Below, one piece after another: positions 1 through 64,000 of a stretch of 64,000 nt of DNA (its first letter is position 1; the number at the start of each line of letters is the position of its first letter). Location: the NCBI GenBank assembly GCA_963781585.1, contig CAWAGQ010000006.1:128001-192000 (forward strand). The letters run 5' to 3'. This DNA comes from an uncultured Gemmatimonadaceae bacterium. Lineage in GTDB: Bacteria; Gemmatimonadota; Gemmatimonadetes; Gemmatimonadales; Gemmatimonadaceae. The translations under genes were made by a program, and so were the position numbers. A model generated the notes under the pieces. That model was not told the origin of the DNA. It was given only the letters and a program-made list of their open reading frames with translations, and searched no databases.

Positions 1-49
1 CCGGGCTCCGGGCTCTGGCCTCTGGCCATTGGCCTCTGGCCTCTGGCCT
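1..49. repeat. Degenerate 7-bp tandem array (CTGGCCT-type) inside dnaE2
   Basis: ccgggct ccgggct ctggcct ctggcca ttggcct ctggcct ctggcct; translates as [16 protein letters not shown] in the dnaE2 frame. Confidence 0.85.
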
Positions 50-2912
50 GCCGTATCACGCCATCATGCGGTACGACCATCGTCCCATCGGAACATTCCA
101 GCGCGTGATCCCACGCCGAGCGTGTGAGATCCACCGGGCGCACCGTGACGCCGTGCCGTTTCGCGTCCTCGACCAGCGTGCCCACCGAATAGAACCCCAT
201 GGGTTGCGCGTTGAGGATGGCGGCGGTGAACTCGGGCGCGTAGTAGTGCCGCAGGTACGCCGAGGCGTAGACGATGAGCGCGAAGCTGGCGGCGTGCGAT
301 TCGGGGAAGCCGTAGTCGGCGAAGGCATTGATCTGGTTGTAAATACGCCGGGCGACGTCTTCGGCGATGCCGTTGCGCTGCATCCCGGTGATGAGCTTTT
401 CGCAGATCGCCGCCATCCGTTCGCGCGACCGTTTGTGGCCCATCGCCCGGCGCAGGATGTCGGCCTCGCCCGGCGTGAATCCCGCGGCCACGATCGCCAC
501 CTGCATGCCCTGCTCCTGAAAGAGCGGGATGCCTAACGTGCGCTTGAGCACCGGCTCGAGCGATGGGTGCGGGTACTCGATCTGCTCGGTGCCCATCCGC
601 CGGCGCAGATACGGATTCACCATCTCGCCCTGGATGGGCCCGGGGCGGATGATCGCGACCTCCACCACCACGTCGTAAAACGACCGCGGCTTGAGGCGGG
701 GGAGCGTATTCATCTGCGCCCGGCTCTCCACCTGGAACACGCCGATCGTGTCGGCGGCACAGAGGTCGTCGTACACTGCCTGATCGGTCATGTCGAGGGC
801 CCCCAGGTCGATCGTCACGCCGCGGGTGGCCCGGATGTACTTGAGACAATCCTGGAGCACGGTGAGCATGCCGAGACCCAGCAGATCGATCTTCACCAGG
901 CCGGCGGCATCGAGATCGTCGCGCTCCCACTGGATCACCGTGCGTCCCGGCATCGACGCCGGCTCGATAGGCACCACGGTGCGCAGCGGTTCCTTCGTGA
1001 GCACGAACCCGCCCACGTGGATCGATCGATGACGCGGCGCCTGGTGCAGTCCCTCGACGATATCCGGCAGCACCCGCACCCGGCGGTCGGCGGGATCGAG
1101 ACCGGCCTGCGCCAGAATGGAGGAGGGATCGGGCGCCACGGAGGAGCGGTTCTCGCCGGCGGCATTCTGATCTTCGATTTCTGGGCTCTGGCCTTTCGCC
1201 TCGGGCCTTTCACCTCTGGCCTTTGGCCTCTGACCTGTCGTACTCCGCCGCTCCGATTCCTTCATCGCCCGCGCCCGCGCCGCCGCCTCCGTGCCGGGCA
1301 CCATGTCCTGGCCAAGCCGCTCGGCGAGCAGCTTCTCGGCGTTCCATTCTTCGGGGCGTTTGCGCGGATCGTCGGGAATGCCGGGACGATCGCTTTGCGG
1401 ATCGAGGTCGTAGTGTCGGCCGAGCATCGTCTCGGCGGTGGTCCCGGCACGCAACGCGTCGGCGGTGGCCCGCGCCGAAAAGCGATCGGAGAGCGCGCTC
1501 AATACGTCGGCCTGTTCCACCGAGAACCCCAGCACCCGCGCCGTGTCGCGCACCGCCGACCGCCCGCGATAGGTGATGTGCTCGCAGACCATCGCGGCGT
1601 GCTCACGCCCGTACCGTTCGTAGACGTACTGGAGCACGGTCTCGCGATCGCGATGGGCGAAATCGAGGTCGATGTCGGGGGCTTCGGGGCGCTCCTCGCT
1701 CAGAAAGCGCTCGAAGAGCAGCTCCATGCGGATCGGATCGATGGCGGTGATGCCCAGGCAGTAGCAGACCACCGAATTCGCGGCCGAGCCGCGTCCCTGG
1801 CAGAGTACCCCGGCGCGCCGGGCGAAGCGGACGATGTCCCAGACGATGAGGAAGTATCCGGCGAGGCCGAGCCGGCGGATGAGGTCCAGCTCGTGCGCGA
1901 TCTGCGCGCGGTGGCGCGCGGGAAGCGTCTCGAAGATGGCGATGCGATCGGGGGGAGCGGCAGACGGTGGCGGCACTCCGCGTGCGCGCATCGCGGCGCT
2001 CGCGCCGATGCGTTCGCACGCCCCCTGTTCCACCAGCCGCGCCAGGTACTCGTCGGCCGAGACGCCGGGAGGAAGCGGGAATTCCGGCAGCGTGGGTTTC
2101 AGGTCCGCGAGCCGGAAGCCGCACCGCTCGGCAATGCCTGACGTGGCGCGGAGCCCCGTCTCATCCTGTTGCCAGCGGCGCCGCATCTGGGCCGCGCTCT
2201 TCAGATACCACTCGCCGTTGGGGCGGAGCCGGGTGCCCATCTCGTCCAGCCGGCGCTGGTGCCTGATGGCGCCGAGCACGTCGTGCACGATCCGCTCCGT
2301 CGGCTGGGCGTAGTGCACGTCGTTGGTCACGACCCACGGCACCCCCAGCGACCTGGCGAGGGGAATGAGATGCCTGACGAGGGAGCGTTCCTCGGGCAGA
2401 TGGTGATCCCAGCATTCGATGGCCAGGCGCCCCTCGAAGAGATCCAGCAGAGCCGCCGCGGCCTCGCACGCCCCGTCGAGATCTCCGGCGGCGATGCGCG
2501 ATGGTACCCACCCACGCGGACATCCGGTGAGGGCGAAGATGCCGCGCGCATGCCGCGCCAGCGTGTCGAGCGTGACCGTGGGTTCGCCGCGGGGCGTGTC
2601 CATGCGGGCACGGGTGATGAGGGTCGCGATGTTGCCGTATCCCTCGCGCGTCTCGGCGAGCAGGACGAGATGGCCAGGGGTGTCGTCCACCGAAACCGTG
2701 AGCTCGACGCCGATGATCCCGCCGACGCCAAGTTCCCTCGCCGCCTGCGCAAACCGGACCGCGCCGCCCAGGTCGTCGTGGTCGGTGAGCGCGAGCGACG
2801 ACATGCCGAGCGCCGCCGCCCGCGCCAGGAGCGCCTCCGGTTCGGACGCACCGTCGAGGAGGGAGAAGACGGAGTGACAGTGGAGTTCGACGTAATCAGA
2901 AGAACCGGTCAT
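1..2912 (-). CDS. dnaE2: Error-prone DNA polymerase III alpha subunit DnaE2/ImuC (3' end runs off the window)
   Basis: Hand translation from ATG 2912, absent from the ORF track because there is no stop in the window: [17 protein letters not shown] (PHP domain), [55 protein letters not shown]. Lies downstream of imuA-imuB. Confidence 0.95.
1166..1235. repeat. Degenerate 7-bp tandem array inside the dnaE2 insertion
   Basis: tctgggc tctggcc tttcgcc tcgggcc tttcacc tctggcc tttggcc tctgacc; translates as [19 protein letters not shown]. Confidence 0.8.
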
Positions 2913-2961
2913 AGCGCCGAGCGCTCATGGCTCACAGCCAGAAGACGAGGAGTTGCGGCGA

Positions 2962-5073
2962 TCAGTCGTACCAGCCCTGCACATACCAGCCGCCTTCCGC
3001 GGCTGCGCCATCGCGAAAGAGCACGAGATCGCCTTCTCCCTCTGCTTCCTCGCACCGCCAGTAATCGCGCGCATATCCGTCCTTCCACCAATCGCCCGAC
3101 AGGCGCTCGGGTCCGACGGTGCGCTCGATGCGCACCCGTCGACCGCGCCACCAGAGCACGCGCGGTGCACCGTCTTCACACTCGACCTCCACGGACTCGG
3201 GAGGCTCGAGTTGGCGGAGTGCCCGGGCGAGGTGTGGCAGGGAGCCGTCACCGGGCGACGGGTTTGCGCTTCGCCCCACGCCGTCGATCTCGAGGATCCG
3301 CCGGTGTCGCAACACGCCGGGTTTCCGGTTGTCTCTCGTACCACGGTGCGGTTCCCGGTGTGGCCGGTCTCTCCCTGGCATCGGGGGCTCATCGTCCGGT
3401 GTTTCGATTCCCACCCATGCGCCAGCGCGTTCCGGCCGGTGCTCATCGCGCACCACGGGGAAGACCACCGCGTCGGAGCCGAGTTCCGCGCGCAGGCGCG
3501 CGAAGGCGGCATCGGCGGCCGCCGGGTCGCGCCATGAGGGGTCGAGCAGGTCGCCCTGCTCGCCGGTGAGTGGTGCGGTGGCGGAGATGGCCACGGTCAC
3601 GCCGCACACCGGTGCCGAGAGCGTCCAGCGGTCGAGGAGGGCGCGGCATCGTTCGAGCAGCGGCACCGGCCGTGCGAGCGGGCGGGCGAGGCGCACTTCG
3701 CGCGTGATCGTATGCGCCGGTGAACCGCCGGGGAGGGCGCTGCGCGGGTCGTCGAGCGTGAGGGTGATCGCCACCGTTGCCGCAGCCCGTCCGTCGGCAA
3801 CGAGCTCACGCACCAGCCGGTCGAGGGCGGCCCGGACCAGGAAGAGCACGGGTTGCATCGCGGTCACGCTCGGGGCGAGATCGGCCGACGCGGACCGTGG
3901 CGCGTCGGCGCGGGCCAGCAGCGGACGGCGGTGGTCCTCGCCGTGTGACAGGCGCCAGGCGGCGAGTCCGGTGTTTCCCCATCGCCGTTCGACGTCCTCC
4001 GCGGAAAAGGCGGCGAACGCGCCGGCGGTAGGGATGCCTAACGCCTTGAGCGTGTCTCGCAGCTCCTCGTCCATGGGGAGGAGTCCGAGCGGGACGTTGG
4101 CCAGGTAGGCGGCGCACTGGCCGGGGGGCACGATGACGATCGGGTCGGGCGTCCGGGATCGGGAATCCGGGGGGAGGCCGGAAGCGCGGGCCGGGGGTCG
4201 GAGGGGAGGCGGAGGCGTTTCCGGTGCGTGCGGGGCGTTGGCGGCTTCCGGTCTCCGTCCCGCCAGTTCCCAGGTGCCGGCGCGTGCGGCGACACACGAG
4301 TCAGCGATGGCCACGCGGGCGCGTGGGTGCCAGCGGCGCGCGCGATGCAGCAGGGCGGCTGCCAGCGCGCGTTCACCGCCTAACGCTTCGAGTCCGGCGG
4401 CGCCGACCCACCAGAGTCCCGGCGCACCGGCGACGGGAGTGACCTGGGGGCTGGCGGCGAGGAAGGCGGCGGTGGCGCGCCGGACTTCGTCGGCGATGGC
4501 GGTGGCATCCCACGGGAGCACGGTCAGGGTGGCGCATCGCGCCCGTGCTTCGGTGGTTGTCATGCCGGCGCGGACCCGGTTGTGCGCGGCGGCGGTGGTG
4601 ACTGTACAGAGCCGTGGCCCCTCGGCGAGGGCGATGGGGAGATCATCCCAGTGCGGCGATGGAACGATGGGAGACGCGTTGGAATGGTGACGCGCCGCGG
4701 TGATGGAAGCGGTATGCTGAATAGCGGGGGGGGGGCCCAGTGGCCGTCCGTTACCGCCCGGTTTCCCCAGCGAGGAGGAATCCGTCGCGCCCGACGACCG
4801 GCTCGGCACATCGGCGCTTGCGGGGGAGCGAGAAGCCGGTGTCCCGGGATCGCAGTCCGACATCGGACTGGCCGACGGGTTCGCTTCTTCCTGCCGTTTC
4901 CGGCTGCTGGACGGCGCCTTCCGGTCGTCTGTCTCCAGCTCGAGCGCCAACTGGCCGCCTGGCGCCAGGAACGCCGGGAGCGGCGCGTTCCCCTCGGCGA
5001 TTGCGCGGTGCCACACCGCGCCGATCGGGAACCTCGGAATACGCACACAGGCGATGCGTCCTGTCGATCGCAC
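2962..5073 (-). CDS. imuB: ImuB, catalytically inactive Y-family polymerase-like protein
   Basis: IACVRIPRFP N-terminus, ..RVRAGMT..ARARC, C-terminal GPERLSGDWW..RDYWR..GWYD. GTG start at 5073 is preceded by GGAGG; the ORF track extends to 5205. Confidence 0.85.
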   Translation of the reverse strand: MRSTGRIACVRIPRFPIGAVWHRAIAEGNAPLPAFLAPGGQLALELETDDRKAPSSSRKRQEEANPSASPMSDCDPGTPASRSPASADVPSRSSGATDSSSLGKPGGNGRPLGPPPAIQHTASITAARHHSNASPIVPSPHWDDLPIALAEGPRLCTVTTAAAHNRVRAGMTTTEARARCATLTVLPWDATAIADEVRRATAAFLAASPQVTPVAGAPGLWWVGAAGLEALGGERALAAALLHRARRWHPRARVAIADSCVAARAGTWELAGRRPEAANAPHAPETPPPPLRPPARASGLPPDSRSRTPDPIVIVPPGQCAAYLANVPLGLLPMDEELRDTLKALGIPTAGAFAAFSAEDVERRWGNTGLAAWRLSHGEDHRRPLLARADAPRSASADLAPSVTAMQPVLFLVRAALDRLVRELVADGRAAATVAITLTLDDPRSALPGGSPAHTITREVRLARPLARPVPLLERCRALLDRWTLSAPVCGVTVAISATAPLTGEQGDLLDPSWRDPAAADAAFARLRAELGSDAVVFPVVRDEHRPERAGAWVGIETPDDEPPMPGRDRPHREPHRGTRDNRKPGVLRHRRILEIDGVGRSANPSPGDGSLPHLARALRQLEPPESVEVECEDGAPRVLWWRGRRVRIERTVGPERLSGDWWKDGYARDYWRCEEAEGEGDLVLFRDGAAAEGGWYVQGWYD

Positions 5074-5788
5074 AACTGACCTCCACCGGGTGATGCCGTC
5101 CGCCCTTTTCCACCGCGACGCACAGCATGCTCGCCGAGCGCCGGGACACCGAGACCGACCGGAGGGGAGGAGCGTGGCCACGACCGTCCGCCCTCCGACT
5201 TCCACCCGGTCGTCGCCTGCTCATTCGTAATCGCACCGCGCTTCCCACTCCTCCTCCGGCGCGGGTAGCCGGGTCCGCCCGCTCGTCACCCACCACCACC
5301 AGCGCGGCGTCGTGATCGCGTGCCAGCCGCGTGAGGCGAACGGCAACCGGCCGTGAGAGCGGGGGCCCGCCGTCGAGCACCACCAGGCCGAACGCCCCGC
5401 TTCGCAACAGGACGTCCGCGCACCAGGCACTCCGGCTGGCATCCGGCGGCCGGATGACCCACAGATGTTTCTCCGCCTCTCCCCGCTTCCGCTTCCCGGT
5501 TCTCCGCTCCTCGTTGAAGGCGGTCCAGTCGCGCGGCGCCAGTGTCCGCGTTGCGTCGACATAGGCTACCCAGCGCCGGGCCGCGATGGCCCCGGCCACG
5601 ATCTGCCTGACGAGGGTCGTCTTCCCGCTTCCCCGTGCGCCGATGATCTCGGTGAGCCGGCCGTACGGGACGCCGCCGTCCGACAGCGCTCGATCGAGCG
5701 CCGCGATGCCGGTGGGTATCGCCGCTCCGCCGGCGCGCGGCGGGGCGAGGAAGACAGCGAGCTGCTGACGAAGCGCGGCGAGAGACAT
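4751..5788 (-). CDS. imuA: ImuA, RecA-like protein
   Basis: IPTGIAALDRAL..GG(V)P.GRLTEI.GARGSGKTT Walker A, LLRSGAFGLVVLD; position in the imu cassette. Confidence 0.88.
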   Translation of the reverse strand: MSLAALRQQLAVFLAPPRAGGAAIPTGIAALDRALSDGGVPYGRLTEIIGARGSGKTTLVRQIVAGAIAARRWVAYVDATRTLAPRDWTAFNEERRTGKRKRGEAEKHLWVIRPPDASRSAWCADVLLRSGAFGLVVLDGGPPLSRPVAVRLTRLARDHDAALVVVGDERADPATRAGGGVGSAVRLRMSRRRPGGSRRADGRGHAPPLRSVSVSRRSASMLCVAVEKGGRHHPVEVSCAIDRTHRLCAYSEVPDRRGVAPRNRRGERAAPGVPGARRPVGARAGDRRPEGAVQQPETAGRSEPVGQSDVGLRSRDTGFSLPRKRRCAEPVVGRDGFLLAGETGR

Positions 5789-5800
5789 GGGTTGTTGGGA

Positions 5801-5867
5801 GGCCAGAGGTCATGGGTCATAGGCCAAAGGCCATCGGTCATAGGCCAAAGGGTCAAAGGCCATGGCC
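5801..5867. repeat. 7-bp tandem array GG(C/T)CA(T/A/G)A, intergenic
   Basis: ggccaga ggtcatg ggtcata ggccaaa ggccatc ggtcata ggccaaa gggtcaaa ggccatg. Confidence 0.85.
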
Positions 5868-5881
5868 TTCGACGCGAACGC

Positions 5882-7102
5882 CTAACGCGTGACATCGGCC
5901 GGCCCGAAATGGAACTCGCCCTGTACCCCGGCGTCCGGCGCCGGGGGCGTGTGCGGCGCCCCAACGCGCTCACCGACTCCAGCCGCCCGCCCGCCGGGCA
6001 CGATCGCCGTGGCCCGAAATGCCAGCGGCTCCTCCGCACCCTCCTTCTCCACACCGTAGCGGATGCCAGCCTCCCGGCACTGCCGGCGCAGAAAGCGCCG
6101 CAGCCCATCCCGATACCGGTCGCTCATCTGATGGCTCTCGGCGTACGCGGCCCGATACCGGGCGGCCAGATCGGGAAACTCCGCTTCGATGAACGGGAGA
6201 TAGCGATGCCGCGCCGTGGCCTGCAGCCGGAGCGCGCAGGCGCTGACGTGGGAGGCGCCCGCGCCGGCCACGCGCCTGACGAGCTCGCGCAACATCCCGG
6301 GCCGGTCGGTCAGGCCAGGCAGCACCGGCATGATGTTCACCCCCGTGTCGATGCCGGCGGCCGACAGGCGCGCCACGGCCCGGAGCCGCGCTTCCGGCGT
6401 CGGCGCCCGCGGTTCGATGCGGCGGGCCAGCGCGCGATCGAGCGTGATCAGCGACACGTGCACGGTGAGCGTCGACCGCGACATGAGCGCCGTCAGGATG
6501 TCGATGTCGCGCGTAATGAGCGGACTCTTGGTGACGATGCCGACCGAGAGACCACGCTCCGCCGCCAGAACCTCGAGGATCGCGCGAGTGACGCGAAAGG
6601 TCCGTTCCGCCGGTTGATAAGGATCGGTCGCCGTGCCGATCGCGATTCGCTCCCCGGTGGTCAATCGTGTGAGACGATCGGCGAACGCGCGCCGACTCCG
6701 CGAATGGCGCGCAGCATCCCGGGCGCGCAACTGCGCGCGCAACACCTCGGGTGCGTTCCGCTTGACGAAGATCCGCCGCTCGAATGCCAGCCAGGGCGGC
6801 AACTCGGTGAGTTCCTCGGCCACCGCCGCGGCCGGCGCAATCGCCACCGTGCGCTCGGCGGCATACCGGTGCGCATACCGCGCATAACAGTAGGCGCACC
6901 CGAACGCGCAGCCCACGTACGGGTTGATCGACCAGAATCCCATTCCGGTCGATTCCGGCGCATTGAGCACCCCCTTCGCCAATGTGTCGTAGTAGCGAAT
7001 GTCCTTGCGAGTGCCGATCAGACCGGGGACCGGACGATGCCGGCCGGCATCGTCAACCTGGCTTATGGGAAAGAGGGAAGGGTTCACCAAGTCGTAGCTC
7101 AT
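5882..7102 (-). CDS. Radical SAM protein, spore photoproduct lyase-like (Rv2578c-type)
   Basis: SINPYVGCAFGCAYCYAR (CxxxCxxC), GTATDPYQPAE, TKS, IEPRAPTP..RL. Confidence 0.9.
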   Translation of the reverse strand: MSYDLVNPSLFPISQVDDAGRHRPVPGLIGTRKDIRYYDTLAKGVLNAPESTGMGFWSINPYVGCAFGCAYCYARYAHRYAAERTVAIAPAAAVAEELTELPPWLAFERRIFVKRNAPEVLRAQLRARDAARHSRSRRAFADRLTRLTTGERIAIGTATDPYQPAERTFRVTRAILEVLAAERGLSVGIVTKSPLITRDIDILTALMSRSTLTVHVSLITLDRALARRIEPRAPTPEARLRAVARLSAAGIDTGVNIMPVLPGLTDRPGMLRELVRRVAGAGASHVSACALRLQATARHRYLPFIEAEFPDLAARYRAAYAESHQMSDRYRDGLRRFLRRQCREAGIRYGVEKEGAEEPLAFRATAIVPGGRAAGVGERVGAPHTPPAPDAGVQGEFHFGPADVTR

Positions 7103-7177
7103 AGTTCATTGCTCATAGGCGGAGACCGGAGGTCGGAGACTCGCATCCGCACTCAGCCAACCGGAGATTCCGACTCA

Positions 7178-7206
7178 CATATACCGAACAAATACCGAAG
7201 ATGCAA
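7178..7206 (-). promoter_or_regulatory. Sigma70-type promoter with a candidate LexA-like direct-repeat operator
   Basis: Minus strand TTGCAT(7206-7201)-17 nt-TATATG(7183-7178); ATACCGAA repeated at 7181-7188 and 7192-7199 (11-bp period). Confidence 0.65.
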
Positions 7207-7307
7207 GACGGCGCTTTCCGCGGTACTCTGTCTGGTAATGCAGGAAGTAGTTGGGCCTCAAAGGCTTCCGTGAGGCGAACCCGGCGTCGAACTTCAACTT
7301 CCGAGCT

Positions 7308-8684
7308 ATGAGCTATGCTTCCGGCCCCACCGATGCCCGCACGCTGGCGCGCGCCATTCGACAACGCCGCGTGTCACCGGTCGAGATTGTCGACGCGGTG
7401 CTGGAACGCATCGCGGAGCTCAATCCGATCCTGAACGCGTATCTCTCGGTGTTCGAGGAGCCTGCACGGGAGGCCGCGAAACGCGCTGAACGCCGGACCG
7501 CCCGGAAAGGAGAGCTGGGTTCCCTCCACGGTGTTCCGGTCTCGCTCAAGGATCTGATTCTCACGACCGAAGCGCCGACCACCGCCGGGTCCCTGATCTT
7601 CGGCGATGGTCTGGTGGCCGAGCGCGACGCGCCGGTGGTGCGACGCCTGCGTCGCGCCGGGGCAATCATCGTCGGCAAGACGAATCTCCACGAGGTCGCG
7701 TTAGGCGTCACCAGCGACAACGAACACTTCGGCCCGGTGCGGAATCCCTGGGACCTCACGCGAGTGGCGGGCGGCTCGTCAGGCGGTTCGGCGGCGGCGG
7801 TGGCGGCCGGGCTCGGCCCGCTGTCGGTTGGCAGCGATACCCGCGGCTCGATCCGTATTCCGGCTGCCTGCTGCGGCGTGACCGGGCTCAAGCCCACCCG
7901 CGGCCGGGTGTCGACCGACGATGTGGTGCCACTCAGTCTCACCCTCGACCATGCGGGTCCGATCGCGCGAAGCGCCGAGGACTGCGCCCTGCTGCTGGAT
8001 GCGATGCTGGGCCGCCACGCCGGTGGCACAACCGCACGCGGGAGTGTGCGGGGAATGCGGATCGGCATCTCCGAATACCACCTGCGTGATCTGGATACCG
8101 CCGTACAGACGCTGGTGGAGGGGGCGCTCACCCGTCTGCGACGTCTCGGCGGCCGGCTGCAGGCGGTCGACGTCTCCGGCCTGGATCCCGTCCAGGAAGC
8201 ATCCGTCGTGATCACGGCATCCGAGGCGCTGGCGTACCACGATCCGATGTTGCGCGCGCGTCCGGAGGGGTACGGTCCGCTGGTGCGAAAGCGGCTCGAG
8301 GGGGGATCCCGCTGGAGTGCGGTCGACTATCTGCGCGCGATGACGGTGCGTGAAGCGGCCTGTTCCGTGTTCGCGCGCATCTTCGCGCGGGTCGATTTTC
8401 TGGTCGGTGCCACGATTCCGGCCCCGCCACCCCACATCGGTGAGCACGTCGCCCACATCAACGGGCGCGAGGCTCACCTGGTCGACAGCTTCACGCGACT
8501 CAACTCGCCGCAGAACATGGCGGGCGTGCCGGCGCTCGCGCTTCCCTGCGGCTTCTCGGCGGACGGACTTCCGGTGGGCTTTCAGCTCATCGCGGCGCGC
8601 GGGCGGGACGAGCGCCTGCTCCGGCTCGGGGCGGCGTACCAGCGCGAAACCGACTGGCACACGCGCCTGCCGCCGTCGGCCTGA
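7308..8684 (+). CDS. Amidase signature family protein (GatA/AtzE-like)
   Basis: LHGVPVSLKD, GKTNLHE, GGSSGGSAAAVAAG, GSDTRGSIRIPA. Confidence 0.92.
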   Translation: MSYASGPTDARTLARAIRQRRVSPVEIVDAVLERIAELNPILNAYLSVFEEPAREAAKRAERRTARKGELGSLHGVPVSLKDLILTTEAPTTAGSLIFGDGLVAERDAPVVRRLRRAGAIIVGKTNLHEVALGVTSDNEHFGPVRNPWDLTRVAGGSSGGSAAAVAAGLGPLSVGSDTRGSIRIPAACCGVTGLKPTRGRVSTDDVVPLSLTLDHAGPIARSAEDCALLLDAMLGRHAGGTTARGSVRGMRIGISEYHLRDLDTAVQTLVEGALTRLRRLGGRLQAVDVSGLDPVQEASVVITASEALAYHDPMLRARPEGYGPLVRKRLEGGSRWSAVDYLRAMTVREAACSVFARIFARVDFLVGATIPAPPPHIGEHVAHINGREAHLVDSFTRLNSPQNMAGVPALALPCGFSADGLPVGFQLIAARGRDERLLRLGAAYQRETDWHTRLPPSA

Positions 8685-8799
8685 CGGCGCAAGCGGACGG
8701 GTCTCTCCCGGCGTATCTTGGGACGACCGCGGTGCCGGGAGGGGCCGCGGCTCGACTGCCTAACGCTGTAGTTGCTGCCACGCCTTGCCGGAATCCGCG

Positions 8800-9090
8800 A
8801 TGGCTCATCCGCTGTCGGACATCGAAGTCCAGCGCGAGCTGGGGACCCTCTCCGGCTGGTCCCGCCGCGGCGCGGCCATCACCCGCACGTTCGAGTTCGC
8901 CGGCTTCCGGGACGCCATCGCGTTCGTGAACCGGATCGCCGATGCCGCCGAGCGGATGGATCATCATCCGGATATCGACATCCGCTACACCCGGGTCACG
9001 TGCCAGCTCAGCACGCATTCGGCGGGAGGCATCACCCGCCGCGATTTCATGCTGGCGGCGGCGATCGACCAGGCGATCGAGCCGTCCTGA
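8800..9090 (+). CDS. phhB: Pterin-4-alpha-carbinolamine dehydratase
   Basis: AE..DHHPDIDIRY..V...LSTHSAGGIT..DF. Confidence 0.9.
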   Translation: MAHPLSDIEVQRELGTLSGWSRRGAAITRTFEFAGFRDAIAFVNRIADAAERMDHHPDIDIRYTRVTCQLSTHSAGGITRRDFMLAAAIDQAIEPS

Positions 9091-9140
9091 CCGGGCCGGA
9101 AGCGCGATCGCCTCGGCGGCGCGCTCCCGACCGACAAGCG

Positions 9141-9824
9141 TCAGGAGTTCCGGCGGCCTCCTCCCAGCAGACTCAGGATCGCGACGAACATGTTCAGCAG
9201 ATCCAGATAGATCGCGACCGCGGCCAGAACGTAGTCGTCGGGCCCGAATCGATTCCGCAGCCGCCAGGTGTCGAAGATCAGCAGCCCGCCGAACACCAGC
9301 ACCGCCGCCGCCGAGAGCCAGAGCGACGCCGTCGCGCTCCGCACGAAGATGTTGATGAACGACGTGATGACCAGCACCCAGAGCCCGATCGTGAAGAACC
9401 CGCCCCAGGCGCTGAAATCGCGGCGGCTGGTCCAGGCGTAGACGGTGAGCACGCCAAACGTGCTGGCGGTGATGAGCGCGGCCTGCCCCACGACCCCGGG
9501 CTGCGACTGCCCGTACACGTAGATCAACGGCGAGATCATCATCCCCGCGATGAACGTGAACAGGAACACCAGGCCGATGTTGGCCGGGAACGCGTCACGG
9601 AAACGCTGGGCGGCGAACAACGGCGCGAACATGCAGATGAACGTGATGATCGGGTGGGCCGCAACCGCCTGGAGGACGGCCGGCTGACTGAGCGCGAACC
9701 CGGTGCCGGCCATCGTGACCAGCACGCTCGCCAGGACGAGCAGGTAGGTGCGCCGCACCAGCGTCGCTCGCTCCTCGCCGGTGCGAATTCCCGTGGCATC
9801 AATGGGCCGATACGAGACACCCAT
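9141..9824 (-). CDS. Bax inhibitor-1/YccA family membrane protein
   Basis: About 7 TM segments, RRDFS, FDT, DDYVLAAVAIYLDLLNMF. Confidence 0.92.
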   Translation of the reverse strand: MGVSYRPIDATGIRTGEERATLVRRTYLLVLASVLVTMAGTGFALSQPAVLQAVAAHPIITFICMFAPLFAAQRFRDAFPANIGLVFLFTFIAGMMISPLIYVYGQSQPGVVGQAALITASTFGVLTVYAWTSRRDFSAWGGFFTIGLWVLVITSFINIFVRSATASLWLSAAAVLVFGGLLIFDTWRLRNRFGPDDYVLAAVAIYLDLLNMFVAILSLLGGGRRNS

Positions 9825-9957
9825 GGTTACTCCTCGGATGGTGGACCTCTCGCCGCAATATAAGGGCGCGGTAGGCCCACCCGAATACACCGAAGCGACT
9901 CGCGGGAGCCGCGGGCGCGGCACGCCCACGACTCCCGCGAAGGCGTCGAGCGAACTG

Positions 9958-10779
9958 CTAGCGCTTCCGGATGTCGACGCTTCCGTTCACCGTGTGAAGC
10001 TGCAGCGTGCGTCCCCCTTTGCCGATGGTCGCGCGGATGTGCCGCGGATTGATCCGGCCATTGAGGGTCAGCGGGAAATCGGATCCGATCGACCCGTTCA
10101 CCGTGGTCAGGTCGACGTCGGCGTCCACGCCGTCAGGTACGTACAGGGTGATCGACCCGTTCACGGTGCTGAACCGCTGGTCCCGGTCTCCGAGCGTGCC
10201 CATGCGCACCTCGACGTCGCCATTCACCGTCCCCGCGGTGACCGGGCCGCCTGACGACGTGGCCGTCACCCGGCCGTTCACGGTGTGCGCGTCGACGTCC
10301 GAAGTCGCGCCGTCGATATCCAGCGCGCCATTGACCGAGCTCACGACGAGCTTCACCCCTTCCGGCAGGTGGACGGTGAACTCGACCGACACGTCGTCGT
10401 CACGGTAGCGCCTGTTGTTTCCGTGCACGTCGTACCCGTCCTCGTCGCAGTTCGTGTTGTCGTACCAGATCGCGCAGACGATGACGTCGCCGGCGGAACC
10501 CACCTGGCGCTCTTCGATCCGCACGTCAGGCGAATTGCTGCGGCGCCGCGTGTCGGATGACCGGCGAGAGTCGTCGACCCACTTCACGCCTGTCACCTCG
10601 GCGCGGTTTCCCGATGCGCGGTCCACCTGGATCGGGCCATTGAGGTTGCGCACGTAGAGCCGCCGTCCCGCCGGGATGACGCCGGTCCAGTGGAACGTGG
10701 AGTCGGTGGAGCGTTCCTGAGCGCCGAGGACCGGCGCGGCAGCGAGGAGCGCGGCGACGAGGAGGGAAGAAGATCTCAC
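9958..10779 (-). CDS. DUF4097 beta-strand repeat (adhesin-like) protein
   Basis: Signal peptide, repeated TVNG motifs. Confidence 0.85.
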   Translation of the reverse strand: MRSSSLLVAALLAAAPVLGAQERSTDSTFHWTGVIPAGRRLYVRNLNGPIQVDRASGNRAEVTGVKWVDDSRRSSDTRRRSNSPDVRIEERQVGSAGDVIVCAIWYDNTNCDEDGYDVHGNNRRYRDDDVSVEFTVHLPEGVKLVVSSVNGALDIDGATSDVDAHTVNGRVTATSSGGPVTAGTVNGDVEVRMGTLGDRDQRFSTVNGSITLYVPDGVDADVDLTTVNGSIGSDFPLTLNGRINPRHIRATIGKGGRTLQLHTVNGSVDIRKR

Positions 10780-10793
10780 GGGCAGTCTCCGGT

Positions 10794-11861
10794 TCAGCGC
10801 CGGCTGTCGCGGTGGAGCACGATGTCGCCGCTGAACGTCTCGGCGACGACGCGGGCATCACCCCCCGACCCGAGGGTGAACTCGAGGCGCTGTCCGCGTT
10901 GCCGGTTTCTGGATGGTTGCAGTGTGATGGGAAAGCCGCCGGAGTCCAGGTCGCCGTTGAAGGTGGCGACGCTGAACTGGGCGTTCACGTTCGCCGGGAT
11001 GTAGAGCGAAACGCTCCCGGAGTGTGAGTGAAAATCGTACTGGCCGCCGGACTCGATCGTCCCGTGGTACTCGACGTCCCCGCTGACGGTGGAGGCCGAC
11101 GCGCTCCTGGTGCGCACGTTCCGGAACACCAGATCGCCGCTGGTGGAGCCGAGCTGGATCGATTGCGCCTCCACGTCCTCGAGCTGGATCGTGCCGTTCA
11201 CCGATCCGGCCTCGATGTCGCCGGCCAGGCGCGAGGCGTGGATGTCGCCGGACAGGCTGCGGAGCCCCACCCGATCGATCGCATCGGTGACCTCGACATC
11301 GCCGTTGATGGTGTTGGCGTCTACCGGGCCGTGGATGTTGTTCGCCGTGAGATCACCGGAGGTACTGCGAAGGACGACCCGTACGCCCTGCGGCACCGAC
11401 AGCTCGTAGCGGGTATCGCCGGTACGGCCGCGAACGCTTTCGGTTTGGATGGTGACGCGCGACGACGTGAGGCGCCAGCCGAGGCGTCCGTGCTCGGTCC
11501 GGGCGTTCACGCGCACCTGGTCGCGATTCCATCCGGTGACGACGATGTCGCCGGACACGCTCGTCAGGTCGATCAGGCCGGTCCGTGAGAAGGCGAACGT
11601 GGTGTCGATCCGCTGACCGCCATCCTGGAGGTCGCGGTCGTGGAGTCGGTACGGCAGGTCGTGGTCGCCCACGCGATACGGCAGATCGCGGAGCGCCAGC
11701 GCGACCGAGCGAATCGCCTGTTCGACGCTCCGCTCCAGTTCGCGGCTGATCCGGTCCGCGAGGCGGTCCAGGTTGCGCTCGGTGCCGGACTGGGCCGGCA
11801 GTACGGGCGCGGTGAGGAGCGCGATCGCGGTCAGGGCGAGCAGAGCTCTGGTTCTGTTCAT
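10794..11861 (-). CDS. DUF4097 beta-strand repeat protein
   Basis: Signal peptide, repeated S(V/T)SGD / TINGD motifs. Confidence 0.85.
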   Translation of the reverse strand: MNRTRALLALTAIALLTAPVLPAQSGTERNLDRLADRISRELERSVEQAIRSVALALRDLPYRVGDHDLPYRLHDRDLQDGGQRIDTTFAFSRTGLIDLTSVSGDIVVTGWNRDQVRVNARTEHGRLGWRLTSSRVTIQTESVRGRTGDTRYELSVPQGVRVVLRSTSGDLTANNIHGPVDANTINGDVEVTDAIDRVGLRSLSGDIHASRLAGDIEAGSVNGTIQLEDVEAQSIQLGSTSGDLVFRNVRTRSASASTVSGDVEYHGTIESGGQYDFHSHSGSVSLYIPANVNAQFSVATFNGDLDSGGFPITLQPSRNRQRGQRLEFTLGSGGDARVVAETFSGDIVLHRDSRR

Positions 11862-11874
11862 CGTCGGGAATTCG

Positions 11875-12657
11875 TTAGGCGCGCGGCGGCAGCAGGGCCA
11901 CCGTACGCAGGAGCCCGAGTTTCTTCTCGAGCACCTTGTTGAGTTGATCGGTCAGGTACGCGCTGGCCGGATCACCGGCCAGGGCGGTGCGGGCGTCGTT
12001 GATCGCCCGGTCGATCGTCGCCAGGCTGTTCTCGACCACCGCGACGGTGGCCGGATCGAGATCCTGGCGTCGCACGTCGAGGATGCCGCGGAGCTGGCCG
12101 ATGGCCTGATCATACGTGACCGTGGCCGGGACGGAAGTGCGCGTCGCGGAAACCATGGTGCCGCGCGCACCGGCGCCGGACGGAGCAATGGTCGGCGACA
12201 GGGACGCGCGACCGGATCCGGCGATGCCGACTGCGGTGTCACCGGTTGGCAGTCCACGTTCGGTCGACGCGACCGGAGACTCCGGGGCGAGTCCCGCGTG
12301 TCGCGTCGCCAGGAGATAGGTCAGCGTCGCGGTGGCGGCGATCAGGGCCGCAGCGGCTACGCCCAGCCCAACCGAACGTGACACGTGGAACCGCGCCCGC
12401 GTGCGCGCTTCGAGCACCATCACTGGTGCCGCGATCCGCTCGGCGATGCCTTCCCACAAATCGCGGGACGGCTCCAGTGCGGAAAGCGCGTCGGCGTCGT
12501 GCCGGATGCTCTGGAGATCGCGCACCAGCCCGGCGCACCGCCGGCACGCGCTCAGGTGTGCGTCCACTGATGCGCGTGCCGGCGCGTCCAGTTCGTCTTC
12601 GAGATAGCGGGCGAGCACGCTGTCGAGCTGCGCGCAGGTCATCGCATTGTCGGTCAT
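11875..12657 (-). CDS. Zinc-finger (zf-HC2) anti-sigma factor with TM helix
   Basis: HLSACRRC (HxxxCxxC), one TM segment; overlaps the sigma factor stop by 4 bp. Confidence 0.88.
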   Translation of the reverse strand: MTDNAMTCAQLDSVLARYLEDELDAPARASVDAHLSACRRCAGLVRDLQSIRHDADALSALEPSRDLWEGIAERIAAPVMVLEARTRARFHVSRSVGLGVAAAALIAATATLTYLLATRHAGLAPESPVASTERGLPTGDTAVGIAGSGRASLSPTIAPSGAGARGTMVSATRTSVPATVTYDQAIGQLRGILDVRRQDLDPATVAVVENSLATIDRAINDARTALAGDPASAYLTDQLNKVLEKKLGLLRTVALLPPRA

Positions 12658-13241
12658 CGATCGAGTGCCTCCCTCAAGAGAAGCCGGGCACGATGCAGCT
12701 GCGCCTTGCTTCCACCGGCGGTGATGCCGAGCATCTCCGCGATTTCTTCATGCTTGTAGCCTTCCACGTCGTGCAGAACGAAGATCCGACGCGCCCCCGG
12801 TGGCAGCAGCCCGATCGCCGCCTCGAGATCCACTGCGTCGCCCGGTGAAGCCGCGGGAGTCGCCGCCGGAAACTCGTTCTCGTCGTCCGAATCACCGGTG
12901 CCGAATCGGCTCCGCTGCCGTCCCTCCGCCTTTCTCGCGTTGAGCACCACGTTGACCGCCAGGCGATGCAGCCAGGTTCCGAACGCGCTGTCGCCGCGAA
13001 ACTGCTCCAGCTTCTGCCACGCCCGCACGAAGACATCCTGCGTCAGCTCCTCGGCGAGCCCCCGGTCTCCACTCATTCTGACGCAGAGCGAAAAGACCCG
13101 AGTCACGTTGCCGCGATACAGCCGCTCGAACGCCCGCCGGTCGCCGGCCGCAGCCAGCGCGACGTCGGACGCGTTGCGGTCGTCCTGCTGAAGATCGTTG
13201 TCGATTCTGATCGGCACCGTCATGCGTTGGTCGGCCTTCAA
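12654..13241 (-). CDS. ECF RNA polymerase sigma factor
   Basis: AEELTQDVFVRAW, FGTWLHRLAVN, LHDVEGYKHEEIA..KAQLHRAR; the start may be 13223. Confidence 0.93.
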   Translation of the reverse strand: MKADQRMTVPIRIDNDLQQDDRNASDVALAAAGDRRAFERLYRGNVTRVFSLCVRMSGDRGLAEELTQDVFVRAWQKLEQFRGDSAFGTWLHRLAVNVVLNARKAEGRQRSRFGTGDSDDENEFPAATPAASPGDAVDLEAAIGLLPPGARRIFVLHDVEGYKHEEIAEMLGITAGGSKAQLHRARLLLREALDR

Positions 13242-13298
13242 CGCTCGTGGGGTCAGATGGTCTGGCCGGCCGAAAGGTTTGAAGAGCGCGGCTCGGTT

Positions 13299-13970
13299 CT
13301 ACGGCGCGCGCCGACGGAGCCGGCGCACCAGACGCGGGAGCTCCGCCGCCTCGTCGAGCGCGTAGCGGGCCCCGGCGTCCTCGAGCACCCTACGGGGGAA
13401 TGCGCCCCAGAGTGCCGCCACCGGAGTGACACCCGCGGCACGTCCCGCCGCCATGTCGTAGGGGGAATCGCCGACAAAGACCGCGTCGCTCGCGGAGGCA
13501 CCGAGTCGCTCCAGTGCCAGAAGGACCGGTTCGGGCTCGGGCTTGTGCCGCTCGGTGGCGTCGCACCCGATGACCAGCGCGATGTCTGCGTGCAGTCCGA
13601 CGTGGATGAGCGCGCGCTGCGCCATCGCGGTCATCTTGCTGGTCACCACCGCCAGCGTGCACTGTTCGCGGCCGAGGACGCGCACGGCGTCCACGATTCC
13701 CGGGTACGCGCTCGTCAGGCGGTCGTGGTGCGCGAGCTGGTATTCCCGATAGGTGGCGATGAGCGCCTCCATCTCTTCGGGTGTGGAGGCGTACGGGCCG
13801 AACTGGTCGACCAGTGGGCGGCCGATTCCGGCGGCGAATTCCGCGGTACTCGGCGCGGGGCCCGGTCGTGAGGCGAACGCGTGCCGCGCCGCGTTCAGAA
13901 TGAGCTGGATGGAATCGACAAGGGTGCCGTCGAGATCGAACAGGACAGCGAACGGGCGAGCGTGAGGCAT
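13299..13970 (-). CDS. HAD-superfamily hydrolase (PpaX/phosphoglycolate phosphatase-like)
   Basis: FDLDGTLVDS, VTSK, KP.PEP, VGDSPYD. Confidence 0.92.
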   Translation of the reverse strand: MPHARPFAVLFDLDGTLVDSIQLILNAARHAFASRPGPAPSTAEFAAGIGRPLVDQFGPYASTPEEMEALIATYREYQLAHHDRLTSAYPGIVDAVRVLGREQCTLAVVTSKMTAMAQRALIHVGLHADIALVIGCDATERHKPEPEPVLLALERLGASASDAVFVGDSPYDMAAGRAAGVTPVAALWGAFPRRVLEDAGARYALDEAAELPRLVRRLRRRAP

Positions 13971-14081
13971 GCGGCAACGTTAGCGCATGCCGCGGCCAAG
14001 GGCAGGTTCTGGCAGACACTGCGCGGCAGAGTCGACGCGATCCGACAGAGCTGGATGGGACGGCCGGCCAGGCTGCGCGCC

Positions 14082-16484
14082 TCAGGTCCGCACCAGACAG
14101 ACGAACGCGAGCTCGGCATCGGCTTCGAAGCCTGGAGAGGCCGGCGTCACGAGGCCGGTGATTGGTTCGACCAGCGTCGAGAGGGCGACCAGGAGGTCCT
14201 CGGCGCCACCGCTTGCACCAGCGCGATCGGCGGAATCCACCCATTCGCCGATCATGCGTTCGGCGCCGGCACCTCGCGCGGCCAGCACCAGCTCCCGGCA
14301 TCTCGCCGCCAGTTCGGTCAATCGTGCCCGCCGGTGGCGCGGCACCTGCGCGCGCAGCTCCGCAATGCGCCGCAGCGCGTGCAGGTGCTCGCGTGAGGGC
14401 GCTTCGGTGACCGGCGCCGCGAGCGCCGCGCCCCGCGCTGCGTCGAGCCATCGAGTGAGCGCCTGACGAGCGGCGCGCATGGATCGGGAATACGGTGCGT
14501 CCGCTGGCGTGTCGACACCGCCCGTGTCGCGCGCCGAATGCTGATGGTGAGCGACGCGGATCCGCCGTGCCACCTCCAGCAGGTCGCGCGGATGCTCGCT
14601 CACCTTGTCGGGCGCCACGGCGAGTAGCCGGGCGCGCGACCCCAATCGCACCAAAGCGAGCGCCTGCCAGGGCCGGTCAAGCCAGTCGGCGGCGAGGGCA
14701 GTCGCCTCCGCCGGCGAGCGCGCCGGAGCGCCCGCGATCCCGCGGCACGGATCCGTGGATCGGGAGGCAGGGACGAGCGCGGCAGGTACCGCGCCTGCAC
14801 TCTGACGGCAATCGTCGAGGGCATGCCCGGGCCCGCGACGCCAGGCGGCCAGCACGGTCCCAAGCGCCTCATTCCAGCCGGTCAGATCGCTCTCCGGTGG
14901 ACGGTTCGTCCGACTGAGGCGTTGGCCGAAGAGCGGTTCCTGGGACGCCACCTCGTTGGCGCCGAGCAGGGATCCGATGACTCTCGCTTTTCGCTGGAGC
15001 GCACGAATCACGGTGACGAGGGAACGGGTCTGCACGGGGGGACCGATTGCGTAGACGTGCACGCGTTCGTGCGCAGCGCCCAGCCGCCTGATGCGGCCCA
15101 GTCGCTGCTCGAGTCGCGCGATGGTCCACGGCATGTCGAGGTGAACCAGCACCGCGGCACCGTGGAGATTCAGCCCCTCGCTGAGTACGTCGGTGGAGAT
15201 GAGCAATGTGAGCGGCAATCGCCCGCTCGTGTCGGCTGCGCCGCTGCCGAACTGCCGGATGATCTCGGCGCGTGGAATGGCCCCCGACGCGATGCGCGCC
15301 CCGCTCGCGGTCACCAGCGCCACGGCACCGTCGCTCTCCATGGCCCGGTACAGCGCGCGTACCGTCTCCGCGAATTGCGAAAAGGCGACGATACGGTCGA
15401 ACGGATGCCGCGCGCGCAGGCGTCGAAGCATGGCGGCCCGCGCCGCATCGCCGTCGCCTGACGAGTCCAGGGCGCGGAGCGTCTCACGGATTCCCTGCAC
15501 GTGCGCGTCGATCGCGGCACGCACGGCGCCGGCATCGGCCACCGCTTGCTCGCGCGCCACCAGCTCCGGGAAGGCCAGCTGCATGGCATCATCGAACAGG
15601 GTCCACGCGGTGAGTTCGCGACGGGTTGGGAATCGGCCCGCGTCGAGCGCCTGACGCAAGGCCGCGGCTCGATGGACGCGCCGGTGCAGCGCAGCGCGAA
15701 GCGCCGCATCTGACGACGTCCACGTGCGGATGAGGCCGAGGCGGATCAGCGCCGCGGCGGCGCCGCCGTCCGCCGGCGGGACTGGCGGCGCGAGTTGCTG
15801 GAGCGCCCGCAACACCGCGGGGGCTCCCGGGATCGGCAGCCACCGAGGGTGAGAGAGGCGCGGCAGCGTCGCTCCACTGGTGAGCGCAGCGTGTCCGCGT
15901 CGGACGATCAGCCGGGGCAGCTGTGCTTCGCCTAACGTGTAGGCGCGCGAGCCGAGAAACAGCGCCAGTTGCGCGCGCAACTCGCCCGGACGGTTGTGGA
16001 TGGGCGTTGCCGACAGAAGGAGAACGCGCGCTCCGGCGACGAATCGCGCCAGCGCGTCATAGCGTCGGGTGCGCGGATTCCGCACGTGATGGGCTTCGTC
16101 GACGATCACGATCGCATCGCGTGGCGCCACGTCCGGCCGGCTCCGGCTCAGCGACTCGAAGGACAGGAAGCGGCCCCTCAGTCCGCTGAGGCCGAGGGCG
16201 TCGGCCCACAGGCCGCGCAGCGACGCCGGACCGACCACGAAGAACGAGGCGAACGTCCTGGCGACCGCAAGCGCAGTGTAGGTCTTGCCCATCCCGACTT
16301 CGTCCGCCAGCATGGCGCCGCGGTAGTCGGCGATGATCTCGCGCAGCCTCGCGACGGCGTCCGCCTGGTGCGGTGCCAACGTGATCGCACCCAGCGAGGC
16401 CTGAGCGCATGGTGCACCGATCCAGGCGCGCGCCATGCGATCCAGCAGCGCGGGCAGATCCGACGACTTCAGCGCGTCATCCAT
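14082..16484 (-). CDS. SNF2-like SF2 helicase/ATPase
   Basis: LADEVGMGKT, DEAH, LSATP, VAFSQF..T, STDVLSEGLNL, LEQRLGRIRR. ATG at 16484 overlaps the MTase stop; the ORF-track extension to 16913 is probably spurious. Confidence 0.88.
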   Translation of the reverse strand: MDDALKSSDLPALLDRMARAWIGAPCAQASLGAITLAPHQADAVARLREIIADYRGAMLADEVGMGKTYTALAVARTFASFFVVGPASLRGLWADALGLSGLRGRFLSFESLSRSRPDVAPRDAIVIVDEAHHVRNPRTRRYDALARFVAGARVLLLSATPIHNRPGELRAQLALFLGSRAYTLGEAQLPRLIVRRGHAALTSGATLPRLSHPRWLPIPGAPAVLRALQQLAPPVPPADGGAAAALIRLGLIRTWTSSDAALRAALHRRVHRAAALRQALDAGRFPTRRELTAWTLFDDAMQLAFPELVAREQAVADAGAVRAAIDAHVQGIRETLRALDSSGDGDAARAAMLRRLRARHPFDRIVAFSQFAETVRALYRAMESDGAVALVTASGARIASGAIPRAEIIRQFGSGAADTSGRLPLTLLISTDVLSEGLNLHGAAVLVHLDMPWTIARLEQRLGRIRRLGAAHERVHVYAIGPPVQTRSLVTVIRALQRKARVIGSLLGANEVASQEPLFGQRLSRTNRPPESDLTGWNEALGTVLAAWRRGPGHALDDCRQSAGAVPAALVPASRSTDPCRGIAGAPARSPAEATALAADWLDRPWQALALVRLGSRARLLAVAPDKVSEHPRDLLEVARRIRVAHHQHSARDTGGVDTPADAPYSRSMRAARQALTRWLDAARGAALAAPVTEAPSREHLHALRRIAELRAQVPRHRRARLTELAARCRELVLAARGAGAERMIGEWVDSADRAGASGGAEDLLVALSTLVEPITGLVTPASPGFEADAELAFVCLVRT

Positions 16485-19400
16485 CCCAGGAGTGGTGCCA
16501 CGGTCCCGAGTCGCAGTCGGTACGCCTCGAGCACCGCCTCGAGCAGCGCACTGCGGGATGGTGGATTCCCGGCAACGCCCTGGGCGCCCAGCGGTGCCAG
16601 CAGGGTGCGTGCCCGCTGCCAGTCGTCGGGGACGGGCAGTCGCGCCACGGTCCAGGCGAGGAAGCGGTGATAGCCTCCGCGCGCGGGCTCCGCGATCGCG
16701 CCCAGCCACGCCGCCGCCAGCGTCGAGTTCAGCAGCGCCGCCAGCGCAAGCGCATCCTCCAGGTCGCGACAGACAACGACGTAGCAGGAGTTGATTGGCA
16801 CCGTTCGATTCCCGGCTGGGAGGACGAGCGCCTGGGGTGCGCGCCCCACGTCCGCCCAGACGACTCGCGGGCGGTCGAAGACAGCGGCGGCCGTTCTGAA
16901 CAGCGACCACCACGCCTTTCCATCGCGCACGTCGGCTCGTTGCAGCAGCTGCCGGCGGTAGGGCAGCAGCCAGGCGCGCACGCCGGGTGGCAGCGAGCGC
17001 AGCACGCGACCGTCATCGCCGTATGGAAAAAGGATGCTCCGGTCAGGCGTCGCGCCGGCGCGCCACGGTCGAACGTCCTCTCCGCGCAACACCGGTCGGA
17101 CGAGATCGGCTTCCACCTCTGCCGTCCTCGTCCCGCTTCGCACCCCGGCGCGGCGCCCCACGCCGTCGACGCGACGAACGAGAAAGGCCTCGTTACAGCC
17201 GCACTTCACGCCAAGGCTCGGCTGGCCAATGCCGCTCTCCGTCAGCGGGACGCCATGGCGCACCACGCGATCGAACGCCTGCCGCGCGTCAGGCGGAAGC
17301 ACCAGCCAGGGTGCGCCGGGCGTATGGTCCAGCGGGATGGTGCTCCTCGCGGCCTTCCACGAGATAGCCAGCGATCCGCGGTGGACGGCCACACGCACGT
17401 CGCCCGGGCGATCCGGCGGCAGCGGCTCCGAGACCCGGCGCGCCACCACGAGCGCGGGATACACAGCGGCATCGAAGACCGCTGGGGCCTCGCTCCAATC
17501 CTCCAGCACCCGCAGATCGTGACCCTCGTGCAGCAGGCGACGCACGCCCCCTCCCGCCAGGGAGCGCCACAGCTTCGACGGGACCAGGAGCGAGATGGCG
17601 CCGTTCGGTCTCGCGAGGGAGACGCTGCGCTCGAGGAACAGAGAGGCGAGATCGACCTGGGCGGCGAATCCGCGCCCGGCCCGCGCGTCGCGTGCGCCGG
17701 ACTCCCACGCCGCCTCCCGATAGACGAGGAAATCACGCCGGAGTCGATCACGCGCATCGGAGGAGATGCGATGGAGACGCACCCACGGCGGATTGCCGAT
17801 GACGATATCGAACCCGCCTCGCGCCGCGACGTCGGGGAAGTGCGCGGCGAACGCGAAGGGAATCGCGCCTCCGGCTTCCAGCGCGGTGAGCTGATGGCGG
17901 ATTTCGCGTCCGCGCGCCCGCAGGATCGCGAGCGCGCGTCTCTCGCCGGCGAGCACCCCCCGTCGCGCACCGAAGAGATCGCGCCCACGGGCCGCGGCGA
18001 GCAGCGATCGGCGCTCCTGGGCGATGGCCCCGAGGCGTCCTTCGAGCCAGGCCCGGGCTTCGGCGCGCTCGGCTCGATCGAGCGCGCGGGCCAGCGTCCG
18101 CTTGCGGCCAGCCGTGGCGTGTGCGTACCGGGTGCGCAGGCGGGCGAGTGCCGCGACACCATGCGCGGCACTCGCCCCGGGAGATCGCGATCGCTGGGAG
18201 ACGATGGTGAAATCGCCACCCGCCAGTGCGTCGCCGCATCGCACGTTGTGATCGAGGTTGGGGAGGGGCGTCACGCGCAGCGGATCCGTCTCGTCGTAGT
18301 CGATCACGACCGCCAGCCAGAGACGCAGCTCGCAGAGCCAGACCGCGATGGGGTTCACATCGACGCCGAAGACGCTCTCGGTCAGAACAACCCGTCGCAC
18401 GTGGTGGCGCTCACGCGCGTCGCCCGCGGCGCACCGCAGCGTCGTCAGGACCTCCAGCGCGTGAACCAGCAGCGCGCCCGAGCCGCACGCCGGATCGAGG
18501 ATGCGCATCGTGGGCAGCACCGCGCGCAGCGTCGCGGCGACGTCGGGATCGGGTTCCTGCCCGCGCAAGGCGCGCGAGACCGGGTCGGCGCCAATCCCGT
18601 GAGCGTCCAGGCTGGCCTCCAGCGCGGTTTCGGTGATGCGCTCTACCAGCGGCTGCGGAGTGAAATACGCGCCACTGTTCCGGCGTTCGCGTGACGCCAT
18701 GAGCGACTCGAACGCCCGCCCGAGCATCTCGGGATCGATGGCCGCCTCGTTCCAGTCTCCGCTCTGCTCGCGAGCCGTGAAGCGATAGCGCAGCAGGAGC
18801 TCGTCGTAGAATCGCGCCCAGTCCTCGTCGCGAATGAGAACGGTGCGCGCCCGCGCTTCACCGGCCGACCGCTGGAACAGACCGCCATTGAGAAACGGAA
18901 TCCGGCCGAAGGCACGCGCCGACGCAGCGCGCCTGGCGGGCCTGGTGTTCAGCGTCCCGAAGAAGAGCGGCCACAAGACGCGCCGATGGAAGCCCCCGCC
19001 GCTGCGCATGCAGTCGTCGAACACTCGCGCCAGGAATGACCGGTCGCCGGCCAGCCAGCCCTTGCTCTCGAGAAACGCGAGAAACAGGAGGCGCGACACG
19101 TTGAGGAGCGCGATCTCGCGGCGGTCGTCGTCCCGGGCCCGGCCCGACGCCGCGCGCGCCATGTCGCCCACGAGGTGCTCGAGCGCGGCGTAGAAGCGAC
19201 CCGACAGCATTTCCCGACCGAGCAGCTCGTGCCATCGCGCGTGGATGCAGAGATCGTTCCCGCCCACGGCGGCGGCCAACGCGGCGATGGTCTCCACATC
19301 GCTGCCGAGGATACGGGTCCGGTCCACCAGCAGCGCCGCCACCTTGGGCGGCAATCGATCGCTCGTCCAGGTGGCCACCGCGAGCTCGGCGCTGGCGGCG

Positions 19401-19699
19401 TCTGACACCAGGACCAGCCAGAGCAGGTGCGGGGCGCGTGCGGCCAGGCGGGCGGCCAGTCGCCCCAGCTGGTGGCGCAGCGAACCGCCATCCCTCGACC
19501 GGAGGAGCAGCGCACGAGTGGCGCCCGGGCCGGCGGCCAGATGGGCGTCGTACAGGTCGTGCGGAAACCCGAAGGCCTCACGCGACGCGTCGTCGAGCGG
19601 CGCATGATCGCCGAAGCCCAGGGTACGCGCCAGGGCCGCGAGTGAGGCGATGGAATCGGCGCCGGCCAGAAGCGGCAGCCAGGAGCGGCGGGGGAGCAC
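16469..19699 (-). CDS. Eco57I/TaqI-like (Type IIG architecture) amino-DNA methyltransferase with C-terminal target recognition domain
   Basis: RLLFL.FL, IPFLNGGLF, IDPEMLGRAFESL, GAYFTP, ILDPACGSG, FGVD, DHNVRCGDAL, FDIVIGNPPW, TaqI_C-like tail (PVLRGEDVRPW, RVVWAD, ALLNS). Confidence 0.88.
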   Translation of the reverse strand: MLPRRSWLPLLAGADSIASLAALARTLGFGDHAPLDDASREAFGFPHDLYDAHLAAGPGATRALLLRSRDGGSLRHQLGRLAARLAARAPHLLWLVLVSDAASAELAVATWTSDRLPPKVAALLVDRTRILGSDVETIAALAAAVGGNDLCIHARWHELLGREMLSGRFYAALEHLVGDMARAASGRARDDDRREIALLNVSRLLFLAFLESKGWLAGDRSFLARVFDDCMRSGGGFHRRVLWPLFFGTLNTRPARRAASARAFGRIPFLNGGLFQRSAGEARARTVLIRDEDWARFYDELLLRYRFTAREQSGDWNEAAIDPEMLGRAFESLMASRERRNSGAYFTPQPLVERITETALEASLDAHGIGADPVSRALRGQEPDPDVAATLRAVLPTMRILDPACGSGALLVHALEVLTTLRCAAGDARERHHVRRVVLTESVFGVDVNPIAVWLCELRLWLAVVIDYDETDPLRVTPLPNLDHNVRCGDALAGGDFTIVSQRSRSPGASAAHGVAALARLRTRYAHATAGRKRTLARALDRAERAEARAWLEGRLGAIAQERRSLLAAARGRDLFGARRGVLAGERRALAILRARGREIRHQLTALEAGGAIPFAFAAHFPDVAARGGFDIVIGNPPWVRLHRISSDARDRLRRDFLVYREAAWESGARDARAGRGFAAQVDLASLFLERSVSLARPNGAISLLVPSKLWRSLAGGGVRRLLHEGHDLRVLEDWSEAPAVFDAAVYPALVVARRVSEPLPPDRPGDVRVAVHRGSLAISWKAARSTIPLDHTPGAPWLVLPPDARQAFDRVVRHGVPLTESGIGQPSLGVKCGCNEAFLVRRVDGVGRRAGVRSGTRTAEVEADLVRPVLRGEDVRPWRAGATPDRSILFPYGDDGRVLRSLPPGVRAWLLPYRRQLLQRADVRDGKAWWSLFRTAAAVFDRPRVVWADVGRAPQALVLPAGNRTVPINSCYVVVCRDLEDALALAALLNSTLAAAWLGAIAEPARGGYHRFLAWTVARLPVPDDWQRARTLLAPLGAQGVAGNPPSRSALLEAVLEAYRLRLGTVAPLLGWMTR

Positions 19700-19825
19700 G
19701 CGCCCACGCTACCCGACGTGGTTTGCCGCTCCGTCATCATGGCATTGCGCACCCGGGCAAAATCACGGCGGGTCATCGCTGAACCCCGTCGCGACCTGTG
19801 AGCCGTTCTCTTCGATCTTTGCGCT

Positions 19826-19867
19826 CTGGCCTCTGGCCTCTGGAGGCTGGACTGCGGCCTCTGGACT
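19826..19867. repeat. 7-bp tandem array (CTGGCCT-type)
   Basis: ctggcct ctggcct ctggagg ctggact gcggcct ctggact. Confidence 0.7.
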
Positions 19868-19935
19868 GACTCCACGCTCGCCAAACCCCGTGGCACACGT
19901 TATCGTCGAGGCGGTCTCACCTTGGACAGACGCTC

Positions 19936-21048
19936 GTGACCAGCCCCTCGACCGGTTCCGAATCCAGGACGACCGCGTCGATGCCGGTGGCCCTGTCGAA
20001 GCTGCAGCAGAACATCGTCTTCGGCGTCCTGGTCTACTACGCGGCCCTGTTGGCCCTGGCGTTCGCGCTCTGGCGTTTTCTGCCCGGGCCGTTGCATGAT
20101 CGCCTGGCGGCGGCAGTAAGACCGCTTACCGGCCAGATCGGCGACAGCGGGGGCCTGCTCACGTCGGGACCACCGGGCGCGAAGGTACCGCCCCAGGCCG
20201 CGTTGCTCATGACGATCATCGCGGGCCTCTCGGGCCTCCTGCTCGCCCTGCCGATGTCCTGGGTGTACATGTTCACGCGGCAGAAGAAGGGATACTCACA
20301 GTCGGTGGTCCACAGCCTGGTGATGCTGCCCGTGGTGGTGGCCATCATCGCGGCCCTGGTGCGGAGCAGCGTGGCGCTGGCGTTCAGCCTGGCCGGCGTG
20401 GTGGCCGCGGTCAGGTTCCGCACCAACCTCGAAGACAGCAAGGATGCGGTGTTCGTCTTCGCGGTCATGGCGTTAGGCCTGGCGTGCGGCGTGGAGCTCG
20501 AGGTTGCCGCCGTCCTGTCCATGCTCTGGGTCGCGATCACGCTGGGCCTCTGGTACACCGATTACGCGCGTACGCCGCCGTCGCTGGAAGGGGCGCGCGC
20601 CGAGCAGCACATGCAGCGCGCGCTGGCCATCGCCAACCGCACCAGCCAGTTCGTGGCCCGCCTTGACCGCGAGATCCTGGAGGCGATGGCGCCGGCCCAG
20701 CTCGATGCGCTCCAGTCGCGCGTGGAGAAGCGGAAATCGGAACTCGAGGACAAGAAGAAGAAAAAGAAGGACGGCGCCGAGACCGGTGACGAGGAAGGGC
20801 CGCGGTTCGACGGCCGCCTCACGATTACCGTCAGCGATCCCGATGCGGCGCAGCCAGCCATCGAAGCGCTGTTCGAAACGCAGCTCAAGCGCTGGAAGGT
20901 GATCCGGCTCGAGCGCGAGGACGGCGTGGCCAGAATCGTGTATGCCGTGCGACCGAAGAAGGGCGGAACGCTCGAAACTGTTGCGGCGACCGTTGAGCGC
21001 GATGGCGCTCCCTACGTGTCGGGTACGGAGGTGGAACGATGGATCTGA
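19936..21048 (+). CDS. DUF4956 family membrane protein
   Basis: ALAFSLAGVVAAVRFRTNLEDSKDAVFVF..MALGLACG; the start may be ATG 19981. Confidence 0.85.
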   Translation: MTSPSTGSESRTTASMPVALSKLQQNIVFGVLVYYAALLALAFALWRFLPGPLHDRLAAAVRPLTGQIGDSGGLLTSGPPGAKVPPQAALLMTIIAGLSGLLLALPMSWVYMFTRQKKGYSQSVVHSLVMLPVVVAIIAALVRSSVALAFSLAGVVAAVRFRTNLEDSKDAVFVFAVMALGLACGVELEVAAVLSMLWVAITLGLWYTDYARTPPSLEGARAEQHMQRALAIANRTSQFVARLDREILEAMAPAQLDALQSRVEKRKSELEDKKKKKKDGAETGDEEGPRFDGRLTITVSDPDAAQPAIEALFETQLKRWKVIRLEREDGVARIVYAVRPKKGGTLETVAATVERDGAPYVSGTEVERWI

Positions 21049-22208
21049 CGACGACTTCGGTCGCGCGCGCCATCTGGCGCGCCGGCATGCTCGCCGCGCT
21101 CCTCGGCGTCAGCGCACCGCTCGCCCTCGGAGCTCAGGCCGGCGGCACCAAGGACGCGAAGGCCAAGCAGGCGAAAGCCAAGGAACCCAAGGCGCCGCCC
21201 GACAGCGCTACGATCGCCAAGTGGAAGGTCGCGGCCGAGGCCCTTCCGCTGTTCAAGAGCGCCGACCCGGTCGTGTTCACGCTCGTGGCGGACTTCAAGA
21301 CGGTGCTCAAGGACCGGGATACCCTGAGCACCAAGGAGTATCCCGCCACCGTGATCCTCGGCGACAGCGGGGAGAGTCAACGCAAGATCCCGGTGACGCT
21401 GCGCACCCGCGGCCACTTTCGTCTGTCCAACCGCAACTGCTCCTTCGTCCCCCTGCGCATCAATTTCCCCAAGGGCGAGTTGAAGGGCACGGTCTTCGAT
21501 GGACAGGACAAGGTCAAGCTCGGAACGCATTGCCAGGATCGGTCCGACTACGAGCAGTACGTGCTGCGCGAGCAGGCCGCGTATCGCGTGCAGAACATCC
21601 TCACCGAGCGAAGCTTCCGCACGCGTCTGGCGCGCGTGACCTACGTCGATTCCGTGGCCGGGAAGTCGCTCGGCACCCACAACGGGATTCTGTTCGAGGA
21701 CGCCGCCGACGTCGCGAGCCGGATGGGAGGGCAAGTCGTCGATCTGCGCGGCGCGTTGTTCGACGACGTCGATCACGCCCAGATGAACGCCGTGTCGATC
21801 TTCGAGTATTTCGTGGGCAACACCGACTGGTCGTTGTACGCGCTCCACAACATCAGACTGGTGCGGACCCCGAAGGGAGTGATCTATCCGCTTGCTTACG
21901 ACCTCGACTTCTCGGGGCTGGTGGGCACCCGGTACGCAACGCCCGACTACCACCTGCCGATTCACAACGTGAAGGACCGGATGTACCGCGGGCCGTGCCG
22001 GACGGTGGAGGACCTCGATCCGCAGCTCGGCGTGTATCGCGAAAAGCAGGCGCAGGTCCTGGCGGTGTACGACAGCGTCCCGGACCTCGATCCGCGGTAC
22101 GCGAAGGACGCGCAGAGCTACCTGACCGAATTCTTCAAGTTGATCGAGAAGCCGCGGGACGTGAAATTCAAGTTGGTCGACGCCTGCGAGGGGAAACCGA
22201 CCGCCTGA
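21039..22208 (+). CDS. Exported protein with atypical (CotH-like) kinase motifs
   Basis: Signal peptide; RTRGHFR, KLGTHC, LREQAAY, GNTDW..HN, YDLDFSG; overlaps DUF4956 by 10 bp. Confidence 0.6.
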   Translation: MDLTTTSVARAIWRAGMLAALLGVSAPLALGAQAGGTKDAKAKQAKAKEPKAPPDSATIAKWKVAAEALPLFKSADPVVFTLVADFKTVLKDRDTLSTKEYPATVILGDSGESQRKIPVTLRTRGHFRLSNRNCSFVPLRINFPKGELKGTVFDGQDKVKLGTHCQDRSDYEQYVLREQAAYRVQNILTERSFRTRLARVTYVDSVAGKSLGTHNGILFEDAADVASRMGGQVVDLRGALFDDVDHAQMNAVSIFEYFVGNTDWSLYALHNIRLVRTPKGVIYPLAYDLDFSGLVGTRYATPDYHLPIHNVKDRMYRGPCRTVEDLDPQLGVYREKQAQVLAVYDSVPDLDPRYAKDAQSYLTEFFKLIEKPRDVKFKLVDACEGKPTA

Positions 22209-22275
22209 ACGCACCCGGGCCGTCAGGAGCCGGGGCAGGCGTCTCTGCGAGATCGTCTTGTTCGCGAGACCGCCG

Positions 22276-23541
22276 TCAGGGCGGCGAGGCCGCAAGCACC
22301 GGCGCACGCGCCCGGCCACTCAAGGCAACCGCCGCCGCCAGGTCGCCCGTGACGTTCGCGGCGGTGCGGAACATGTCCGGAATGGTGTCCACGCCGAGGA
22401 GGATGCCGAGTCCATCGAGCGGGAGCCCGGCACTCATCAGTACAGGGGCCATGATCACGATCGACCCGCCAGGGATGCCGGGTACGCTGAAGCTGGTGAG
22501 GACACCCGTGACAACGACGCTCGCGAGCTGGGCGGGCGAGAGGTCCACGCCATAGATCCGCGCGATGAAGATCACGCCGGCGGTCTGGCCCAACCCGGCC
22601 CCCACGCGATACATCGATGCGGCCAGAGGAAGAAAGAAGCTCGACATCTGCTCGGGGAGGTGAAGCCGCGTTCGGGCGCACTCGATCATCGCCGGCAGCG
22701 TCGCCAGCGACGAACGCGAACTGAAGGCGACGGCCTGGGCGGGGAAAATGGCGCGCGCGAACTGGCCAACCGGGATTCCACCTGACGACGAGGCCAGAGG
22801 ATAGAGAACCACCAGCGCGAACACGGTGGTGACCACCGCGATCACAACGATGTAGCCCGCGAGCGCGCCGGCGGCCGACAACCCCAGCCTGGCGCCAAGC
22901 GCCAGCGACAGGGCGAAGACGCCGATCGGTGCCAACGCGAGGATCCAGCGGACCAGAAGCAGGGCCACGTCGCGGATGGCCTCGAACACACGCACTACTG
23001 CCTGACGAGCCTCGCCCTGTTGCGTGGCCAGCGCGAGACCAAACGCCAGCGAAAACACGATCAGCGGCAGCATCGCGGCGTCGGTTGCGGCGCGAACCGG
23101 ATTGGTGGGCACCAGACTTACGAGCCACTGCACAAGCGTGGGAATCCGGTTGACTGCCTCCGGCGCTCCCGCGCTCGACCCCGAGCGCAGCGCAGCCGTC
23201 GTCGCCGCGTCGATGTGGAACGCGTTCAGGAGCGACGGGGCGACCAGTGCCGTGGCAATCGCCGCCACGAAGCAGGTCGCGAGAATGAACAGCAGCGCGC
23301 GCGAGCCGAGGCGGCCCAGAGTGCGGGGGCTCGGCACAGACGCCACGCCGGCGATCAGGCTGCCCACCACCAGCGGAATCACCGTCATCCGGATGGCGTT
23401 GATCCAGAGCGTTCCCAGAGGCGCGACGTACCCCACCGCGGCCTGGAGGCCGGGCGAACCGGACACCGAGATGGCCACCCCGGCGGCAAGCCCGACGCTG
23501 AGGGCGATGAGCACTCTGGTCGTCAGCGACATGTGCCCCAA
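22276..23541 (-). CDS. Dicarboxylate/amino acid:cation symporter (DAACS)
   Basis: IRMTVIPLV, VPTNP, AFSSRSSLATLP, PGIPGG, DMFRTAANVTGD. Confidence 0.93.
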   Translation of the reverse strand: MGHMSLTTRVLIALSVGLAAGVAISVSGSPGLQAAVGYVAPLGTLWINAIRMTVIPLVVGSLIAGVASVPSPRTLGRLGSRALLFILATCFVAAIATALVAPSLLNAFHIDAATTAALRSGSSAGAPEAVNRIPTLVQWLVSLVPTNPVRAATDAAMLPLIVFSLAFGLALATQQGEARQAVVRVFEAIRDVALLLVRWILALAPIGVFALSLALGARLGLSAAGALAGYIVVIAVVTTVFALVVLYPLASSSGGIPVGQFARAIFPAQAVAFSSRSSLATLPAMIECARTRLHLPEQMSSFFLPLAASMYRVGAGLGQTAGVIFIARIYGVDLSPAQLASVVVTGVLTSFSVPGIPGGSIVIMAPVLMSAGLPLDGLGILLGVDTIPDMFRTAANVTGDLAAAVALSGRARAPVLAASPP

Positions 23542-23786
23542 GGTAGAGCTGTTGAGCGGCTGCCGGGAGGCGGGCCTCGTGTCTCGATCGCGGGCGACCA
23601 GCCGCCCGAACTCGAGAGAGGTTTCACTTGCGGCCGGAGGCGCACGGCGTTGCCGCCGGCGGGTGCAGCGTCGATCTTAGCTTCGGACGCCCCGGTGAGT
23701 GGGCGGGGTCGTGCGCGTCGCTCGTTCGCCCGACCCGCGAGAAGCGCTCACGCCGCTCACGCCTCCCCTAACAGTGAAACACCATC

Positions 23787-24149
23787 ATGGCCAACAAGAG
23801 CTATGACGATCTGGTCCGCGAATCGAAGACCCGGATCCGCGAGTTCACGCCGCGTCAGACCCAGGAATTGTTGCAGCGCGAACCGGACACAGTGCTGATC
23901 GACTGTCGCGAGCCGAACGAGTTCGCCTTGGGTCATATCCCCGGCGCAGTGTTCATTCCGCGCGGCGTTCTGGAGCAGACCATCGAGCGGGCCGCGTCGC
24001 GCGAGCGCCGGATCGTGCTCTACTGCGCCAGCGGAAACCGCTCGGCGCTTGCCGCCGACGTGCTCCAGCAAATGGGCTACCAGGATGTGGCATCGATGTC
24101 GGAAGGAATCCGGGGCTGGGTGGACCAGGGAGGGGAGGTGGCGGAGTGA
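23787..24149 (+). CDS. Rhodanese-domain sulfurtransferase
   Basis: IDCRE..E...GHIPGA, active-site CASGNRS. Confidence 0.9.
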   Translation: MANKSYDDLVRESKTRIREFTPRQTQELLQREPDTVLIDCREPNEFALGHIPGAVFIPRGVLEQTIERAASRERRIVLYCASGNRSALAADVLQQMGYQDVASMSEGIRGWVDQGGEVAE

Positions 24150-24222
24150 GGCCATAGGCCATAGGTCAGTGGGCCAAAGGTCATAAGGCCACAGGTCAAA
24201 GGCCAAAGGTCATGGGCCAGGG
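24150..24222. repeat. 7-bp tandem array starting immediately after a stop codon
   Basis: ggccata ggccata ggtcagt gggccaaa ggtcata aggccaca ggtcaaa ggccaaa ggtcatg ggccagg. Confidence 0.88.
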
Positions 24223-24282
24223 GCGCAGCCCGCGACTCCTAGTTTTTCGCTGATCGCTGATAGCTGCCTGCTCCGTTATCAC

Positions 24283-24885
24283 GTGCCAGAGTCCCTACTC
24301 CACTCCCATCCGCTTCTGGAGCGGCTCGCCGCGAGTCTTGCGGCAAGGCCCGGAGAGCCGGCGCCTGACGACGGCGCGCCGCGTCGGGCGGCCGTCGCGG
24401 TCGTCTTCCGGGTGCCCGCATCCGGCGCCCTCGAGCTGTTGCTCATCCGGCGCGCCGAGTATGAAGGCGATCCGTGGAGCGGACAGGTGGCGCTTCCCGG
24501 TGGCCGGTGGCACGCGTCGGACACGTCGCTCCAGGACACCGCAGTGCGGGAAACCTTCGAGGAGACCGCCGTCGATATCGCCCACCAGGGGGTCATCCTC
24601 GGTCCGCTCGACGAACTGCGCCCGCGAACACCCGTTCTCCCCCCGATCATCGTCACGCCATTCGCCACTGTCGTGCGGCCCGAGGTCCGGATCGTGCCGA
24701 GTGAGGAAGTAGCCGAAGCGTTCTGGGTGCCCTGGTCGCTGCTGGAAGATCCCGCCACCAGCCGGGAAAGCGCCGTTCGGATACGGGGCGCCGAACGACT
24801 GGTGGAGAGTTACCTCGTCGGCCCGCACGTGGTGTGGGGCATGACCGAGCGGATACTGCGCCAGCTGGCCGGCCGATTGCGATAG
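24283..24885 (+). CDS. Nudix hydrolase, CoA pyrophosphatase type
   Basis: RRA..GDPWSGQVALPGG, TAVRETFEET, VWGMT. Confidence 0.9.
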   Translation: MPESLLHSHPLLERLAASLAARPGEPAPDDGAPRRAAVAVVFRVPASGALELLLIRRAEYEGDPWSGQVALPGGRWHASDTSLQDTAVRETFEETAVDIAHQGVILGPLDELRPRTPVLPPIIVTPFATVVRPEVRIVPSEEVAEAFWVPWSLLEDPATSRESAVRIRGAERLVESYLVGPHVVWGMTERILRQLAGRLR

Positions 24886-25028
24886 CGATCCGGACCGCGG
24901 CTGCTTCGACGACAATCACCAATAGTTCGGTGGCGGAATCCTTGAAGATCCCCACCGATGCCCAGTCGGTCCGCGGCGGGTGATTGACGGCACGCGCCGC
25001 TTGCGGTTGGCTGGTGCGTCGCCTAAAG

Positions 25029-25042
25029 TTAGGTTAACCTAA
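25029..25042. promoter_or_regulatory. DtxR/MntR-type operator
   Basis: Perfect palindrome TTAGGTTAACCTAA in an AT-rich patch 50 bp upstream of mntH; a DtxR-family gene is in the same operon. Confidence 0.85.
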
Positions 25043-25092
25043 ATCCAAAGTTTTACGACACGAATTTCAACGAGCGTGACGGCCTTGGCGCG

Positions 25093-26487
25093 ATGACCGG
25101 ACAACCTTCTCGCGGGACCGATCCCGGTCCGGCCTCCTCCGCTGTCACCGCGCCAGTGGCCGCTCCCCGCGGCTGGCGCCGCGCCCGCCTCACGCCGAGC
25201 CTCGCCGACGTCTACCGCACCATCCCGGTCAGTGGGCTGGTCTGGTGGCGCAAGCTCCTGGCCTTCGCCGGCCCGGGCTATCTGGTCGCCGTCGGCTACA
25301 TGGATCCCGGAAACTGGGCCACCGACCTGGCCGGAGGCTCCCGCTTCGGCTACACGCTGCTCAGCGTCATCCTGCTCTCCAACCTGATCGCGGTCCTGCT
25401 GCAGGGACTGGCCTCGAAGCTCGGCATCGTTACCGGCCGTGACCTGGCGCAGGCGTGCCGCGACCACTACTCCCGGCCGGTCAATCTCGCGCAGTGGGTT
25501 CTGTGCGAGATCGCGATCGCTGCTTGCGACCTCGCCGAAGTCATCGGTTCCGCCATCGCCCTCAACCTGCTGTTCGGCCTGCCCGTCACCTGGGGCATCA
25601 TGGTGACGGCGCTGGACGTCATGCTCGTGCTCCTCCTGCAGCACCGGGGCTTCCGGCTGCTCGAGGCCGTGGTGGTCGCGCTCATCGCGACCATCGGAAT
25701 CTGCTTCGGCTTCGAGCTCTTCATCTCGCGACCGGACATCGGGGTCATGGCTCGGGGGTTTCTCCCCTCGGTGCAGACGGTGGCGGATCCGGCGCAACTC
25801 TACATCGCGATCGGCATCCTCGGCGCGACGGTCATGCCCCACAACCTGTATCTGCATTCCTCGATCGTGCAGACGCGCCGCTACGAGGAGCACGCCGCCG
25901 GCAAGCGCGAAGCCGTGCGATACGCGTTCATCGACTCCACTATCGCGCTCACCCTCGCGCTGTTCATCAATGGGGCGATCCTGGTGGTTGCGGCCGCGAC
26001 GTTCTTCCGGACCGGGCACCACGAAGTGGCGGAGATCCAGGACGCCTATAAACTTCTGACGCCGCTCCTCGGCGTGGGTGGGGCCAGCACGGTCTTCGCG
26101 CTCGCGCTGCTGGCGAGTGGACAGAATTCCACGTTGACGGGCACGCTCGCCGGACAGATCGTCATGGAGGGGTTCCTGAATATCCGGCTGCGCCCGTGGC
26201 TGCGGCGGCTCATTACCCGCGCCATCGCCATCGTCCCGGCTGCCATCGTCTCCGCCGTCGCCGGTGCGCATGGGACGGCGCAGCTGCTGGTGCTCAGCCA
26301 GGTCATCCTGTCGCTACAGCTCTCGTTCGCCGTCGTGCCCCTGGTGCAATTCACAAGCGAGAAGGCCAAGATGGGGGAGTTCGTGAATCCGGGATGGGTC
26401 AAAGCGCTGGCCTGGACGGCGACCGTCTTCATTGGGGTCCTGAACGCCTGGCTGCTCGTGCAGGCGGTGCGAGGGTGGCTGACCTGA
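25093..26487 (+). CDS. mntH: NRAMP-family Mn2+/Fe2+ transporter
   Basis: [41 protein letters not shown]. Confidence 0.97.
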
Positions 26488-26933
26488 TGTATCAGCGGAT
26501 CCTGATGGCACTCGAGAATTCGCCGACCGACCCATCCATCGTCGAGCACGTGCGCAATCTGGCGCAGTTCTGCCACGCGTCGGTGGTGCTGATCCACGTG
26601 GCCGACGGCTGGGCCGCGCGCAACATCAAGCAGCTCAACCTGCGCGAGTCGGAGGAGATGCGGCGCGACCGCGAGTACCTGGAGCGCATGGCGAACGAAC
26701 TGACGCGGGATGGGGTCCCGGCCGAGGCCGTGCTGGCCACGGGGGACCCCGGGACCGAAATCAGCGCGGCCGCCGAGCGCGAACGCTGCGACCTGATTGC
26801 CATGGCCACCCACGGCCACAAGCTCATCGGCGATGTGGTGTATGGTAGCGTCGCCAACGCGGTGCGTCACCGGTCGATGGTACCGGTGCTGCTGGTGCGG
26901 GCGCCCTCCACCGGGAAGAAGACGCCGTCATGA
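26487..26933 (+). CDS. Universal stress protein
   Basis: [24 protein letters not shown]. Confidence 0.92.
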   Translation: MYQRILMALENSPTDPSIVEHVRNLAQFCHASVVLIHVADGWAARNIKQLNLRESEEMRRDREYLERMANELTRDGVPAEAVLATGDPGTEISAAAERERCDLIAMATHGHKLIGDVVYGSVANAVRHRSMVPVLLVRAPSTGKKTPS

Positions 26934-27610
26934 CCGCAGTGCGGAAACGCGCGCTCACCGCTCCGGTGGAGGACTATCTCAAGGTCATCTACGACGTGGA
27001 GCTCGCGGGCGCGGCGGCGGCAACGAACGACATTGCTCAGCGCCTCGAGATCGCGCCGGCCTCGGTGAGCGGCATGGTGCGCCGTCTGGCGGAGCAGGGA
27101 CTGCTGGCATATGAACCGTATCGTGGTGCGCGCCTCACGCCGGCCGGGCGCCGCGCCGCCCTGCGCACGATCCGCCGTCACCGCGTGATCGAAGCCTATC
27201 TGGTGCGCGCGCTGGGTTTTCCCTGGGACGGCGTGCACGAGGAGGCCGAGCGGCTGGAGCACGCGGCCAGCGACGCGCTGATCGATCGCATGGCGCACGC
27301 CATCGGCGAGCCGCTCACCGATCCGCACGGTGCGCCGATCCCGACGCGTGAGGGGCGGGTGGACGAGACGCGGTACGGCACTCTGGCCGACGTGGCCGTA
27401 GGGGGGCGCGCGCGTCTCATCCGGGTCGGCGACGAGGACGCGGCATTGCTGCGGCACCTCTCCTCGTTAGGCCTCCGGCCCGAGGCCACGGTGTCGGTTC
27501 GCGGCCGTGCGCCGTACGACGGGCCGATCACACTCGACGTGGGCGGGCGGCGGCGTCAGGTCGGGGCGGCGCTGGCCGCGCGGCTCCAGGTGGAGCTGCT
27601 GTCGGACTGA
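26930..27610 (+). CDS. mntR: DtxR/MntR metal-dependent repressor with FeoA domain
   Basis: EDYLKVIY, RRHRVIE, VHEEAERLEH, DPHGAPIP. Confidence 0.93.
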   Translation: MTAVRKRALTAPVEDYLKVIYDVELAGAAAATNDIAQRLEIAPASVSGMVRRLAEQGLLAYEPYRGARLTPAGRRAALRTIRRHRVIEAYLVRALGFPWDGVHEEAERLEHAASDALIDRMAHAIGEPLTDPHGAPIPTREGRVDETRYGTLADVAVGGRARLIRVGDEDAALLRHLSSLGLRPEATVSVRGRAPYDGPITLDVGGRRRQVGAALAARLQVELLSD

Positions 27611-27641
27611 GCGCCGCGCCGTCCCGCGAACGGGGCATGCG

Positions 27642-27668
27642 CTGAACCCTGAACCCTGAACCCTGAAC
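27642..27668. repeat. 7-bp tandem repeat (CCCTGAA)n
   Basis: ctgaa ccctgaa ccctgaa ccctgaa c, between convergent genes. Confidence 0.75.
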
Positions 27669-27691
27669 GCCGTTAGCGGAAATGCGGATTC

Positions 27692-27886
27692 CTAACGAGC
27701 CTTGGAGGCCGGTCGCCCCGCCTCCCCGCCCGCCTTCTTCATCAGCCGCCCGGCGCGGGCCAGTGCGTCCCGCAGCACGAATTCGATCTGTCCATTGAGA
27801 CTGCGCAGGTCATCGTTGGCCCAGCGCTGCATCGCCTGCAGCACCTCCGCATCCACGCGCAGCAGAAACGGGCGCCGGTCAGCCAT
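27692..27886 (-). CDS. Small Arc/ribbon-helix-helix DNA-binding protein
   Basis: RRPFLLRVD..WA.DDLRSLNGQIEFVL; a common companion of this SPFH subfamily. Confidence 0.82.
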   Translation of the reverse strand: MADRRPFLLRVDAEVLQAMQRWANDDLRSLNGQIEFVLRDALARAGRLMKKAGGEAGRPASKAR

Positions 27887-27978
27887 GACATCGACCGGCG
27901 CCGCCGTGCCCCCTCACGCCGCTCCAGCTCATCCGCCAACTCCCACCGCGGCGCGCCACGACGCCTCCGGGCTCCGAC

Positions 27979-28849
27979 TCACTGGTAGATCGTCCCGGCG
28001 TTGACGATCGGCTGCGCGTCACGGTCGGAGCAGAGCACTACCAGCAGGTTGCTGATCATCGCCGCCTTGCGCTCCTCATCGAGCTGCACGAGCGAGCGAT
28101 CAGAGATCATCGACAGCGCATTCTCGACCATGCCCACGGCCCCTTCGACGATCTTCTGCCGGGCTGCGATGATCGCGCTCGCCTGCTGGCGACGCAGCAT
28201 CGCCGACGCGATTTCCGGTGCGTAGGCGAGATGGCTGATGCGTGCCTCGATGACTTCCACCCCCGCCTTGTCGAGCCGATCCTGGATCGCCTTCTTGAGC
28301 GACGACGCGATCTCGTCGGGGTGCGTACTGAGCGCCTTCTCCCCCTCCACGTGGGCATCATATGGATACGACTGCGCCAGCGCCCGCACCGCCGACTCGC
28401 TCTGGGTCTGGACGATAGTTCTGGTAGTCGTCCACCTCGAACATCGCCTCTGCCGAGTCGATCACCTTCCACACCACGATGGCCCCGATCTCGATCGGGT
28501 TGGAGTGGATGTCGTTCACCTTGAGCTTCCCGGTCTCGAAATTCCGCACCCGGAGCGAGATCCGCTTCTTGGCGTAGAACGGGTTGGCCCACCAGAGGCC
28601 GGCGTCGCGCACCGTGCCGACATACCGGCCGAAGAGCGTCAGCACCTTGGCCTCGTTAGGCTGGACGGTGAACAGCCCGCCGGCGCCGAGGGCCACCAGG
28701 CCGAACACGAGAGCCCAGGTGACCGCGAGCCCGGGACGCTCGGCGCCCGCGGCCGCGATCAGCCGCCAGATCGCCACTGCGCCCGGACAGAGAAGAGCAC
28801 AAGGGCGGCAAGCCCGTTGGTCGGCCTTCAATCGGATTTCGCGGAACAT
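27979..28849 (-). pseudogene. SPFH/band-7 protein, frameshifted (pseudogene or sequencing error)
   Basis: N-part (QPNEAKVLTLFG..NFET..KVND..NPIEI) and C-part ([27 protein letters not shown]) join if one base at 28414 is removed. Confidence 0.82.
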
Positions 28850-28876
28850 GCGATGCTGCTCCTGATAGTGGGATGT

Positions 28877-28914
28877 GCTATCGGGATGATATCACTTCGA
28901 TATCTTACTGTCAA
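28877..28914 (-). promoter_or_regulatory. Sigma70 promoter of the SPFH-RHH operon with phased GATATC boxes
   Basis: TTGACA(28914-28909)-17 nt-TATCAT(28891-28886); GATATC at 28888 and 28899, GCTATC at 28877. Confidence 0.75.
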
Positions 28915-28948
28915 GTTCGATAGCGGGCCTCTGCGGCGTGCAGCGCGC

Positions 28949-28990
28949 CCGGAGTCCAGAAGCCAGAATCCGGAGCCCGGAGTCCAGAGA
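28949..28990. repeat. 7-bp tandem array (CCRGARN)
   Basis: ccggagt ccagaag ccagaat ccggagc ccggagt ccagaga. Confidence 0.75.
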
Positions 28991-29056
28991 TGCCTGTTGC
29001 CGGGATCGGTGTCCGTCAGACGCTCCACTGCGGGAGGAGACGGAGCTCTGCCAGGC

Positions 29057-29102
29057 GTGGGCTATGGCCTGTGGCCTTTGGCCTATGCCCTCCGGCCTCG
29101 GC
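29057..29102. repeat. 7-bp tandem array (TNTGGCC)
   Basis: tatggcc tgtggcc tttggcc tatgccc tccggcc. Confidence 0.78.
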
Positions 29103-29144
29103 ATCGCTTGACAGCCCGCGACGAGTCGTACCGATTCCGCTTCC

Positions 29145-29954
29145 ATGGAAGGTCGCGTCCGAATCGGCTGTCAGGGGTGGAACTACGACGCATGGGTGGG
29201 ACCGTTCTATCCGAGCGGAACCAGGCCTGCCGATTACCTCTCCGTATACGCCCGCGCGTTCGACACGGTCGAGGTCGACTCGACCTTCTACGCCGTCCCG
29301 CCGGTGAAGACCTTCCGGAGCTGGGCAGAACGGGTGCCCGCGGGATTCACCTTTGCGCTCAAGCTCCCGCAGGAGATCACCCACGAGAATCGCCTCCGAC
29401 GTGCCGATGATCTCACCAACCTGTTCTTCGAGCGGGCGCGTGAACTGGGGGACAAGCTCGGGCCTATCCTCGTGCAGCTGGGACCGGACTTCGGTCCCGC
29501 CGAACTTCCGGGGCTCGCGCAGTTTCTCCCCAAACTGCCGCGCGACCTCGCCATCGCCGTGGAGTTCCGGCAGCGGGCGTGGATGCACGAGGGCATTCTG
29601 GCGCTGCTGGCCGAGCATAACGTGGCGCTCGCCCTGAGCGACGGGCGGTGGGTACCGCGCAAGACGATGCTCACCCTGGCCGATCACCCGACCTCGAACC
29701 TGGCCTACATCAGATGGATGGGTCCCAACCGCGACCTGGTTGACTACTCGCGGATTCAGGTGGACCGGCGACGTGAGCTGGAGGCATGGGCCGCCGTGCT
29801 GCCGGAACTCGCGCGGCGCGTCGAAGTGGCCTACGGATACGTCAACAACCACTTCGCCGGTCATGCGCCTGCGTCGGCGCGCGAGCTCCAGCGCCGGCTC
29901 GGTCAGGCCGTGGTCGAGCCAAGCCAGCTCGGCGAGCAAATGAGTTTGTTCTAG
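29145..29954 (+). CDS. DUF72 (YecE/YunF) family protein
   Basis: IGCQGWNY..W, TVEVDSTFY, KLPQEITH, AVEFR, YVNNHFAG. Confidence 0.92.
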   Translation: MEGRVRIGCQGWNYDAWVGPFYPSGTRPADYLSVYARAFDTVEVDSTFYAVPPVKTFRSWAERVPAGFTFALKLPQEITHENRLRRADDLTNLFFERARELGDKLGPILVQLGPDFGPAELPGLAQFLPKLPRDLAIAVEFRQRAWMHEGILALLAEHNVALALSDGRWVPRKTMLTLADHPTSNLAYIRWMGPNRDLVDYSRIQVDRRRELEAWAAVLPELARRVEVAYGYVNNHFAGHAPASARELQRRLGQAVVEPSQLGEQMSLF

Positions 29955-30037
29955 GGCCGGGGACGATGTCGCGGAGCCGTGGACCCTACCGCGCTCCGTT
30001 ATCCTCCGACGTCCTGCTCCCGAACTCCTCTTTCACC

Positions 30038-30778
30038 ATGTCCCGCCGTCTCATCGGCTTCGCGGTCTTTGCACTCGCCATTTCGTCAGGGTGCGCCCGC
30101 CTCGGCTTCTGGCAGATCTCACGATTGCACGAGCGCCAGGCGCGGAACGCGATGATCGTCGGTCGTCTGGACGCGCCGCCGATGCGCGCTGCGGCGCTCG
30201 CAGGCGACACCGGCATTCGCTTCCGCCGCGCGACCGCGTCCGGACGCTACGATTACGGTCACGAGCTCCTCTACGCCACGAGGCCTCGTCAGGGATCGCC
30301 CGGCGTGAACTTTCTCACGCCACTGCTGATCGGTTCCGGGGACACGGCCCTGCTTGTGAATCGGGGATGGGTCTACTCTCCCGACGGCATGACGGTGGAC
30401 GCAGCCCGTTGGCGGGAAGCGGAGGGGGACTCGGCGCGCGTCGACGGCTTCGTGGAGGAATTCACCCGAGCCGATGAACCGGTGTCGACCCACACCGCGC
30501 CCACCGCCGTTCGACGCCTGGACTTCGACTCGATTCAGGCGCGAATGCCCTATCCCATTCTGCGGCTCATCCTCGTTCAACAGATCCCGCCCGACTCGGC
30601 TGCCGTGCAGCGCGTCCCCGTTCGCATCGACCCGCCGCCGCTGAGCGAGGGGCCGCACCGGTCATACGCGATACAGTGGTTCGGATTTGCCCTGATCGGA
30701 ATCGTGGGCACGGTGATGGTGATAGAACGCGACCGTCGCCGGTCGCGCGAGCGGGCCGAACCTGGGCAAACAGGGTAG
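30038..30778 (+). CDS. SURF1 family protein
   Basis: LGFWQISR, LVNRGWV, GPHRSYAIQWF. Confidence 0.9.
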   Translation: MSRRLIGFAVFALAISSGCARLGFWQISRLHERQARNAMIVGRLDAPPMRAAALAGDTGIRFRRATASGRYDYGHELLYATRPRQGSPGVNFLTPLLIGSGDTALLVNRGWVYSPDGMTVDAARWREAEGDSARVDGFVEEFTRADEPVSTHTAPTAVRRLDFDSIQARMPYPILRLILVQQIPPDSAAVQRVPVRIDPPPLSEGPHRSYAIQWFGFALIGIVGTVMVIERDRRRSRERAEPGQTG

Positions 30779-30886
30779 AATTCGGCAGTCGTCAAAGCGC
30801 ATCGCGCTGACCCCGCCGTCGCCAGGTTCGTCAATCTCCGGGAGATGGCCGCACGCGCCGGACGCGCTTTCATACACGAGACTCTC

Positions 30887-32821
30887 ATGACCGATACGCC
30901 GCACGGACACGCCACCGAAAAGGAAGCTCGCGATGTCGCCGAAGCGGCGCGCGAGACCGAGTGGCAGCATCCGAGTTTCGTCCGCGAGCTCTTTCTGGGT
31001 CGCTTCCGACTCGATCTGGTTCATCCGCATCCCGAGCGGCACGATCCCGATGAGGAGGCGCGGGCTGCGGAGTTCATGGCCCGGCTGCGCGAGTTCCTGG
31101 AGCGCGTCGATTCCGAAGAGATCGACCGGACGGGCGAGATTCCAGAGTCGCTGGTGCAGGAGCTGCGCGACATGGGCGCGTTCGGGATCAAGATCCCGCG
31201 CGAGTACGGCGGCCTCGGGCTCTCGCAGATGACGTACATCCGCGCCATGGAGCTGGTCACGTCGAAGGACGGCAGCCTCACGGCGCTCTTGTCGGCGAGT
31301 CAATCCATCGGCGTGCCGCAGCCGCTCAAGCTGTTCGGCTCCGAGGAACAGAAGCACAAGTACTTTCCCCGGCTGGCGAAGGGAGCGATCAGCGCGTTCG
31401 CGCTCACCGAAGTGAATGCCGGTTCCGATCCGGCCAACATGGCGACCACGGCGACGCCGGTGGACGGCGGACGGTCCTTTGTGCTCAATGGGGAGAAGCT
31501 CTGGTGCACGAACGGGACGCGCGCCGAGCTGTTCGTGGTGATGGCGCGCACGCCCGACCTGGAGATGCCGGACGGGAAGAACCGCAAGCAGATCACGGCA
31601 TTCATCGTCGACGCGGCGATGCCGGGAGTGGAAGTCGCTCACCGATGCCGATTCATGGGGCTCAAGGCGATCGAGAACGGGCTGATCCGGTTCCGGGACG
31701 TGAAAGTGCCGGCCGAGAACATTCTGTGGGGCGAGGGAAAGGGACTGAAACTGGCGCTGATCACGCTGAACACGGGACGGCTCACGCTGCCGGCGGGGTC
31801 GGCGGGAGTGGCGAAGGCGATGCTCCGGATCTGCCGTGATTGGGCGAACGAGCGCGTGCAGTGGGGGCAGCCGATCGGGAAGCACGACGCGATCGCGCAG
31901 AAGATCGGGCACATGGCGGCCGATGCGTTCGCGATGGAGGCGGTGGCCGAGTTGTCGACGGCGCTGTACGAGCAGGGCGGGTACGACATCCGGCTCGAGG
32001 CGGCCGTGGCCAAGATGTGGAACACCGAGATGGGGTGGCGGATCGTCGACGACACGGTGCAGGTGCGCGGCGGGCGCGGCTACGAGACGGCCGACTCGCT
32101 GCGCGGACGCGGGGAGAAGCCGATTCCGGTGGAGCGGGCGATGCGGGACTACCGCATCAACCTGATCTTCGAGGGGTCGTCGGAGATCATGCGGCTGTTC
32201 ATCGCCCGCGAAGCGGTCGACAAGCACTTCGCGATGGCGTTCCCGATCGTCAGCCCGGATTCCACCATGTCGCAGCGCCTGTCGGCGTTGGGCAGTTCGC
32301 TGCCGTTCTACGCCTCGTGGTATCCGGCGCGGTGGCTGTCGGTGCTGCGGCCGCGCTCCTACCGGGAGTTCGGGCGGCTGGCGAGGCACCTGCGGTTCGC
32401 CGATCGCGCCACGAACCATCTCGGGCGGGCGCTCTTCCATGCGATGATCCGGTTCGGCCCGAAGCTGGAGCGACGCCAGATGGTCCTGTTCCGGGCAGTG
32501 GACATCGGCGCCGAGTTGTACGCGATCGCCGCGGCGTGCGTGCGGGCGCAGATGCTCGCCCGGCGAGGGCAGCGCGAGGCGGTCCGCCTGGCCGACGTCT
32601 TCTGCCGCGAGGCGCGTGAGCGCATCCGCAAGCGCTTCGGGGAACTGTACGGCCGGAACGACGTGACAGTGTATCGGCTGGCGCAGGAGGTGCTGCGGGG
32701 CGAGCACGCCTGGCTGGAGCACGGGATCGTGGGGACGGGGTCGGACGCGCCGGCGCCCGCGGCCTCGCGTGAACCGGCCGCGTCGCGCGCGGCGCGGGAG
32801 CCGGCGGGCGTGGGGGACTAG
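30887..32821 (+). CDS. Acyl-CoA dehydrogenase (VLCAD/ACAD9-like long form)
   Basis: FALTEVNAGSD, LNGEKLWCTNG, LNTGR, GGRGY, RINLIFEGSSEI. Confidence 0.95.
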   Translation: MTDTPHGHATEKEARDVAEAARETEWQHPSFVRELFLGRFRLDLVHPHPERHDPDEEARAAEFMARLREFLERVDSEEIDRTGEIPESLVQELRDMGAFGIKIPREYGGLGLSQMTYIRAMELVTSKDGSLTALLSASQSIGVPQPLKLFGSEEQKHKYFPRLAKGAISAFALTEVNAGSDPANMATTATPVDGGRSFVLNGEKLWCTNGTRAELFVVMARTPDLEMPDGKNRKQITAFIVDAAMPGVEVAHRCRFMGLKAIENGLIRFRDVKVPAENILWGEGKGLKLALITLNTGRLTLPAGSAGVAKAMLRICRDWANERVQWGQPIGKHDAIAQKIGHMAADAFAMEAVAELSTALYEQGGYDIRLEAAVAKMWNTEMGWRIVDDTVQVRGGRGYETADSLRGRGEKPIPVERAMRDYRINLIFEGSSEIMRLFIAREAVDKHFAMAFPIVSPDSTMSQRLSALGSSLPFYASWYPARWLSVLRPRSYREFGRLARHLRFADRATNHLGRALFHAMIRFGPKLERRQMVLFRAVDIGAELYAIAAACVRAQMLARRGQREAVRLADVFCREARERIRKRFGELYGRNDVTVYRLAQEVLRGEHAWLEHGIVGTGSDAPAPAASREPAASRAAREPAGVGD

Positions 32822-32924
32822 CCGGTCGTCCGGCACCTCGAATCTGCGTCCCGATCCACCCCCGGGTCGGGGCCCGGCGTTCGTACTGCAACTCGTCAGG
32901 CTGCGCCGCTCGGCCGTCCTCCGA

Positions 32925-34307
32925 TCAGCCGAGGTGGAGCAGGCGGCGCGCGATGCTGAAGTAGGTCACGATGCCGAGGACGTCGACCAGCGAGGCGACG
33001 AACGGCGACGAAGCCACGGCCGGATCGAATCCGATGCGCCGGAGCAGGAGGGGGAGCATCGCGCCGAGGACGGTGCCGGCCAGGATGACCGTGAGCAGTG
33101 TGAGCGCCACCACGATCGCCATGTCCAGGCCGGCGTGCCACATCAACGCGCGCAACAGGCCAACACCGCCGAGGAATCCGCCGAGCAGGAGCCCCTGTCC
33201 CAGTTCGCGCCGCAGCACGCGGAGCACATCGCGCAACTCGATGTCACCCACCGCGAGGCCGCGCGTGATCAGGGTGGCCGACTGTGAACCGGAGTTGCCG
33301 CCGGAGCTGATGATCAGTGGGACGAAGAACATCAGGGCCGTGCTCGCCTCGAGCAGCTGCTGGTATTCGCGGAGCGCCGTGCCGGTGAACATCTCCTCGA
33401 CGAAGAGCAGAATCAGCCATCCGCCCCGCTTGCGCAGCACGCTCCAGAAGCTGGCGGCGAAGTAGGGCTCCTCGAGGGGCTGGACCGCACCGAGGCGCTG
33501 CACGTCCTCGGTCTGCTCCTCCACCATGGCGTCGATGACATCGTCGACGGTGATCACGCCGACGATGCGGCCGAAGCCGTCGACCACCGGGACCGCGACC
33601 AGGTCGTACTCGGAGGTGAGGCGGGCGACCTCGGCGCGGTCGGCGGAGGTGGGAACCGAGAGGATTTCGGTGCGCATCACGTCGGCCACGGTCGCGCCTT
33701 CGGGCGCGGCCACCAGCTCGCGAAGCGACAGCACCCCCACCAGCTGCTCGTCCGTGTCCACGACGTAGATGGCGTGCATGGCTTCGTGACGTCCGCCACG
33801 CGCAGTGGCCCGGACGGTGGCCAGCGCTTCTTCGATGGTGAGATTGCGCGCGACCGAGACGAACTCGGTCGTCATCAGCCCGCCGGCAGTGTCGGGCTCG
33901 TACTTGAGGAGGCGTTCGGTCTCCTGCCGTGCTTCAGCCGAGAGATCGGAGAGGATCTCGTCGGCAGTCTCCTCCTCCAGCTCCTCGAGCACGTCGACGC
34001 GATCGTCGGGATTCATCTCGGCGACGAGCTCGGCGGCCTGTTCGGTGCTCATCCGCTCGAAGAGCTCGGTGCGGAGCTCTTCGTCGAGGTACTCGACGAC
34101 TTCAGCCGCGCGCGCCGCGGGGAGGGCGCGCAGGAATTCGAGCGTGCGTTCCGGCGGCATCGCCTCCGCCACGTCGGCGAGATCGGCCGGGTGCATTTCT
34201 TCGGTCTCGACGGCGACGTCCTGCGGAGACTCGGCGAGCAGGGCGAGAATATCCGGGGCGAGCAGGGCCGCGACGGGACGGTCGGAGCTGTGCTGTGGTG
34301 GCGTCAT
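32925..34307 (-). CDS. mgtE: Magnesium transporter MgtE
   Basis: HPADLAD, YEPDTAGGLMTTE, CBS pair, SSGGNSGSQ, DPAVASSPF. Confidence 0.96.
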   Translation of the reverse strand: MTPPQHSSDRPVAALLAPDILALLAESPQDVAVETEEMHPADLADVAEAMPPERTLEFLRALPAARAAEVVEYLDEELRTELFERMSTEQAAELVAEMNPDDRVDVLEELEEETADEILSDLSAEARQETERLLKYEPDTAGGLMTTEFVSVARNLTIEEALATVRATARGGRHEAMHAIYVVDTDEQLVGVLSLRELVAAPEGATVADVMRTEILSVPTSADRAEVARLTSEYDLVAVPVVDGFGRIVGVITVDDVIDAMVEEQTEDVQRLGAVQPLEEPYFAASFWSVLRKRGGWLILLFVEEMFTGTALREYQQLLEASTALMFFVPLIISSGGNSGSQSATLITRGLAVGDIELRDVLRVLRRELGQGLLLGGFLGGVGLLRALMWHAGLDMAIVVALTLLTVILAGTVLGAMLPLLLRRIGFDPAVASSPFVASLVDVLGIVTYFSIARRLLHLG

Positions 34308-34521
34308 ACGTCGTGTCCGGACAGTGGCTTGCGAGGCCGGTGAGGAAGCGCGCGGGCAAGTTAGACGTGTCGCTGCGGCGGTACAAGAACGGCTCATCCC
34401 CGGTTCCCAACCTTTCGCATTGGATCGGTGTCGCATTCACGTCTGGTGCGGGGCGTGGTGGTGGGAGGGGGATCTACAATCCCGTCCGGCCCGACGTCCT
34501 CCCGAATTCATCCCAAGCCCG

Positions 34522-37077
34522 ATGCGCTCTCTCCCGATCGTTCTCGCGGTCAGTCTCGTTGGTGGCGGTCCGGTGGCCGCGCAGCAACTCGTCAGGCATC
34601 CAGCCACCGCTCCCGGCGCTCCGGCGGTTGCGATCGCGCGCGCGGTGAAGGCGCCGGACGCAATCGTCGTCGACGGCAAGGACAGCGATTCGATCTGGCG
34701 GGAGGCGCCGGTGGTGGACGGGTTCCGGATGTTCGATCCGGTGGAGGACGCCAATCCCACGATGCGGACCACCGCACGGTTCGCCTACGATGCGCACAAT
34801 CTGTACGTCCTGGTGCGGGCGTTCGATCCGCACCCGGACAGCATCATGGCGCTTCTCTCGCGACGGGATGAGCGCACCCAGTCCGACTACATCCGGGTGA
34901 TCGTGGACTCATACCACGACAAGCGCACCGGCTACGAGTTCATGGTCAATCCGGCAGGCGTGAAGCGCGATCTCTACCTGTACAACGACACCCAGGAAGA
35001 CGCGTCGTGGGACGCCGTCTGGGATGTGAAGACGACGATCGATTCGTTAGGGTGGGTGGCCGAGTTCCGGATTCCGCTGAGCCAGTTGCGGTACCCGCGC
35101 TCGGAGACACACACGTTCGGCGTGGCGGTGCACCGTGAGGTAGGGCGGCTCAACGAGCGATCCAGCTGGCCCCTCTGGCGCCGGTCGCTGTTCGGCATCG
35201 CCTCGCAGCTGGGCGAGGTGGAGGGGCTGACGGGTATCGCCGCCCCGCGCCGGCTGGAGGTGCTGCCCTACTCGGTGCAGACCAACGAAAGTGTGGTGCG
35301 AAACCAGGGATTCGGCCGAACCCAGCGCGGCACGGTGGGCGCCGACATCAAGTACGGTCTGTCGTCCAACCTGACACTCGACGCCACCGTGAATCCGGAT
35401 TTCGGGCAGGTCGAGGCGGATCCGGCGGTGCTCAACCTCTCGGCGTTCGAGCAGGTTTTCGGCGAGCGGCGCCCGTTTTTTCTCGAGGGTACGGGCATCC
35501 TGCGGTTCGACCAGGACTGTAATGATGGGAACTGCACCGGACTGTTCTACTCGCGCCGCATCGGTCGCGCGCCGCAGCTCTCGGGTCTGAGCGCCGATCC
35601 GAACGCGGTGCCCACGGCGACGACCATCGCCGGAGCCACCAAGCTCACCGGCCGATTCGCAAACGGCCTGTCGGTCGGCATCCTCGATGCCGTCACCCTG
35701 CGGGAGTCGGTGGGCGACACGCTGACCGTCGAGCCCCGGACGAACTATCTAGTGGCGCGGTTCAGTCAGGATCTGCGCCAGGGGAAGAGCGGCATCGGCG
35801 CGATTCTCACCGCGGTGAACCGGGATCTCGACCCGCAGAGCCGGCCGTACCTGCGCCGCGAGGCGTACACCGGCGGCATCGACCTGCGCCATCGCTTCGC
35901 GCGCGGCGGGAACTACCAGTTCAGCGGCAACGTGGTCGGAAGCCTGGTGCGCGGATCGGCGGGCGCGATCGCCATCACCCAGCGCAGCTCGGTGCACTTC
36001 TACCAGCGTCCCGACGACAATCTGCGCTACGACACAACCCGCACCAGTCTCTCCGGATACGGCGTCAGTGTCGGGTTGAACAAGGTTGGCGGCGGCATCA
36101 CGCGCTTCTCCACGGGCGGCTGGTATCGTTCGCCGGGGCTCGAGATCAACGACGTCGGGTTCATGACGAACGTCAACAACATGGGCTGGTCGAACTGGTT
36201 CGCCTTTGTCTTCCAGAAACCGAAATCGATCTACCGCAGCCTGCAGATCAACTTCAACCAGTGGAACAATTTTCTCCCCGACGGCAGGACGACCGGAATC
36301 GGCGGCAACGTCAACGCCAACGCGACTCTCAAGAACATGTGGTTCGTGTATGGCGGCATCGGCGGGTCGCGATCGGCGTATTGTGCGTCGTGTCTGCGCG
36401 GCGGGCCGCTGCTCCGCACGACGCCGCAACTCAACAGCTGGTTCGGGTTCTCGGGCGATTCCCGGCATGCGCTGGTGCCGGGGGTCGATGGGGGATACAA
36501 CCGCGGTGACGACGGCCGGTCGTCTTCATTCTCCTTCGGGCCGTATCTCAATGCCCGGATTGCCAGCCGGTTCTCGATGACGGTCGGAGCGTCGTACAAC
36601 CGCAACGTGAGCGACCGCCAGTGGCTCGGGAACTACGGGGACATCGGGAGCGATACCACGCACTACACGGTGGCGCACCTGTCGCAGAAGACGCTCTCGA
36701 TGACCACCCGGCTGAATTTCACCGTCAGTCCCGCGCTGTCGTTCCAGTTCTACGGACAGCCGTTCGTGTCGTCGGGCACCTACTCGGACTGGCGCGAGGT
36801 CACGAACCCGCGGGCGACGCGCTATGGCGACGCGTTCGTCCCGTTCACCCAACAGGGCGATCCGGGCGCCTTCAACTTCAAGCAGTTCCGCTCCAATACC
36901 GTGATCCGGTGGGAATACCGTCCGGGGTCAACCCTCTTTCTGGTCTGGCAGCAGGGGCGCGAGCAGAGCGACCTCGACCTCGGCGAATTCAGCGCCCTGC
37001 ACGATTACCGGAACCTCTTTGGGGCCCACCCGCGGAACACGTTCCTGGTCAAGGCGAGTTACTGGCTTTCGTTGTAG
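34522..37077 (+). CDS. DUF5916 outer-membrane protein with N-terminal CBM9-like domain
   Basis: Signal peptide; VNPAGV, AEFRIPLSQLRY, TVNPDFGQVEAD, ERRPFFLEG, FYSRRIG, VIRWEYRPGS. Confidence 0.88.
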   Translation: MRSLPIVLAVSLVGGGPVAAQQLVRHPATAPGAPAVAIARAVKAPDAIVVDGKDSDSIWREAPVVDGFRMFDPVEDANPTMRTTARFAYDAHNLYVLVRAFDPHPDSIMALLSRRDERTQSDYIRVIVDSYHDKRTGYEFMVNPAGVKRDLYLYNDTQEDASWDAVWDVKTTIDSLGWVAEFRIPLSQLRYPRSETHTFGVAVHREVGRLNERSSWPLWRRSLFGIASQLGEVEGLTGIAAPRRLEVLPYSVQTNESVVRNQGFGRTQRGTVGADIKYGLSSNLTLDATVNPDFGQVEADPAVLNLSAFEQVFGERRPFFLEGTGILRFDQDCNDGNCTGLFYSRRIGRAPQLSGLSADPNAVPTATTIAGATKLTGRFANGLSVGILDAVTLRESVGDTLTVEPRTNYLVARFSQDLRQGKSGIGAILTAVNRDLDPQSRPYLRREAYTGGIDLRHRFARGGNYQFSGNVVGSLVRGSAGAIAITQRSSVHFYQRPDDNLRYDTTRTSLSGYGVSVGLNKVGGGITRFSTGGWYRSPGLEINDVGFMTNVNNMGWSNWFAFVFQKPKSIYRSLQINFNQWNNFLPDGRTTGIGGNVNANATLKNMWFVYGGIGGSRSAYCASCLRGGPLLRTTPQLNSWFGFSGDSRHALVPGVDGGYNRGDDGRSSSFSFGPYLNARIASRFSMTVGASYNRNVSDRQWLGNYGDIGSDTTHYTVAHLSQKTLSMTTRLNFTVSPALSFQFYGQPFVSSGTYSDWREVTNPRATRYGDAFVPFTQQGDPGAFNFKQFRSNTVIRWEYRPGSTLFLVWQQGREQSDLDLGEFSALHDYRNLFGAHPRNTFLVKASYWLSL

Positions 37078-37078
37078 A

Positions 37079-37154
37079 GGCCAAAGCCATAGGCCATAGG
37101 CCAGAGGCCATAGGCCAGAGGCCATAGGGACAAAGGCCATAGGCCATAGGCTGA
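37079..37154. repeat. 7-bp tandem array starting immediately after a stop codon
   Basis: ggccaaa gccata ggccata ggccaga ggccata ggccaga ggccata gggacaaa ggccata ggccata. Confidence 0.9.
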
Positions 37155-37301
37155 AGGCGTGGCCCTCCGACTTCCGTTGACGATGTCGTGGCGGCGGACG
37201 ACCTTCCCCGGGGAACTCACACTCGCGGCGCCACCAGCTTCTGGCGCTCCGCTCGCGACCACCCGCGGGCAGCGATCCGTCAACGCCTAGTCCCCTACCG
37301 C

Positions 37302-38186
37302 ATGCGCGTCGCCTTCCTCGGCTTGGGGGCCATTGGTGCGCCGATGGCCCGGCACCTCGCCACCTACGAGCTCAGTGTCTGGAACCGCACCGCCGGTACC
37401 GCCGAAGCCTTCGCCAGGGACACGCGCGCGCGCGTGGCCCGGTCACCGCGCGATGCGGCCAATGGCGCGGCCGTCGTTGTCACCTGTCTTCCGACGTCGC
37501 GCGAGGTCGAAGCACTGCTGGATGGCGACGACGGCCTCTTCGAGGCGATGGACCGCGGATCGACGCTCGTGGACTGCACCTCGGGCGACCCCGCGACCTC
37601 GCGACGCATCGCGCGCCGGCTGGCCGACCGCGGCGCGGATTTCCTGGATGCACCGGTGAGCGGGGGCGTGTCTGGCGCCGAGAAGGGGAAGCTCACCGTC
37701 ATGTGTGGAGGCGACGACGACGTCTTCGCACGCGTTCGCCCGGTCCTCGAGACATTCGGCGAGAAGATCGTGCTGTGCGGGCCGGTGGGGGCCGGGCACG
37801 CGGTGAAAGCTGTCAACCAGGCGATGCTCGGCGCGCATATCTGGGCGCTGTCGGAAGGTCTCGTGGCCCTGCAGAAGGCCGGCGTTCCCACGCGGACCGC
37901 GCTCGAGGTGATCAATGCGTCGAGCGGCCGCTCCAACACATCCATGAACCTGTTCCCCGACCGCGTGATGACGCGCGCGTTCCCGCGCACGTTCCGGTTG
38001 GCGCTGCTGGACAAGGATGTGCGCATCGCCGCCGACTTCGCGCGCGAGCACGGAGTTGGATCACCGCTGCTGCAACTCACGGCCGAGCTGCTCCGCGTCG
38101 CCCGACATGAGTTGGGCGAAGACGCCGATCACGTGGAGACGGTGAAGGTGGTGGAGCGCTGGGCCGGGGTAGAGATTGGCCGCTGA
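37302..38186 (+). CDS. Beta-hydroxyacid dehydrogenase (3-hydroxyisobutyrate dehydrogenase family)
   Basis: FLGLGAIG, WNRT, DAPVSGG, KAVNQ, LDKD. Confidence 0.92.
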   Translation: MRVAFLGLGAIGAPMARHLATYELSVWNRTAGTAEAFARDTRARVARSPRDAANGAAVVVTCLPTSREVEALLDGDDGLFEAMDRGSTLVDCTSGDPATSRRIARRLADRGADFLDAPVSGGVSGAEKGKLTVMCGGDDDVFARVRPVLETFGEKIVLCGPVGAGHAVKAVNQAMLGAHIWALSEGLVALQKAGVPTRTALEVINASSGRSNTSMNLFPDRVMTRAFPRTFRLALLDKDVRIAADFAREHGVGSPLLQLTAELLRVARHELGEDADHVETVKVVERWAGVEIGR

Positions 38187-38217
38187 TCGCTGAAGCTGAC
38201 GACCTGCCAGACGAGAA

Positions 38218-39480
38218 ATGACCCACGCCACCGAGCCCGATACGACCGTCGCGACCACCGAACAGATCCGCACCCGCTTCCCGGCGCTCGAGCGGATCCA
38301 TGCCGGACATCCGGTTGCCTACTTCGATGGGCCGGGCGGGACTCAAGTGCCGACCGACGTCGTGGACGCGATGACGGACCACCTCTTCCGGCATAACGCG
38401 AACACGCACTGGCACTATCCGTCCAGCGAAGAGACCGATGCCGCCATCGAGGCGGCGCGCGGCGCGGTGGCCGATTTTCTGGGCGCCCGGCCTGACGAGG
38501 TATCGTTCGGCAACAACATGACCACGATCACTTTTCATCTTGCTCGGGCGCTGGCGCGCCGATGGAAGGCGGGCGACGAGGTCGTGGTGACGGAACTGGA
38601 TCATCACGCGAACGTGGCGCCGTGGCGGGCCCTCGAACGCGAACACGGCGTCGTGGTGCGGAGCATCCCTTTCGATACCGACTCGGGCGAACTGGATCTG
38701 GACACGCTGGCAGGCATCCTGTCGAAGAGGACTCGCCTGCTCGCGATCGGTGCCGCGTCGAACGCCCTCGGCACCATCAGCGATGTGAAACGCGCCGGAG
38801 GGATGGCGCACGATGCGGGCGCGCTGGTGTTCGTGGACGCGGTCCATCTTGCCGCGCACGCCGCCATCGACGTCGCGGATATGGATTGCGACTTCCTGGC
38901 ATGCTCGGCCTACAAGTTCTACGGTCCGCACGCGGGATTTCTCTACGGCAAGGCCGATCTGTTACAGGCCCTCGATGTGCCGAGGCTGGAGCCGGCGCCC
39001 GACACCATTCCCGAGCGTCTGGAGACCGGCACGCAGAATCACGAAGGGATCGTGGGCACGGGCGCCGCGATCGAGTTTCTCGCTGCCATGTCTCCGGGGG
39101 TCACGCGACGCGAACGGCTGCGCTCGACCATGGGGACGCTGCACGACCGCGGAACCGAAATTGCGGCGGCCATGTGGGACGGCCTTGGTCGAATCCGAGG
39201 GGTGAGGTGTTACGGCCCACCGCCGTCGCGCCCGCGCACGCCGACCATCGCGTTCGTCGTGGCTGGCATGTCGTCGGAGGGGGTCGCGGAGTGGCTCGCA
39301 CGGCGCGGTATCTTCGTCTCCCACGGTGACTTCTACGCCACGACCGTCATCGAACGCCTGGGGCACGCGGGTGACGGCGTGGTTCGGGCGGGGGCGGCCT
39401 GCTATACCACCGCCGGCGAAGTCAGCCGGCTTGTCGACGCCGTGGCCGAAGTCGCAACGGCGACCCGTCGTGACACGTAG
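38218..39480 (+). CDS. Cysteine desulfurase-like class V PLP enzyme
   Basis: YFDGPGGTQVP, LDHHAN, DAVH, SAYKFYGPH, ETGTQ. Confidence 0.9.
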   Translation: MTHATEPDTTVATTEQIRTRFPALERIHAGHPVAYFDGPGGTQVPTDVVDAMTDHLFRHNANTHWHYPSSEETDAAIEAARGAVADFLGARPDEVSFGNNMTTITFHLARALARRWKAGDEVVVTELDHHANVAPWRALEREHGVVVRSIPFDTDSGELDLDTLAGILSKRTRLLAIGAASNALGTISDVKRAGGMAHDAGALVFVDAVHLAAHAAIDVADMDCDFLACSAYKFYGPHAGFLYGKADLLQALDVPRLEPAPDTIPERLETGTQNHEGIVGTGAAIEFLAAMSPGVTRRERLRSTMGTLHDRGTEIAAAMWDGLGRIRGVRCYGPPPSRPRTPTIAFVVAGMSSEGVAEWLARRGIFVSHGDFYATTVIERLGHAGDGVVRAGAACYTTAGEVSRLVDAVAEVATATRRDT

Positions 39481-39558
39481 GTGGGGCACAGTCCAATGGG
39501 TCATACGTGGGCGTCGATGATGCCATCATCGTCGCCCGTTCCATACCTACAGCGATCC

Positions 39559-41841
39559 ATGAGATACCTCCCTGTCCACGGCCTCATCGCCGCCCTGCTG
39601 TTCTCCGCAGCGGCTGCGATGCACCCTGTCACAGCCACCGCATCCACCACCCGGTCGCGGTCGGAGGCCGCTGCCGATTCGGTTCACGGCATGGTTACCG
39701 ACAGCGCCAGTCGCCCCGTTGCCGGCGCTCGCGTGGCGCTGGTGGAGCTCGCCCGCGCCGTGGTCACCGACAGCGCCGGTGGCTTCGCGTTTTCCGACGT
39801 GCCGTCAGGGCGCTACACCATCACGATCTCGGCGCAGGGATTCGGGTTGTTCGGTGAGCAGGTCATGGTCGCGGGCGGCATGTCGCCGCTCCGCTTCACG
39901 CTGGCTGTGGGGGAACGCAACCTGCCGCGCGTGACGGTCACCGCGGTGCGGGCGGCGTCGCCGCTCGCCAATTCACCCCTCCCGGTTTCTGAAGTCGGGA
40001 GCGAGGATTTGCGGCGCGAGCATTCGGTGAGCCTGGCGCGCGCCATCGAGCGGGTGCCGGGGGTCCGGAGCCTAACGACGGGCGAGCAGATCGGGAAACC
40101 GGTGATCCGGGGACTGAGCGGCGCGCGGGTGCTGGTGCTCGACAACGGGCTTCGGCTGGAGGACTACAGCTGGAGCGACGAGGACGGCCCGTCGGTGGAA
40201 TCGCGTCTGGCGGACCGGATCGAGATCGTCCGGGGCCCGGCGAGCCTGATGTACGGGAGCGACGCGATCGGCGGCGTGGTCAACGTCGTCCCCGCCGAGC
40301 TGCCTTCGGCGGTCGGCACCGACGGCTTCAAACGCATGGCGGGAGAGCTGTACTTCGCGTCGAACAATGGAGAGTTCGGAACGGCGCTGCGGGCCGAGGG
40401 CGCGAGTGGACGGTGGGGGTGGCGCGGGTTCGTGGTCGGTCGGAGCGCCGAAGATCTCAACACTCCGGACGGCAAGCTCGACAATACAGGATTCGTGGCG
40501 GTCAACGGAGAACTGGCTATCGGGCACCACGGAAGCCGCGGTTCGTCGATGCTGCGGTACGTCCGCTATGGCGGTGAATTCAAGCTCCTCGAGGCCGGTG
40601 GACCGCCTCCCGGAGAGGAGGAGGGGGCAGGGCCGGAGCGAGTGCTGAGCGACGATCGCGTGCAGTTCGCGGGCAAGTACGTGCTCGGCGGGATGCGTCT
40701 GGATGTCCAGGGGCAATGGCAGCGGCACGATCTGATCGAGAAGTCCGACGATCTGGTTCCGCTCGGCGGCCCGCCTGACGCGACGGTCTTCGACCTGCTC
40801 CTCAACACGTTTACCGGAGAGGTGGTGGCCCATCGCGATTTCGGTACGGGGTGGACGGGGACGGCAGGCGCGTCCGGCGAGATTCAGTCCAACGACTCCC
40901 GGGGCATCGAGCCGATCATCCCCGATGCGAACCTTCTGGCGGGCGGCGCGTTCGCCTTCGCCGAGTACACGGCATCGCGATGGAACCTGCTGGGCGGGAT
41001 TCGCGCCGACGCACGCCGGCTGTCGAACGACGCCAACGCCGACCTGAATCGTCCCGCCGCCACGCGGAAGAGCGGAGCGGTGAGCGCGGATCTCGGGGCG
41101 GTATTCCGACTCGGCGGCGGCTTTGCGCTGACGGCGAACGCGGGCCGGGCGTGGCGCGCTCCCACCCTGTTCGAGCTCTACGCCAACGGCCCGCGCATCG
41201 GCGAGAACCGGTTCGAGATCGGCGACTCCAATCTCGACCCCGAAGCGAGCTTCAACGTGGATGGGGGACTGCGGTGGGAGCACGACGAGGTCAGCGCCGA
41301 AGTGTCGGTGTTCCACGACGACATCCAGAAGTTCATCTTCATCGCGCCGACGGGGACGCAAGCGAGTTCGCTGCCGGTCTATCGCTACGAGCACGCCGAC
41401 GCGACGCTGACGGGCGCTGAGGCCGCCGCGGAAGTGCAGGCGACCGCCAACGTGACGCTGCGTGCGCGACATGATTTCGTGCGCGGAACGAACAACGAGA
41501 CCAACTCGCCTCTTCCGCTCGTTCCGCCGGCACGATCCGGTGGGGAGGTGGAGCTGCACGGGGAGAAGCTCGGTGGGTTCTCGAGTCCCTCCCTTGGCGT
41601 GGAGGTCGAATACAACGCCAGGCAGACGAGACTGAGCTCGTTCGATACACCCACGGATGGGTACACGCTCGTGAATCTCGAGGCAGGATTCGGCGCCGCC
41701 CTGGGCGGGCATCAATTGCGGTTGGCGCTGCGCGTCCGCAACCTGACCGACGAGGCGTACCGGTCGTATCTCAGCCGGTACAAGGAGTTCGCGCTGGATC
41801 CGGGTCGCAACATCGTGGTGCGGGTATCGACCGGGTTCTGA
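39559..41841 (+). CDS. TonB-dependent receptor
   Basis: Carboxypeptidase-regulatory N-domain, KPVIRGL, IEIVRGPASLMYGSDAIGGVVN, RAPTLFEL, GRN..F C-terminus. Confidence 0.93.
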   Translation: MRYLPVHGLIAALLFSAAAAMHPVTATASTTRSRSEAAADSVHGMVTDSASRPVAGARVALVELARAVVTDSAGGFAFSDVPSGRYTITISAQGFGLFGEQVMVAGGMSPLRFTLAVGERNLPRVTVTAVRAASPLANSPLPVSEVGSEDLRREHSVSLARAIERVPGVRSLTTGEQIGKPVIRGLSGARVLVLDNGLRLEDYSWSDEDGPSVESRLADRIEIVRGPASLMYGSDAIGGVVNVVPAELPSAVGTDGFKRMAGELYFASNNGEFGTALRAEGASGRWGWRGFVVGRSAEDLNTPDGKLDNTGFVAVNGELAIGHHGSRGSSMLRYVRYGGEFKLLEAGGPPPGEEEGAGPERVLSDDRVQFAGKYVLGGMRLDVQGQWQRHDLIEKSDDLVPLGGPPDATVFDLLLNTFTGEVVAHRDFGTGWTGTAGASGEIQSNDSRGIEPIIPDANLLAGGAFAFAEYTASRWNLLGGIRADARRLSNDANADLNRPAATRKSGAVSADLGAVFRLGGGFALTANAGRAWRAPTLFELYANGPRIGENRFEIGDSNLDPEASFNVDGGLRWEHDEVSAEVSVFHDDIQKFIFIAPTGTQASSLPVYRYEHADATLTGAEAAAEVQATANVTLRARHDFVRGTNNETNSPLPLVPPARSGGEVELHGEKLGGFSSPSLGVEVEYNARQTRLSSFDTPTDGYTLVNLEAGFGAALGGHQLRLALRVRNLTDEAYRSYLSRYKEFALDPGRNIVVRVSTGF

Positions 41842-41891
41842 CGGGGCGCCTCTGCCGGTCGAGACACGCGCCGCCCGTATATTTGCGGGCA

Positions 41892-43070
41892 ATGATCCCG
41901 GTCCGGCGTGTGTTGGTGCCGCTCGCGATGGCGTGGCTGGCGTCGTGCCGCTCCGGCGCGAGCGTGCGCGCCCCCGCGGCGAATCTGCTCGTGGTCGCCG
42001 GCGACTCCACGTTCTGGATCGCCAATGACACGGGTGCGTTCGACGTCCGCCGATCGCCGATCCTGCTGGCACACTACGGCGGCCGCTTCTACGAGATCTA
42101 CGTCACCGATGACGATCGGTCATTCTACGACGCGGTCATCGTCGGGCAGCGCATCTATCGACGCGATCTGATCGGCGGCGATTCGGCCGCGGTGTTCGAG
42201 GATCCGACCCTCGCCGAACTCGCGGCGTCATACGCATCGGCCCATCCTGGCCAGCGGCCGCTGGCGCCGGACGAAGACGGCGCCGACGATCCGATGATGA
42301 GCTCCACGACTGAAACGGACGTCGTGGACGTACTCGGCCCATTCGCGACCTTCGAACAGCGCGCGGACATGGACCTGCCGGACGGCCGCGAGTTGCTCCA
42401 CACGTCGCGCTCCGTGGTCGATCTGCGCTCGTCGCGAGTCATTGCGCTGGGCGACCTGGTCACGGACAGCGTGCGCCGTCGGATCCTGCGCGACGAGCAG
42501 CGCGCGCTCGCCGCGACGTTTGACTCGGTGCGGAAGTCGAGCGATCCGCGAGCGCGCGTGGCGGCCAGGATGCTGCGCGGCTTCATCGAGGATGACTCCA
42601 GCTTCTCGCTCGTCCTGGTCGACACGGGTCCCGCCGTGGCGTTCCTGGTCCCCGGGCAGGGGGAGCGCGCCGGCGGCTACGCCCTCCCGTTGCCGCCCAT
42701 CCGTATTCCGGCCGGAGAGTGGTGGAACGAGGTGCGCGCCACGCTGCCGTCGCACCGGGGGCCCAACGAGGATGCCTGGGCCGGCCCAGTCTACGACGTG
42801 GTGGTGCGCTACGACTCCGCGGCGGACGCCGCGTTGCTCACCTTGCGTGATGCCAGCGGGAAGGAGTTCCTCGCCATGCCCCTCCCCGCTCCGGTGACGC
42901 GCGTGTACCGCCTGGATAGTCTGGCGCGCGACACCTTGACCATCAACGCGCTCAGACGCGCGTTCGATGAGGCCGCACCCGACGCGAGCGATACGACCAG
43001 GACCATCACATCTATCCGCCCCTCCGGTATCATGCCCGTCTCCAACCGGATACGGCGGCGCCCACCCTGA
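41892..43070 (+). CDS. Hypothetical lipoprotein
   Basis: Lipobox-like LASC, GC-typical codon usage, operon position. Confidence 0.65.
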   Translation: MIPVRRVLVPLAMAWLASCRSGASVRAPAANLLVVAGDSTFWIANDTGAFDVRRSPILLAHYGGRFYEIYVTDDDRSFYDAVIVGQRIYRRDLIGGDSAAVFEDPTLAELAASYASAHPGQRPLAPDEDGADDPMMSSTTETDVVDVLGPFATFEQRADMDLPDGRELLHTSRSVVDLRSSRVIALGDLVTDSVRRRILRDEQRALAATFDSVRKSSDPRARVAARMLRGFIEDDSSFSLVLVDTGPAVAFLVPGQGERAGGYALPLPPIRIPAGEWWNEVRATLPSHRGPNEDAWAGPVYDVVVRYDSAADAALLTLRDASGKEFLAMPLPAPVTRVYRLDSLARDTLTINALRRAFDEAAPDASDTTRTITSIRPSGIMPVSNRIRRRPP

Positions 43071-43132
43071 CCCGTCATTGCTCTTCGAATCGATGCTCGT
43101 CGCCCACCGGTCCCTCATCACCCCCCCGCCAC

Positions 43133-43651
43133 GTGACAGATCAGTCTTCTCGTCCCACTCGAACGGTCAAGCAGTCGCAGCACGAGACCTCCGAAATCAT
43201 GATGCCCCAGCACGCCAACAACCTCGGGCAGGTCTTCGGCGGCGTCGTGCTCGCCATGATGGACCGTGCGGCCGCGGTGGCTGCGATCCGACATTGTCGC
43301 ACCACCTGTGTGACGGCGTCGATTGATCGGGTGGATTTCCGCGAGCCGATCCACGTGGGTGATCTGGTGGTGATGCGTGCCAGCGTGAACTACGTGGGAC
43401 GGACGTCCCTGGAGGTGGGGGTTCGGGTGGAAGCCGAGGATCTCTTCTCGGGCCGCCGTCGCCACACCAACTCGTGCTACCTGACCTTCGTGGCGGTAGA
43501 CAGCAGCGGCCGGCCCGTGCAGGTCCCCGGTCTGGTTCCGGAGTCGGAAGACGAGATCCGCCGCTCTCATGCCGCGGCTGCGCGCCGCCGCCGCCGGCTC
43601 GAGGAGCGGCAGGCCGAGGAACGAACGCTCCGGGGCGGTGGAGGTGGGTAG
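43133..43651 (+). CDS. Acyl-CoA thioesterase (hotdog fold)
   Basis: HANNLGQVFGG, VTASID.VDF..PI.VGD, GRTSLEV, TFVAVD. Confidence 0.92.
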   Translation: MTDQSSRPTRTVKQSQHETSEIMMPQHANNLGQVFGGVVLAMMDRAAAVAAIRHCRTTCVTASIDRVDFREPIHVGDLVVMRASVNYVGRTSLEVGVRVEAEDLFSGRRRHTNSCYLTFVAVDSSGRPVQVPGLVPESEDEIRRSHAAAARRRRRLEERQAEERTLRGGGGG

Positions 43652-43699
43652 GTGATTCCGGGCTTGACCGGGGCGGGCGCGGCACGACAGCCTTCCCCA

Positions 43700-44107
43700 A
43701 TGACCCAGCGATTCACCGTGGACCAGGCCAACCGCACGCTTCCACTCGTGAGGCGCATCGTGCGCGACCTGGTGGACGCCTTCGCGACCTGGCAGGCCAG
43801 GGTGCGCGAGTTCGAGGTGGCCACGGCGCAGAGCCGCGCCGACCGACCGTCACCGCGGGCGGAGGAGCTTCAGCGCGACACCCAGCGTCTGGCGCAGGAG
43901 ATTCAGGGATTCGTGTCGGAGCTGCGCGGCCTGGGCGTCGAGCCCAAGGGTTTCGACATCGGGCTGGTCGATTTCCCGAGTGAGGTGGGCGGCCGCACCG
44001 TGTATCTGTGCTGGAAGCTGGGTGAAGAGTCGGTGCAATACTGGCACGAAGCGGACGCCGGCTACTCCGGCCGACAACCGCTGGAGTCCATCCTGCAGAA
44101 CTCCTGA
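43700..44107 (+). CDS. DUF2203 family protein
   Basis: FTVDQAN..LP, GLVDFP, VYLCWKLGE..YWH..AGY.GRQPL. Confidence 0.88.
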   Translation: MTQRFTVDQANRTLPLVRRIVRDLVDAFATWQARVREFEVATAQSRADRPSPRAEELQRDTQRLAQEIQGFVSELRGLGVEPKGFDIGLVDFPSEVGGRTVYLCWKLGEESVQYWHEADAGYSGRQPLESILQNS

Positions 44108-44130
44108 GCCTTCATCGCCTCCAACTCGTT

Positions 44131-44409
44131 ATGCGCCCCTTTCACGGACCGGACGGCACGACGTGGAGTGTGGACGTAAAGGTGCCGAGCTACAGCAGCG
44201 CGATGGTGGTGTTCAGGAATCCCGACAGCGAAACCGCCCGGCGGGACCGGTACGCGTGGTACAACGCGCACACGCCGGAGGCACGCGATCCCCGGGCACG
44301 ACTCACGCCGAAGGCGGTGCTCGAGTCGCTCACCGACATGCAGATCGCCTTGCTCTTCCGGCGGTCGATGCCGATACACGAGGATCGGCCGGGTTACGTG
44401 GTGACGTAG
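44131..44409 (+). CDS. Hypothetical protein
   Basis: 92-aa ORF filling the gap, normal composition, ends 3 bp from the convergent rnz. Confidence 0.7.
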   Translation: MRPFHGPDGTTWSVDVKVPSYSSAMVVFRNPDSETARRDRYAWYNAHTPEARDPRARLTPKAVLESLTDMQIALLFRRSMPIHEDRPGYVVT

Positions 44410-44412
44410 ATC

Positions 44413-45372
44413 TCAGCCCGGCGCGACGGCGCCGGTTGGCGCCGGCACGGGCTCGTCCTGGTACGCCACGTCGATCTCCAGACCGTCGCGTGCCACGACG
44501 GTGTTGGGAAAGACCTCGCGCGCCTCACGTTCCAGGTCGCTCACATCCCGGGTGTAACGCGCCGACACGTGAGTGAGCACCAGGCGCGTCACGCCGGCGC
44601 GTGCCGCGACCTCGGCCGCTTCGCGGGCAGTGGAGTGTCCCGTCTCGACGGCGCGCTCCTGTTCCTCGTCGCCAAAGGTCGCTTCGTGGACGAGAAGATC
44701 GGCGTCCCGCGCCATCTCGATCGTGGAGGTCGTGGGACGTGTGTCGCCGGTGAGAACCACGCGCCTCCCGTACCGGCGCGGTCCCACCAGGACGCCGGGG
44801 TCGATCACCCGGCCATCGTCGAGGGTGATCGACTCGCCCCGGTGGATCCGTCCCCAGAGCGGCCCCTCGGGGATGCCGAGTTCCCGGGCGAGGTCGGGAT
44901 TGAAACGCCCCCGGCGCTCGGCCTCCACCAGGGAGTAGCCCAGGGAGGGAGGCCCGCGGTGGTCCAACTCATGGGCAATGATCACATACTCCTTTCGGGG
45001 AATTTCGTCAGCGGGGTTCAGTTCCCTAACATCGAGTGGGAACGCGAGCCGATCTGCACCGAACAACTCCGCCCGTCGGAGAATGCGTGCCGCGCCTCGT
45101 GGTCCCCAGGCCCGCAGGGGTTGGGTGCGTCCCTGGAGTGACATCGTCCGGAGCAGACCCACGATTCCGAGAAAGTGGTCCGTGTGAAAGTGGGTGAAGA
45201 AGACGTCGTCGAGGTTGAACGTGATCCCGAAGCGCATCATCTGTCGCTGGGTGCCCTCGCCGCAGTCGAAGAGAAACGTCTCACCTTCGCGCACGAGGGC
45301 GACCGAGGCGACGTTGCGTTCCACGGTGGGGCGTGAAGCAGAAGTGCCGAGGAAGCGGAGGGTGAGCGACAT
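44413..45372 (-). CDS. rnz: Ribonuclease Z
   Basis: FLGTS, DCGEGTQRQ, THFHTDH, exosite GP..G, GDT, HEATF, HST, HVSARY. Confidence 0.95.
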   Translation of the reverse strand: MSLTLRFLGTSASRPTVERNVASVALVREGETFLFDCGEGTQRQMMRFGITFNLDDVFFTHFHTDHFLGIVGLLRTMSLQGRTQPLRAWGPRGAARILRRAELFGADRLAFPLDVRELNPADEIPRKEYVIIAHELDHRGPPSLGYSLVEAERRGRFNPDLARELGIPEGPLWGRIHRGESITLDDGRVIDPGVLVGPRRYGRRVVLTGDTRPTTSTIEMARDADLLVHEATFGDEEQERAVETGHSTAREAAEVAARAGVTRLVLTHVSARYTRDVSDLEREAREVFPNTVVARDGLEIDVAYQDEPVPAPTGAVAPG

Positions 45373-45590
45373 GGGGCGGAATATAGCGGTACCAGTGGGG
45401 AGGCCGAGTCGTTACCGGACGTGATCATGTTCGACAGGCGTGTGTGATCCATGCCGCAGACGTTATGACCGGTGCGGGTGAAGTTGCGGAGCAAGCACTC
45501 ATCAGGCTGTTCGATCCACGTGCGCAATTCGGCGCACGGCACGAAGCGGGCGGCGACGTGTTCACCGTATCCATGGCTGTGGGAGGGCTT

Positions 45591-45977
45591 ATGAGCGGAA
45601 AGAGCAGGCGAGGATTCGCGTCGATGGATCCATCGCGTCAGCGTGCCATCGCCAGCAGAGGGGGCAAGGCAGCGCATGAGAAGGGGACCGCGCATGAGTG
45701 GTCGTCGGACGAGGCGCGGAACGCGGGACGGAAGGGAGGAGAGGTGGTGAGCCGGGACCGCGTACACATGGCCGCTATCGGCCGTGAAGGCGGCGAGGCG
45801 CGGGGCCGGTCTCGTGCCCGGCAGCTGATTGCCGCGAGCAGCAATCTCGATCGGCTCGGCCGTTATGGCGATCGTGAAGCGCCGGTTGCGACGAGTCGCG
45901 AGATGGGCCCGGCCGCTTCCGAGCAGGAGCGCCAGGTTCCCCGGAGGGAGCCTGTCCGCTACGAGCTGGAGCGGTAG
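45591..45977 (+). CDS. KGG-repeat general stress protein
   Basis: RGFASMD...IAS.GG.AAH..GTAHEW...EA..AGRKGG. Confidence 0.88.
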   Translation: MSGKSRRGFASMDPSRQRAIASRGGKAAHEKGTAHEWSSDEARNAGRKGGEVVSRDRVHMAAIGREGGEARGRSRARQLIAASSNLDRLGRYGDREAPVATSREMGPAASEQERQVPRREPVRYELER

Positions 45978-45994
45978 GTAGCCGAGGAGTTTCT

Positions 45995-46034
45995 GTTCGG
46001 CCGCCCCGGCCCGCCCGGGGCGGCCGAACCTTTC
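45995..46034 (+). terminator. GC-rich hairpin, probable terminator
   Basis: GTTCGGCCGCCCCGG / CCGGGGCGGCCGAAC 15-bp stem followed by CTTTC. Confidence 0.65.
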
Positions 46035-46310
46035 GCACAGCAGTGCTCCCCGGCGGGGTCGTCAATCCGCAGCTGCATTGGACAGGAGTGTGTGCGCGCG
46101 GACCGGTGGGCAGTGCCCATCGAGGTCGAGGAATGCCGCCGGCCCCTGGTCGGCGGCTCTTCTCTTGGCTGAGGGCTTGGCGCCTCGCGGGCACTCGATC
46201 AGTTCTCCGGCCCTCCGGCCCTCCCGCCCTCCGGCCCCCGGCCCGCGGACCTGCCCTCCACGCGCGTCGCGGTACCCGCCGCCATCTGCGAGCAACCCTT
46301 TCGGGGCGTG

Positions 46311-46327
46311 ACATAGTCTATCTATGT
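46311..46327. promoter_or_regulatory. Candidate PadR operator
   Basis: Inverted repeat ACATAG-N5-CTATGT 7 bp upstream of the padR start. Confidence 0.6.
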
Positions 46328-46334
46328 TAGACAG

Positions 46335-46667
46335 ATGCCACCACGAGAAGCGATTCCCCCCGGCACCCTGGACATGCTCATCCTGCGCACGCTGGCGCGG
46401 CACGGCGAGCTGCACGGGTTCCAGATCGCCGAGATGATCCAGCGGACGTCGGCGAGCGTGCTGCAGGTGGAGGAGGGATCGCTGTACCCGGCGCTCCAGC
46501 GAATGCTCGTGAAGGGATGGCTCGTTGGCGAGTGGAGGCGCACGCCCGAGAACCGTCGCGCGCGGTACTACGAGGTCACCGCGGCGGGGACGCGGCAACT
46601 GGAGCGTGAGGTCGCATCGTACCGGCGTGTGACTGCCGCGATCGCACGCATCCTGCAGCCCGCCTGA
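46335..46667 (+). CDS. PadR family regulator (ADOP-associated type)
   Basis: GTLDMLIL, HGF.I, EEGSLYPAL, ENRRARYY. Confidence 0.93.
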   Translation: MPPREAIPPGTLDMLILRTLARHGELHGFQIAEMIQRTSASVLQVEEGSLYPALQRMLVKGWLVGEWRRTPENRRARYYEVTAAGTRQLEREVASYRRVTAAIARILQPA

Positions 46668-46688
46668 CGGGAAGGGAGAGGAAGCGAC

Positions 46689-49361
46689 GTGACAAGCACC
46701 CTGGGCGATTATCTGCGACGCTTGCGGTTGCTCCTTGGTCGCGATCGTGCGTTGGCGGAGCTGGAGGACGAGATGCGTGTGCATCTCGAGTACCGCGCCG
46801 ACGCGTTTCGCGAGCGGGGCGTGGACGGGCAGGATGCGGCCCTCGCCGCACAAAAGCGCTTCGGCAACCGTACCGTGATCCAGGAGGAGAGCCGCGACGC
46901 GTGGGGGATGCACCTTCCCGAGCAACTGGCCGCGGATCTGCGCCACGCTGTCCGACGCCTCGCACAGCGGCCGGGGTTCGCGCTCGCCGTGATCGGCGTC
47001 CTCGCGCTCGGCATCGGGGCCACCACGGCGATGTTCAGCGCGGTCGACGCCGCAATGCTGCGTCCCCTGCCGTTTCCGCGGCCGGGTGAGCTGGTAACGC
47101 TACCGCACGTGCAGGTGCCGTTTGATCCCGGTACCGACCGGTTTCCGCCGCCTCCGGTACACATCCTCGACGTGCGCGATGCCGCGGGGTTTCGTGACAT
47201 CTTCGCTCATGTTGCCGCATATGCGGTGGGAGGACTGAACCTCACCGATCCCGACCATCCGTCGCGCGTACAGGTGGGAGTGGTAACCGACGACTTCTTC
47301 GCGACGATGGGAGTACCCCCGCTCCTGGGCCGAGGGTTTTCTCACGCCGAGGGGATCCCGAACGGGCCGCTGGCCACCGTGCTCTCGTTTGGGCTCTGGC
47401 AGCGCCAGTTCGGCGGCCGCGCGATCGAGGGTCTGACCGCGCAGCTCAACGGAAAATCGTACGCCGTAGTGGGCGTGATGCCGGAAGGGTTTGCCTTTCC
47501 GGCGGACTGCGATCTCTGGGTTCCGATGACGGTGCCGACGACGTTCGCGACGTTCGAGGCGTTCCGGGGGTTCCTCCCGTCGACGACGATCGCGCGGGTC
47601 GCGCGCGGCCTGACCCGGCCGCAGGCAGACGCGCGTATGCTCGCGCGTTGGCAGCAGTCGCTGGCCGGCGCGACCAGTGAGACGGATCTTCGGGAGTATG
47701 TGGATGAAATGCGCCGGACCGGGGCGGCCCTGCCGTTGCAGCAGACCCTCGTGGGCGATCGGCGCACGGCGTTGCTGGTGTTGCTTGGCGCCACTGCGGT
47801 CCTGCTCCTGATCGCCTGCGCGAACGTAACGAACCTGCTGCTCTCGCATGCGGCAACACGCCGGCGCGAGATCGCAGTGCGCCAGGTGCTGGGGGCGACG
47901 CCGGGCCGGATCGTGCGCCAGCTGCTCGCCGAGAGCGTGACCCTGTCGGTGGCGGCGGCGGCGTTAGGAATCCTGCTGGCCCCTTTGGCCCTGCGAACGA
48001 TGCGGGTCCTCATGCCGGCGCAGCTGGCCGGGGTGGCGACGGCGCATGTGGACGTCCGGGTGCTGACCTTCGCGACCGCGCTCGCGCTGGTGACCGGCGT
48101 CGGGTTCGGCCTCTGGCCGGCTCTGGGCTCCGGCCGGGAGGACCCTGGCGCGACGATCAAGACCGGCGGTGAGCATGGCGCTACACCGCTCGCCGCCGGG
48201 CGCGTGCTCGTGGGCAGCGAAATCGCCCTCACCCTCATGTTGCTGGTGGGGGCCGGATTAATGCTCCGCAGCTTCGAGCATCTGATGGGACTCGACAAGG
48301 GGATGAATCCGGCCCACGTGGCCACGCTGGAGATGTCGATATCCGATCGTGCACAGCCGTGGAGCGAGCGGCTGCAGAAGCTCGACGCCATCATGGAACG
48401 GCTGCGTGCGTTGCCGGGAATCGACGCCGCGGGCATGGTGAACGATCTGCCGCTGCGGGGGGGCGGCGGGATCGCGCTGCGCGTCGCCGAACCGAAGCCG
48501 GTCGGCAAGACCGATTTCGGCGGTGCCCGCCAGCTCGCTGCCGACGCGGGCTACTTTGCCGCGCTCGGCATTTCACTGCTCGCGGGGCGCCTGTTCACCG
48601 ACGTGGACGACTCTCTGGCCCCACCGGTGGCCGTGATCAGCCACTCCATGGCGAAACTGTTCTGGGGCGACGCGGATCCGATCGGCCGCCAGTTCAAGCT
48701 TTCGACGGCATCCGACGCGACAGGGATTACCGTGATCGGTGTCGTGGCCGACGTGCGTGAGGGCTCGCTGGATCGCGACCCCGGCGCCCAGATGTACACG
48801 CCGATCGCGACCTGGGCGCCGCAGAACGTTGCGCTCGTTGCCCGGGGGACGGTGCCATCGCGGGTGCTTCTTTCCCGGCTGACCGAGGCAGTGCGTACGG
48901 TGGATCCGGGCCAGGCGGTCTTCAATGTGCGGATGATGGACGACGTGATCGGCGCATCGGTGGCTTCGCGGCGGGCGAACACGCTGATGATCACGGCGTT
49001 CGCGGTGCTGGCGCTGCTGCTCGCCTCGTTGGGGGTCTATGCGGTGGTCATGTACGGCGTGGCACAGCGTGGCCGCGAGTTCGGAATCCGGGCCGCCCTT
49101 GGCGCGACGAGATCAGGGCTGATGGCCATGGTCGCGCGAGAGATGGCCTCGGTGGCGGTGGTTGGCGTGGCTGTCGGGCTGGGTGGGGCCTGGGCGCTGT
49201 CGCGTGTGCTGTCGTCGCTCGTGTATGGGGTCGATCTGCACGATGCGGCCATCTTCGTGACGGTACCGCTTGCGATCCTGGTGCCGGTGGCGATTGCGAC
49301 CGTGGTTCCGGCGCGGAGGGCGACGGCGGTGAGCCCTTCGGAGGTTCTGCGGTCCGACTGA
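46689..49361 (+). CDS. ADOP family duplicated MacB/FtsX-like permease
   Basis: permease prefix (A..RFG), ALGIGATTAMFS, LLIACANV, RRREIAVR, QR.REFGIRAALGA, PARRA. Confidence 0.93.
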   Translation: MTSTLGDYLRRLRLLLGRDRALAELEDEMRVHLEYRADAFRERGVDGQDAALAAQKRFGNRTVIQEESRDAWGMHLPEQLAADLRHAVRRLAQRPGFALAVIGVLALGIGATTAMFSAVDAAMLRPLPFPRPGELVTLPHVQVPFDPGTDRFPPPPVHILDVRDAAGFRDIFAHVAAYAVGGLNLTDPDHPSRVQVGVVTDDFFATMGVPPLLGRGFSHAEGIPNGPLATVLSFGLWQRQFGGRAIEGLTAQLNGKSYAVVGVMPEGFAFPADCDLWVPMTVPTTFATFEAFRGFLPSTTIARVARGLTRPQADARMLARWQQSLAGATSETDLREYVDEMRRTGAALPLQQTLVGDRRTALLVLLGATAVLLLIACANVTNLLLSHAATRRREIAVRQVLGATPGRIVRQLLAESVTLSVAAAALGILLAPLALRTMRVLMPAQLAGVATAHVDVRVLTFATALALVTGVGFGLWPALGSGREDPGATIKTGGEHGATPLAAGRVLVGSEIALTLMLLVGAGLMLRSFEHLMGLDKGMNPAHVATLEMSISDRAQPWSERLQKLDAIMERLRALPGIDAAGMVNDLPLRGGGGIALRVAEPKPVGKTDFGGARQLAADAGYFAALGISLLAGRLFTDVDDSLAPPVAVISHSMAKLFWGDADPIGRQFKLSTASDATGITVIGVVADVREGSLDRDPGAQMYTPIATWAPQNVALVARGTVPSRVLLSRLTEAVRTVDPGQAVFNVRMMDDVIGASVASRRANTLMITAFAVLALLLASLGVYAVVMYGVAQRGREFGIRAALGATRSGLMAMVAREMASVAVVGVAVGLGGAWALSRVLSSLVYGVDLHDAAIFVTVPLAILVPVAIATVVPARRATAVSPSEVLRSD

Positions 49362-49581
49362 GCCGTTCCTTCGTGACCGGTCCGTAACCAAAGTACTGGC
49401 GGCTCGTGATGTTGCGGCGCGAACCTCAAGTCGTCCTGTAGTTCGTAGTGGACGCGATCCGGGTTGACTTCTGGGCCCTGGCGGATAGGTTACAAGCCAG
49501 TGCCGGCCCCGCCCCGAGCGGGGTCGAGTCGTTCACCCGGAGTGCGACCGGAGGAACAATGTGGCGCGCTCTCGGTACGTG

Positions 49582-49654
49582 GGGGCTGTAGCTCAGCTGG
49601 GAGAGCGCTGCAATCGCACTGCAGAGGTCAGGGGTTCGACTCCCCTCAGCTCCA
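49582..49654 (+). tRNA. tRNA-Ala(CGC), CCA not encoded
   Basis: GGGGCTG/CAGCTCC acceptor stem with G3-U70, TAGCTCAG, CTGCA-AT CGC AC-TGCAG, GGTTCGACTCC. Confidence 0.95.
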
Positions 49655-49800
49655 TCAAGAGAGATCAAAGGCCCGACGTCAGAGGCCCGAGGTCATAGGG
49701 TTCTAGAATTGCCTCAGGGTGTTAGCCCGCCGCCGACCGGTAGGACGTAGAGTTCCAATGGCGGCGCGCGTGGCGAACCCTGGGGAACTGCAGAGAGAGG

Positions 49801-49838
49801 CGCTGCTGATCGGGTGATCGGCGGCGTTTTTTGTTTTT
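49801..49838 (+). terminator. Rho-independent terminator
   Basis: CGCTGCTGATC/GATCGGCGGCG stem + TTTTTTGTTTTT. Confidence 0.8.
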
Positions 49839-49965
49839 GCCAGTCGAGTCGCCTGCTCTCGGGCAGGTCTGGACTGCGGGCTCTCGGCTCGGGTCCTCCA
49901 TCCTCTGCTCTCGCGCGTTCTCGATCGAAGGCAGTTGCGGAGGGTCTGGCCCATGGCCTGTGGCC

Positions 49966-51249
49966 TCATCTCCCCACGTCTGCCCGCAGCGCCGCAAAGA
50001 GTCGCGCCAGGTACCGGTTCTCTTCCGCCTCCACGCGCCCGCTGAAATCGCTGAACGCCGAAGCGCCCAAACGCCCGATCCAGCGCATGATCGCGCTCTC
50101 GTTGACGATCAGGTGCAGGGTGCGGAAGCTGAGTGTCTGCGGCGGGATGTCGTCGCGCACCCCCAGGCGGAGTTCGAGGCCGCGGCCCTGAAACGGGCGA
50201 CGCAGCGGTGAGCGAATGAGCTTGTCGACGGCCAGCGGGAAGTGCCACGCCGGTTCGCGGCGGAATCGGAACATCCACGCGCGCAGGTGCTCGCCGCGCT
50301 CGATGGTGAAGTCGCCCACGAGGTCGGTGTAGCCGATGCGGTAGAAGCTGTGCTTGAACGAGATGTCGCTCTCGACGAGCAGGGAATCGGGAAGCGAGCG
50401 CGCAGGGTCAGCGAGGGCGACGAGAGTGCCGGCGCGGGCGCGGAGCCTGACGACCACGTGGCCGTCGCGGCCGGCGAGCTCGAAGTAGTGCGCTCCCTGG
50501 TGGTCGGCGACGGTGAACCGGTAGACGGTCGGGACGGCATACTTGTCGAGATAGGCGGCGAACGCGGGCAGCGTGCCGCGGATACTGTCGGGGCGGATGG
50601 CTATGCCTAACGTGAGCACGGTGGAACCGTCGTCCGCCACGACCGTGCGGAGGGAGTCGATCGCGAACAGGTGCGAGAGGTATCGCGCGGTGCTCGGGAA
50701 CGCGGTCACGGAGGCGGCCTGCGCCTGGTCGCTGGACAGTCCCGAGGCGCCGGTGAACGTGGCGACGATCGCGGCCGCGATGCCGTCGGGGGTCACGTGG
50801 CCGATGGCATGGTCGACAGTCGTTTCCCACTCGTAGTCGTTGTGGCCGAGCGATCGGAGCCGGAGGAAGTGCCGCTGCTCGCTCAGCTCCGTCGGGTAGG
50901 GGGCGTTGGTGCCGTTGGTGAAGCGGTATCGGCCGTTGGCGCGTGTGCCGTGCAGGTACATCACGCGCGAGCTGTCGCCGTTCGAGACGATGGGCCAGAT
51001 GGCGGTGTCGGCGTAGAGGTGCGAGGGTATGAGCGCTTCGCGCGCCATCTCCATTCGGGCGCTATCGAAATGCGGTTCGCGCTCGGCGTCGGTGAAGCGG
51101 AACTGGAATGCGGCGAAGGTGTCGTCGGCGTTGGCGCGCGCCGATGCAGGGTTCGCGCCGAACGCATCGATTGTATCGCGGCAGGCCGACGCGGCGGCGA
51201 GCGCGATGAGGAACGCGAGTGGGATGTAGCGGATGGGCCTGCGGCGCAA
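49966..51249 (-). CDS. Hypothetical lipoprotein
   Basis: Signal peptide ending ASAC; 427 aa; family not recognised. Confidence 0.7.
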   Translation of the reverse strand: MRRRPIRYIPLAFLIALAAASACRDTIDAFGANPASARANADDTFAAFQFRFTDAEREPHFDSARMEMAREALIPSHLYADTAIWPIVSNGDSSRVMYLHGTRANGRYRFTNGTNAPYPTELSEQRHFLRLRSLGHNDYEWETTVDHAIGHVTPDGIAAAIVATFTGASGLSSDQAQAASVTAFPSTARYLSHLFAIDSLRTVVADDGSTVLTLGIAIRPDSIRGTLPAFAAYLDKYAVPTVYRFTVADHQGAHYFELAGRDGHVVVRLRARAGTLVALADPARSLPDSLLVESDISFKHSFYRIGYTDLVGDFTIERGEHLRAWMFRFRREPAWHFPLAVDKLIRSPLRRPFQGRGLELRLGVRDDIPPQTLSFRTLHLIVNESAIMRWIGRLGASAFSDFSGRVEAEENRYLARLFAALRADVGR

Positions 51250-51367
51250 AGTGCCGGGGAATAGAGGGTTAGGCCGGGTTCCGAGGGGTTGCCGGGTGAG
51301 TCCGGGGGCGGGTATCTTAGCAACCCGGCCGATGCGGATGATAGTTTGTCGCGCGGGCGGGGAGTGA

Positions 51368-51440
51368 TGCCCCTTGGTGTAACTGGCAACACGCCTGACT
51401 CTGGATCAGGAGAGTCCTGGTTCGATCCCAGGAGGGGCAA
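51368..51440 (+). tRNA. tRNA-Gln(CTG), CCA not encoded
   Basis: TGCCCCT/AGGGGCA acceptor stem, CCTGA-CT CTG GA-TCAGG, GGTTCGATCCC. Confidence 0.95.
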
Positions 51441-51522
51441 CTCGACAAAGCGGCAGGCCGGTGGCCTGCCGTTTGTCGTTGCCTCTCTGGTCTCGGAGTC
51501 TCGCGCTGCGCGCTCGCCACGA

Positions 51523-51536
51523 CCCAGGAGGGGCAA
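51523..51536 (+). repeat. Duplicate of the tRNA-Gln 3' end
   Basis: CCCAGGAGGGGCAA identical to 51427-51440. Confidence 0.8.
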
Positions 51537-51631
51537 TAGCGAGCGGCGGGTCTTCCGACCCGCCGCTTTTCGCTCCCGCCCCTTGGGCTCGAAGGCCTGC
51601 TGGCGGCGGCTGATCCAACGCACCGTTCCCG

Positions 51632-52030
51632 TCAGGCCTGCTCCGGGAGACGTTCTCGAAGAAACGTTGCGACAACGTTGTCGTCGGCGCGATTGGTGGC
51701 GACGGCCATTGTAAGCGCATAGAGATCCTTGGGCGCGGTGTGAATGGGCGCGCCGTTGATGGACAAGAACACAAGCGCACAGGCAAGGCCTGTGCGCTTG
51801 TTCCCATCGACGAATCCCTGAGTCCGTGCGAAACCCACGAGGTACGCGGCCGCCAGAGCTGCAAGATCAGCGGATGTGTCGTAGGCCCATCGCTGCCTCG
51901 GGCGTGCAAGTGCGGAGAGCACCACGTTCTGATCGAGCACGCCATGCGAACCGCCGAAGCGCTCTATCTGCTGCGCGTGGATGGCCAGGAGTGTCGGCGC
52001 GGTGATCCACAGGGGTTCTGCGATCGGCAC
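51632..52030 (-). CDS. doc: Doc/Fic family toxin (His->Gln variant)
   Basis: IH..QI..FGG..G, SALARP, QGFVDGNKRTG, FL.ING. Confidence 0.88.
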   Translation of the reverse strand: MPIAEPLWITAPTLLAIHAQQIERFGGSHGVLDQNVVLSALARPRQRWAYDTSADLAALAAAYLVGFARTQGFVDGNKRTGLACALVFLSINGAPIHTAPKDLYALTMAVATNRADDNVVATFLRERLPEQA

Positions 52031-52039
52031 CTGTGGAAC

Positions 52040-52273
52040 TCACTTCGCCAGCGCTCGAAACACGGAGTCGTACTCCGACATGATCTGTTCATGCGCCTCA
52101 AGCGCTGCGGCGGTCTCGGAGGAGTGCAGGACAACCCGGAACCCACCCATGCCATCCTCGATCCAATCCAGCTCCTGGCCAGGCGGAATGGCCAGGCGCC
52201 GTACGACCTCCGCAGGCAGGGTCGTGACCACAGAGGCCCCTTGGGCTCTGGTCTTGCTCACGAGCGTTCGCAT
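52040..52273 (-). CDS. AbrB/MazE-type antitoxin
   Basis: QGASVVTTLPAEV..L.I..G..L, C-terminal Y..VFRALAK; directly upstream of doc. Confidence 0.85.
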   Translation of the reverse strand: MRTLVSKTRAQGASVVTTLPAEVVRRLAIPPGQELDWIEDGMGGFRVVLHSSETAAALEAHEQIMSEYDSVFRALAK

Positions 52274-52330
52274 AGGTGTGAATCCAGATAAGTGATTGGC
52301 GGCGCGCAGTTTAGCTGAGTGCCACTCGAA

Positions 52331-52367
52331 TTACATTCAGTATATGTAACTGGAGTTACACTGTCAA
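52331..52367 (-). promoter_or_regulatory. TA promoter with palindromic operators
   Basis: TTGACA(52367-52362)-17 nt-TATACT(52344-52339); TGTAAC-N4-GTTACA fills the spacer. Confidence 0.8.
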
Positions 52368-52451
52368 GACGGCCCGAGCCCTCCTGCGCAACGCAACAGG
52401 GCCTCAGCGAGTGACGAACGCGCGCATGCCTCCGCCTAACCCGCTTGACTC

Positions 52452-52487
52452 GGCCCGCCCGCCGAGCGTACGCTCGGCGGGCGGGCC
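52452..52487. repeat. Perfect 36-bp palindrome
   Basis: GGCCCGCCCGCCGAGCGT|ACGCTCGGCGGGCGGGCC. Confidence 0.85.
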
Positions 52488-52607
52488 CTCCATCGCGCGC
52501 CGCGCACTGATGCACCGCAACGCAAGAAAACGATGATGGGCACCGACGCACGCGCACCCATCCTCGGCCATGCGCGCGGACGACACTTCGCCGAGGAAGG
52601 ATGCCCG

Positions 52608-53147
52608 ATGCAGATGGCGACCAGGACCAAGCGCTGGACGCTCGCGGAGCTGCACAGTCTCCCCGAGGACGGAAACAGATACGAGTTGCTGCGGGGCGAA
52701 CTGTTCGTGACGCCGCCGCCCACCGACGACCACGAGACCATCGCGGCGCGACTCACCCGCCTCATCGATCCGTATGTCGCGGCACACGGACTCGGCTACG
52801 TGTACCACCCCCGCGCGGTCGTCCAGCGCGAGAGCTCGCAGGTCGAACCGGATCTGCAGGTGCGGGCGCCGCAGACGGCCCCGCGCGCCACCTGGAAGAG
52901 TGCTCCCCTTCCGATTCTCATCGTCGAGATCCTCTCGCCGTTCACACGACGGCGTGACCTTGGTGTGAAACGCGATTTCTACTCGGACCTCGGCATCGCA
53001 GAATACTGGATCGTGGATGCGGAGGACCGAACCGTCCGCATCGTCCGTGGAGGCAGGGAGGACGAGGTGGCGAGGGAGCGCTTCACGTGGACGCCGCCCG
53101 GAATGGAGTCCGGCCTGATCATTGAGCTTGACGAGGTCTTCGGGTAG
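52608..53147 (+). CDS. Uma2 family PD-(D/E)xK endonuclease-like protein
   Basis: RYELLRGEL.VTP.P...H, EPDL, VEILSP, K...Y...GIAEYWIVD. Confidence 0.92.
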   Translation: MQMATRTKRWTLAELHSLPEDGNRYELLRGELFVTPPPTDDHETIAARLTRLIDPYVAAHGLGYVYHPRAVVQRESSQVEPDLQVRAPQTAPRATWKSAPLPILIVEILSPFTRRRDLGVKRDFYSDLGIAEYWIVDAEDRTVRIVRGGREDEVARERFTWTPPGMESGLIIELDEVFG

Positions 53148-53324
53148 CGGGCCGGGCCGCGAGCGGGTGCACCGCTACGCGACGGCCTTCGAGTAGCTTG
53201 CGGCATGTTGGGGTCGAGCGACGCCACTGACCACCACCTGCCCACGAACTGCAGCATGGGGGTGAAGGCGTTCGTCGGTATTCAACCAAGACCCGCGTCG
53301 ATCGGCATCCACTCGGAGCGCGCA

Positions 53325-54263
53325 ATGACCGGTATCGTCCGCACCTCACTCCTGCTCGCCGTTCTCACACCGATTGGTTTGCCTCGCGCACTTCGTGCGC
53401 AAACGCCCTACCCGACGCGCTGCGGGACGGGGATCCCGCGCAGCGAGCAATCGGGCTACGTCCCACTTCCCAGAGGCGACGTCTTCTGTCCGCTCGTCGC
53501 CGACCCGAAAGCCGCGACCTCGTTCGCGAGCTATCTGCATGAGCACTCCGACGCCACCACGCCCGACACGTCGATCAACATCGCGTCGGTCGGCATCGGC
53601 GACGCGTTCGGGCTGGGACGGTGGAACGGTGCGCGGCCGGGTGACGGGGTCGAGATCGCTCTCGCGGGCAGCGTGTTCGCCCAGTTCGACCTGAGCAGCG
53701 CGTCGTACGACCTGCTCAACGCCGACTACGTGATCGGGGTGCCGATCACGCTCCGGAGCGGCTGGTTCTCCACGCGCATTCGGGTCTATCACCAGAGCTC
53801 GCACCTCGGCGACGAGTATCTCCTCCGGGAACCGGCGAATCGACAGAATCGGGTGAACCTCTCCTTCGAATCGCTGGAATGGATCCTGTCGGCGGATGCC
53901 GCGGCACTGCGGCTGTACGGCGGAGGCGAGTACCTGTTCCACCGGTTCCCCAAGGATCTGGAATCCTACGTGGCGCACGGCGGCGCGGAACTGCGGCCGC
54001 AATTCCGCATCATCCCACTCGGTTCGTTAGGCGGATTCCGCCTGGTGGCGGCCACCGACCTCAAGGCGTCGCAGGAACACGACTGGAAACCGAGCGTGAG
54101 TGCCCGGGCGGGGCTGGAGTACGACCGGGCCGGACGCGCCGCGACCCCGGCCCGAAGGTGGGGCCTGTTCTTCGAGTACTACACGGGCCCGTCGCCGTAC
54201 GGGCAGTTCTACCGCACGAACGTCCACCACATGGGGGTGGGGATCCACTTCGGGCCGTCGTGA
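53325..54263 (+). CDS. DUF1207 family exported beta-barrel-like protein
   Basis: PLVADP, FAQFDL..S.DLLNADY, YHQSSHLGDE, G.SPYGQF. Confidence 0.8.
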   Translation: MTGIVRTSLLLAVLTPIGLPRALRAQTPYPTRCGTGIPRSEQSGYVPLPRGDVFCPLVADPKAATSFASYLHEHSDATTPDTSINIASVGIGDAFGLGRWNGARPGDGVEIALAGSVFAQFDLSSASYDLLNADYVIGVPITLRSGWFSTRIRVYHQSSHLGDEYLLREPANRQNRVNLSFESLEWILSADAAALRLYGGGEYLFHRFPKDLESYVAHGGAELRPQFRIIPLGSLGGFRLVAATDLKASQEHDWKPSVSARAGLEYDRAGRAATPARRWGLFFEYYTGPSPYGQFYRTNVHHMGVGIHFGPS

Positions 54264-54310
54264 CCGCCCGCCCCGTGGGAGCCTCGCGGCAGCCACTCGA
54301 TGCATCGAAC

Positions 54311-54904
54311 ATGGACGCCTCCCCAGCGCACTTTCCCAACGCGGCCGCGTTCCGCGCCTGGCTTCGCACGCATCACCGGACGGCGACAAATCTCGTGGTA
54401 CGGATTGCCAGGAACCACGCGGCGCATCAGGGCGTAACGTACGCGCAGGCGCTCGACGAGGCACTGTGCTTTGGATGGATCGACGGGGTACGCCGCAGCC
54501 TCGACCGCGACAGTTTCTCCGTGCGGTTCAGCCCGCGCAAGCCGCGGAGCATCTGGAGCCGGATCAACGTGCGACACGCCGAGCGGCTCATCGAGGCGGG
54601 GCGCATGAGGAGAGCCGGACTCAAGGCCTTCGAGGCGCGCGACGAAGCGCGAACCGGTGTGTACTCGTTCGAGCGGCAGTCGGCCACACTGGCTCCGTCA
54701 TATCAAGCGCGATTCCGGAAGAACAAGAAAGCCTGGCGGTACTTCGAGCACGAAGCTCCGTGGTATCGTCGCACAAGTACGCACTGGGTGATGAGCGCCA
54801 GGCGCGAGGAAACGCGCGAGAGGCGACTGGCAACGTTGATAACGCACTGCGCCAGGGGTGAACGAATCCCACCCCTTCAGCGGACGCCGAAAAGCGGGAG
54901 CTGA
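54311..54904 (+). CDS. YdeI/OmpD-associated family protein
   Basis: FRAWL, Y..ALDEALCFGWIDG, FSPRKPRSIWS..N, ARREETRERRL. Confidence 0.9.
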   Translation: MDASPAHFPNAAAFRAWLRTHHRTATNLVVRIARNHAAHQGVTYAQALDEALCFGWIDGVRRSLDRDSFSVRFSPRKPRSIWSRINVRHAERLIEAGRMRRAGLKAFEARDEARTGVYSFERQSATLAPSYQARFRKNKKAWRYFEHEAPWYRRTSTHWVMSARREETRERRLATLITHCARGERIPPLQRTPKSGS

Positions 54905-54947
54905 CGATAGGCCCTGCGGTCGGCGCTGTCGATCCCCGGTGGCCGCC

Positions 54948-56312
54948 TCATGGAAGTCGGGTCATCGCGATGTCCCGCCCTCCCTGGTGGAGGACGGCCC
55001 CGGAGATGGCGCCGGCGCCGTTCCGCTGGAAGGTGAGCTGGGCATCTACGACGGTCCAACGCCAGGTGGAATCCGACGTCGCGAAGATCCGGAATCGCTG
55101 CTGTCCGGTCATCTGCGCGTAGAGCTTCGTGCCGGCACGGGTGACGGTCAGGCGCACCCCCGGGGCGACTTCGTACGCACCCGCAAACTGCTGCAGGACG
55201 GCGGAGTCCAGCGGAAACTCCACCGGAGGAGCCGGTGGGGGCTGAAGGTCATTGCGCTCGTCGATCAGGTGGAGCCCGAGGTCGTCGATCGATGTGGCTG
55301 TGTTGGACAGGATGACGACGCCGACGTGTCGCGCCGGATCGAACCCGATGAACGAATGAAAGCCCGCCGTCTCGCCGTTGTGCCAGACAATGTCCGTATC
55401 GTGCGCGTGGAGAATGTGCCAGGCGAGTCCAATGGTCGTATTGGGCAGGGTTGTCGCGCGGCGCGAGGCGTGGGTGGCAAAGAGCGCCGCGCCGAGTGGT
55501 GTCTTCGCGCTATCGAGGTTGGCCGCAAGGAACGTGAGCATGTCGTTCAGCGTCGAGCGGATAGCGCCGGCGCCTGCCAGCGCATCGAAATGCCAGTTCG
55601 CTACGGCGTCGCCGTCGCGGTTGTAGCCCGTCGCGAGCCGCCTCTGCATGCCGGCAGTGCTGGTGATGCGCGTATCAGCCATTCCCAGTGGTGTCAGAAT
55701 CCGCGCCTCGAGGAGCTGTTCGTAGCTCTTTCCGGCGTGCCGGGCGAGCGCGAGGCCGAGCAGGCCCACACCGAGATTCGAGTACTCGTACTGCGCACCC
55801 GGGTCCCGCGACGGTGTGTAGCCCGACAGGAACTGGAACAGCTGCGACGGCCCGTAGTCGACATACGGGTCGTCGGGATTGGCCGGATGGAGGTTTGCCG
55901 GCAGGCGGGGCAGTCCCGAACTCTGCGTCGCCAGGTCGAGCAGCGTGATCGCGCGCCCGTGGGGGACGAGCTTCACCTCCGGCGGCAGGTATCGCGTCAC
56001 CGGATCGTCAAGTGAGACCTCGCCGCGTCGGACCAGGTCGGCCAGAAGGGATGCGGTGAAGGTCTTGGTGACCGAACCGATTTCGAAGACCGTGTTCGGT
56101 CCGAGGGCCACCGTACCGTTGTCCGCCGCGCTCCCGAACTGAAACAGGTGGCGGTGCCCCGTGGAATCGATAATGCCGGCCACGATTCCCACATTGCGGT
56201 GAGTCTCGACGCGCTCTCGAATCAGGCGCTGAACCGCGGTATCAGGCGGAATGGATATCGTATGGAGTACGGCCGTCGCGATGGCGCCGCGAATCAGGTA
56301 CGAAGAAAACAC
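54948..56312 (-). CDS. Serine hydrolase, beta-lactamase/AmpC-like, with DUF3471-like C-domain
   Basis: FEIGSVTK (SxxK), YSN, HNG; GTG start after GGAGGA. Confidence 0.9.
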   Translation of the reverse strand: MFSSYLIRGAIATAVLHTISIPPDTAVQRLIRERVETHRNVGIVAGIIDSTGHRHLFQFGSAADNGTVALGPNTVFEIGSVTKTFTASLLADLVRRGEVSLDDPVTRYLPPEVKLVPHGRAITLLDLATQSSGLPRLPANLHPANPDDPYVDYGPSQLFQFLSGYTPSRDPGAQYEYSNLGVGLLGLALARHAGKSYEQLLEARILTPLGMADTRITSTAGMQRRLATGYNRDGDAVANWHFDALAGAGAIRSTLNDMLTFLAANLDSAKTPLGAALFATHASRRATTLPNTTIGLAWHILHAHDTDIVWHNGETAGFHSFIGFDPARHVGVVILSNTATSIDDLGLHLIDERNDLQPPPAPPVEFPLDSAVLQQFAGAYEVAPGVRLTVTRAGTKLYAQMTGQQRFRIFATSDSTWRWTVVDAQLTFQRNGAGAISGAVLHQGGRDIAMTRLP

Positions 56313-56349
56313 ACGTCCTCCAGTTCTGGGGGGAATCGTCCGGAATCGC

Positions 56350-56949
56350 TCACGCGCGTGGCTCCCCTGCCGCCGAGACCTCTCCGAGTAGCCGCGAGAG
56401 CTCCTCCAGCCGTGGCTGCAGATGGCGTCGGGCGGCATTCACGTTCATCCGGTAGAGGACCAGCGACAGGAGCGCGACTGCGGCCGCGCAGCCGAAGGTC
56501 AGCCATGATGCGCCGGCGCGTCCGGCGATGATCATGATCACGCCGAGCGAGATCGGCGCCAGATACCACACGAAGACACTCTCGAGGAGCCGGATCTGCG
56601 CTGCCACTCTCGACCGCTCGTGCTCCAGCGCCACCGCCACCGGCAACTCCATGCGTGCCGCGCTCGGTATCCGCCGCGCACGGTACAACCTGACCACCAC
56701 GAGCGCGTACGCCACGATCAACGCCACCACGCCGAGGCGGGTGAGGAGAGTGCCGTGTACCGCCGCGGGAACGATGAGGACGAGACCGACGATCGCCGCG
56801 ATAACCTCCCGGAGGTCGCGGAAGCGAATCCGCTTGTCGAAGCGTCGTGCTTCCGACTTCACGTACAGAAGAATCTCCTCCGGCGACAGCCGAACGACAT
56901 CGGCGTCCCGCTCTGACCACCAGTAGCCCTTCGCGTCGTCCAGACTCAT
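56350..56949 (-). CDS. Four-TM membrane protein, probable anti-sigma factor
   Basis: Overlaps the ECF stop by 4 bp; WY..P motif, 4 hydrophobic segments. Confidence 0.7.
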   Translation of the reverse strand: MSLDDAKGYWWSERDADVVRLSPEEILLYVKSEARRFDKRIRFRDLREVIAAIVGLVLIVPAAVHGTLLTRLGVVALIVAYALVVVRLYRARRIPSAARMELPVAVALEHERSRVAAQIRLLESVFVWYLAPISLGVIMIIAGRAGASWLTFGCAAAVALLSLVLYRMNVNAARRHLQPRLEELSRLLGEVSAAGEPRA

Positions 56950-57455
56950 GACCGCTCCTCGGCCAGCAGCGTGGCCAGTTCTTTCCTGATGCGATGCAGT
57001 TTGACGCCCACGTTGCTCTCACTGATTCCCAGCACCTCGGCCATCTCGCGGTAGCTCTGTTCGTCGAGGAACATGGTCACGAGGATCTTCTCGATGTCGT
57101 TCAGCCGACCGATCGCCGCGTACAGGCGCTCGAGTTGCTGTGCCGCCTCCAGGCGCTCGTCGGCTCCCGGCGTGTCCGAGGTCGGTTCCGCACGCACATC
57201 GAGCCGCGACTCGCGGCGCGCACGATGCCGGCGCCGGTGGGTGAGCGCGGTATTCAGCGCCACCCGATACAGCCAGGTGCTCGGGAGCGACTGGTTCGCG
57301 AACGACGGCAGGGAGCGCCAGAGCTGCACCAGCACGTCCTGAAAGAGGTCCCTGCGGGCCTCGGCGTCGCGCTCATACACGCGACAGATCTTCCACAGGC
57401 GCGCTTCGTTCCTGCGCACGAGTTCGAGGAAGGTCTGTTCGAGGTCGTTAGCCAC
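56946..57455 (-). CDS. ECF RNA polymerase sigma factor
   Basis: DLFQDVLVQLW, STWLYRVALNTA, SYREMAEVLGISESNVGVKLHR. Confidence 0.93.
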   Translation of the reverse strand: MANDLEQTFLELVRRNEARLWKICRVYERDAEARRDLFQDVLVQLWRSLPSFANQSLPSTWLYRVALNTALTHRRRHRARRESRLDVRAEPTSDTPGADERLEAAQQLERLYAAIGRLNDIEKILVTMFLDEQSYREMAEVLGISESNVGVKLHRIRKELATLLAEERS

Positions 57456-57695
57456 GCGTCCGCCACGTGAAGGACACCAGTATATGTCGCAGGAGCAGGC
57501 CCGTTCTTACGCGCCGTGGGCGTCGAGTGAGGGAGCCCCGGACAAGATGTAGGGAGAAACCACGAGAGCAGCTTCTCTCCGGGTCTCACGCCTCACGGAT
57601 TCTCACGCCCGGGCGGAGCGGGGTGCGCGCGGAGCCCCACCGATTTGGGAAGGCGAATGGCGCGACATACCTTTAGGGCAGAGCGGCGAGGAGGT

Positions 57696-59051
57696 ATGTC
57701 GATGAGGGGCCGTCTCAGGTGGGTGCTCGTTCTCGCGGCAACCGCGGCCGTCACCAGTAGCGCGGTCGGGCAGCCCGACTCGGCGGCCCGAGGGGAAGCC
57801 GCGCCCGCAACCCAGCATCAGATGCCAGGGCATGATCGGATCCTGGTGATGCATCTCGCGGACGATATCTCACCCGTCACCGCCCAAGCACTGCTCGCCG
57901 CGATCGAGCGGGCCGAGCGGGACGGGTATCGGGCCCTCGTGATCGAGATCGATACGCCGGGCGGTCTCGAGAGCAGCATGCGCACGATGGTCAAGGGGAT
58001 CCTCGTGTCGACGGTGCCGATCATCGCCTGGGTGGCGCCGAGCGGCGCGCGGGCGGCCTCGGCCGGGGTGTTCGTGACGATGGCTGCGGACGTGGCGGCC
58101 ATGTCGCCCGGCACCAACATCGGCGCCGCGACTCCGGTGAACATGCAGGGACCCATGGATTCCACGATGGCGCGCAAGGTGACGGCCGACGCCGCAGCGT
58201 TCGCACGCACCATCGCCGGGCAGCGGGGCCGGAACGCGGCGTGGGCCGAGCGCGCGGTGCGCGAGGCGATCGCCGCCAGCGAGACCGAGGCGGTGGATCT
58301 GCACGTCGTGGATTTCGTGGCCGCGACGCTCCCCGAGCTGCTGGAAAAGGCCGACGGACGGAAGTGGCGGCGCGGGGGTGAGGAACACGTTCTCTCGGTC
58401 AAGGGCTTGCCGGTTGATCGCATTCAGCCGGGGTTTCGCGACCGCCTGCTTGCCATTCTCACCGACCCGAGCCTCGCCTACATCCTCCTCTTGTTAGGCT
58501 TCTACGGTCTGCTGTTCGAGCTGCAGAATCCCGGGGCGATTCTCCCCGGCGTGGTAGGCGTGGTGTGTCTCGTGCTCGCGCTGTTCGCGCTCTCGACGCT
58601 CCCGGTGAATTACGCCGGGGTAGCGCTGATCGTGCTCGCGGTCGGGTTCTTCATCGCCGAGATCAAGATCGTGAGCCACGGGGTGCTGGCCGTGGCCGGG
58701 GTGATCTCGATGTTGCTGGGATCCCTGATGCTGTTTCCGGGTGACGAGATGCGCCTGGCGGGGACGCTGATCGGCGGAGCGACGCTGGTTACCGCGGCGT
58801 TCTTCCTCTTTGTGGTCGGCGCCGGGCTCCAAGCGCAGAGACGCCGGGTGCAGACGGGAGCGCCCGCCCTGATCGGGGCGCGGGCCTCGGTCATATCCCG
58901 CCTCGCGCCGGAGGGAATGGTGCGGGTGGAAGGAGAATTGTGGAGGGCGGTGTCGGACACCGCGGTGGAACCAGGGAGCGAAGTGGAAATCACCGGCGTG
59001 GACCAGCTCATGCTGCGCGTCCGCGCGTCAGGCAAGGAGGCCGGAACATGA
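57696..59051 (+). CDS. nfeD: NfeD membrane-bound serine protease (ClpP class)
   Basis: [32 protein letters not shown]-fold. Confidence 0.93.
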
Positions 59052-59818
59052 TCGGACCATCGCAGACGCTGCTCCTGTTCGTGATCGTGCTGGGGATCGT
59101 GATCCTGTCCAATGCCATTCGGGTCGTGCGGGAGTACGAGCGGCTGGTGGTGTTCCGGCTGGGTCGTCTGATCGGCGACAAGGGCCCCGGACTGGTGATC
59201 CTGATTCCGATCGTGGACCGGGCGGTGAAGGTCGGGCTTCGGACGGTGGCGATGGACGTGCCCCCGCAGGACATCATCACCCGCGACAACGTGACGGTGA
59301 AGGTGAACGCGGTCATCTTTTTCCGCGTGATGAGTGCGAAAGCGGCGGTGGTCCAGGTGGAGGACTTTCTGTTTGCCACCTCACAGATCGCACAGACGAC
59401 GCTGCGCTCGATTCTGGGCCAGCAGGAGCTCGACCAGCTGCTCGCCGAGCGTGAGAAGCTGAACCAGGCGCTCCAGCAGGTGATCGACCGGCACACCGAA
59501 CCGTGGGGCGTGAAGGTGAGCACGGTCGAGGTGAAGAACGTGGATCTGCCCCAGGAGATGCAGCGGGCGATCGCGCGGCAGGCCGAGGCGGAGCGCGAAC
59601 GGCGCGCCAAGGTGATCAATGCGGAGGGCGAATTCCAGGCGGCGGCGCAGCTGGCGGAAGCGGCCAAGGTGATCGCGGCCCAGCCTGTCGCGCTCCAGCT
59701 CCGCTACCTGCAGACGCTGGCGGAGATAGCGACCGAGAACAATTCGACCACCATCTTCCCGGTACCGGTGGACTTTCTGGCGGCGTTCATGGGCTCGGCC
59801 CTGACGCGAGGGGGATGA
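59048..59818 (+). CDS. Stomatin-like (slipin) SPFH protein
   Basis: [50 protein letters not shown]. Confidence 0.95.
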
Positions 59819-60247
59819 TTGGGGGGTCAGCGAAGACGTGGCGCGTCCGTCAGCGCCACGTGGCGAGTTGCTGATCGCGCCGTTTGCGGGGTCGCTCTGC
59901 TCGCGGGCGCGTGCAGCCACCACGCCAGGCCCGCGACCGACGATCCCCGAGCGGCAACGCGCCAATGCGTCGAGGCGCAGGTCCAGCTTGCCGGCTACCG
60001 CATTCTGAGTCGCGACGAGGGAGGCATCTACGCCGTGAGCGAACCGCCCAGCGGCTCGTTGAATCAGCCCCAGCAGGGCGTATTCGATCGCCTCAGCGTC
60101 CACTTCCTGGCGCACGGCTTCACCACCGAAGGCTCGAGCTGGGCGAGCGATCCGTACGCCGCGCGCGGCGCGGTGCGCCAGGTGGAGGAGTCGATGCGGC
60201 TGCGCGCGCTCGAAGCCACGCTCGAGCGCACCTGTGCGCCGTCGTGA
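59819..60247 (+). CDS. Hypothetical lipoprotein (start uncertain)
   Basis: LAGAC lipobox-like motif; fills the gap between slipin and the convergent gene. Confidence 0.55.
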   Translation: MGGQRRRGASVSATWRVADRAVCGVALLAGACSHHARPATDDPRAATRQCVEAQVQLAGYRILSRDEGGIYAVSEPPSGSLNQPQQGVFDRLSVHFLAHGFTTEGSSWASDPYAARGAVRQVEESMRLRALEATLERTCAPS

Positions 60248-60250
60248 CGG

Positions 60251-61972
60251 TCAGGGCGGCGATCCCGAGACCTCGAGGACGCGAAGCGCAATCTCGCGCG
60301 GCGACATCCGGAGCGTCGTCAGGGTCCGGACGTGATCGCCTTCGGCCGGCAATCCAACGGACAGGGGCGTGGCCGCGGGCACGTTGCAGAAGGTCGCCAC
60401 ACCCGCCGAGTCCGTGATTGCCTGATCGGCGTGCGCGCGGGCCCCGAGGCCGGACCTGCGCCCGCGTGAGACCTGCGCCGTCTCGTTCCAGGTGAGGCGC
60501 AGCGTCACGCCGGGCAACGGAGCGCGGGAATCGTCGTGGATCAAGGTGAGCCTCAGCGTCGCCTCGCTCGCACCGGGCATGCGCCCGTCGCACATGGCGA
60601 ACGCGATGCCCGCAGCATTTGGGGCACGGAAGGAGAGTTCGCGGCGCGCTCCCTCCTCCAGCACGATGTCGGTCCGGCCGATACGCACTCCGTAGCGCGC
60701 GTAGTCGGCGTGATCGGCCGCCACGGCGTAGACACCGGGCGGAAGGCTGTCGAACCGGAACCTGCCTGACGAGTCGATCATGGTACGCCACGACGTGCCC
60801 AGCAGCGTCAGGCGCGCACCCGCAAGTGGCCGGCCGGTGCTATCCCGCACGATGCCGGTGAGTTCGGCCGGCTCCTCCGACCGCGCGAGCTCCGGTGAAA
60901 AGACGAAGCCGCCCTCCTCCTCGAGCCCGACCTGCACCGGACGCACACCACCATTCGGCGCCGGCGCGATGAACAGCGAGCGAGGGATGCGCAGATACCA
61001 GCGCCGCACGATCCACGGCCCGCCCGCCAGCCGCGTGAAGAACACCCGTCCGCCCGTTCGCTCGCCCGACGCGTTATCCGGGAGGCGCAGCCACGAGAAC
61101 TCGACCCACTGCAGTTCCGAGGTTCGCGCGTCCAGCCAGACCGTGCCGCGAATCTCCGGTACGGTGCGACCGCGGACCGGCTCGAACGACAGGCCGACCA
61201 GACCACGCCGATCGCCGGTGCCGTCGGAGACGGTGAAGCAGTGGTCCCGCACGAATGCGTCGGAGAGCAGTGCGTTCGCGTCGAGCCCGTAGAAGATTGT
61301 CGTCATCTCGTTCACCGGCTGCCAGTAGCCGATCGTGGACAGCGAATCGCCGCGCAGACTTGTGAAGACGGGCGGCATGCTGTCGCTTGCGGCGCCATAG
61401 GCGCGGTGTGTCTCGTCGAGCACGGCGAGGTTGGTCGGATCGAGGGCCCGGCTGTAGCGCACCAGCTCGTAGCGCGCCAACCTGTCACGGGTTGTGATCT
61501 GCGCCGCGGTAAGGGCAGCGCGCGCGTCGTCCCAGAGCTCCGCCAGGCGCGACGCGTCGGCGAGACGGGTTCCGCACAGCGATTTGCCGGTGACCGCGAT
61601 ACCAGGAAGCGAGGTCGCAACGCGATCGAGCGCGACGTCCATGTGGCGCGCTTCCCCCGGCGCCAGCGGGAACGCATCGGACGTATAGCGTCGGGAGCCG
61701 ATGCGCTTGATCGACAGCCGGAAGCGTCCCGCTCCGGGCGCGCTCACAGTGAAGTCTCCCGTCTCACTGGTGAGCACGTTTCGCAGGCTCGCCGTGTCGG
61801 CCGCGGAGGCCGGGCTCTCGCGCTCGAGCGTCACGAGCGCGCCGGCCACGGCGGCGCCGGTCGCCCGGTCTGTGACGGTGCCGCGCACCATCTGCCCGCG
61901 AATGCTCGAGGGGCCGACCGCCAGCATCAGCAGAACGAGCAGTGAAGCGTCTCGTTTGCTTCCTCCCCGCAT
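60251..61972 (-). CDS. Exported protein with carboxypeptidase regulatory-like domains
   Basis: Signal peptide; VRGTVTD..G..V.GA.V, LLSDAF...HCF, second GIVRDS.G.PL.GA domain. Confidence 0.82.
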   Translation of the reverse strand: MRGGSKRDASLLVLLMLAVGPSSIRGQMVRGTVTDRATGAAVAGALVTLERESPASAADTASLRNVLTSETGDFTVSAPGAGRFRLSIKRIGSRRYTSDAFPLAPGEARHMDVALDRVATSLPGIAVTGKSLCGTRLADASRLAELWDDARAALTAAQITTRDRLARYELVRYSRALDPTNLAVLDETHRAYGAASDSMPPVFTSLRGDSLSTIGYWQPVNEMTTIFYGLDANALLSDAFVRDHCFTVSDGTGDRRGLVGLSFEPVRGRTVPEIRGTVWLDARTSELQWVEFSWLRLPDNASGERTGGRVFFTRLAGGPWIVRRWYLRIPRSLFIAPAPNGGVRPVQVGLEEEGGFVFSPELARSEEPAELTGIVRDSTGRPLAGARLTLLGTSWRTMIDSSGRFRFDSLPPGVYAVAADHADYARYGVRIGRTDIVLEEGARRELSFRAPNAAGIAFAMCDGRMPGASEATLRLTLIHDDSRAPLPGVTLRLTWNETAQVSRGRRSGLGARAHADQAITDSAGVATFCNVPAATPLSVGLPAEGDHVRTLTTLRMSPREIALRVLEVSGSPP

Positions 61973-62170
61973 TCGCCGATCCGACCGGCAGCTGGACACC
62001 TGGCTGATCTCCCTGACGCACTTCGGCGATGACGATGGGCGGCCGCGCACGGCCCGCAGCCGGAAAATGTGGGGACTCGCGAGGGTTGGCCAGCGACCGG
62101 GTGCGCCGGAGTTTCGCTGCCGGATGGATCGCCACTTCCTCAGGCAAGGCTCGCGGTCTATCATGGGGAT

Positions 62171-62265
62171 ACTCGTCCGGGGTGCCCGACCGCGGAACAC
62201 CGTCCGCGTGAAGGCTGAGAGAGTCCCGTCGAACCTGATCCGGTTAGGACCGGCGTAGGAAGTCG
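62171..62265 (+). ncRNA. TPP riboswitch
   Basis: GGGGTGC...GCTGAGA..CCC..GAACCTGATCCGG..CCGGCGTAGGAAG. Confidence 0.92.
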
Positions 62266-62458
62266 CGAGTGACTCGGCGTTCGCTGACGCCGGGTCCGCC
62301 TGGGAATCGATGCCGTCGCGCCTGGCGCGCGAATGGTGTGTGTGGCGCGGAATGCACCGCGCCCTCGTCCCGGCAGCGGGTCCATCGCCAGTGCGCACTG
62401 GTGCGGGCGACGGGTCGATCGGCTCCGGCGAGCCTCGACCTTCTGCCTGACGATTCCC

Positions 62459-64000
62459 ATGCTGTCCCCACATATCCGCGCGATGCTGGTCGCGCTCTTC
62501 GCTCCATCACTTGGCGGGATCTTCGCCGCTGGCCGGTCACTCGAGGCGCAGGCGACGACGCCGTTCGTTGTCGCGGGCGTGGTGGTCGACGCGTCCACCG
62601 GGGCGCCACTGGACAGCGCTCGCGTGTACGTGGCCGGAACGACACCGTTGCGGTCATACCAGATCGGGACGGGCGGGCGGTTGTACGGTCCCGAGCGTGT
62701 CGGAACCGCCCCCTTGGCGGTCACCGTTACCGGTCCCGATGGTCGCTTTCGCCTGACGCTTCCGCGGGCCACAACGCTCGTTGTGGATCGTTTCGGCTAC
62801 GCCGCGAGCGAGCGCGACGTCTCACGCGGAGACACCACGCTGGTCATCGCGCTTGCGACCCGCGTGCTGGCCCGGGCGCGTACGCTCGAGGGGCTGACGA
62901 TCACCGCGGTCCGCGCGGGCAGCGACGCACCGATCGCGCAAACCACGCTCGACCGCGCACGTCTCGAGCGGGACTACACCGGACAGGACATACCGCTCAC
63001 CCTGCGTCAGGCGCCGTCGGTCACCGCGTATTCGGAGAGCGGATCGCTGCTCAACTATTCGTACTTCCGCCTCCGCGGCGTCGACCAGTCACGCATCAAC
63101 ATCACGCTCGACGGCGTGCCGCTCAACGAACCCGAAGATCAGCAGATCTACTTCTCCGACTTTCCGGACTTCACGAGTTCGGTGCAGAGCATGCAGATAC
63201 AGCGCGGCGTGGGCACGAGCAGCTATGGCCAGGCCGCGTTCGGCGGGTCGGTGAACTTCGCATCGACGTCGCTTGCCGGGTCGCATCAGGCGACTGCCCT
63301 GGAGCTCGGCGGCGGTTCGTTCGGGATGGCCCGGGGAATGCTCGAGGCGCAAAGCGGCCAGCTCGCCAATCGCTTCGCCTTCGCCGGTCGTGTCTCCGGC
63401 GTGCGTTCGGACGGGTATCGCCAGGGCGCGACCACGGCGGCCAACAGCGCATTCATGAGTGCGGGCTACTTCGGCAACCGCAACCTGGTGAAGCTCACCG
63501 CCGAAACCGGACTCGAGCAGAACGGCCAGGCATACGAGCCATTGCCCGACAGCACGCTGCGCCGCGATCCGCGGGCGAATCCGCTGGCCGGCGTGGGCGA
63601 TCACTACCGCGAGAGCTTCGCGACGCTGAACTACACGCGCTTCCTCTCGCCTGCCGCGTCGGCGGGACTGACGGCGTACGGGTTTCTGACCAGGGGCTAC
63701 TATGACTATCCGTCGGGGGCACCGGGTCCGGCACTGCGCTACCGGTCGGCATCGCGCTGGGCCGGGGTGATTGCGGCGGCACACGCAGCGGCGGGACGCC
63801 TGATGCTGGACGGCGGCGCGCACGCGGAGACGTACTCCAAGGATCATCAGTTCGACGACCGTCCGGACCTGCAGTATCCGGGGTACTCGAACACCGGCCA
63901 CAAGACCGAAGCGTCCGCGTTCGGCAAGGCGAGTCTCGCGTTAGGTGCGGCGACCCTGTTCGGCGATCTGCAGCTTCGCACCGCCGAGTTCCGGTATCAC
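62459..64000 (+). CDS. TonB-dependent receptor, probably for thiamine (3' end runs off the window)
   Basis: Hand translation: signal peptide, GQDIP.L..P, RLRG.DQSRINITLDGVPLNEPED, IQRGVGTSS.G.AAFGGSVN; downstream of the TPP riboswitch. Confidence 0.88.
   Translation, partial: MLSPHIRAMLVALFAPSLGGIFAAGRSLEAQATTPFVVAGVVVDASTGAPLDSARVYVAGTTPLRSYQIGTGGRLYGPERVGTAPLAVTVTGPDGRFRLTLPRATTLVVDRFGYAASERDVSRGDTTLVIALATRVLARARTLEGLTITAVRAGSDAPIAQTTLDRARLERDYTGQDIPLTLRQAPSVTAYSESGSLLNYSYFRLRGVDQSRINITLDGVPLNEPEDQQIYFSDFPDFTSSVQSMQIQRGVGTSSYGQAAFGGSVNFASTSLAGSHQATALELGGGSFGMARGMLEAQSGQLANRFAFAGRVSGVRSDGYRQGATTAANSAFMSAGYFGNRNLVKLTAETGLEQNGQAYEPLPDSTLRRDPRANPLAGVGDHYRESFATLNYTRFLSPAASAGLTAYGFLTRGYYDYPSGAPGPALRYRSASRWAGVIAAAHAAAGRLMLDGGAHAETYSKDHQFDDRPDLQYPGYSNTGHKTEASAFGKASLALGAATLFGDLQLRTAEFRYH

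Follow-up and report, generated by a model that had tools for sequence, protein, structure and literature searches.

CGTYAGGC, a degenerate octamer of one Gemmatimonadaceae branch that looks like a genome-wide recognition signal

Results

The window, the whole 64-kb stretch of DNA from an uncultured Gemmatimonadaceae bacterium that was analysed here, contains dnaE2 and an imuB-like ORF at one end, followed by ORFs for, among others, an amidase, an SNF2 helicase, a Type IIG restriction/methylase-like protein and TonB-dependent receptors. The ORFs are heuristic stop-to-stop calls filtered by GC3, with undefined starts, and a few of them overlap. An initial annotation had listed 17 copies of the 7-mer GTTAGGC/GCCTAAC across the window, eight on the plus and nine on the minus strand, and all of them were found with the positions and strands as given. 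Dinucleotide shuffles yield 2.25 copies on average and 7 at most, and none of 100 shuffles reached 17. As had also been claimed, fourteen copies (6 +, 8 −) extend to CGTTAGGC, for which 0.95 copies are expected in dinucleotide shuffles (maximum 4; 0/100 reach 14) and 1.69 ± 0.82 in shuffles preserving codons and amino acids (maximum 5; 0/500 reach 14), such that the suspected excess persists under both null models.

Nine of the 14 copies lie in the sense frame NCG-TTA-GGC. This reading, which had been proposed for all but one of the following genes, occurs as ACG-TTA-GGC (Thr-Leu-Gly) in dnaE2 (531..538, −) and as ACG-TTA-GGC also in the SNF2 helicase ORF (15930..15937, −) and, additionally, in ORF 49966-51405 (50605..50612, −), as GCG-TTA-GGC twice in the imuB-like ORF (4036..4043 and 4378..4385, both −) and once each in the amidase (7699..7706, +) and DUF4956 (20471..20478, +) ORFs, and as TCG-TTA-GGC in the ORFs for an MntR-like repressor (27465..27472, +) and a DUF1207 protein (54025..54032, +). 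The remaining copies bear out the reported occurrences in other frames, at stop codons and between genes: the copy at 28654..28661 (+) is antisense in an SPFH ORF (−), where it reads G-CCT-AAC-G, and that at 40070..40077 (−) is antisense in a TonB-dependent receptor ORF (+), where it reads NGC-CTA-ACG; 5880..5887 (−) supplies the TAG stop (CGT-TAG-GC) of the radical-SAM ORF 5882-7105; the complement of 11873..11880 (+), GCC-TAA-CG, is the stop of the anti-sigma-like ORF 11875-12747 (−), which overlaps the stop-to-stop ORF 10794-11951, where the site is antisense; and 8758..8765 (−) lies in the spacer separating the amidase gene from the pterin-4a-carbinolamine dehydratase gene. Three copies match the 7-mer only, one preceded by G (51268..51274, +), one intergenic (52434..52440, −) and one in the NfeD ORF as TTG-TTA-GGC (58493..58499, +). 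The near variants that had been noted are real as well: CGTTAGGG at 35045..35052 (+; DUF5916 ORF, TCG-TTA-GGG), CGTTAGGA at 47962..47969 (+; MacB/FtsX ORF, GCG-TTA-GGA) and CGTTAGGT at 63939..63946 (+; TonB-dependent receptor ORF, GCG-TTA-GGT).

While the TTA-containing form of the motif thus stands, its extent had been drawn too narrowly. The underlying DNA word is CGTYAGGC, which is degenerate and non-palindromic and has a strict core between weaker flanks (consensus CTCGTYAGGCR). CGTTAGGC is its T form and accounts for one third of the sites. The C form, CGTCAGGC, is twice as frequent, with 28 sites in the window against 7.68 expected from synonymous-codon shuffles (0/500), and the two forms together make 42 sites in 64 kb. 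In the related locus L001, codon shuffles gave 3.89 for an observed 10 (0/500) and 2.76 for an observed 8 (1/500). With 42 sites in 64 kb of the window and 18 in 20 kb of L001, the density is one per 1.1-1.5 kb.

Twelve C-form sites read CTCGTCAGGC, against 1.29 expected from codon shuffles (0/500). They are in sense orientation in the radical-SAM ORF (6274..6281, −), the amidase ORF (7777..7784, +), ORF 12849-13871 (13713..13720, +), the SNF2 helicase ORF (14461..14468 and 15456..15463, both −), a dicarboxylate symporter ORF (23000..23007, −), the doubtful ORF 32667-33287 (32894..32901, +), the DUF5916 ORF (34590..34597, +) and ORF 60251-62506 (60764..60771, −), and antisense in an aminotransferase ORF (38490..38497, −). 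A further one in dnaE2 (2372..2379, −) reads CTC-GTC-AGG-CAT with a rare AGG codon and is identical in L001 at 7989, and that at 5605..5612 (−) is called intergenic, yet is syntenic with an L001 ORF and identical there at 4688. The other copies of CGTCAGGC are found in sense orientation in dnaE2 (2136..2143, −; ACG-TCA-GGC), a DUF4097 ORF (10249..10256, −), the SNF2 helicase ORF (15649..15656, −), ORF 49966-51405 (50445..50452, −), the NfeD/SPFH ORF overlap (59026..59033, +) and a TonB-dependent receptor ORF (63005..63012, +). Antisense copies lie in the DUF4097 ORF (10524..10531, +), the Type IIG-like methylase ORF (17287..17294, +), a NUDIX ORF (24363..24370, −), TonB-dependent receptor ORFs (40773..40780 and 62751..62758, both −) and ORF 60251-62506 (60806..60813, +). 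The complement GCC-TGA-CG forms the stop codon of the amidase (8679..8686, −) and of a PadR ORF (46662..46669, −); one copy is intergenic (51630..51637, +) and one lies where ORFs 60251-62506 and 62288-64000 overlap (62445..62452, −).

Of 1991 Leu codons in the window, only 18 are TTA, whereas in the context NCG-Leu-GGC TTA is used at 9 of 23, in line with the claim that TTA is forced into genes; of these 18 in-frame TTA codons, 12 lie inside CGTTAGG and 9 inside the full 8-mer, so that most do share one context, as had been noticed. Taking the window and L001 together, CGTYAGGC exceeds the codon-usage expectation in most stop-free frames and on both strands. For the T form, NCG-TTA-GGC is used at 13/77 opportunities (0.16 expected), NGC-CTA-ACG at 2/43 (0.10) and G-CCT-AAC-G at 5/17 (0.43); for the C form, CGT-CAG-GCN is used at 6/15 (1.36), NCG-TCA-GGC at 7/58 (0.78), C-GTC-AGG-C at 8/64 (0.49) and G-CCT-GAC-G at 7/37 (0.90). 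CGTCAGGC also forces AGG and CCT codons, and ordinary codons are replaced by TTA, AGG, CCT or TCA to spell CGTYAGGC wherever the protein permits. The word supplies the stop codon in 4 of 48 ORFs, and other copies lie between genes. Because it occupies many frames, both strands, stop codons and intergenic positions, it acts on DNA rather than on protein or on translation, as the initial annotation had supposed. The flanks lack extended similarity, which means that the sites did not arise as copies of a mobile element.

The lineage specificity proposed for the motif was borne out among 80 DnaE2 loci, in which enrichment is confined to the window and L001, the other 78 being without it. L001 has 10 CGTTAGGC in 20.3 kb, compared with 2 in 277 kb of 20 other Gemmatimonadota-type loci (4.2 expected) and 2 in 935 kb of 59 outgroup loci, and in the DnaE2 tree the window and L001 are sisters (support 100/99). 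Judging from these loci, CGTYAGGC is confined to one genus-level branch of the Gemmatimonadaceae, comprising the window organism and the MAG behind L001. An invariant Thr-Leu-Gly of DnaE2 is encoded by ACG-TTA-GGC in these two only among the aligned loci; most aligned Gemmatimonadota relatives have ACG-CTC-GGC, and none uses TTA. As the Leu codon is CTC in most relatives and TTA in these two, the word is derived. CTC-GTC-AGG-CAY in DnaE2 is likewise limited to the window and L001, and those aligned relatives that have Arg here use CGN codons. We thus consider it very probable that the signal is DNA-level, derived and lineage-specific.

Between the two species, L001 has the identical sequence at 5 of 10 window sites that align without gaps, while for all 8-mers the figure is 1131 of 8833 (12.8%); by this alignment, site conservation is about 4x above background, with gain and loss. 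Identical T-form sites are those in dnaE2, in imuB (4036..4043) and in the amidase, at L001 positions 9842, 5990 and 2404, respectively. The second imuB site (4378..4385) is private to the window, because L001 reads GCG-TCC-GGC there, and the site at 8758..8765 aligns with an L001 site at 1267 except for a one-column gap.

The view that the word has no window-wide strand polarity agrees with the counts (T form 6+/8−, C form 10+/18−); orientation tracks gene direction, and the GC skew has one sign over most of the window.

Discussion

CGTYAGGC looks like a genome-wide recognition signal, the reader of which we postulate. In the literature searched, neither this 8-mer nor any Gemmatimonadota uptake sequence was found. 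The closest parallels are uptake sequences (DUS/USS), cyanobacterial HIP1 and Chi; the likeness to the first two, drawn in the initial annotation, is one of pattern only.

Like DUS and USS, CGTYAGGC is a short word that recurs roughly every kb, on either strand, within and between genes, with a strict core and weaker flanks. The DUS dialects have a lineage-specific distribution (PMC3630211), which the narrow, dialect-like distribution of CGTYAGGC at genus level resembles, and within reading frames one orientation predominates, as reported for DUS/USS (PMC2346458). CGTYAGGC differs from them in belonging to the phylum Gemmatimonadota and in its 8-bp core with a Y degeneracy. Neisserial DUS typically form inverted pairs near gene ends, whereas the 42 sites include a single close inverted pair, formed by 60764 and 60806 inside a gene, and none at gene ends; this near-absence speaks against uptake.

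With these parallels in mind, we tentatively regard an uptake-sequence-type molecular drive as the most likely mechanism. A sequence-specific reader would favour DNA carrying CGTYAGGC: the competence machinery would prefer such fragments of the species' own DNA, and recombination would spread word-creating alleles wherever coding constraints allow, such that the word would end up as a self tag, like neisserial DUS or Pasteurellaceae USS. Besides density, strandedness, core, distribution and orientation in reading frames, the lack of window-wide polarity and the occurrence of sites identical in L001 above background alongside private sites would fit such a drive. The comparison rests on sequence pattern, and competence, pilin or receptor genes were not seen within the 64-kb window. 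The literature searched held no record of natural transformation in Gemmatimonadota, which counts against uptake.

Less probably, CGTYAGGC would be recognised by a DNA methyltransferase or restriction-modification enzyme with an asymmetric site, and be made or kept by repair or selection coupled to that enzyme. With its strict core and one Y, the word resembles a restriction-modification site no less than an uptake sequence. The core spans 8 bp, is asymmetric and has an adenine on each strand, and one-mismatch variants of CGTTAGGC (position 4 excluded) are not enriched, with 29 against about 30 expected in 64 kb. This also counts against uptake, although 64 kb is too short to reveal the weak near-miss enrichment that a graded uptake bias would produce. 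The Type IIG restriction/methylase-like ORF (16472-19708; PADLOC 9.4e-45; Pfam Eco57I, N6_Mtase and MmeI_Mtase) adjoins the SNF2 helicase, and the two would be one candidate reader, though nothing ties the enzyme to CGTYAGGC. A precedent comes from the HIP sequences, for which Elhai proposed a methyltransferase link; an abundant alternate HIP is accompanied by a methyltransferase specific for it (PMC4390886). The methylase domains identified belong to the adenine-N6 type, which makes a route through deamination or very-short-patch repair inapplicable; nor can deamination of CGTCAGGC yield the conserved Leu sites, where TTA lies two changes from the ancestral codon CTC. No repair system is known to write asymmetric 8-mers.

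HIP1 and its alternates (GCGATCGC) are, like CGTYAGGC, hyperabundant 8-mers in and between ORFs. HIP1 exceeds expectation 15- to 300-fold, and CGTYAGGC less so (T form about 8- to 15-fold over shuffles, C form about 4-fold); unlike HIP1, it is not palindromic. A chromosome-structure role has been suggested for HIP1, and CGTYAGGC might similarly be bound by a lineage-specific nucleoid or chromosome-organising protein, each site being kept by selection, although this appears somewhat less plausible again than a methyltransferase. HIP1 sites, too, are conserved between genomes above background, which Xu et al. (PMC5861425) read as selection, and the fourfold conservation here would also follow from function in place. 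Genes, gene ends and intergenic stretches all carry sites. However, selection per site would have to exceed the cost of a rare codon at the 13 of 77 Ala/Pro/Ser/Thr-Leu-Gly sites. HIP1 periods are reported at 10-90 kb, which 64 kb cannot show; within this length spacing is irregular, with a gap CV of 0.92 where randomly placed sites give 0.96, and the largest gap does not stand out.

It is improbable that CGTYAGGC is a recombination hotspot of the clade's RecBCD or AddAB. Chi of E. coli (GCTGGTGG) is a non-palindromic, over-represented 8-mer as well, the clade specificity of CGTYAGGC would suit a Chi-like site, the T form alone, with 14 copies in 64 kb, comes to a similar density of about one per 4.6 kb, and frequent sense-strand sites would produce a leading-strand skew if genes are co-oriented with replication. 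However, CGTYAGGC has no polarity in the window beyond gene direction, its orientation being mixed despite the one-sign GC skew, and it is missing in the next relatives, a turnover faster than expected for Chi. Chi is usually assumed to be under weak per-site selection, and the forced TTA, AGG and CCT codons imply a stronger push.

A codon-context or tRNA effect of NCG followed by TTA-GGC, for which the single frame shared by nine 8-mers might be invoked, or a compositional or repeat artefact, is highly improbable, given that enrichment extends to antisense frames and, for the C form, to each of the three sense frames, and that no Rfam family overlaps the sites. Both are contradicted by the codon and dinucleotide shuffles, the frame occupancies, and the four stop-codon and the intergenic copies.

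Over-representation of a degenerate octamer

The initial annotation had described GTTAGGC and its complement as a highly iterated motif, and all 17 copies that it counted in the window (G+C content about 68%) were found with exactly the same coordinates and strands, against 2.25 expected (maximum 7) from dinucleotide-preserving shuffles. Fourteen of them extend to the 8-mer CGTTAGGC, hereafter the T form, for which the same shuffles expect 0.95 (maximum 4, with 0 of 100 reaching 14) and first-order and third-order Markov models 0.96 and 0.87. The annotation had singled out a synonymous-codon shuffle as decisive: when synonymous codons were permuted within each gene, a procedure that preserves both protein sequence and codon usage, the expectation was 1.69 +/- 0.82 with a maximum of 5, and 0 of 500 shuffles reached 14. 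The 25-nt sequences on either side of these 17 sites show no similarity beyond the 8-mer, so that a longer repeat or a mobile element as the source of the copies can be rejected.

While the enrichment of the T form thus stands, the signal is wider than had been annotated. A k-mer scan of the window brought up a second family, CGTCAGGC (the C form), with 28 copies against 6.1 expected from a first-order Markov model, and 12 copies of its extension CTCGTCAGGC; the codon shuffle expects 7.68 and 1.29, respectively, and the observed count was reached in 0 of 500 shuffles in either case. There was no clear enrichment of CGTGAGGC (13 copies against 8.2 in the codon shuffle, reached in 16 of 500), and CGTAAGGC does not occur in the window. 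When the sites of the window and of L001, the DnaE2 locus of its sister species, were pooled (24 T-form and 36 C-form sites), both forms preferred C at position -2 (15/24 and 24/36, T form and C form, respectively), T at -1 (10/24 and 22/36) and a purine at +1 (18/24 and 28/36). These preferences, together with the existence of the two forms, lead us to write the word as CGTYAGGC, with the consensus CTCGTYAGGCR. It occurs on both strands, 42 times in the window (1 per 1.5 kb) and 18 times in the 20.3 kb of L001, and is not palindromic, its reverse complement being different. No graded enrichment of near misses is seen in the 64 kb, given that single mismatches at the seven positions other than 4 amount by our own summation to 29, with about 30 expected.

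The spacing of the 42 sites resembles that of random points (gap coefficient of variation 0.92, versus 0.96 when sites are placed at random), with an unremarkable maximum of 5.9 kb between neighbours. Neither regular spacing nor significant clustering is seen in the window: successive 8-kb bins hold 10, 10, 3, 3, 3, 3, 4 and 6 sites, a distribution that is not significant by our own chi-square test (p about 0.08). The FtsK-orienting polar sequences (KOPS) have a strong strand polarity pointing to dif. The word differs from them in its mixed strand split, as the annotation had stated for the 7-mer: the T form lies 6 times on the plus and 8 times on the minus strand and the C form 10 and 18 times, with a GC skew whose sign is constant through most of the sequence. 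Both forms together (16 plus, 26 minus) track gene direction, one 64-kb window being too small to settle replichore skew. The C form is placed 17 times in sense, 7 times in antisense and 4 times outside open reading frames (ORFs); much of this sense excess is expected, because there are three stop-free frames in sense and only two in antisense.

The word acts at the level of DNA

To relate the word to genes, we used 48 ORFs called by a heuristic (stop-to-stop, at least 60 codons, GC3 above 0.72, GC1 above GC2, overlaps settled by length), which make up 91% of the window, have undefined start codons and carry names from Pfam. Nine of the 14 T-form copies read NCG-TTA-GGC in the sense frame. Two others form stop codons, as CGT-TAG-GC (ORF 5882-7105) and GCC-TAA-CG (ORF 11875-12747), one is intergenic (8758), and two are intragenic and antisense (28654 and 40070). 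Altogether, the word supplies the TAG, TAA or TGA at the end of 4 of the 48 ORFs. The claim that rare TTA codons are forced into genes by the motif is borne out: TTA accounts for 18 of the 1991 leucine codons overall, but its share at NCG-Leu-GGC is 9 of 23. CGTTAGG includes 12 of the window's 18 in-frame TTA codons, and the complete 8-mer includes 9 of them. The word accounts for most TTA codons in this lineage. Other rare codons in the window are recruited within the word too, namely AGG (6 of 102), CCT (7 of 93) and TCA (6 of 76).

We then considered, for the window and L001, the peptide positions that allow the word in each stop-free frame, and compared their occupancy with the product of the relative codon frequencies. 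NCG-TTA-GGC occupies 13 of 77 opportunities with 0.16 expected, NGC-CTA-ACG 2 of 43 (0.10 expected), and G-CCT-AAC-G 5 of 17 (0.43). For the C form, the corresponding values are 6 of 15 for CGT-CAG-GCN (1.36 expected), 7 of 58 for NCG-TCA-GGC (0.78), 8 of 64 for C-GTC-AGG-C (0.49), and 7 of 37 for G-CCT-GAC-G (0.90). No excess is seen for NGC-CTG-ACG (5 of 43, 3.56 expected) and C-GTT-AGG-C (0 of 64, 0.10 expected), two frames in which the test has no power, because the former consists of common codons and the latter demands two rare ones. At Val-Arg positions, where both forms are synonymous, the C form is found 8 times and the T form 0 times. The T form is what a leucine position can offer.

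The excess in most stop-free frames, at stop codons and between genes agrees with the DNA-level signal that the annotation had suspected. A codon or translation effect is incompatible with an enrichment that is seen frame by frame, at stop codons and between genes, and with the outcome of the codon shuffles. An overlap with RNA families is ruled out by the fact that Rfam detects only two tRNAs and one TPP riboswitch in the window, none of them at word sites. The word acts on DNA, and does so strongly enough to override codon usage.

Lineage specificity

With the DnaE2 fragment of the window, we recovered 80 loci from contigs (one genome per species, one locus per genome), such that the statistics rest on the 64 kb of the window, 20 kb of one relative, and one locus for each other genome. 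The window belongs to the Gemmatimonadaceae, with L001 (contig DATIGO010000422.1) as its closest relative; amino-acid identity between the two is 81% overall and rises to 90% in the C-terminal third. L001 contains, in 20.3 kb, CGTTAGGC 10 times (0.24 expected) and CGTCAGGC 8 times (2.15 expected), and the enrichment of both forms is also seen against the codon shuffle (10 versus 3.89, 0/500; 8 versus 2.76, 1/500). The 20 other Gemmatimonadota-type loci (277 kb) carry 2 T forms (4.2 expected) and 15 C forms (25.9 expected), and the 59 outgroup loci (935 kb) carry 2 (14.7 expected) and 63 (76.9 expected). The enrichment thus is confined to the window and L001, as the annotation's notion of a lineage-specific signal had implied, and both sets of other loci are at or below expectation. 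In line with this, CGTTAGG contains 18 of the window's 113 TTA trinucleotides and 10 of the 34 of L001, and none of those in the other Gemmatimonadota-type loci except for two, L016 (3 of 39) and L019 (1 of 20). The copies in L016 (two 8-mers and four 7-mers in 12 kb) and in L017 (two 8-mers) are no different from chance among 80 loci.

In a tree of the DnaE2 C-terminal part, the window has L001 as its sister (100/99), and the pair is nested among lineages without the word. The rows were hand-picked and comprised the window, 3 outgroups and 21 loci of the Gemmatimonadota type; one of the latter, L019, had a match of less than 300 residues and left the tree, which thus has 24 rows. One further locus, L006 (CALQGY020000070.1), is titled Candidatus Kuenenia stuttgartiensis, and its DnaE2 groups inside the Gemmatimonadaceae beside the locus L007 (99/97); it probably is a mis-binned contig.

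Derived state and turnover of sites

At a Thr-Leu-Gly stretch of DnaE2, the codons ACG-TTA-GGC are found solely in the window and L001, and TTA occurs here in none of 67 further loci that fit our pattern, which missed a clade with Met at this residue. Among the 13 matched Gemmatimonadota-type loci, 8 have exactly ACG-CTC-GGC and 12 have CTC for leucine; the change from CTC to TTA takes two substitutions. Likewise, CTC-GTC-AGG-CAY in DnaE2 is common to the window and L001, and aligned relatives with Arg at this position use CGN codons, with a following residue that is never His.

Synteny with L001 covers the initial 9.9 kb of the window, and the pairwise alignment spans 9.4 kb at 72.7% identity. 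Of 10 window sites in ungapped columns, 5 are identical in L001, compared with 1131 of 8833 (12.8%) for all 8-mers (p about 0.005 by our own binomial test); in addition, the site at 8758 aligns with one of L001 if a single gap column is allowed for, and the site at 8679 falls in gapped columns. Each species also has private sites: in DnaE2, L001 has GCG-TTA-GGC where the window has GCG-CTC-GGC, and in an imuB-like gene the window has GCG-TTA-GGC where L001 has GCG-TCC-GGC. The idea that the T form is a deamination product of the C form is rejected at conserved leucine positions, where relatives carry CTC, though deamination may have given rise to single T-form sites such as the one at 4378 in imuB, where L001 has TCC.

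The word is therefore derived, and its sites are still turning over. Our data show it to be a non-palindromic genomic word at the level of a genus, and a young one: two sister species carry it, and their next relatives do not. Because it is young and strong, and because its before and after states are legible codon by codon in conserved genes, a phyletic correlation over the genomes of Gemmatimonadaceae could reveal its reader. The word could also serve as a mark for binning and for foreign DNA in these genomes.

Possible functions of the word

Hyperabundant genomic words are rare, and the neisserial DNA uptake sequence (DUS) and its Pasteurellaceae counterpart (USS), Chi, KOPS and the cyanobacterial palindrome HIP1 have each pointed to DNA traffic or chromosome handling. 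The Gemmatimonadota are an abundant and poorly cultured phylum of soil and water. A literature search found the 8-mer on neither strand, nor any work joining Gemmatimonad* with "uptake sequence". Hyperabundant, lineage-specific oligomers are a known class; what appears to be new is this particular member, along with its phylum and its asymmetric form with a Y degeneracy.

DUS and USS are present in hundreds to thousands of copies per genome, at about 1 per kb and on both strands, and enhance DNA binding, uptake and transformation, the sequence-specific receptor in Neisseria being ComP. The word resembles them in its density, its presence on both strands and in genes as well as spacers, and its strict core with softer flanks. 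Its lineage distribution is dialect-like, and one study describes uptake sequence dialects with a phylogenetic distribution (PMC3630211); it also has a preferred orientation inside reading frames, as another reports for DUS and USS (PMC2346458). Since the pattern is closest to DNA uptake sequences in all these respects, we tentatively favor an uptake-type molecular drive, which may possibly stand behind the word in this clade. Counted against it is the absence of the inverted pairs that neisserial DUS frequently form where genes end: the sole close inverted pair among the 42 sites (60764/60806) lies inside an ORF. It also speaks against such a drive that no competence gene or sequence-specific receptor was seen among the 48 ORFs of the window, and that the literature search found neither transformation nor uptake signals reported for Gemmatimonadota. 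We know of no uptake signal outside the Neisseriaceae and Pasteurellaceae, such that the word, if it is one, would to our knowledge be the first, and transformation in soil bacteria would then be species-biased. The literature offers a general statement about ComE C homologues in such bacteria (PMC7305173).

A methyltransferase-linked process is an attractive alternative, modeled on the one that Elhai proposed for HIP sequences, with a cognate methyltransferase present where the word is abundant (PMC4390886). The shape of CGTYAGGC resembles a recognition site, and a search of the window for a reader with Pfam, PADLOC and NCBIfam yielded a defence-type gene pair as the only candidates, at 14082-19708 on the minus strand (14.1-19.7 kb). 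It consists of a 1079-codon ORF at 16472-19708 similar to Type IIG restriction/methylase enzymes (PADLOC 9.4e-45; Pfam Eco57I, N6_Mtase and MmeI_Mtase) and a partner ORF for an SNF2 helicase resembling DpdE/DrmD. The search demonstrated no link from either candidate to the word. The pair itself carries 5 CGTYAGGC sites in about 5.6 kb, and the island thus is not compositionally foreign as to the word.

As a further rival, the word might be a chromosome-structure site maintained by selection. Its sites are kept between genomes above background, as are those of HIP1, and Xu et al. use such conservation to argue for selection on HIP1 for a role in chromosome structure (PMC5861425); unlike HIP1, which is palindromic, CGTYAGGC is not.

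It seems improbable that the word results from a new kind of drive independent of DNA uptake, in which a reader of an asymmetric site acts with repair or recombination to convert near-cognate sites to its own recognition site. Such a reader could for instance be a defence-type adenine methylase/nuclease like the Type IIG-like enzyme of the window together with the SNF2 helicase, and the process would be the non-palindromic counterpart of the HIP repair model. If true, a defence or epigenetic system would reshape host-wide codon usage and even protein sequence. Chi modulates RecBCD/AddAB and is skewed to the leading strand, and although the word, like Chi, is over-represented, non-palindromic and within the 5-8-mer class, the mixed orientation of its sites in the 64-kb window and its fast phylogenetic turnover make a Chi-like site less likely.

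Further observations

Most larger intergenic spacers contain short heptamer tandem arrays, with the unit (AGGCCAN)n in the window (5800-5863, 19824-19865, 24149-24219, 29057-29084 and 37078-37151). Two more, 13-49 and 1186-1240, lie inside the stop-to-stop ORF of dnaE2, in a region that is poorly aligned among relatives. Further short arrays in the window are CTGAACC x3.9 at 27642-27668 and the octamer CTCCGGCC x5.1 at 46205-46244. Similar arrays occur in other Gemmatimonadota loci, in L001 (7122-7270) and in the DnaE2 loci L011 (8549-8590), L013 (5396-5420, 5649-5670 and 6787-6808), L021 (10205-10270 and 11438-11500) and L016 (1445-1475 and 3685-3725), with private units, namely GGTGCTG, CGTTCAC, AGGGCGG, GATGGTA and the octamer GTGGGACA. 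The window and L001 have the dispersed word in common, but not the heptamer unit. In six other Gemmatimonadota loci, the most enriched 8-mers that were inspected stem for the most part from tandem heptamer or octamer arrays rather than from dispersed words.

In the 22.8-kb locus L017 (JBGAHS010000004.1, Obscuribacteraceae, 46% GC), the palindrome CGGTACCG is present in 12 copies versus 0.13 expected and the palindrome CGGATCCG in 10 versus 0.39, which might point to something similar to HIP in a relative of cyanobacteria that is not photosynthetic.

Among the genes of the window, an SPFH/Band_7 gene on the minus strand is seemingly split, the overlapping ORFs 27979-28461 and 28358-28891 matching profile positions 88-173 and 2-89; a frameshift, a pseudogene and a sequencing error are all conceivable causes. 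A putative Uma2-family endonuclease is encoded at 52449-53147 on the plus strand (Pfam 2.9e-31), with a PADLOC match to the candidate defence family PDC-S03. The TPP riboswitch (62168-62278, plus strand, 58.5 bits) is located directly upstream of a TonB-dependent receptor ORF starting near 62288, and since it overlaps the 5' part of ORF 60251-62506 on the minus strand, the true start of that ORF must be further in. The two tRNAs, both on the plus strand, are tRNA-Ala(CGC) at 49582-49654 and tRNA-Gln(CTG) at 51368-51441, the latter overlapping the end of ORF 49966-51405 as called.
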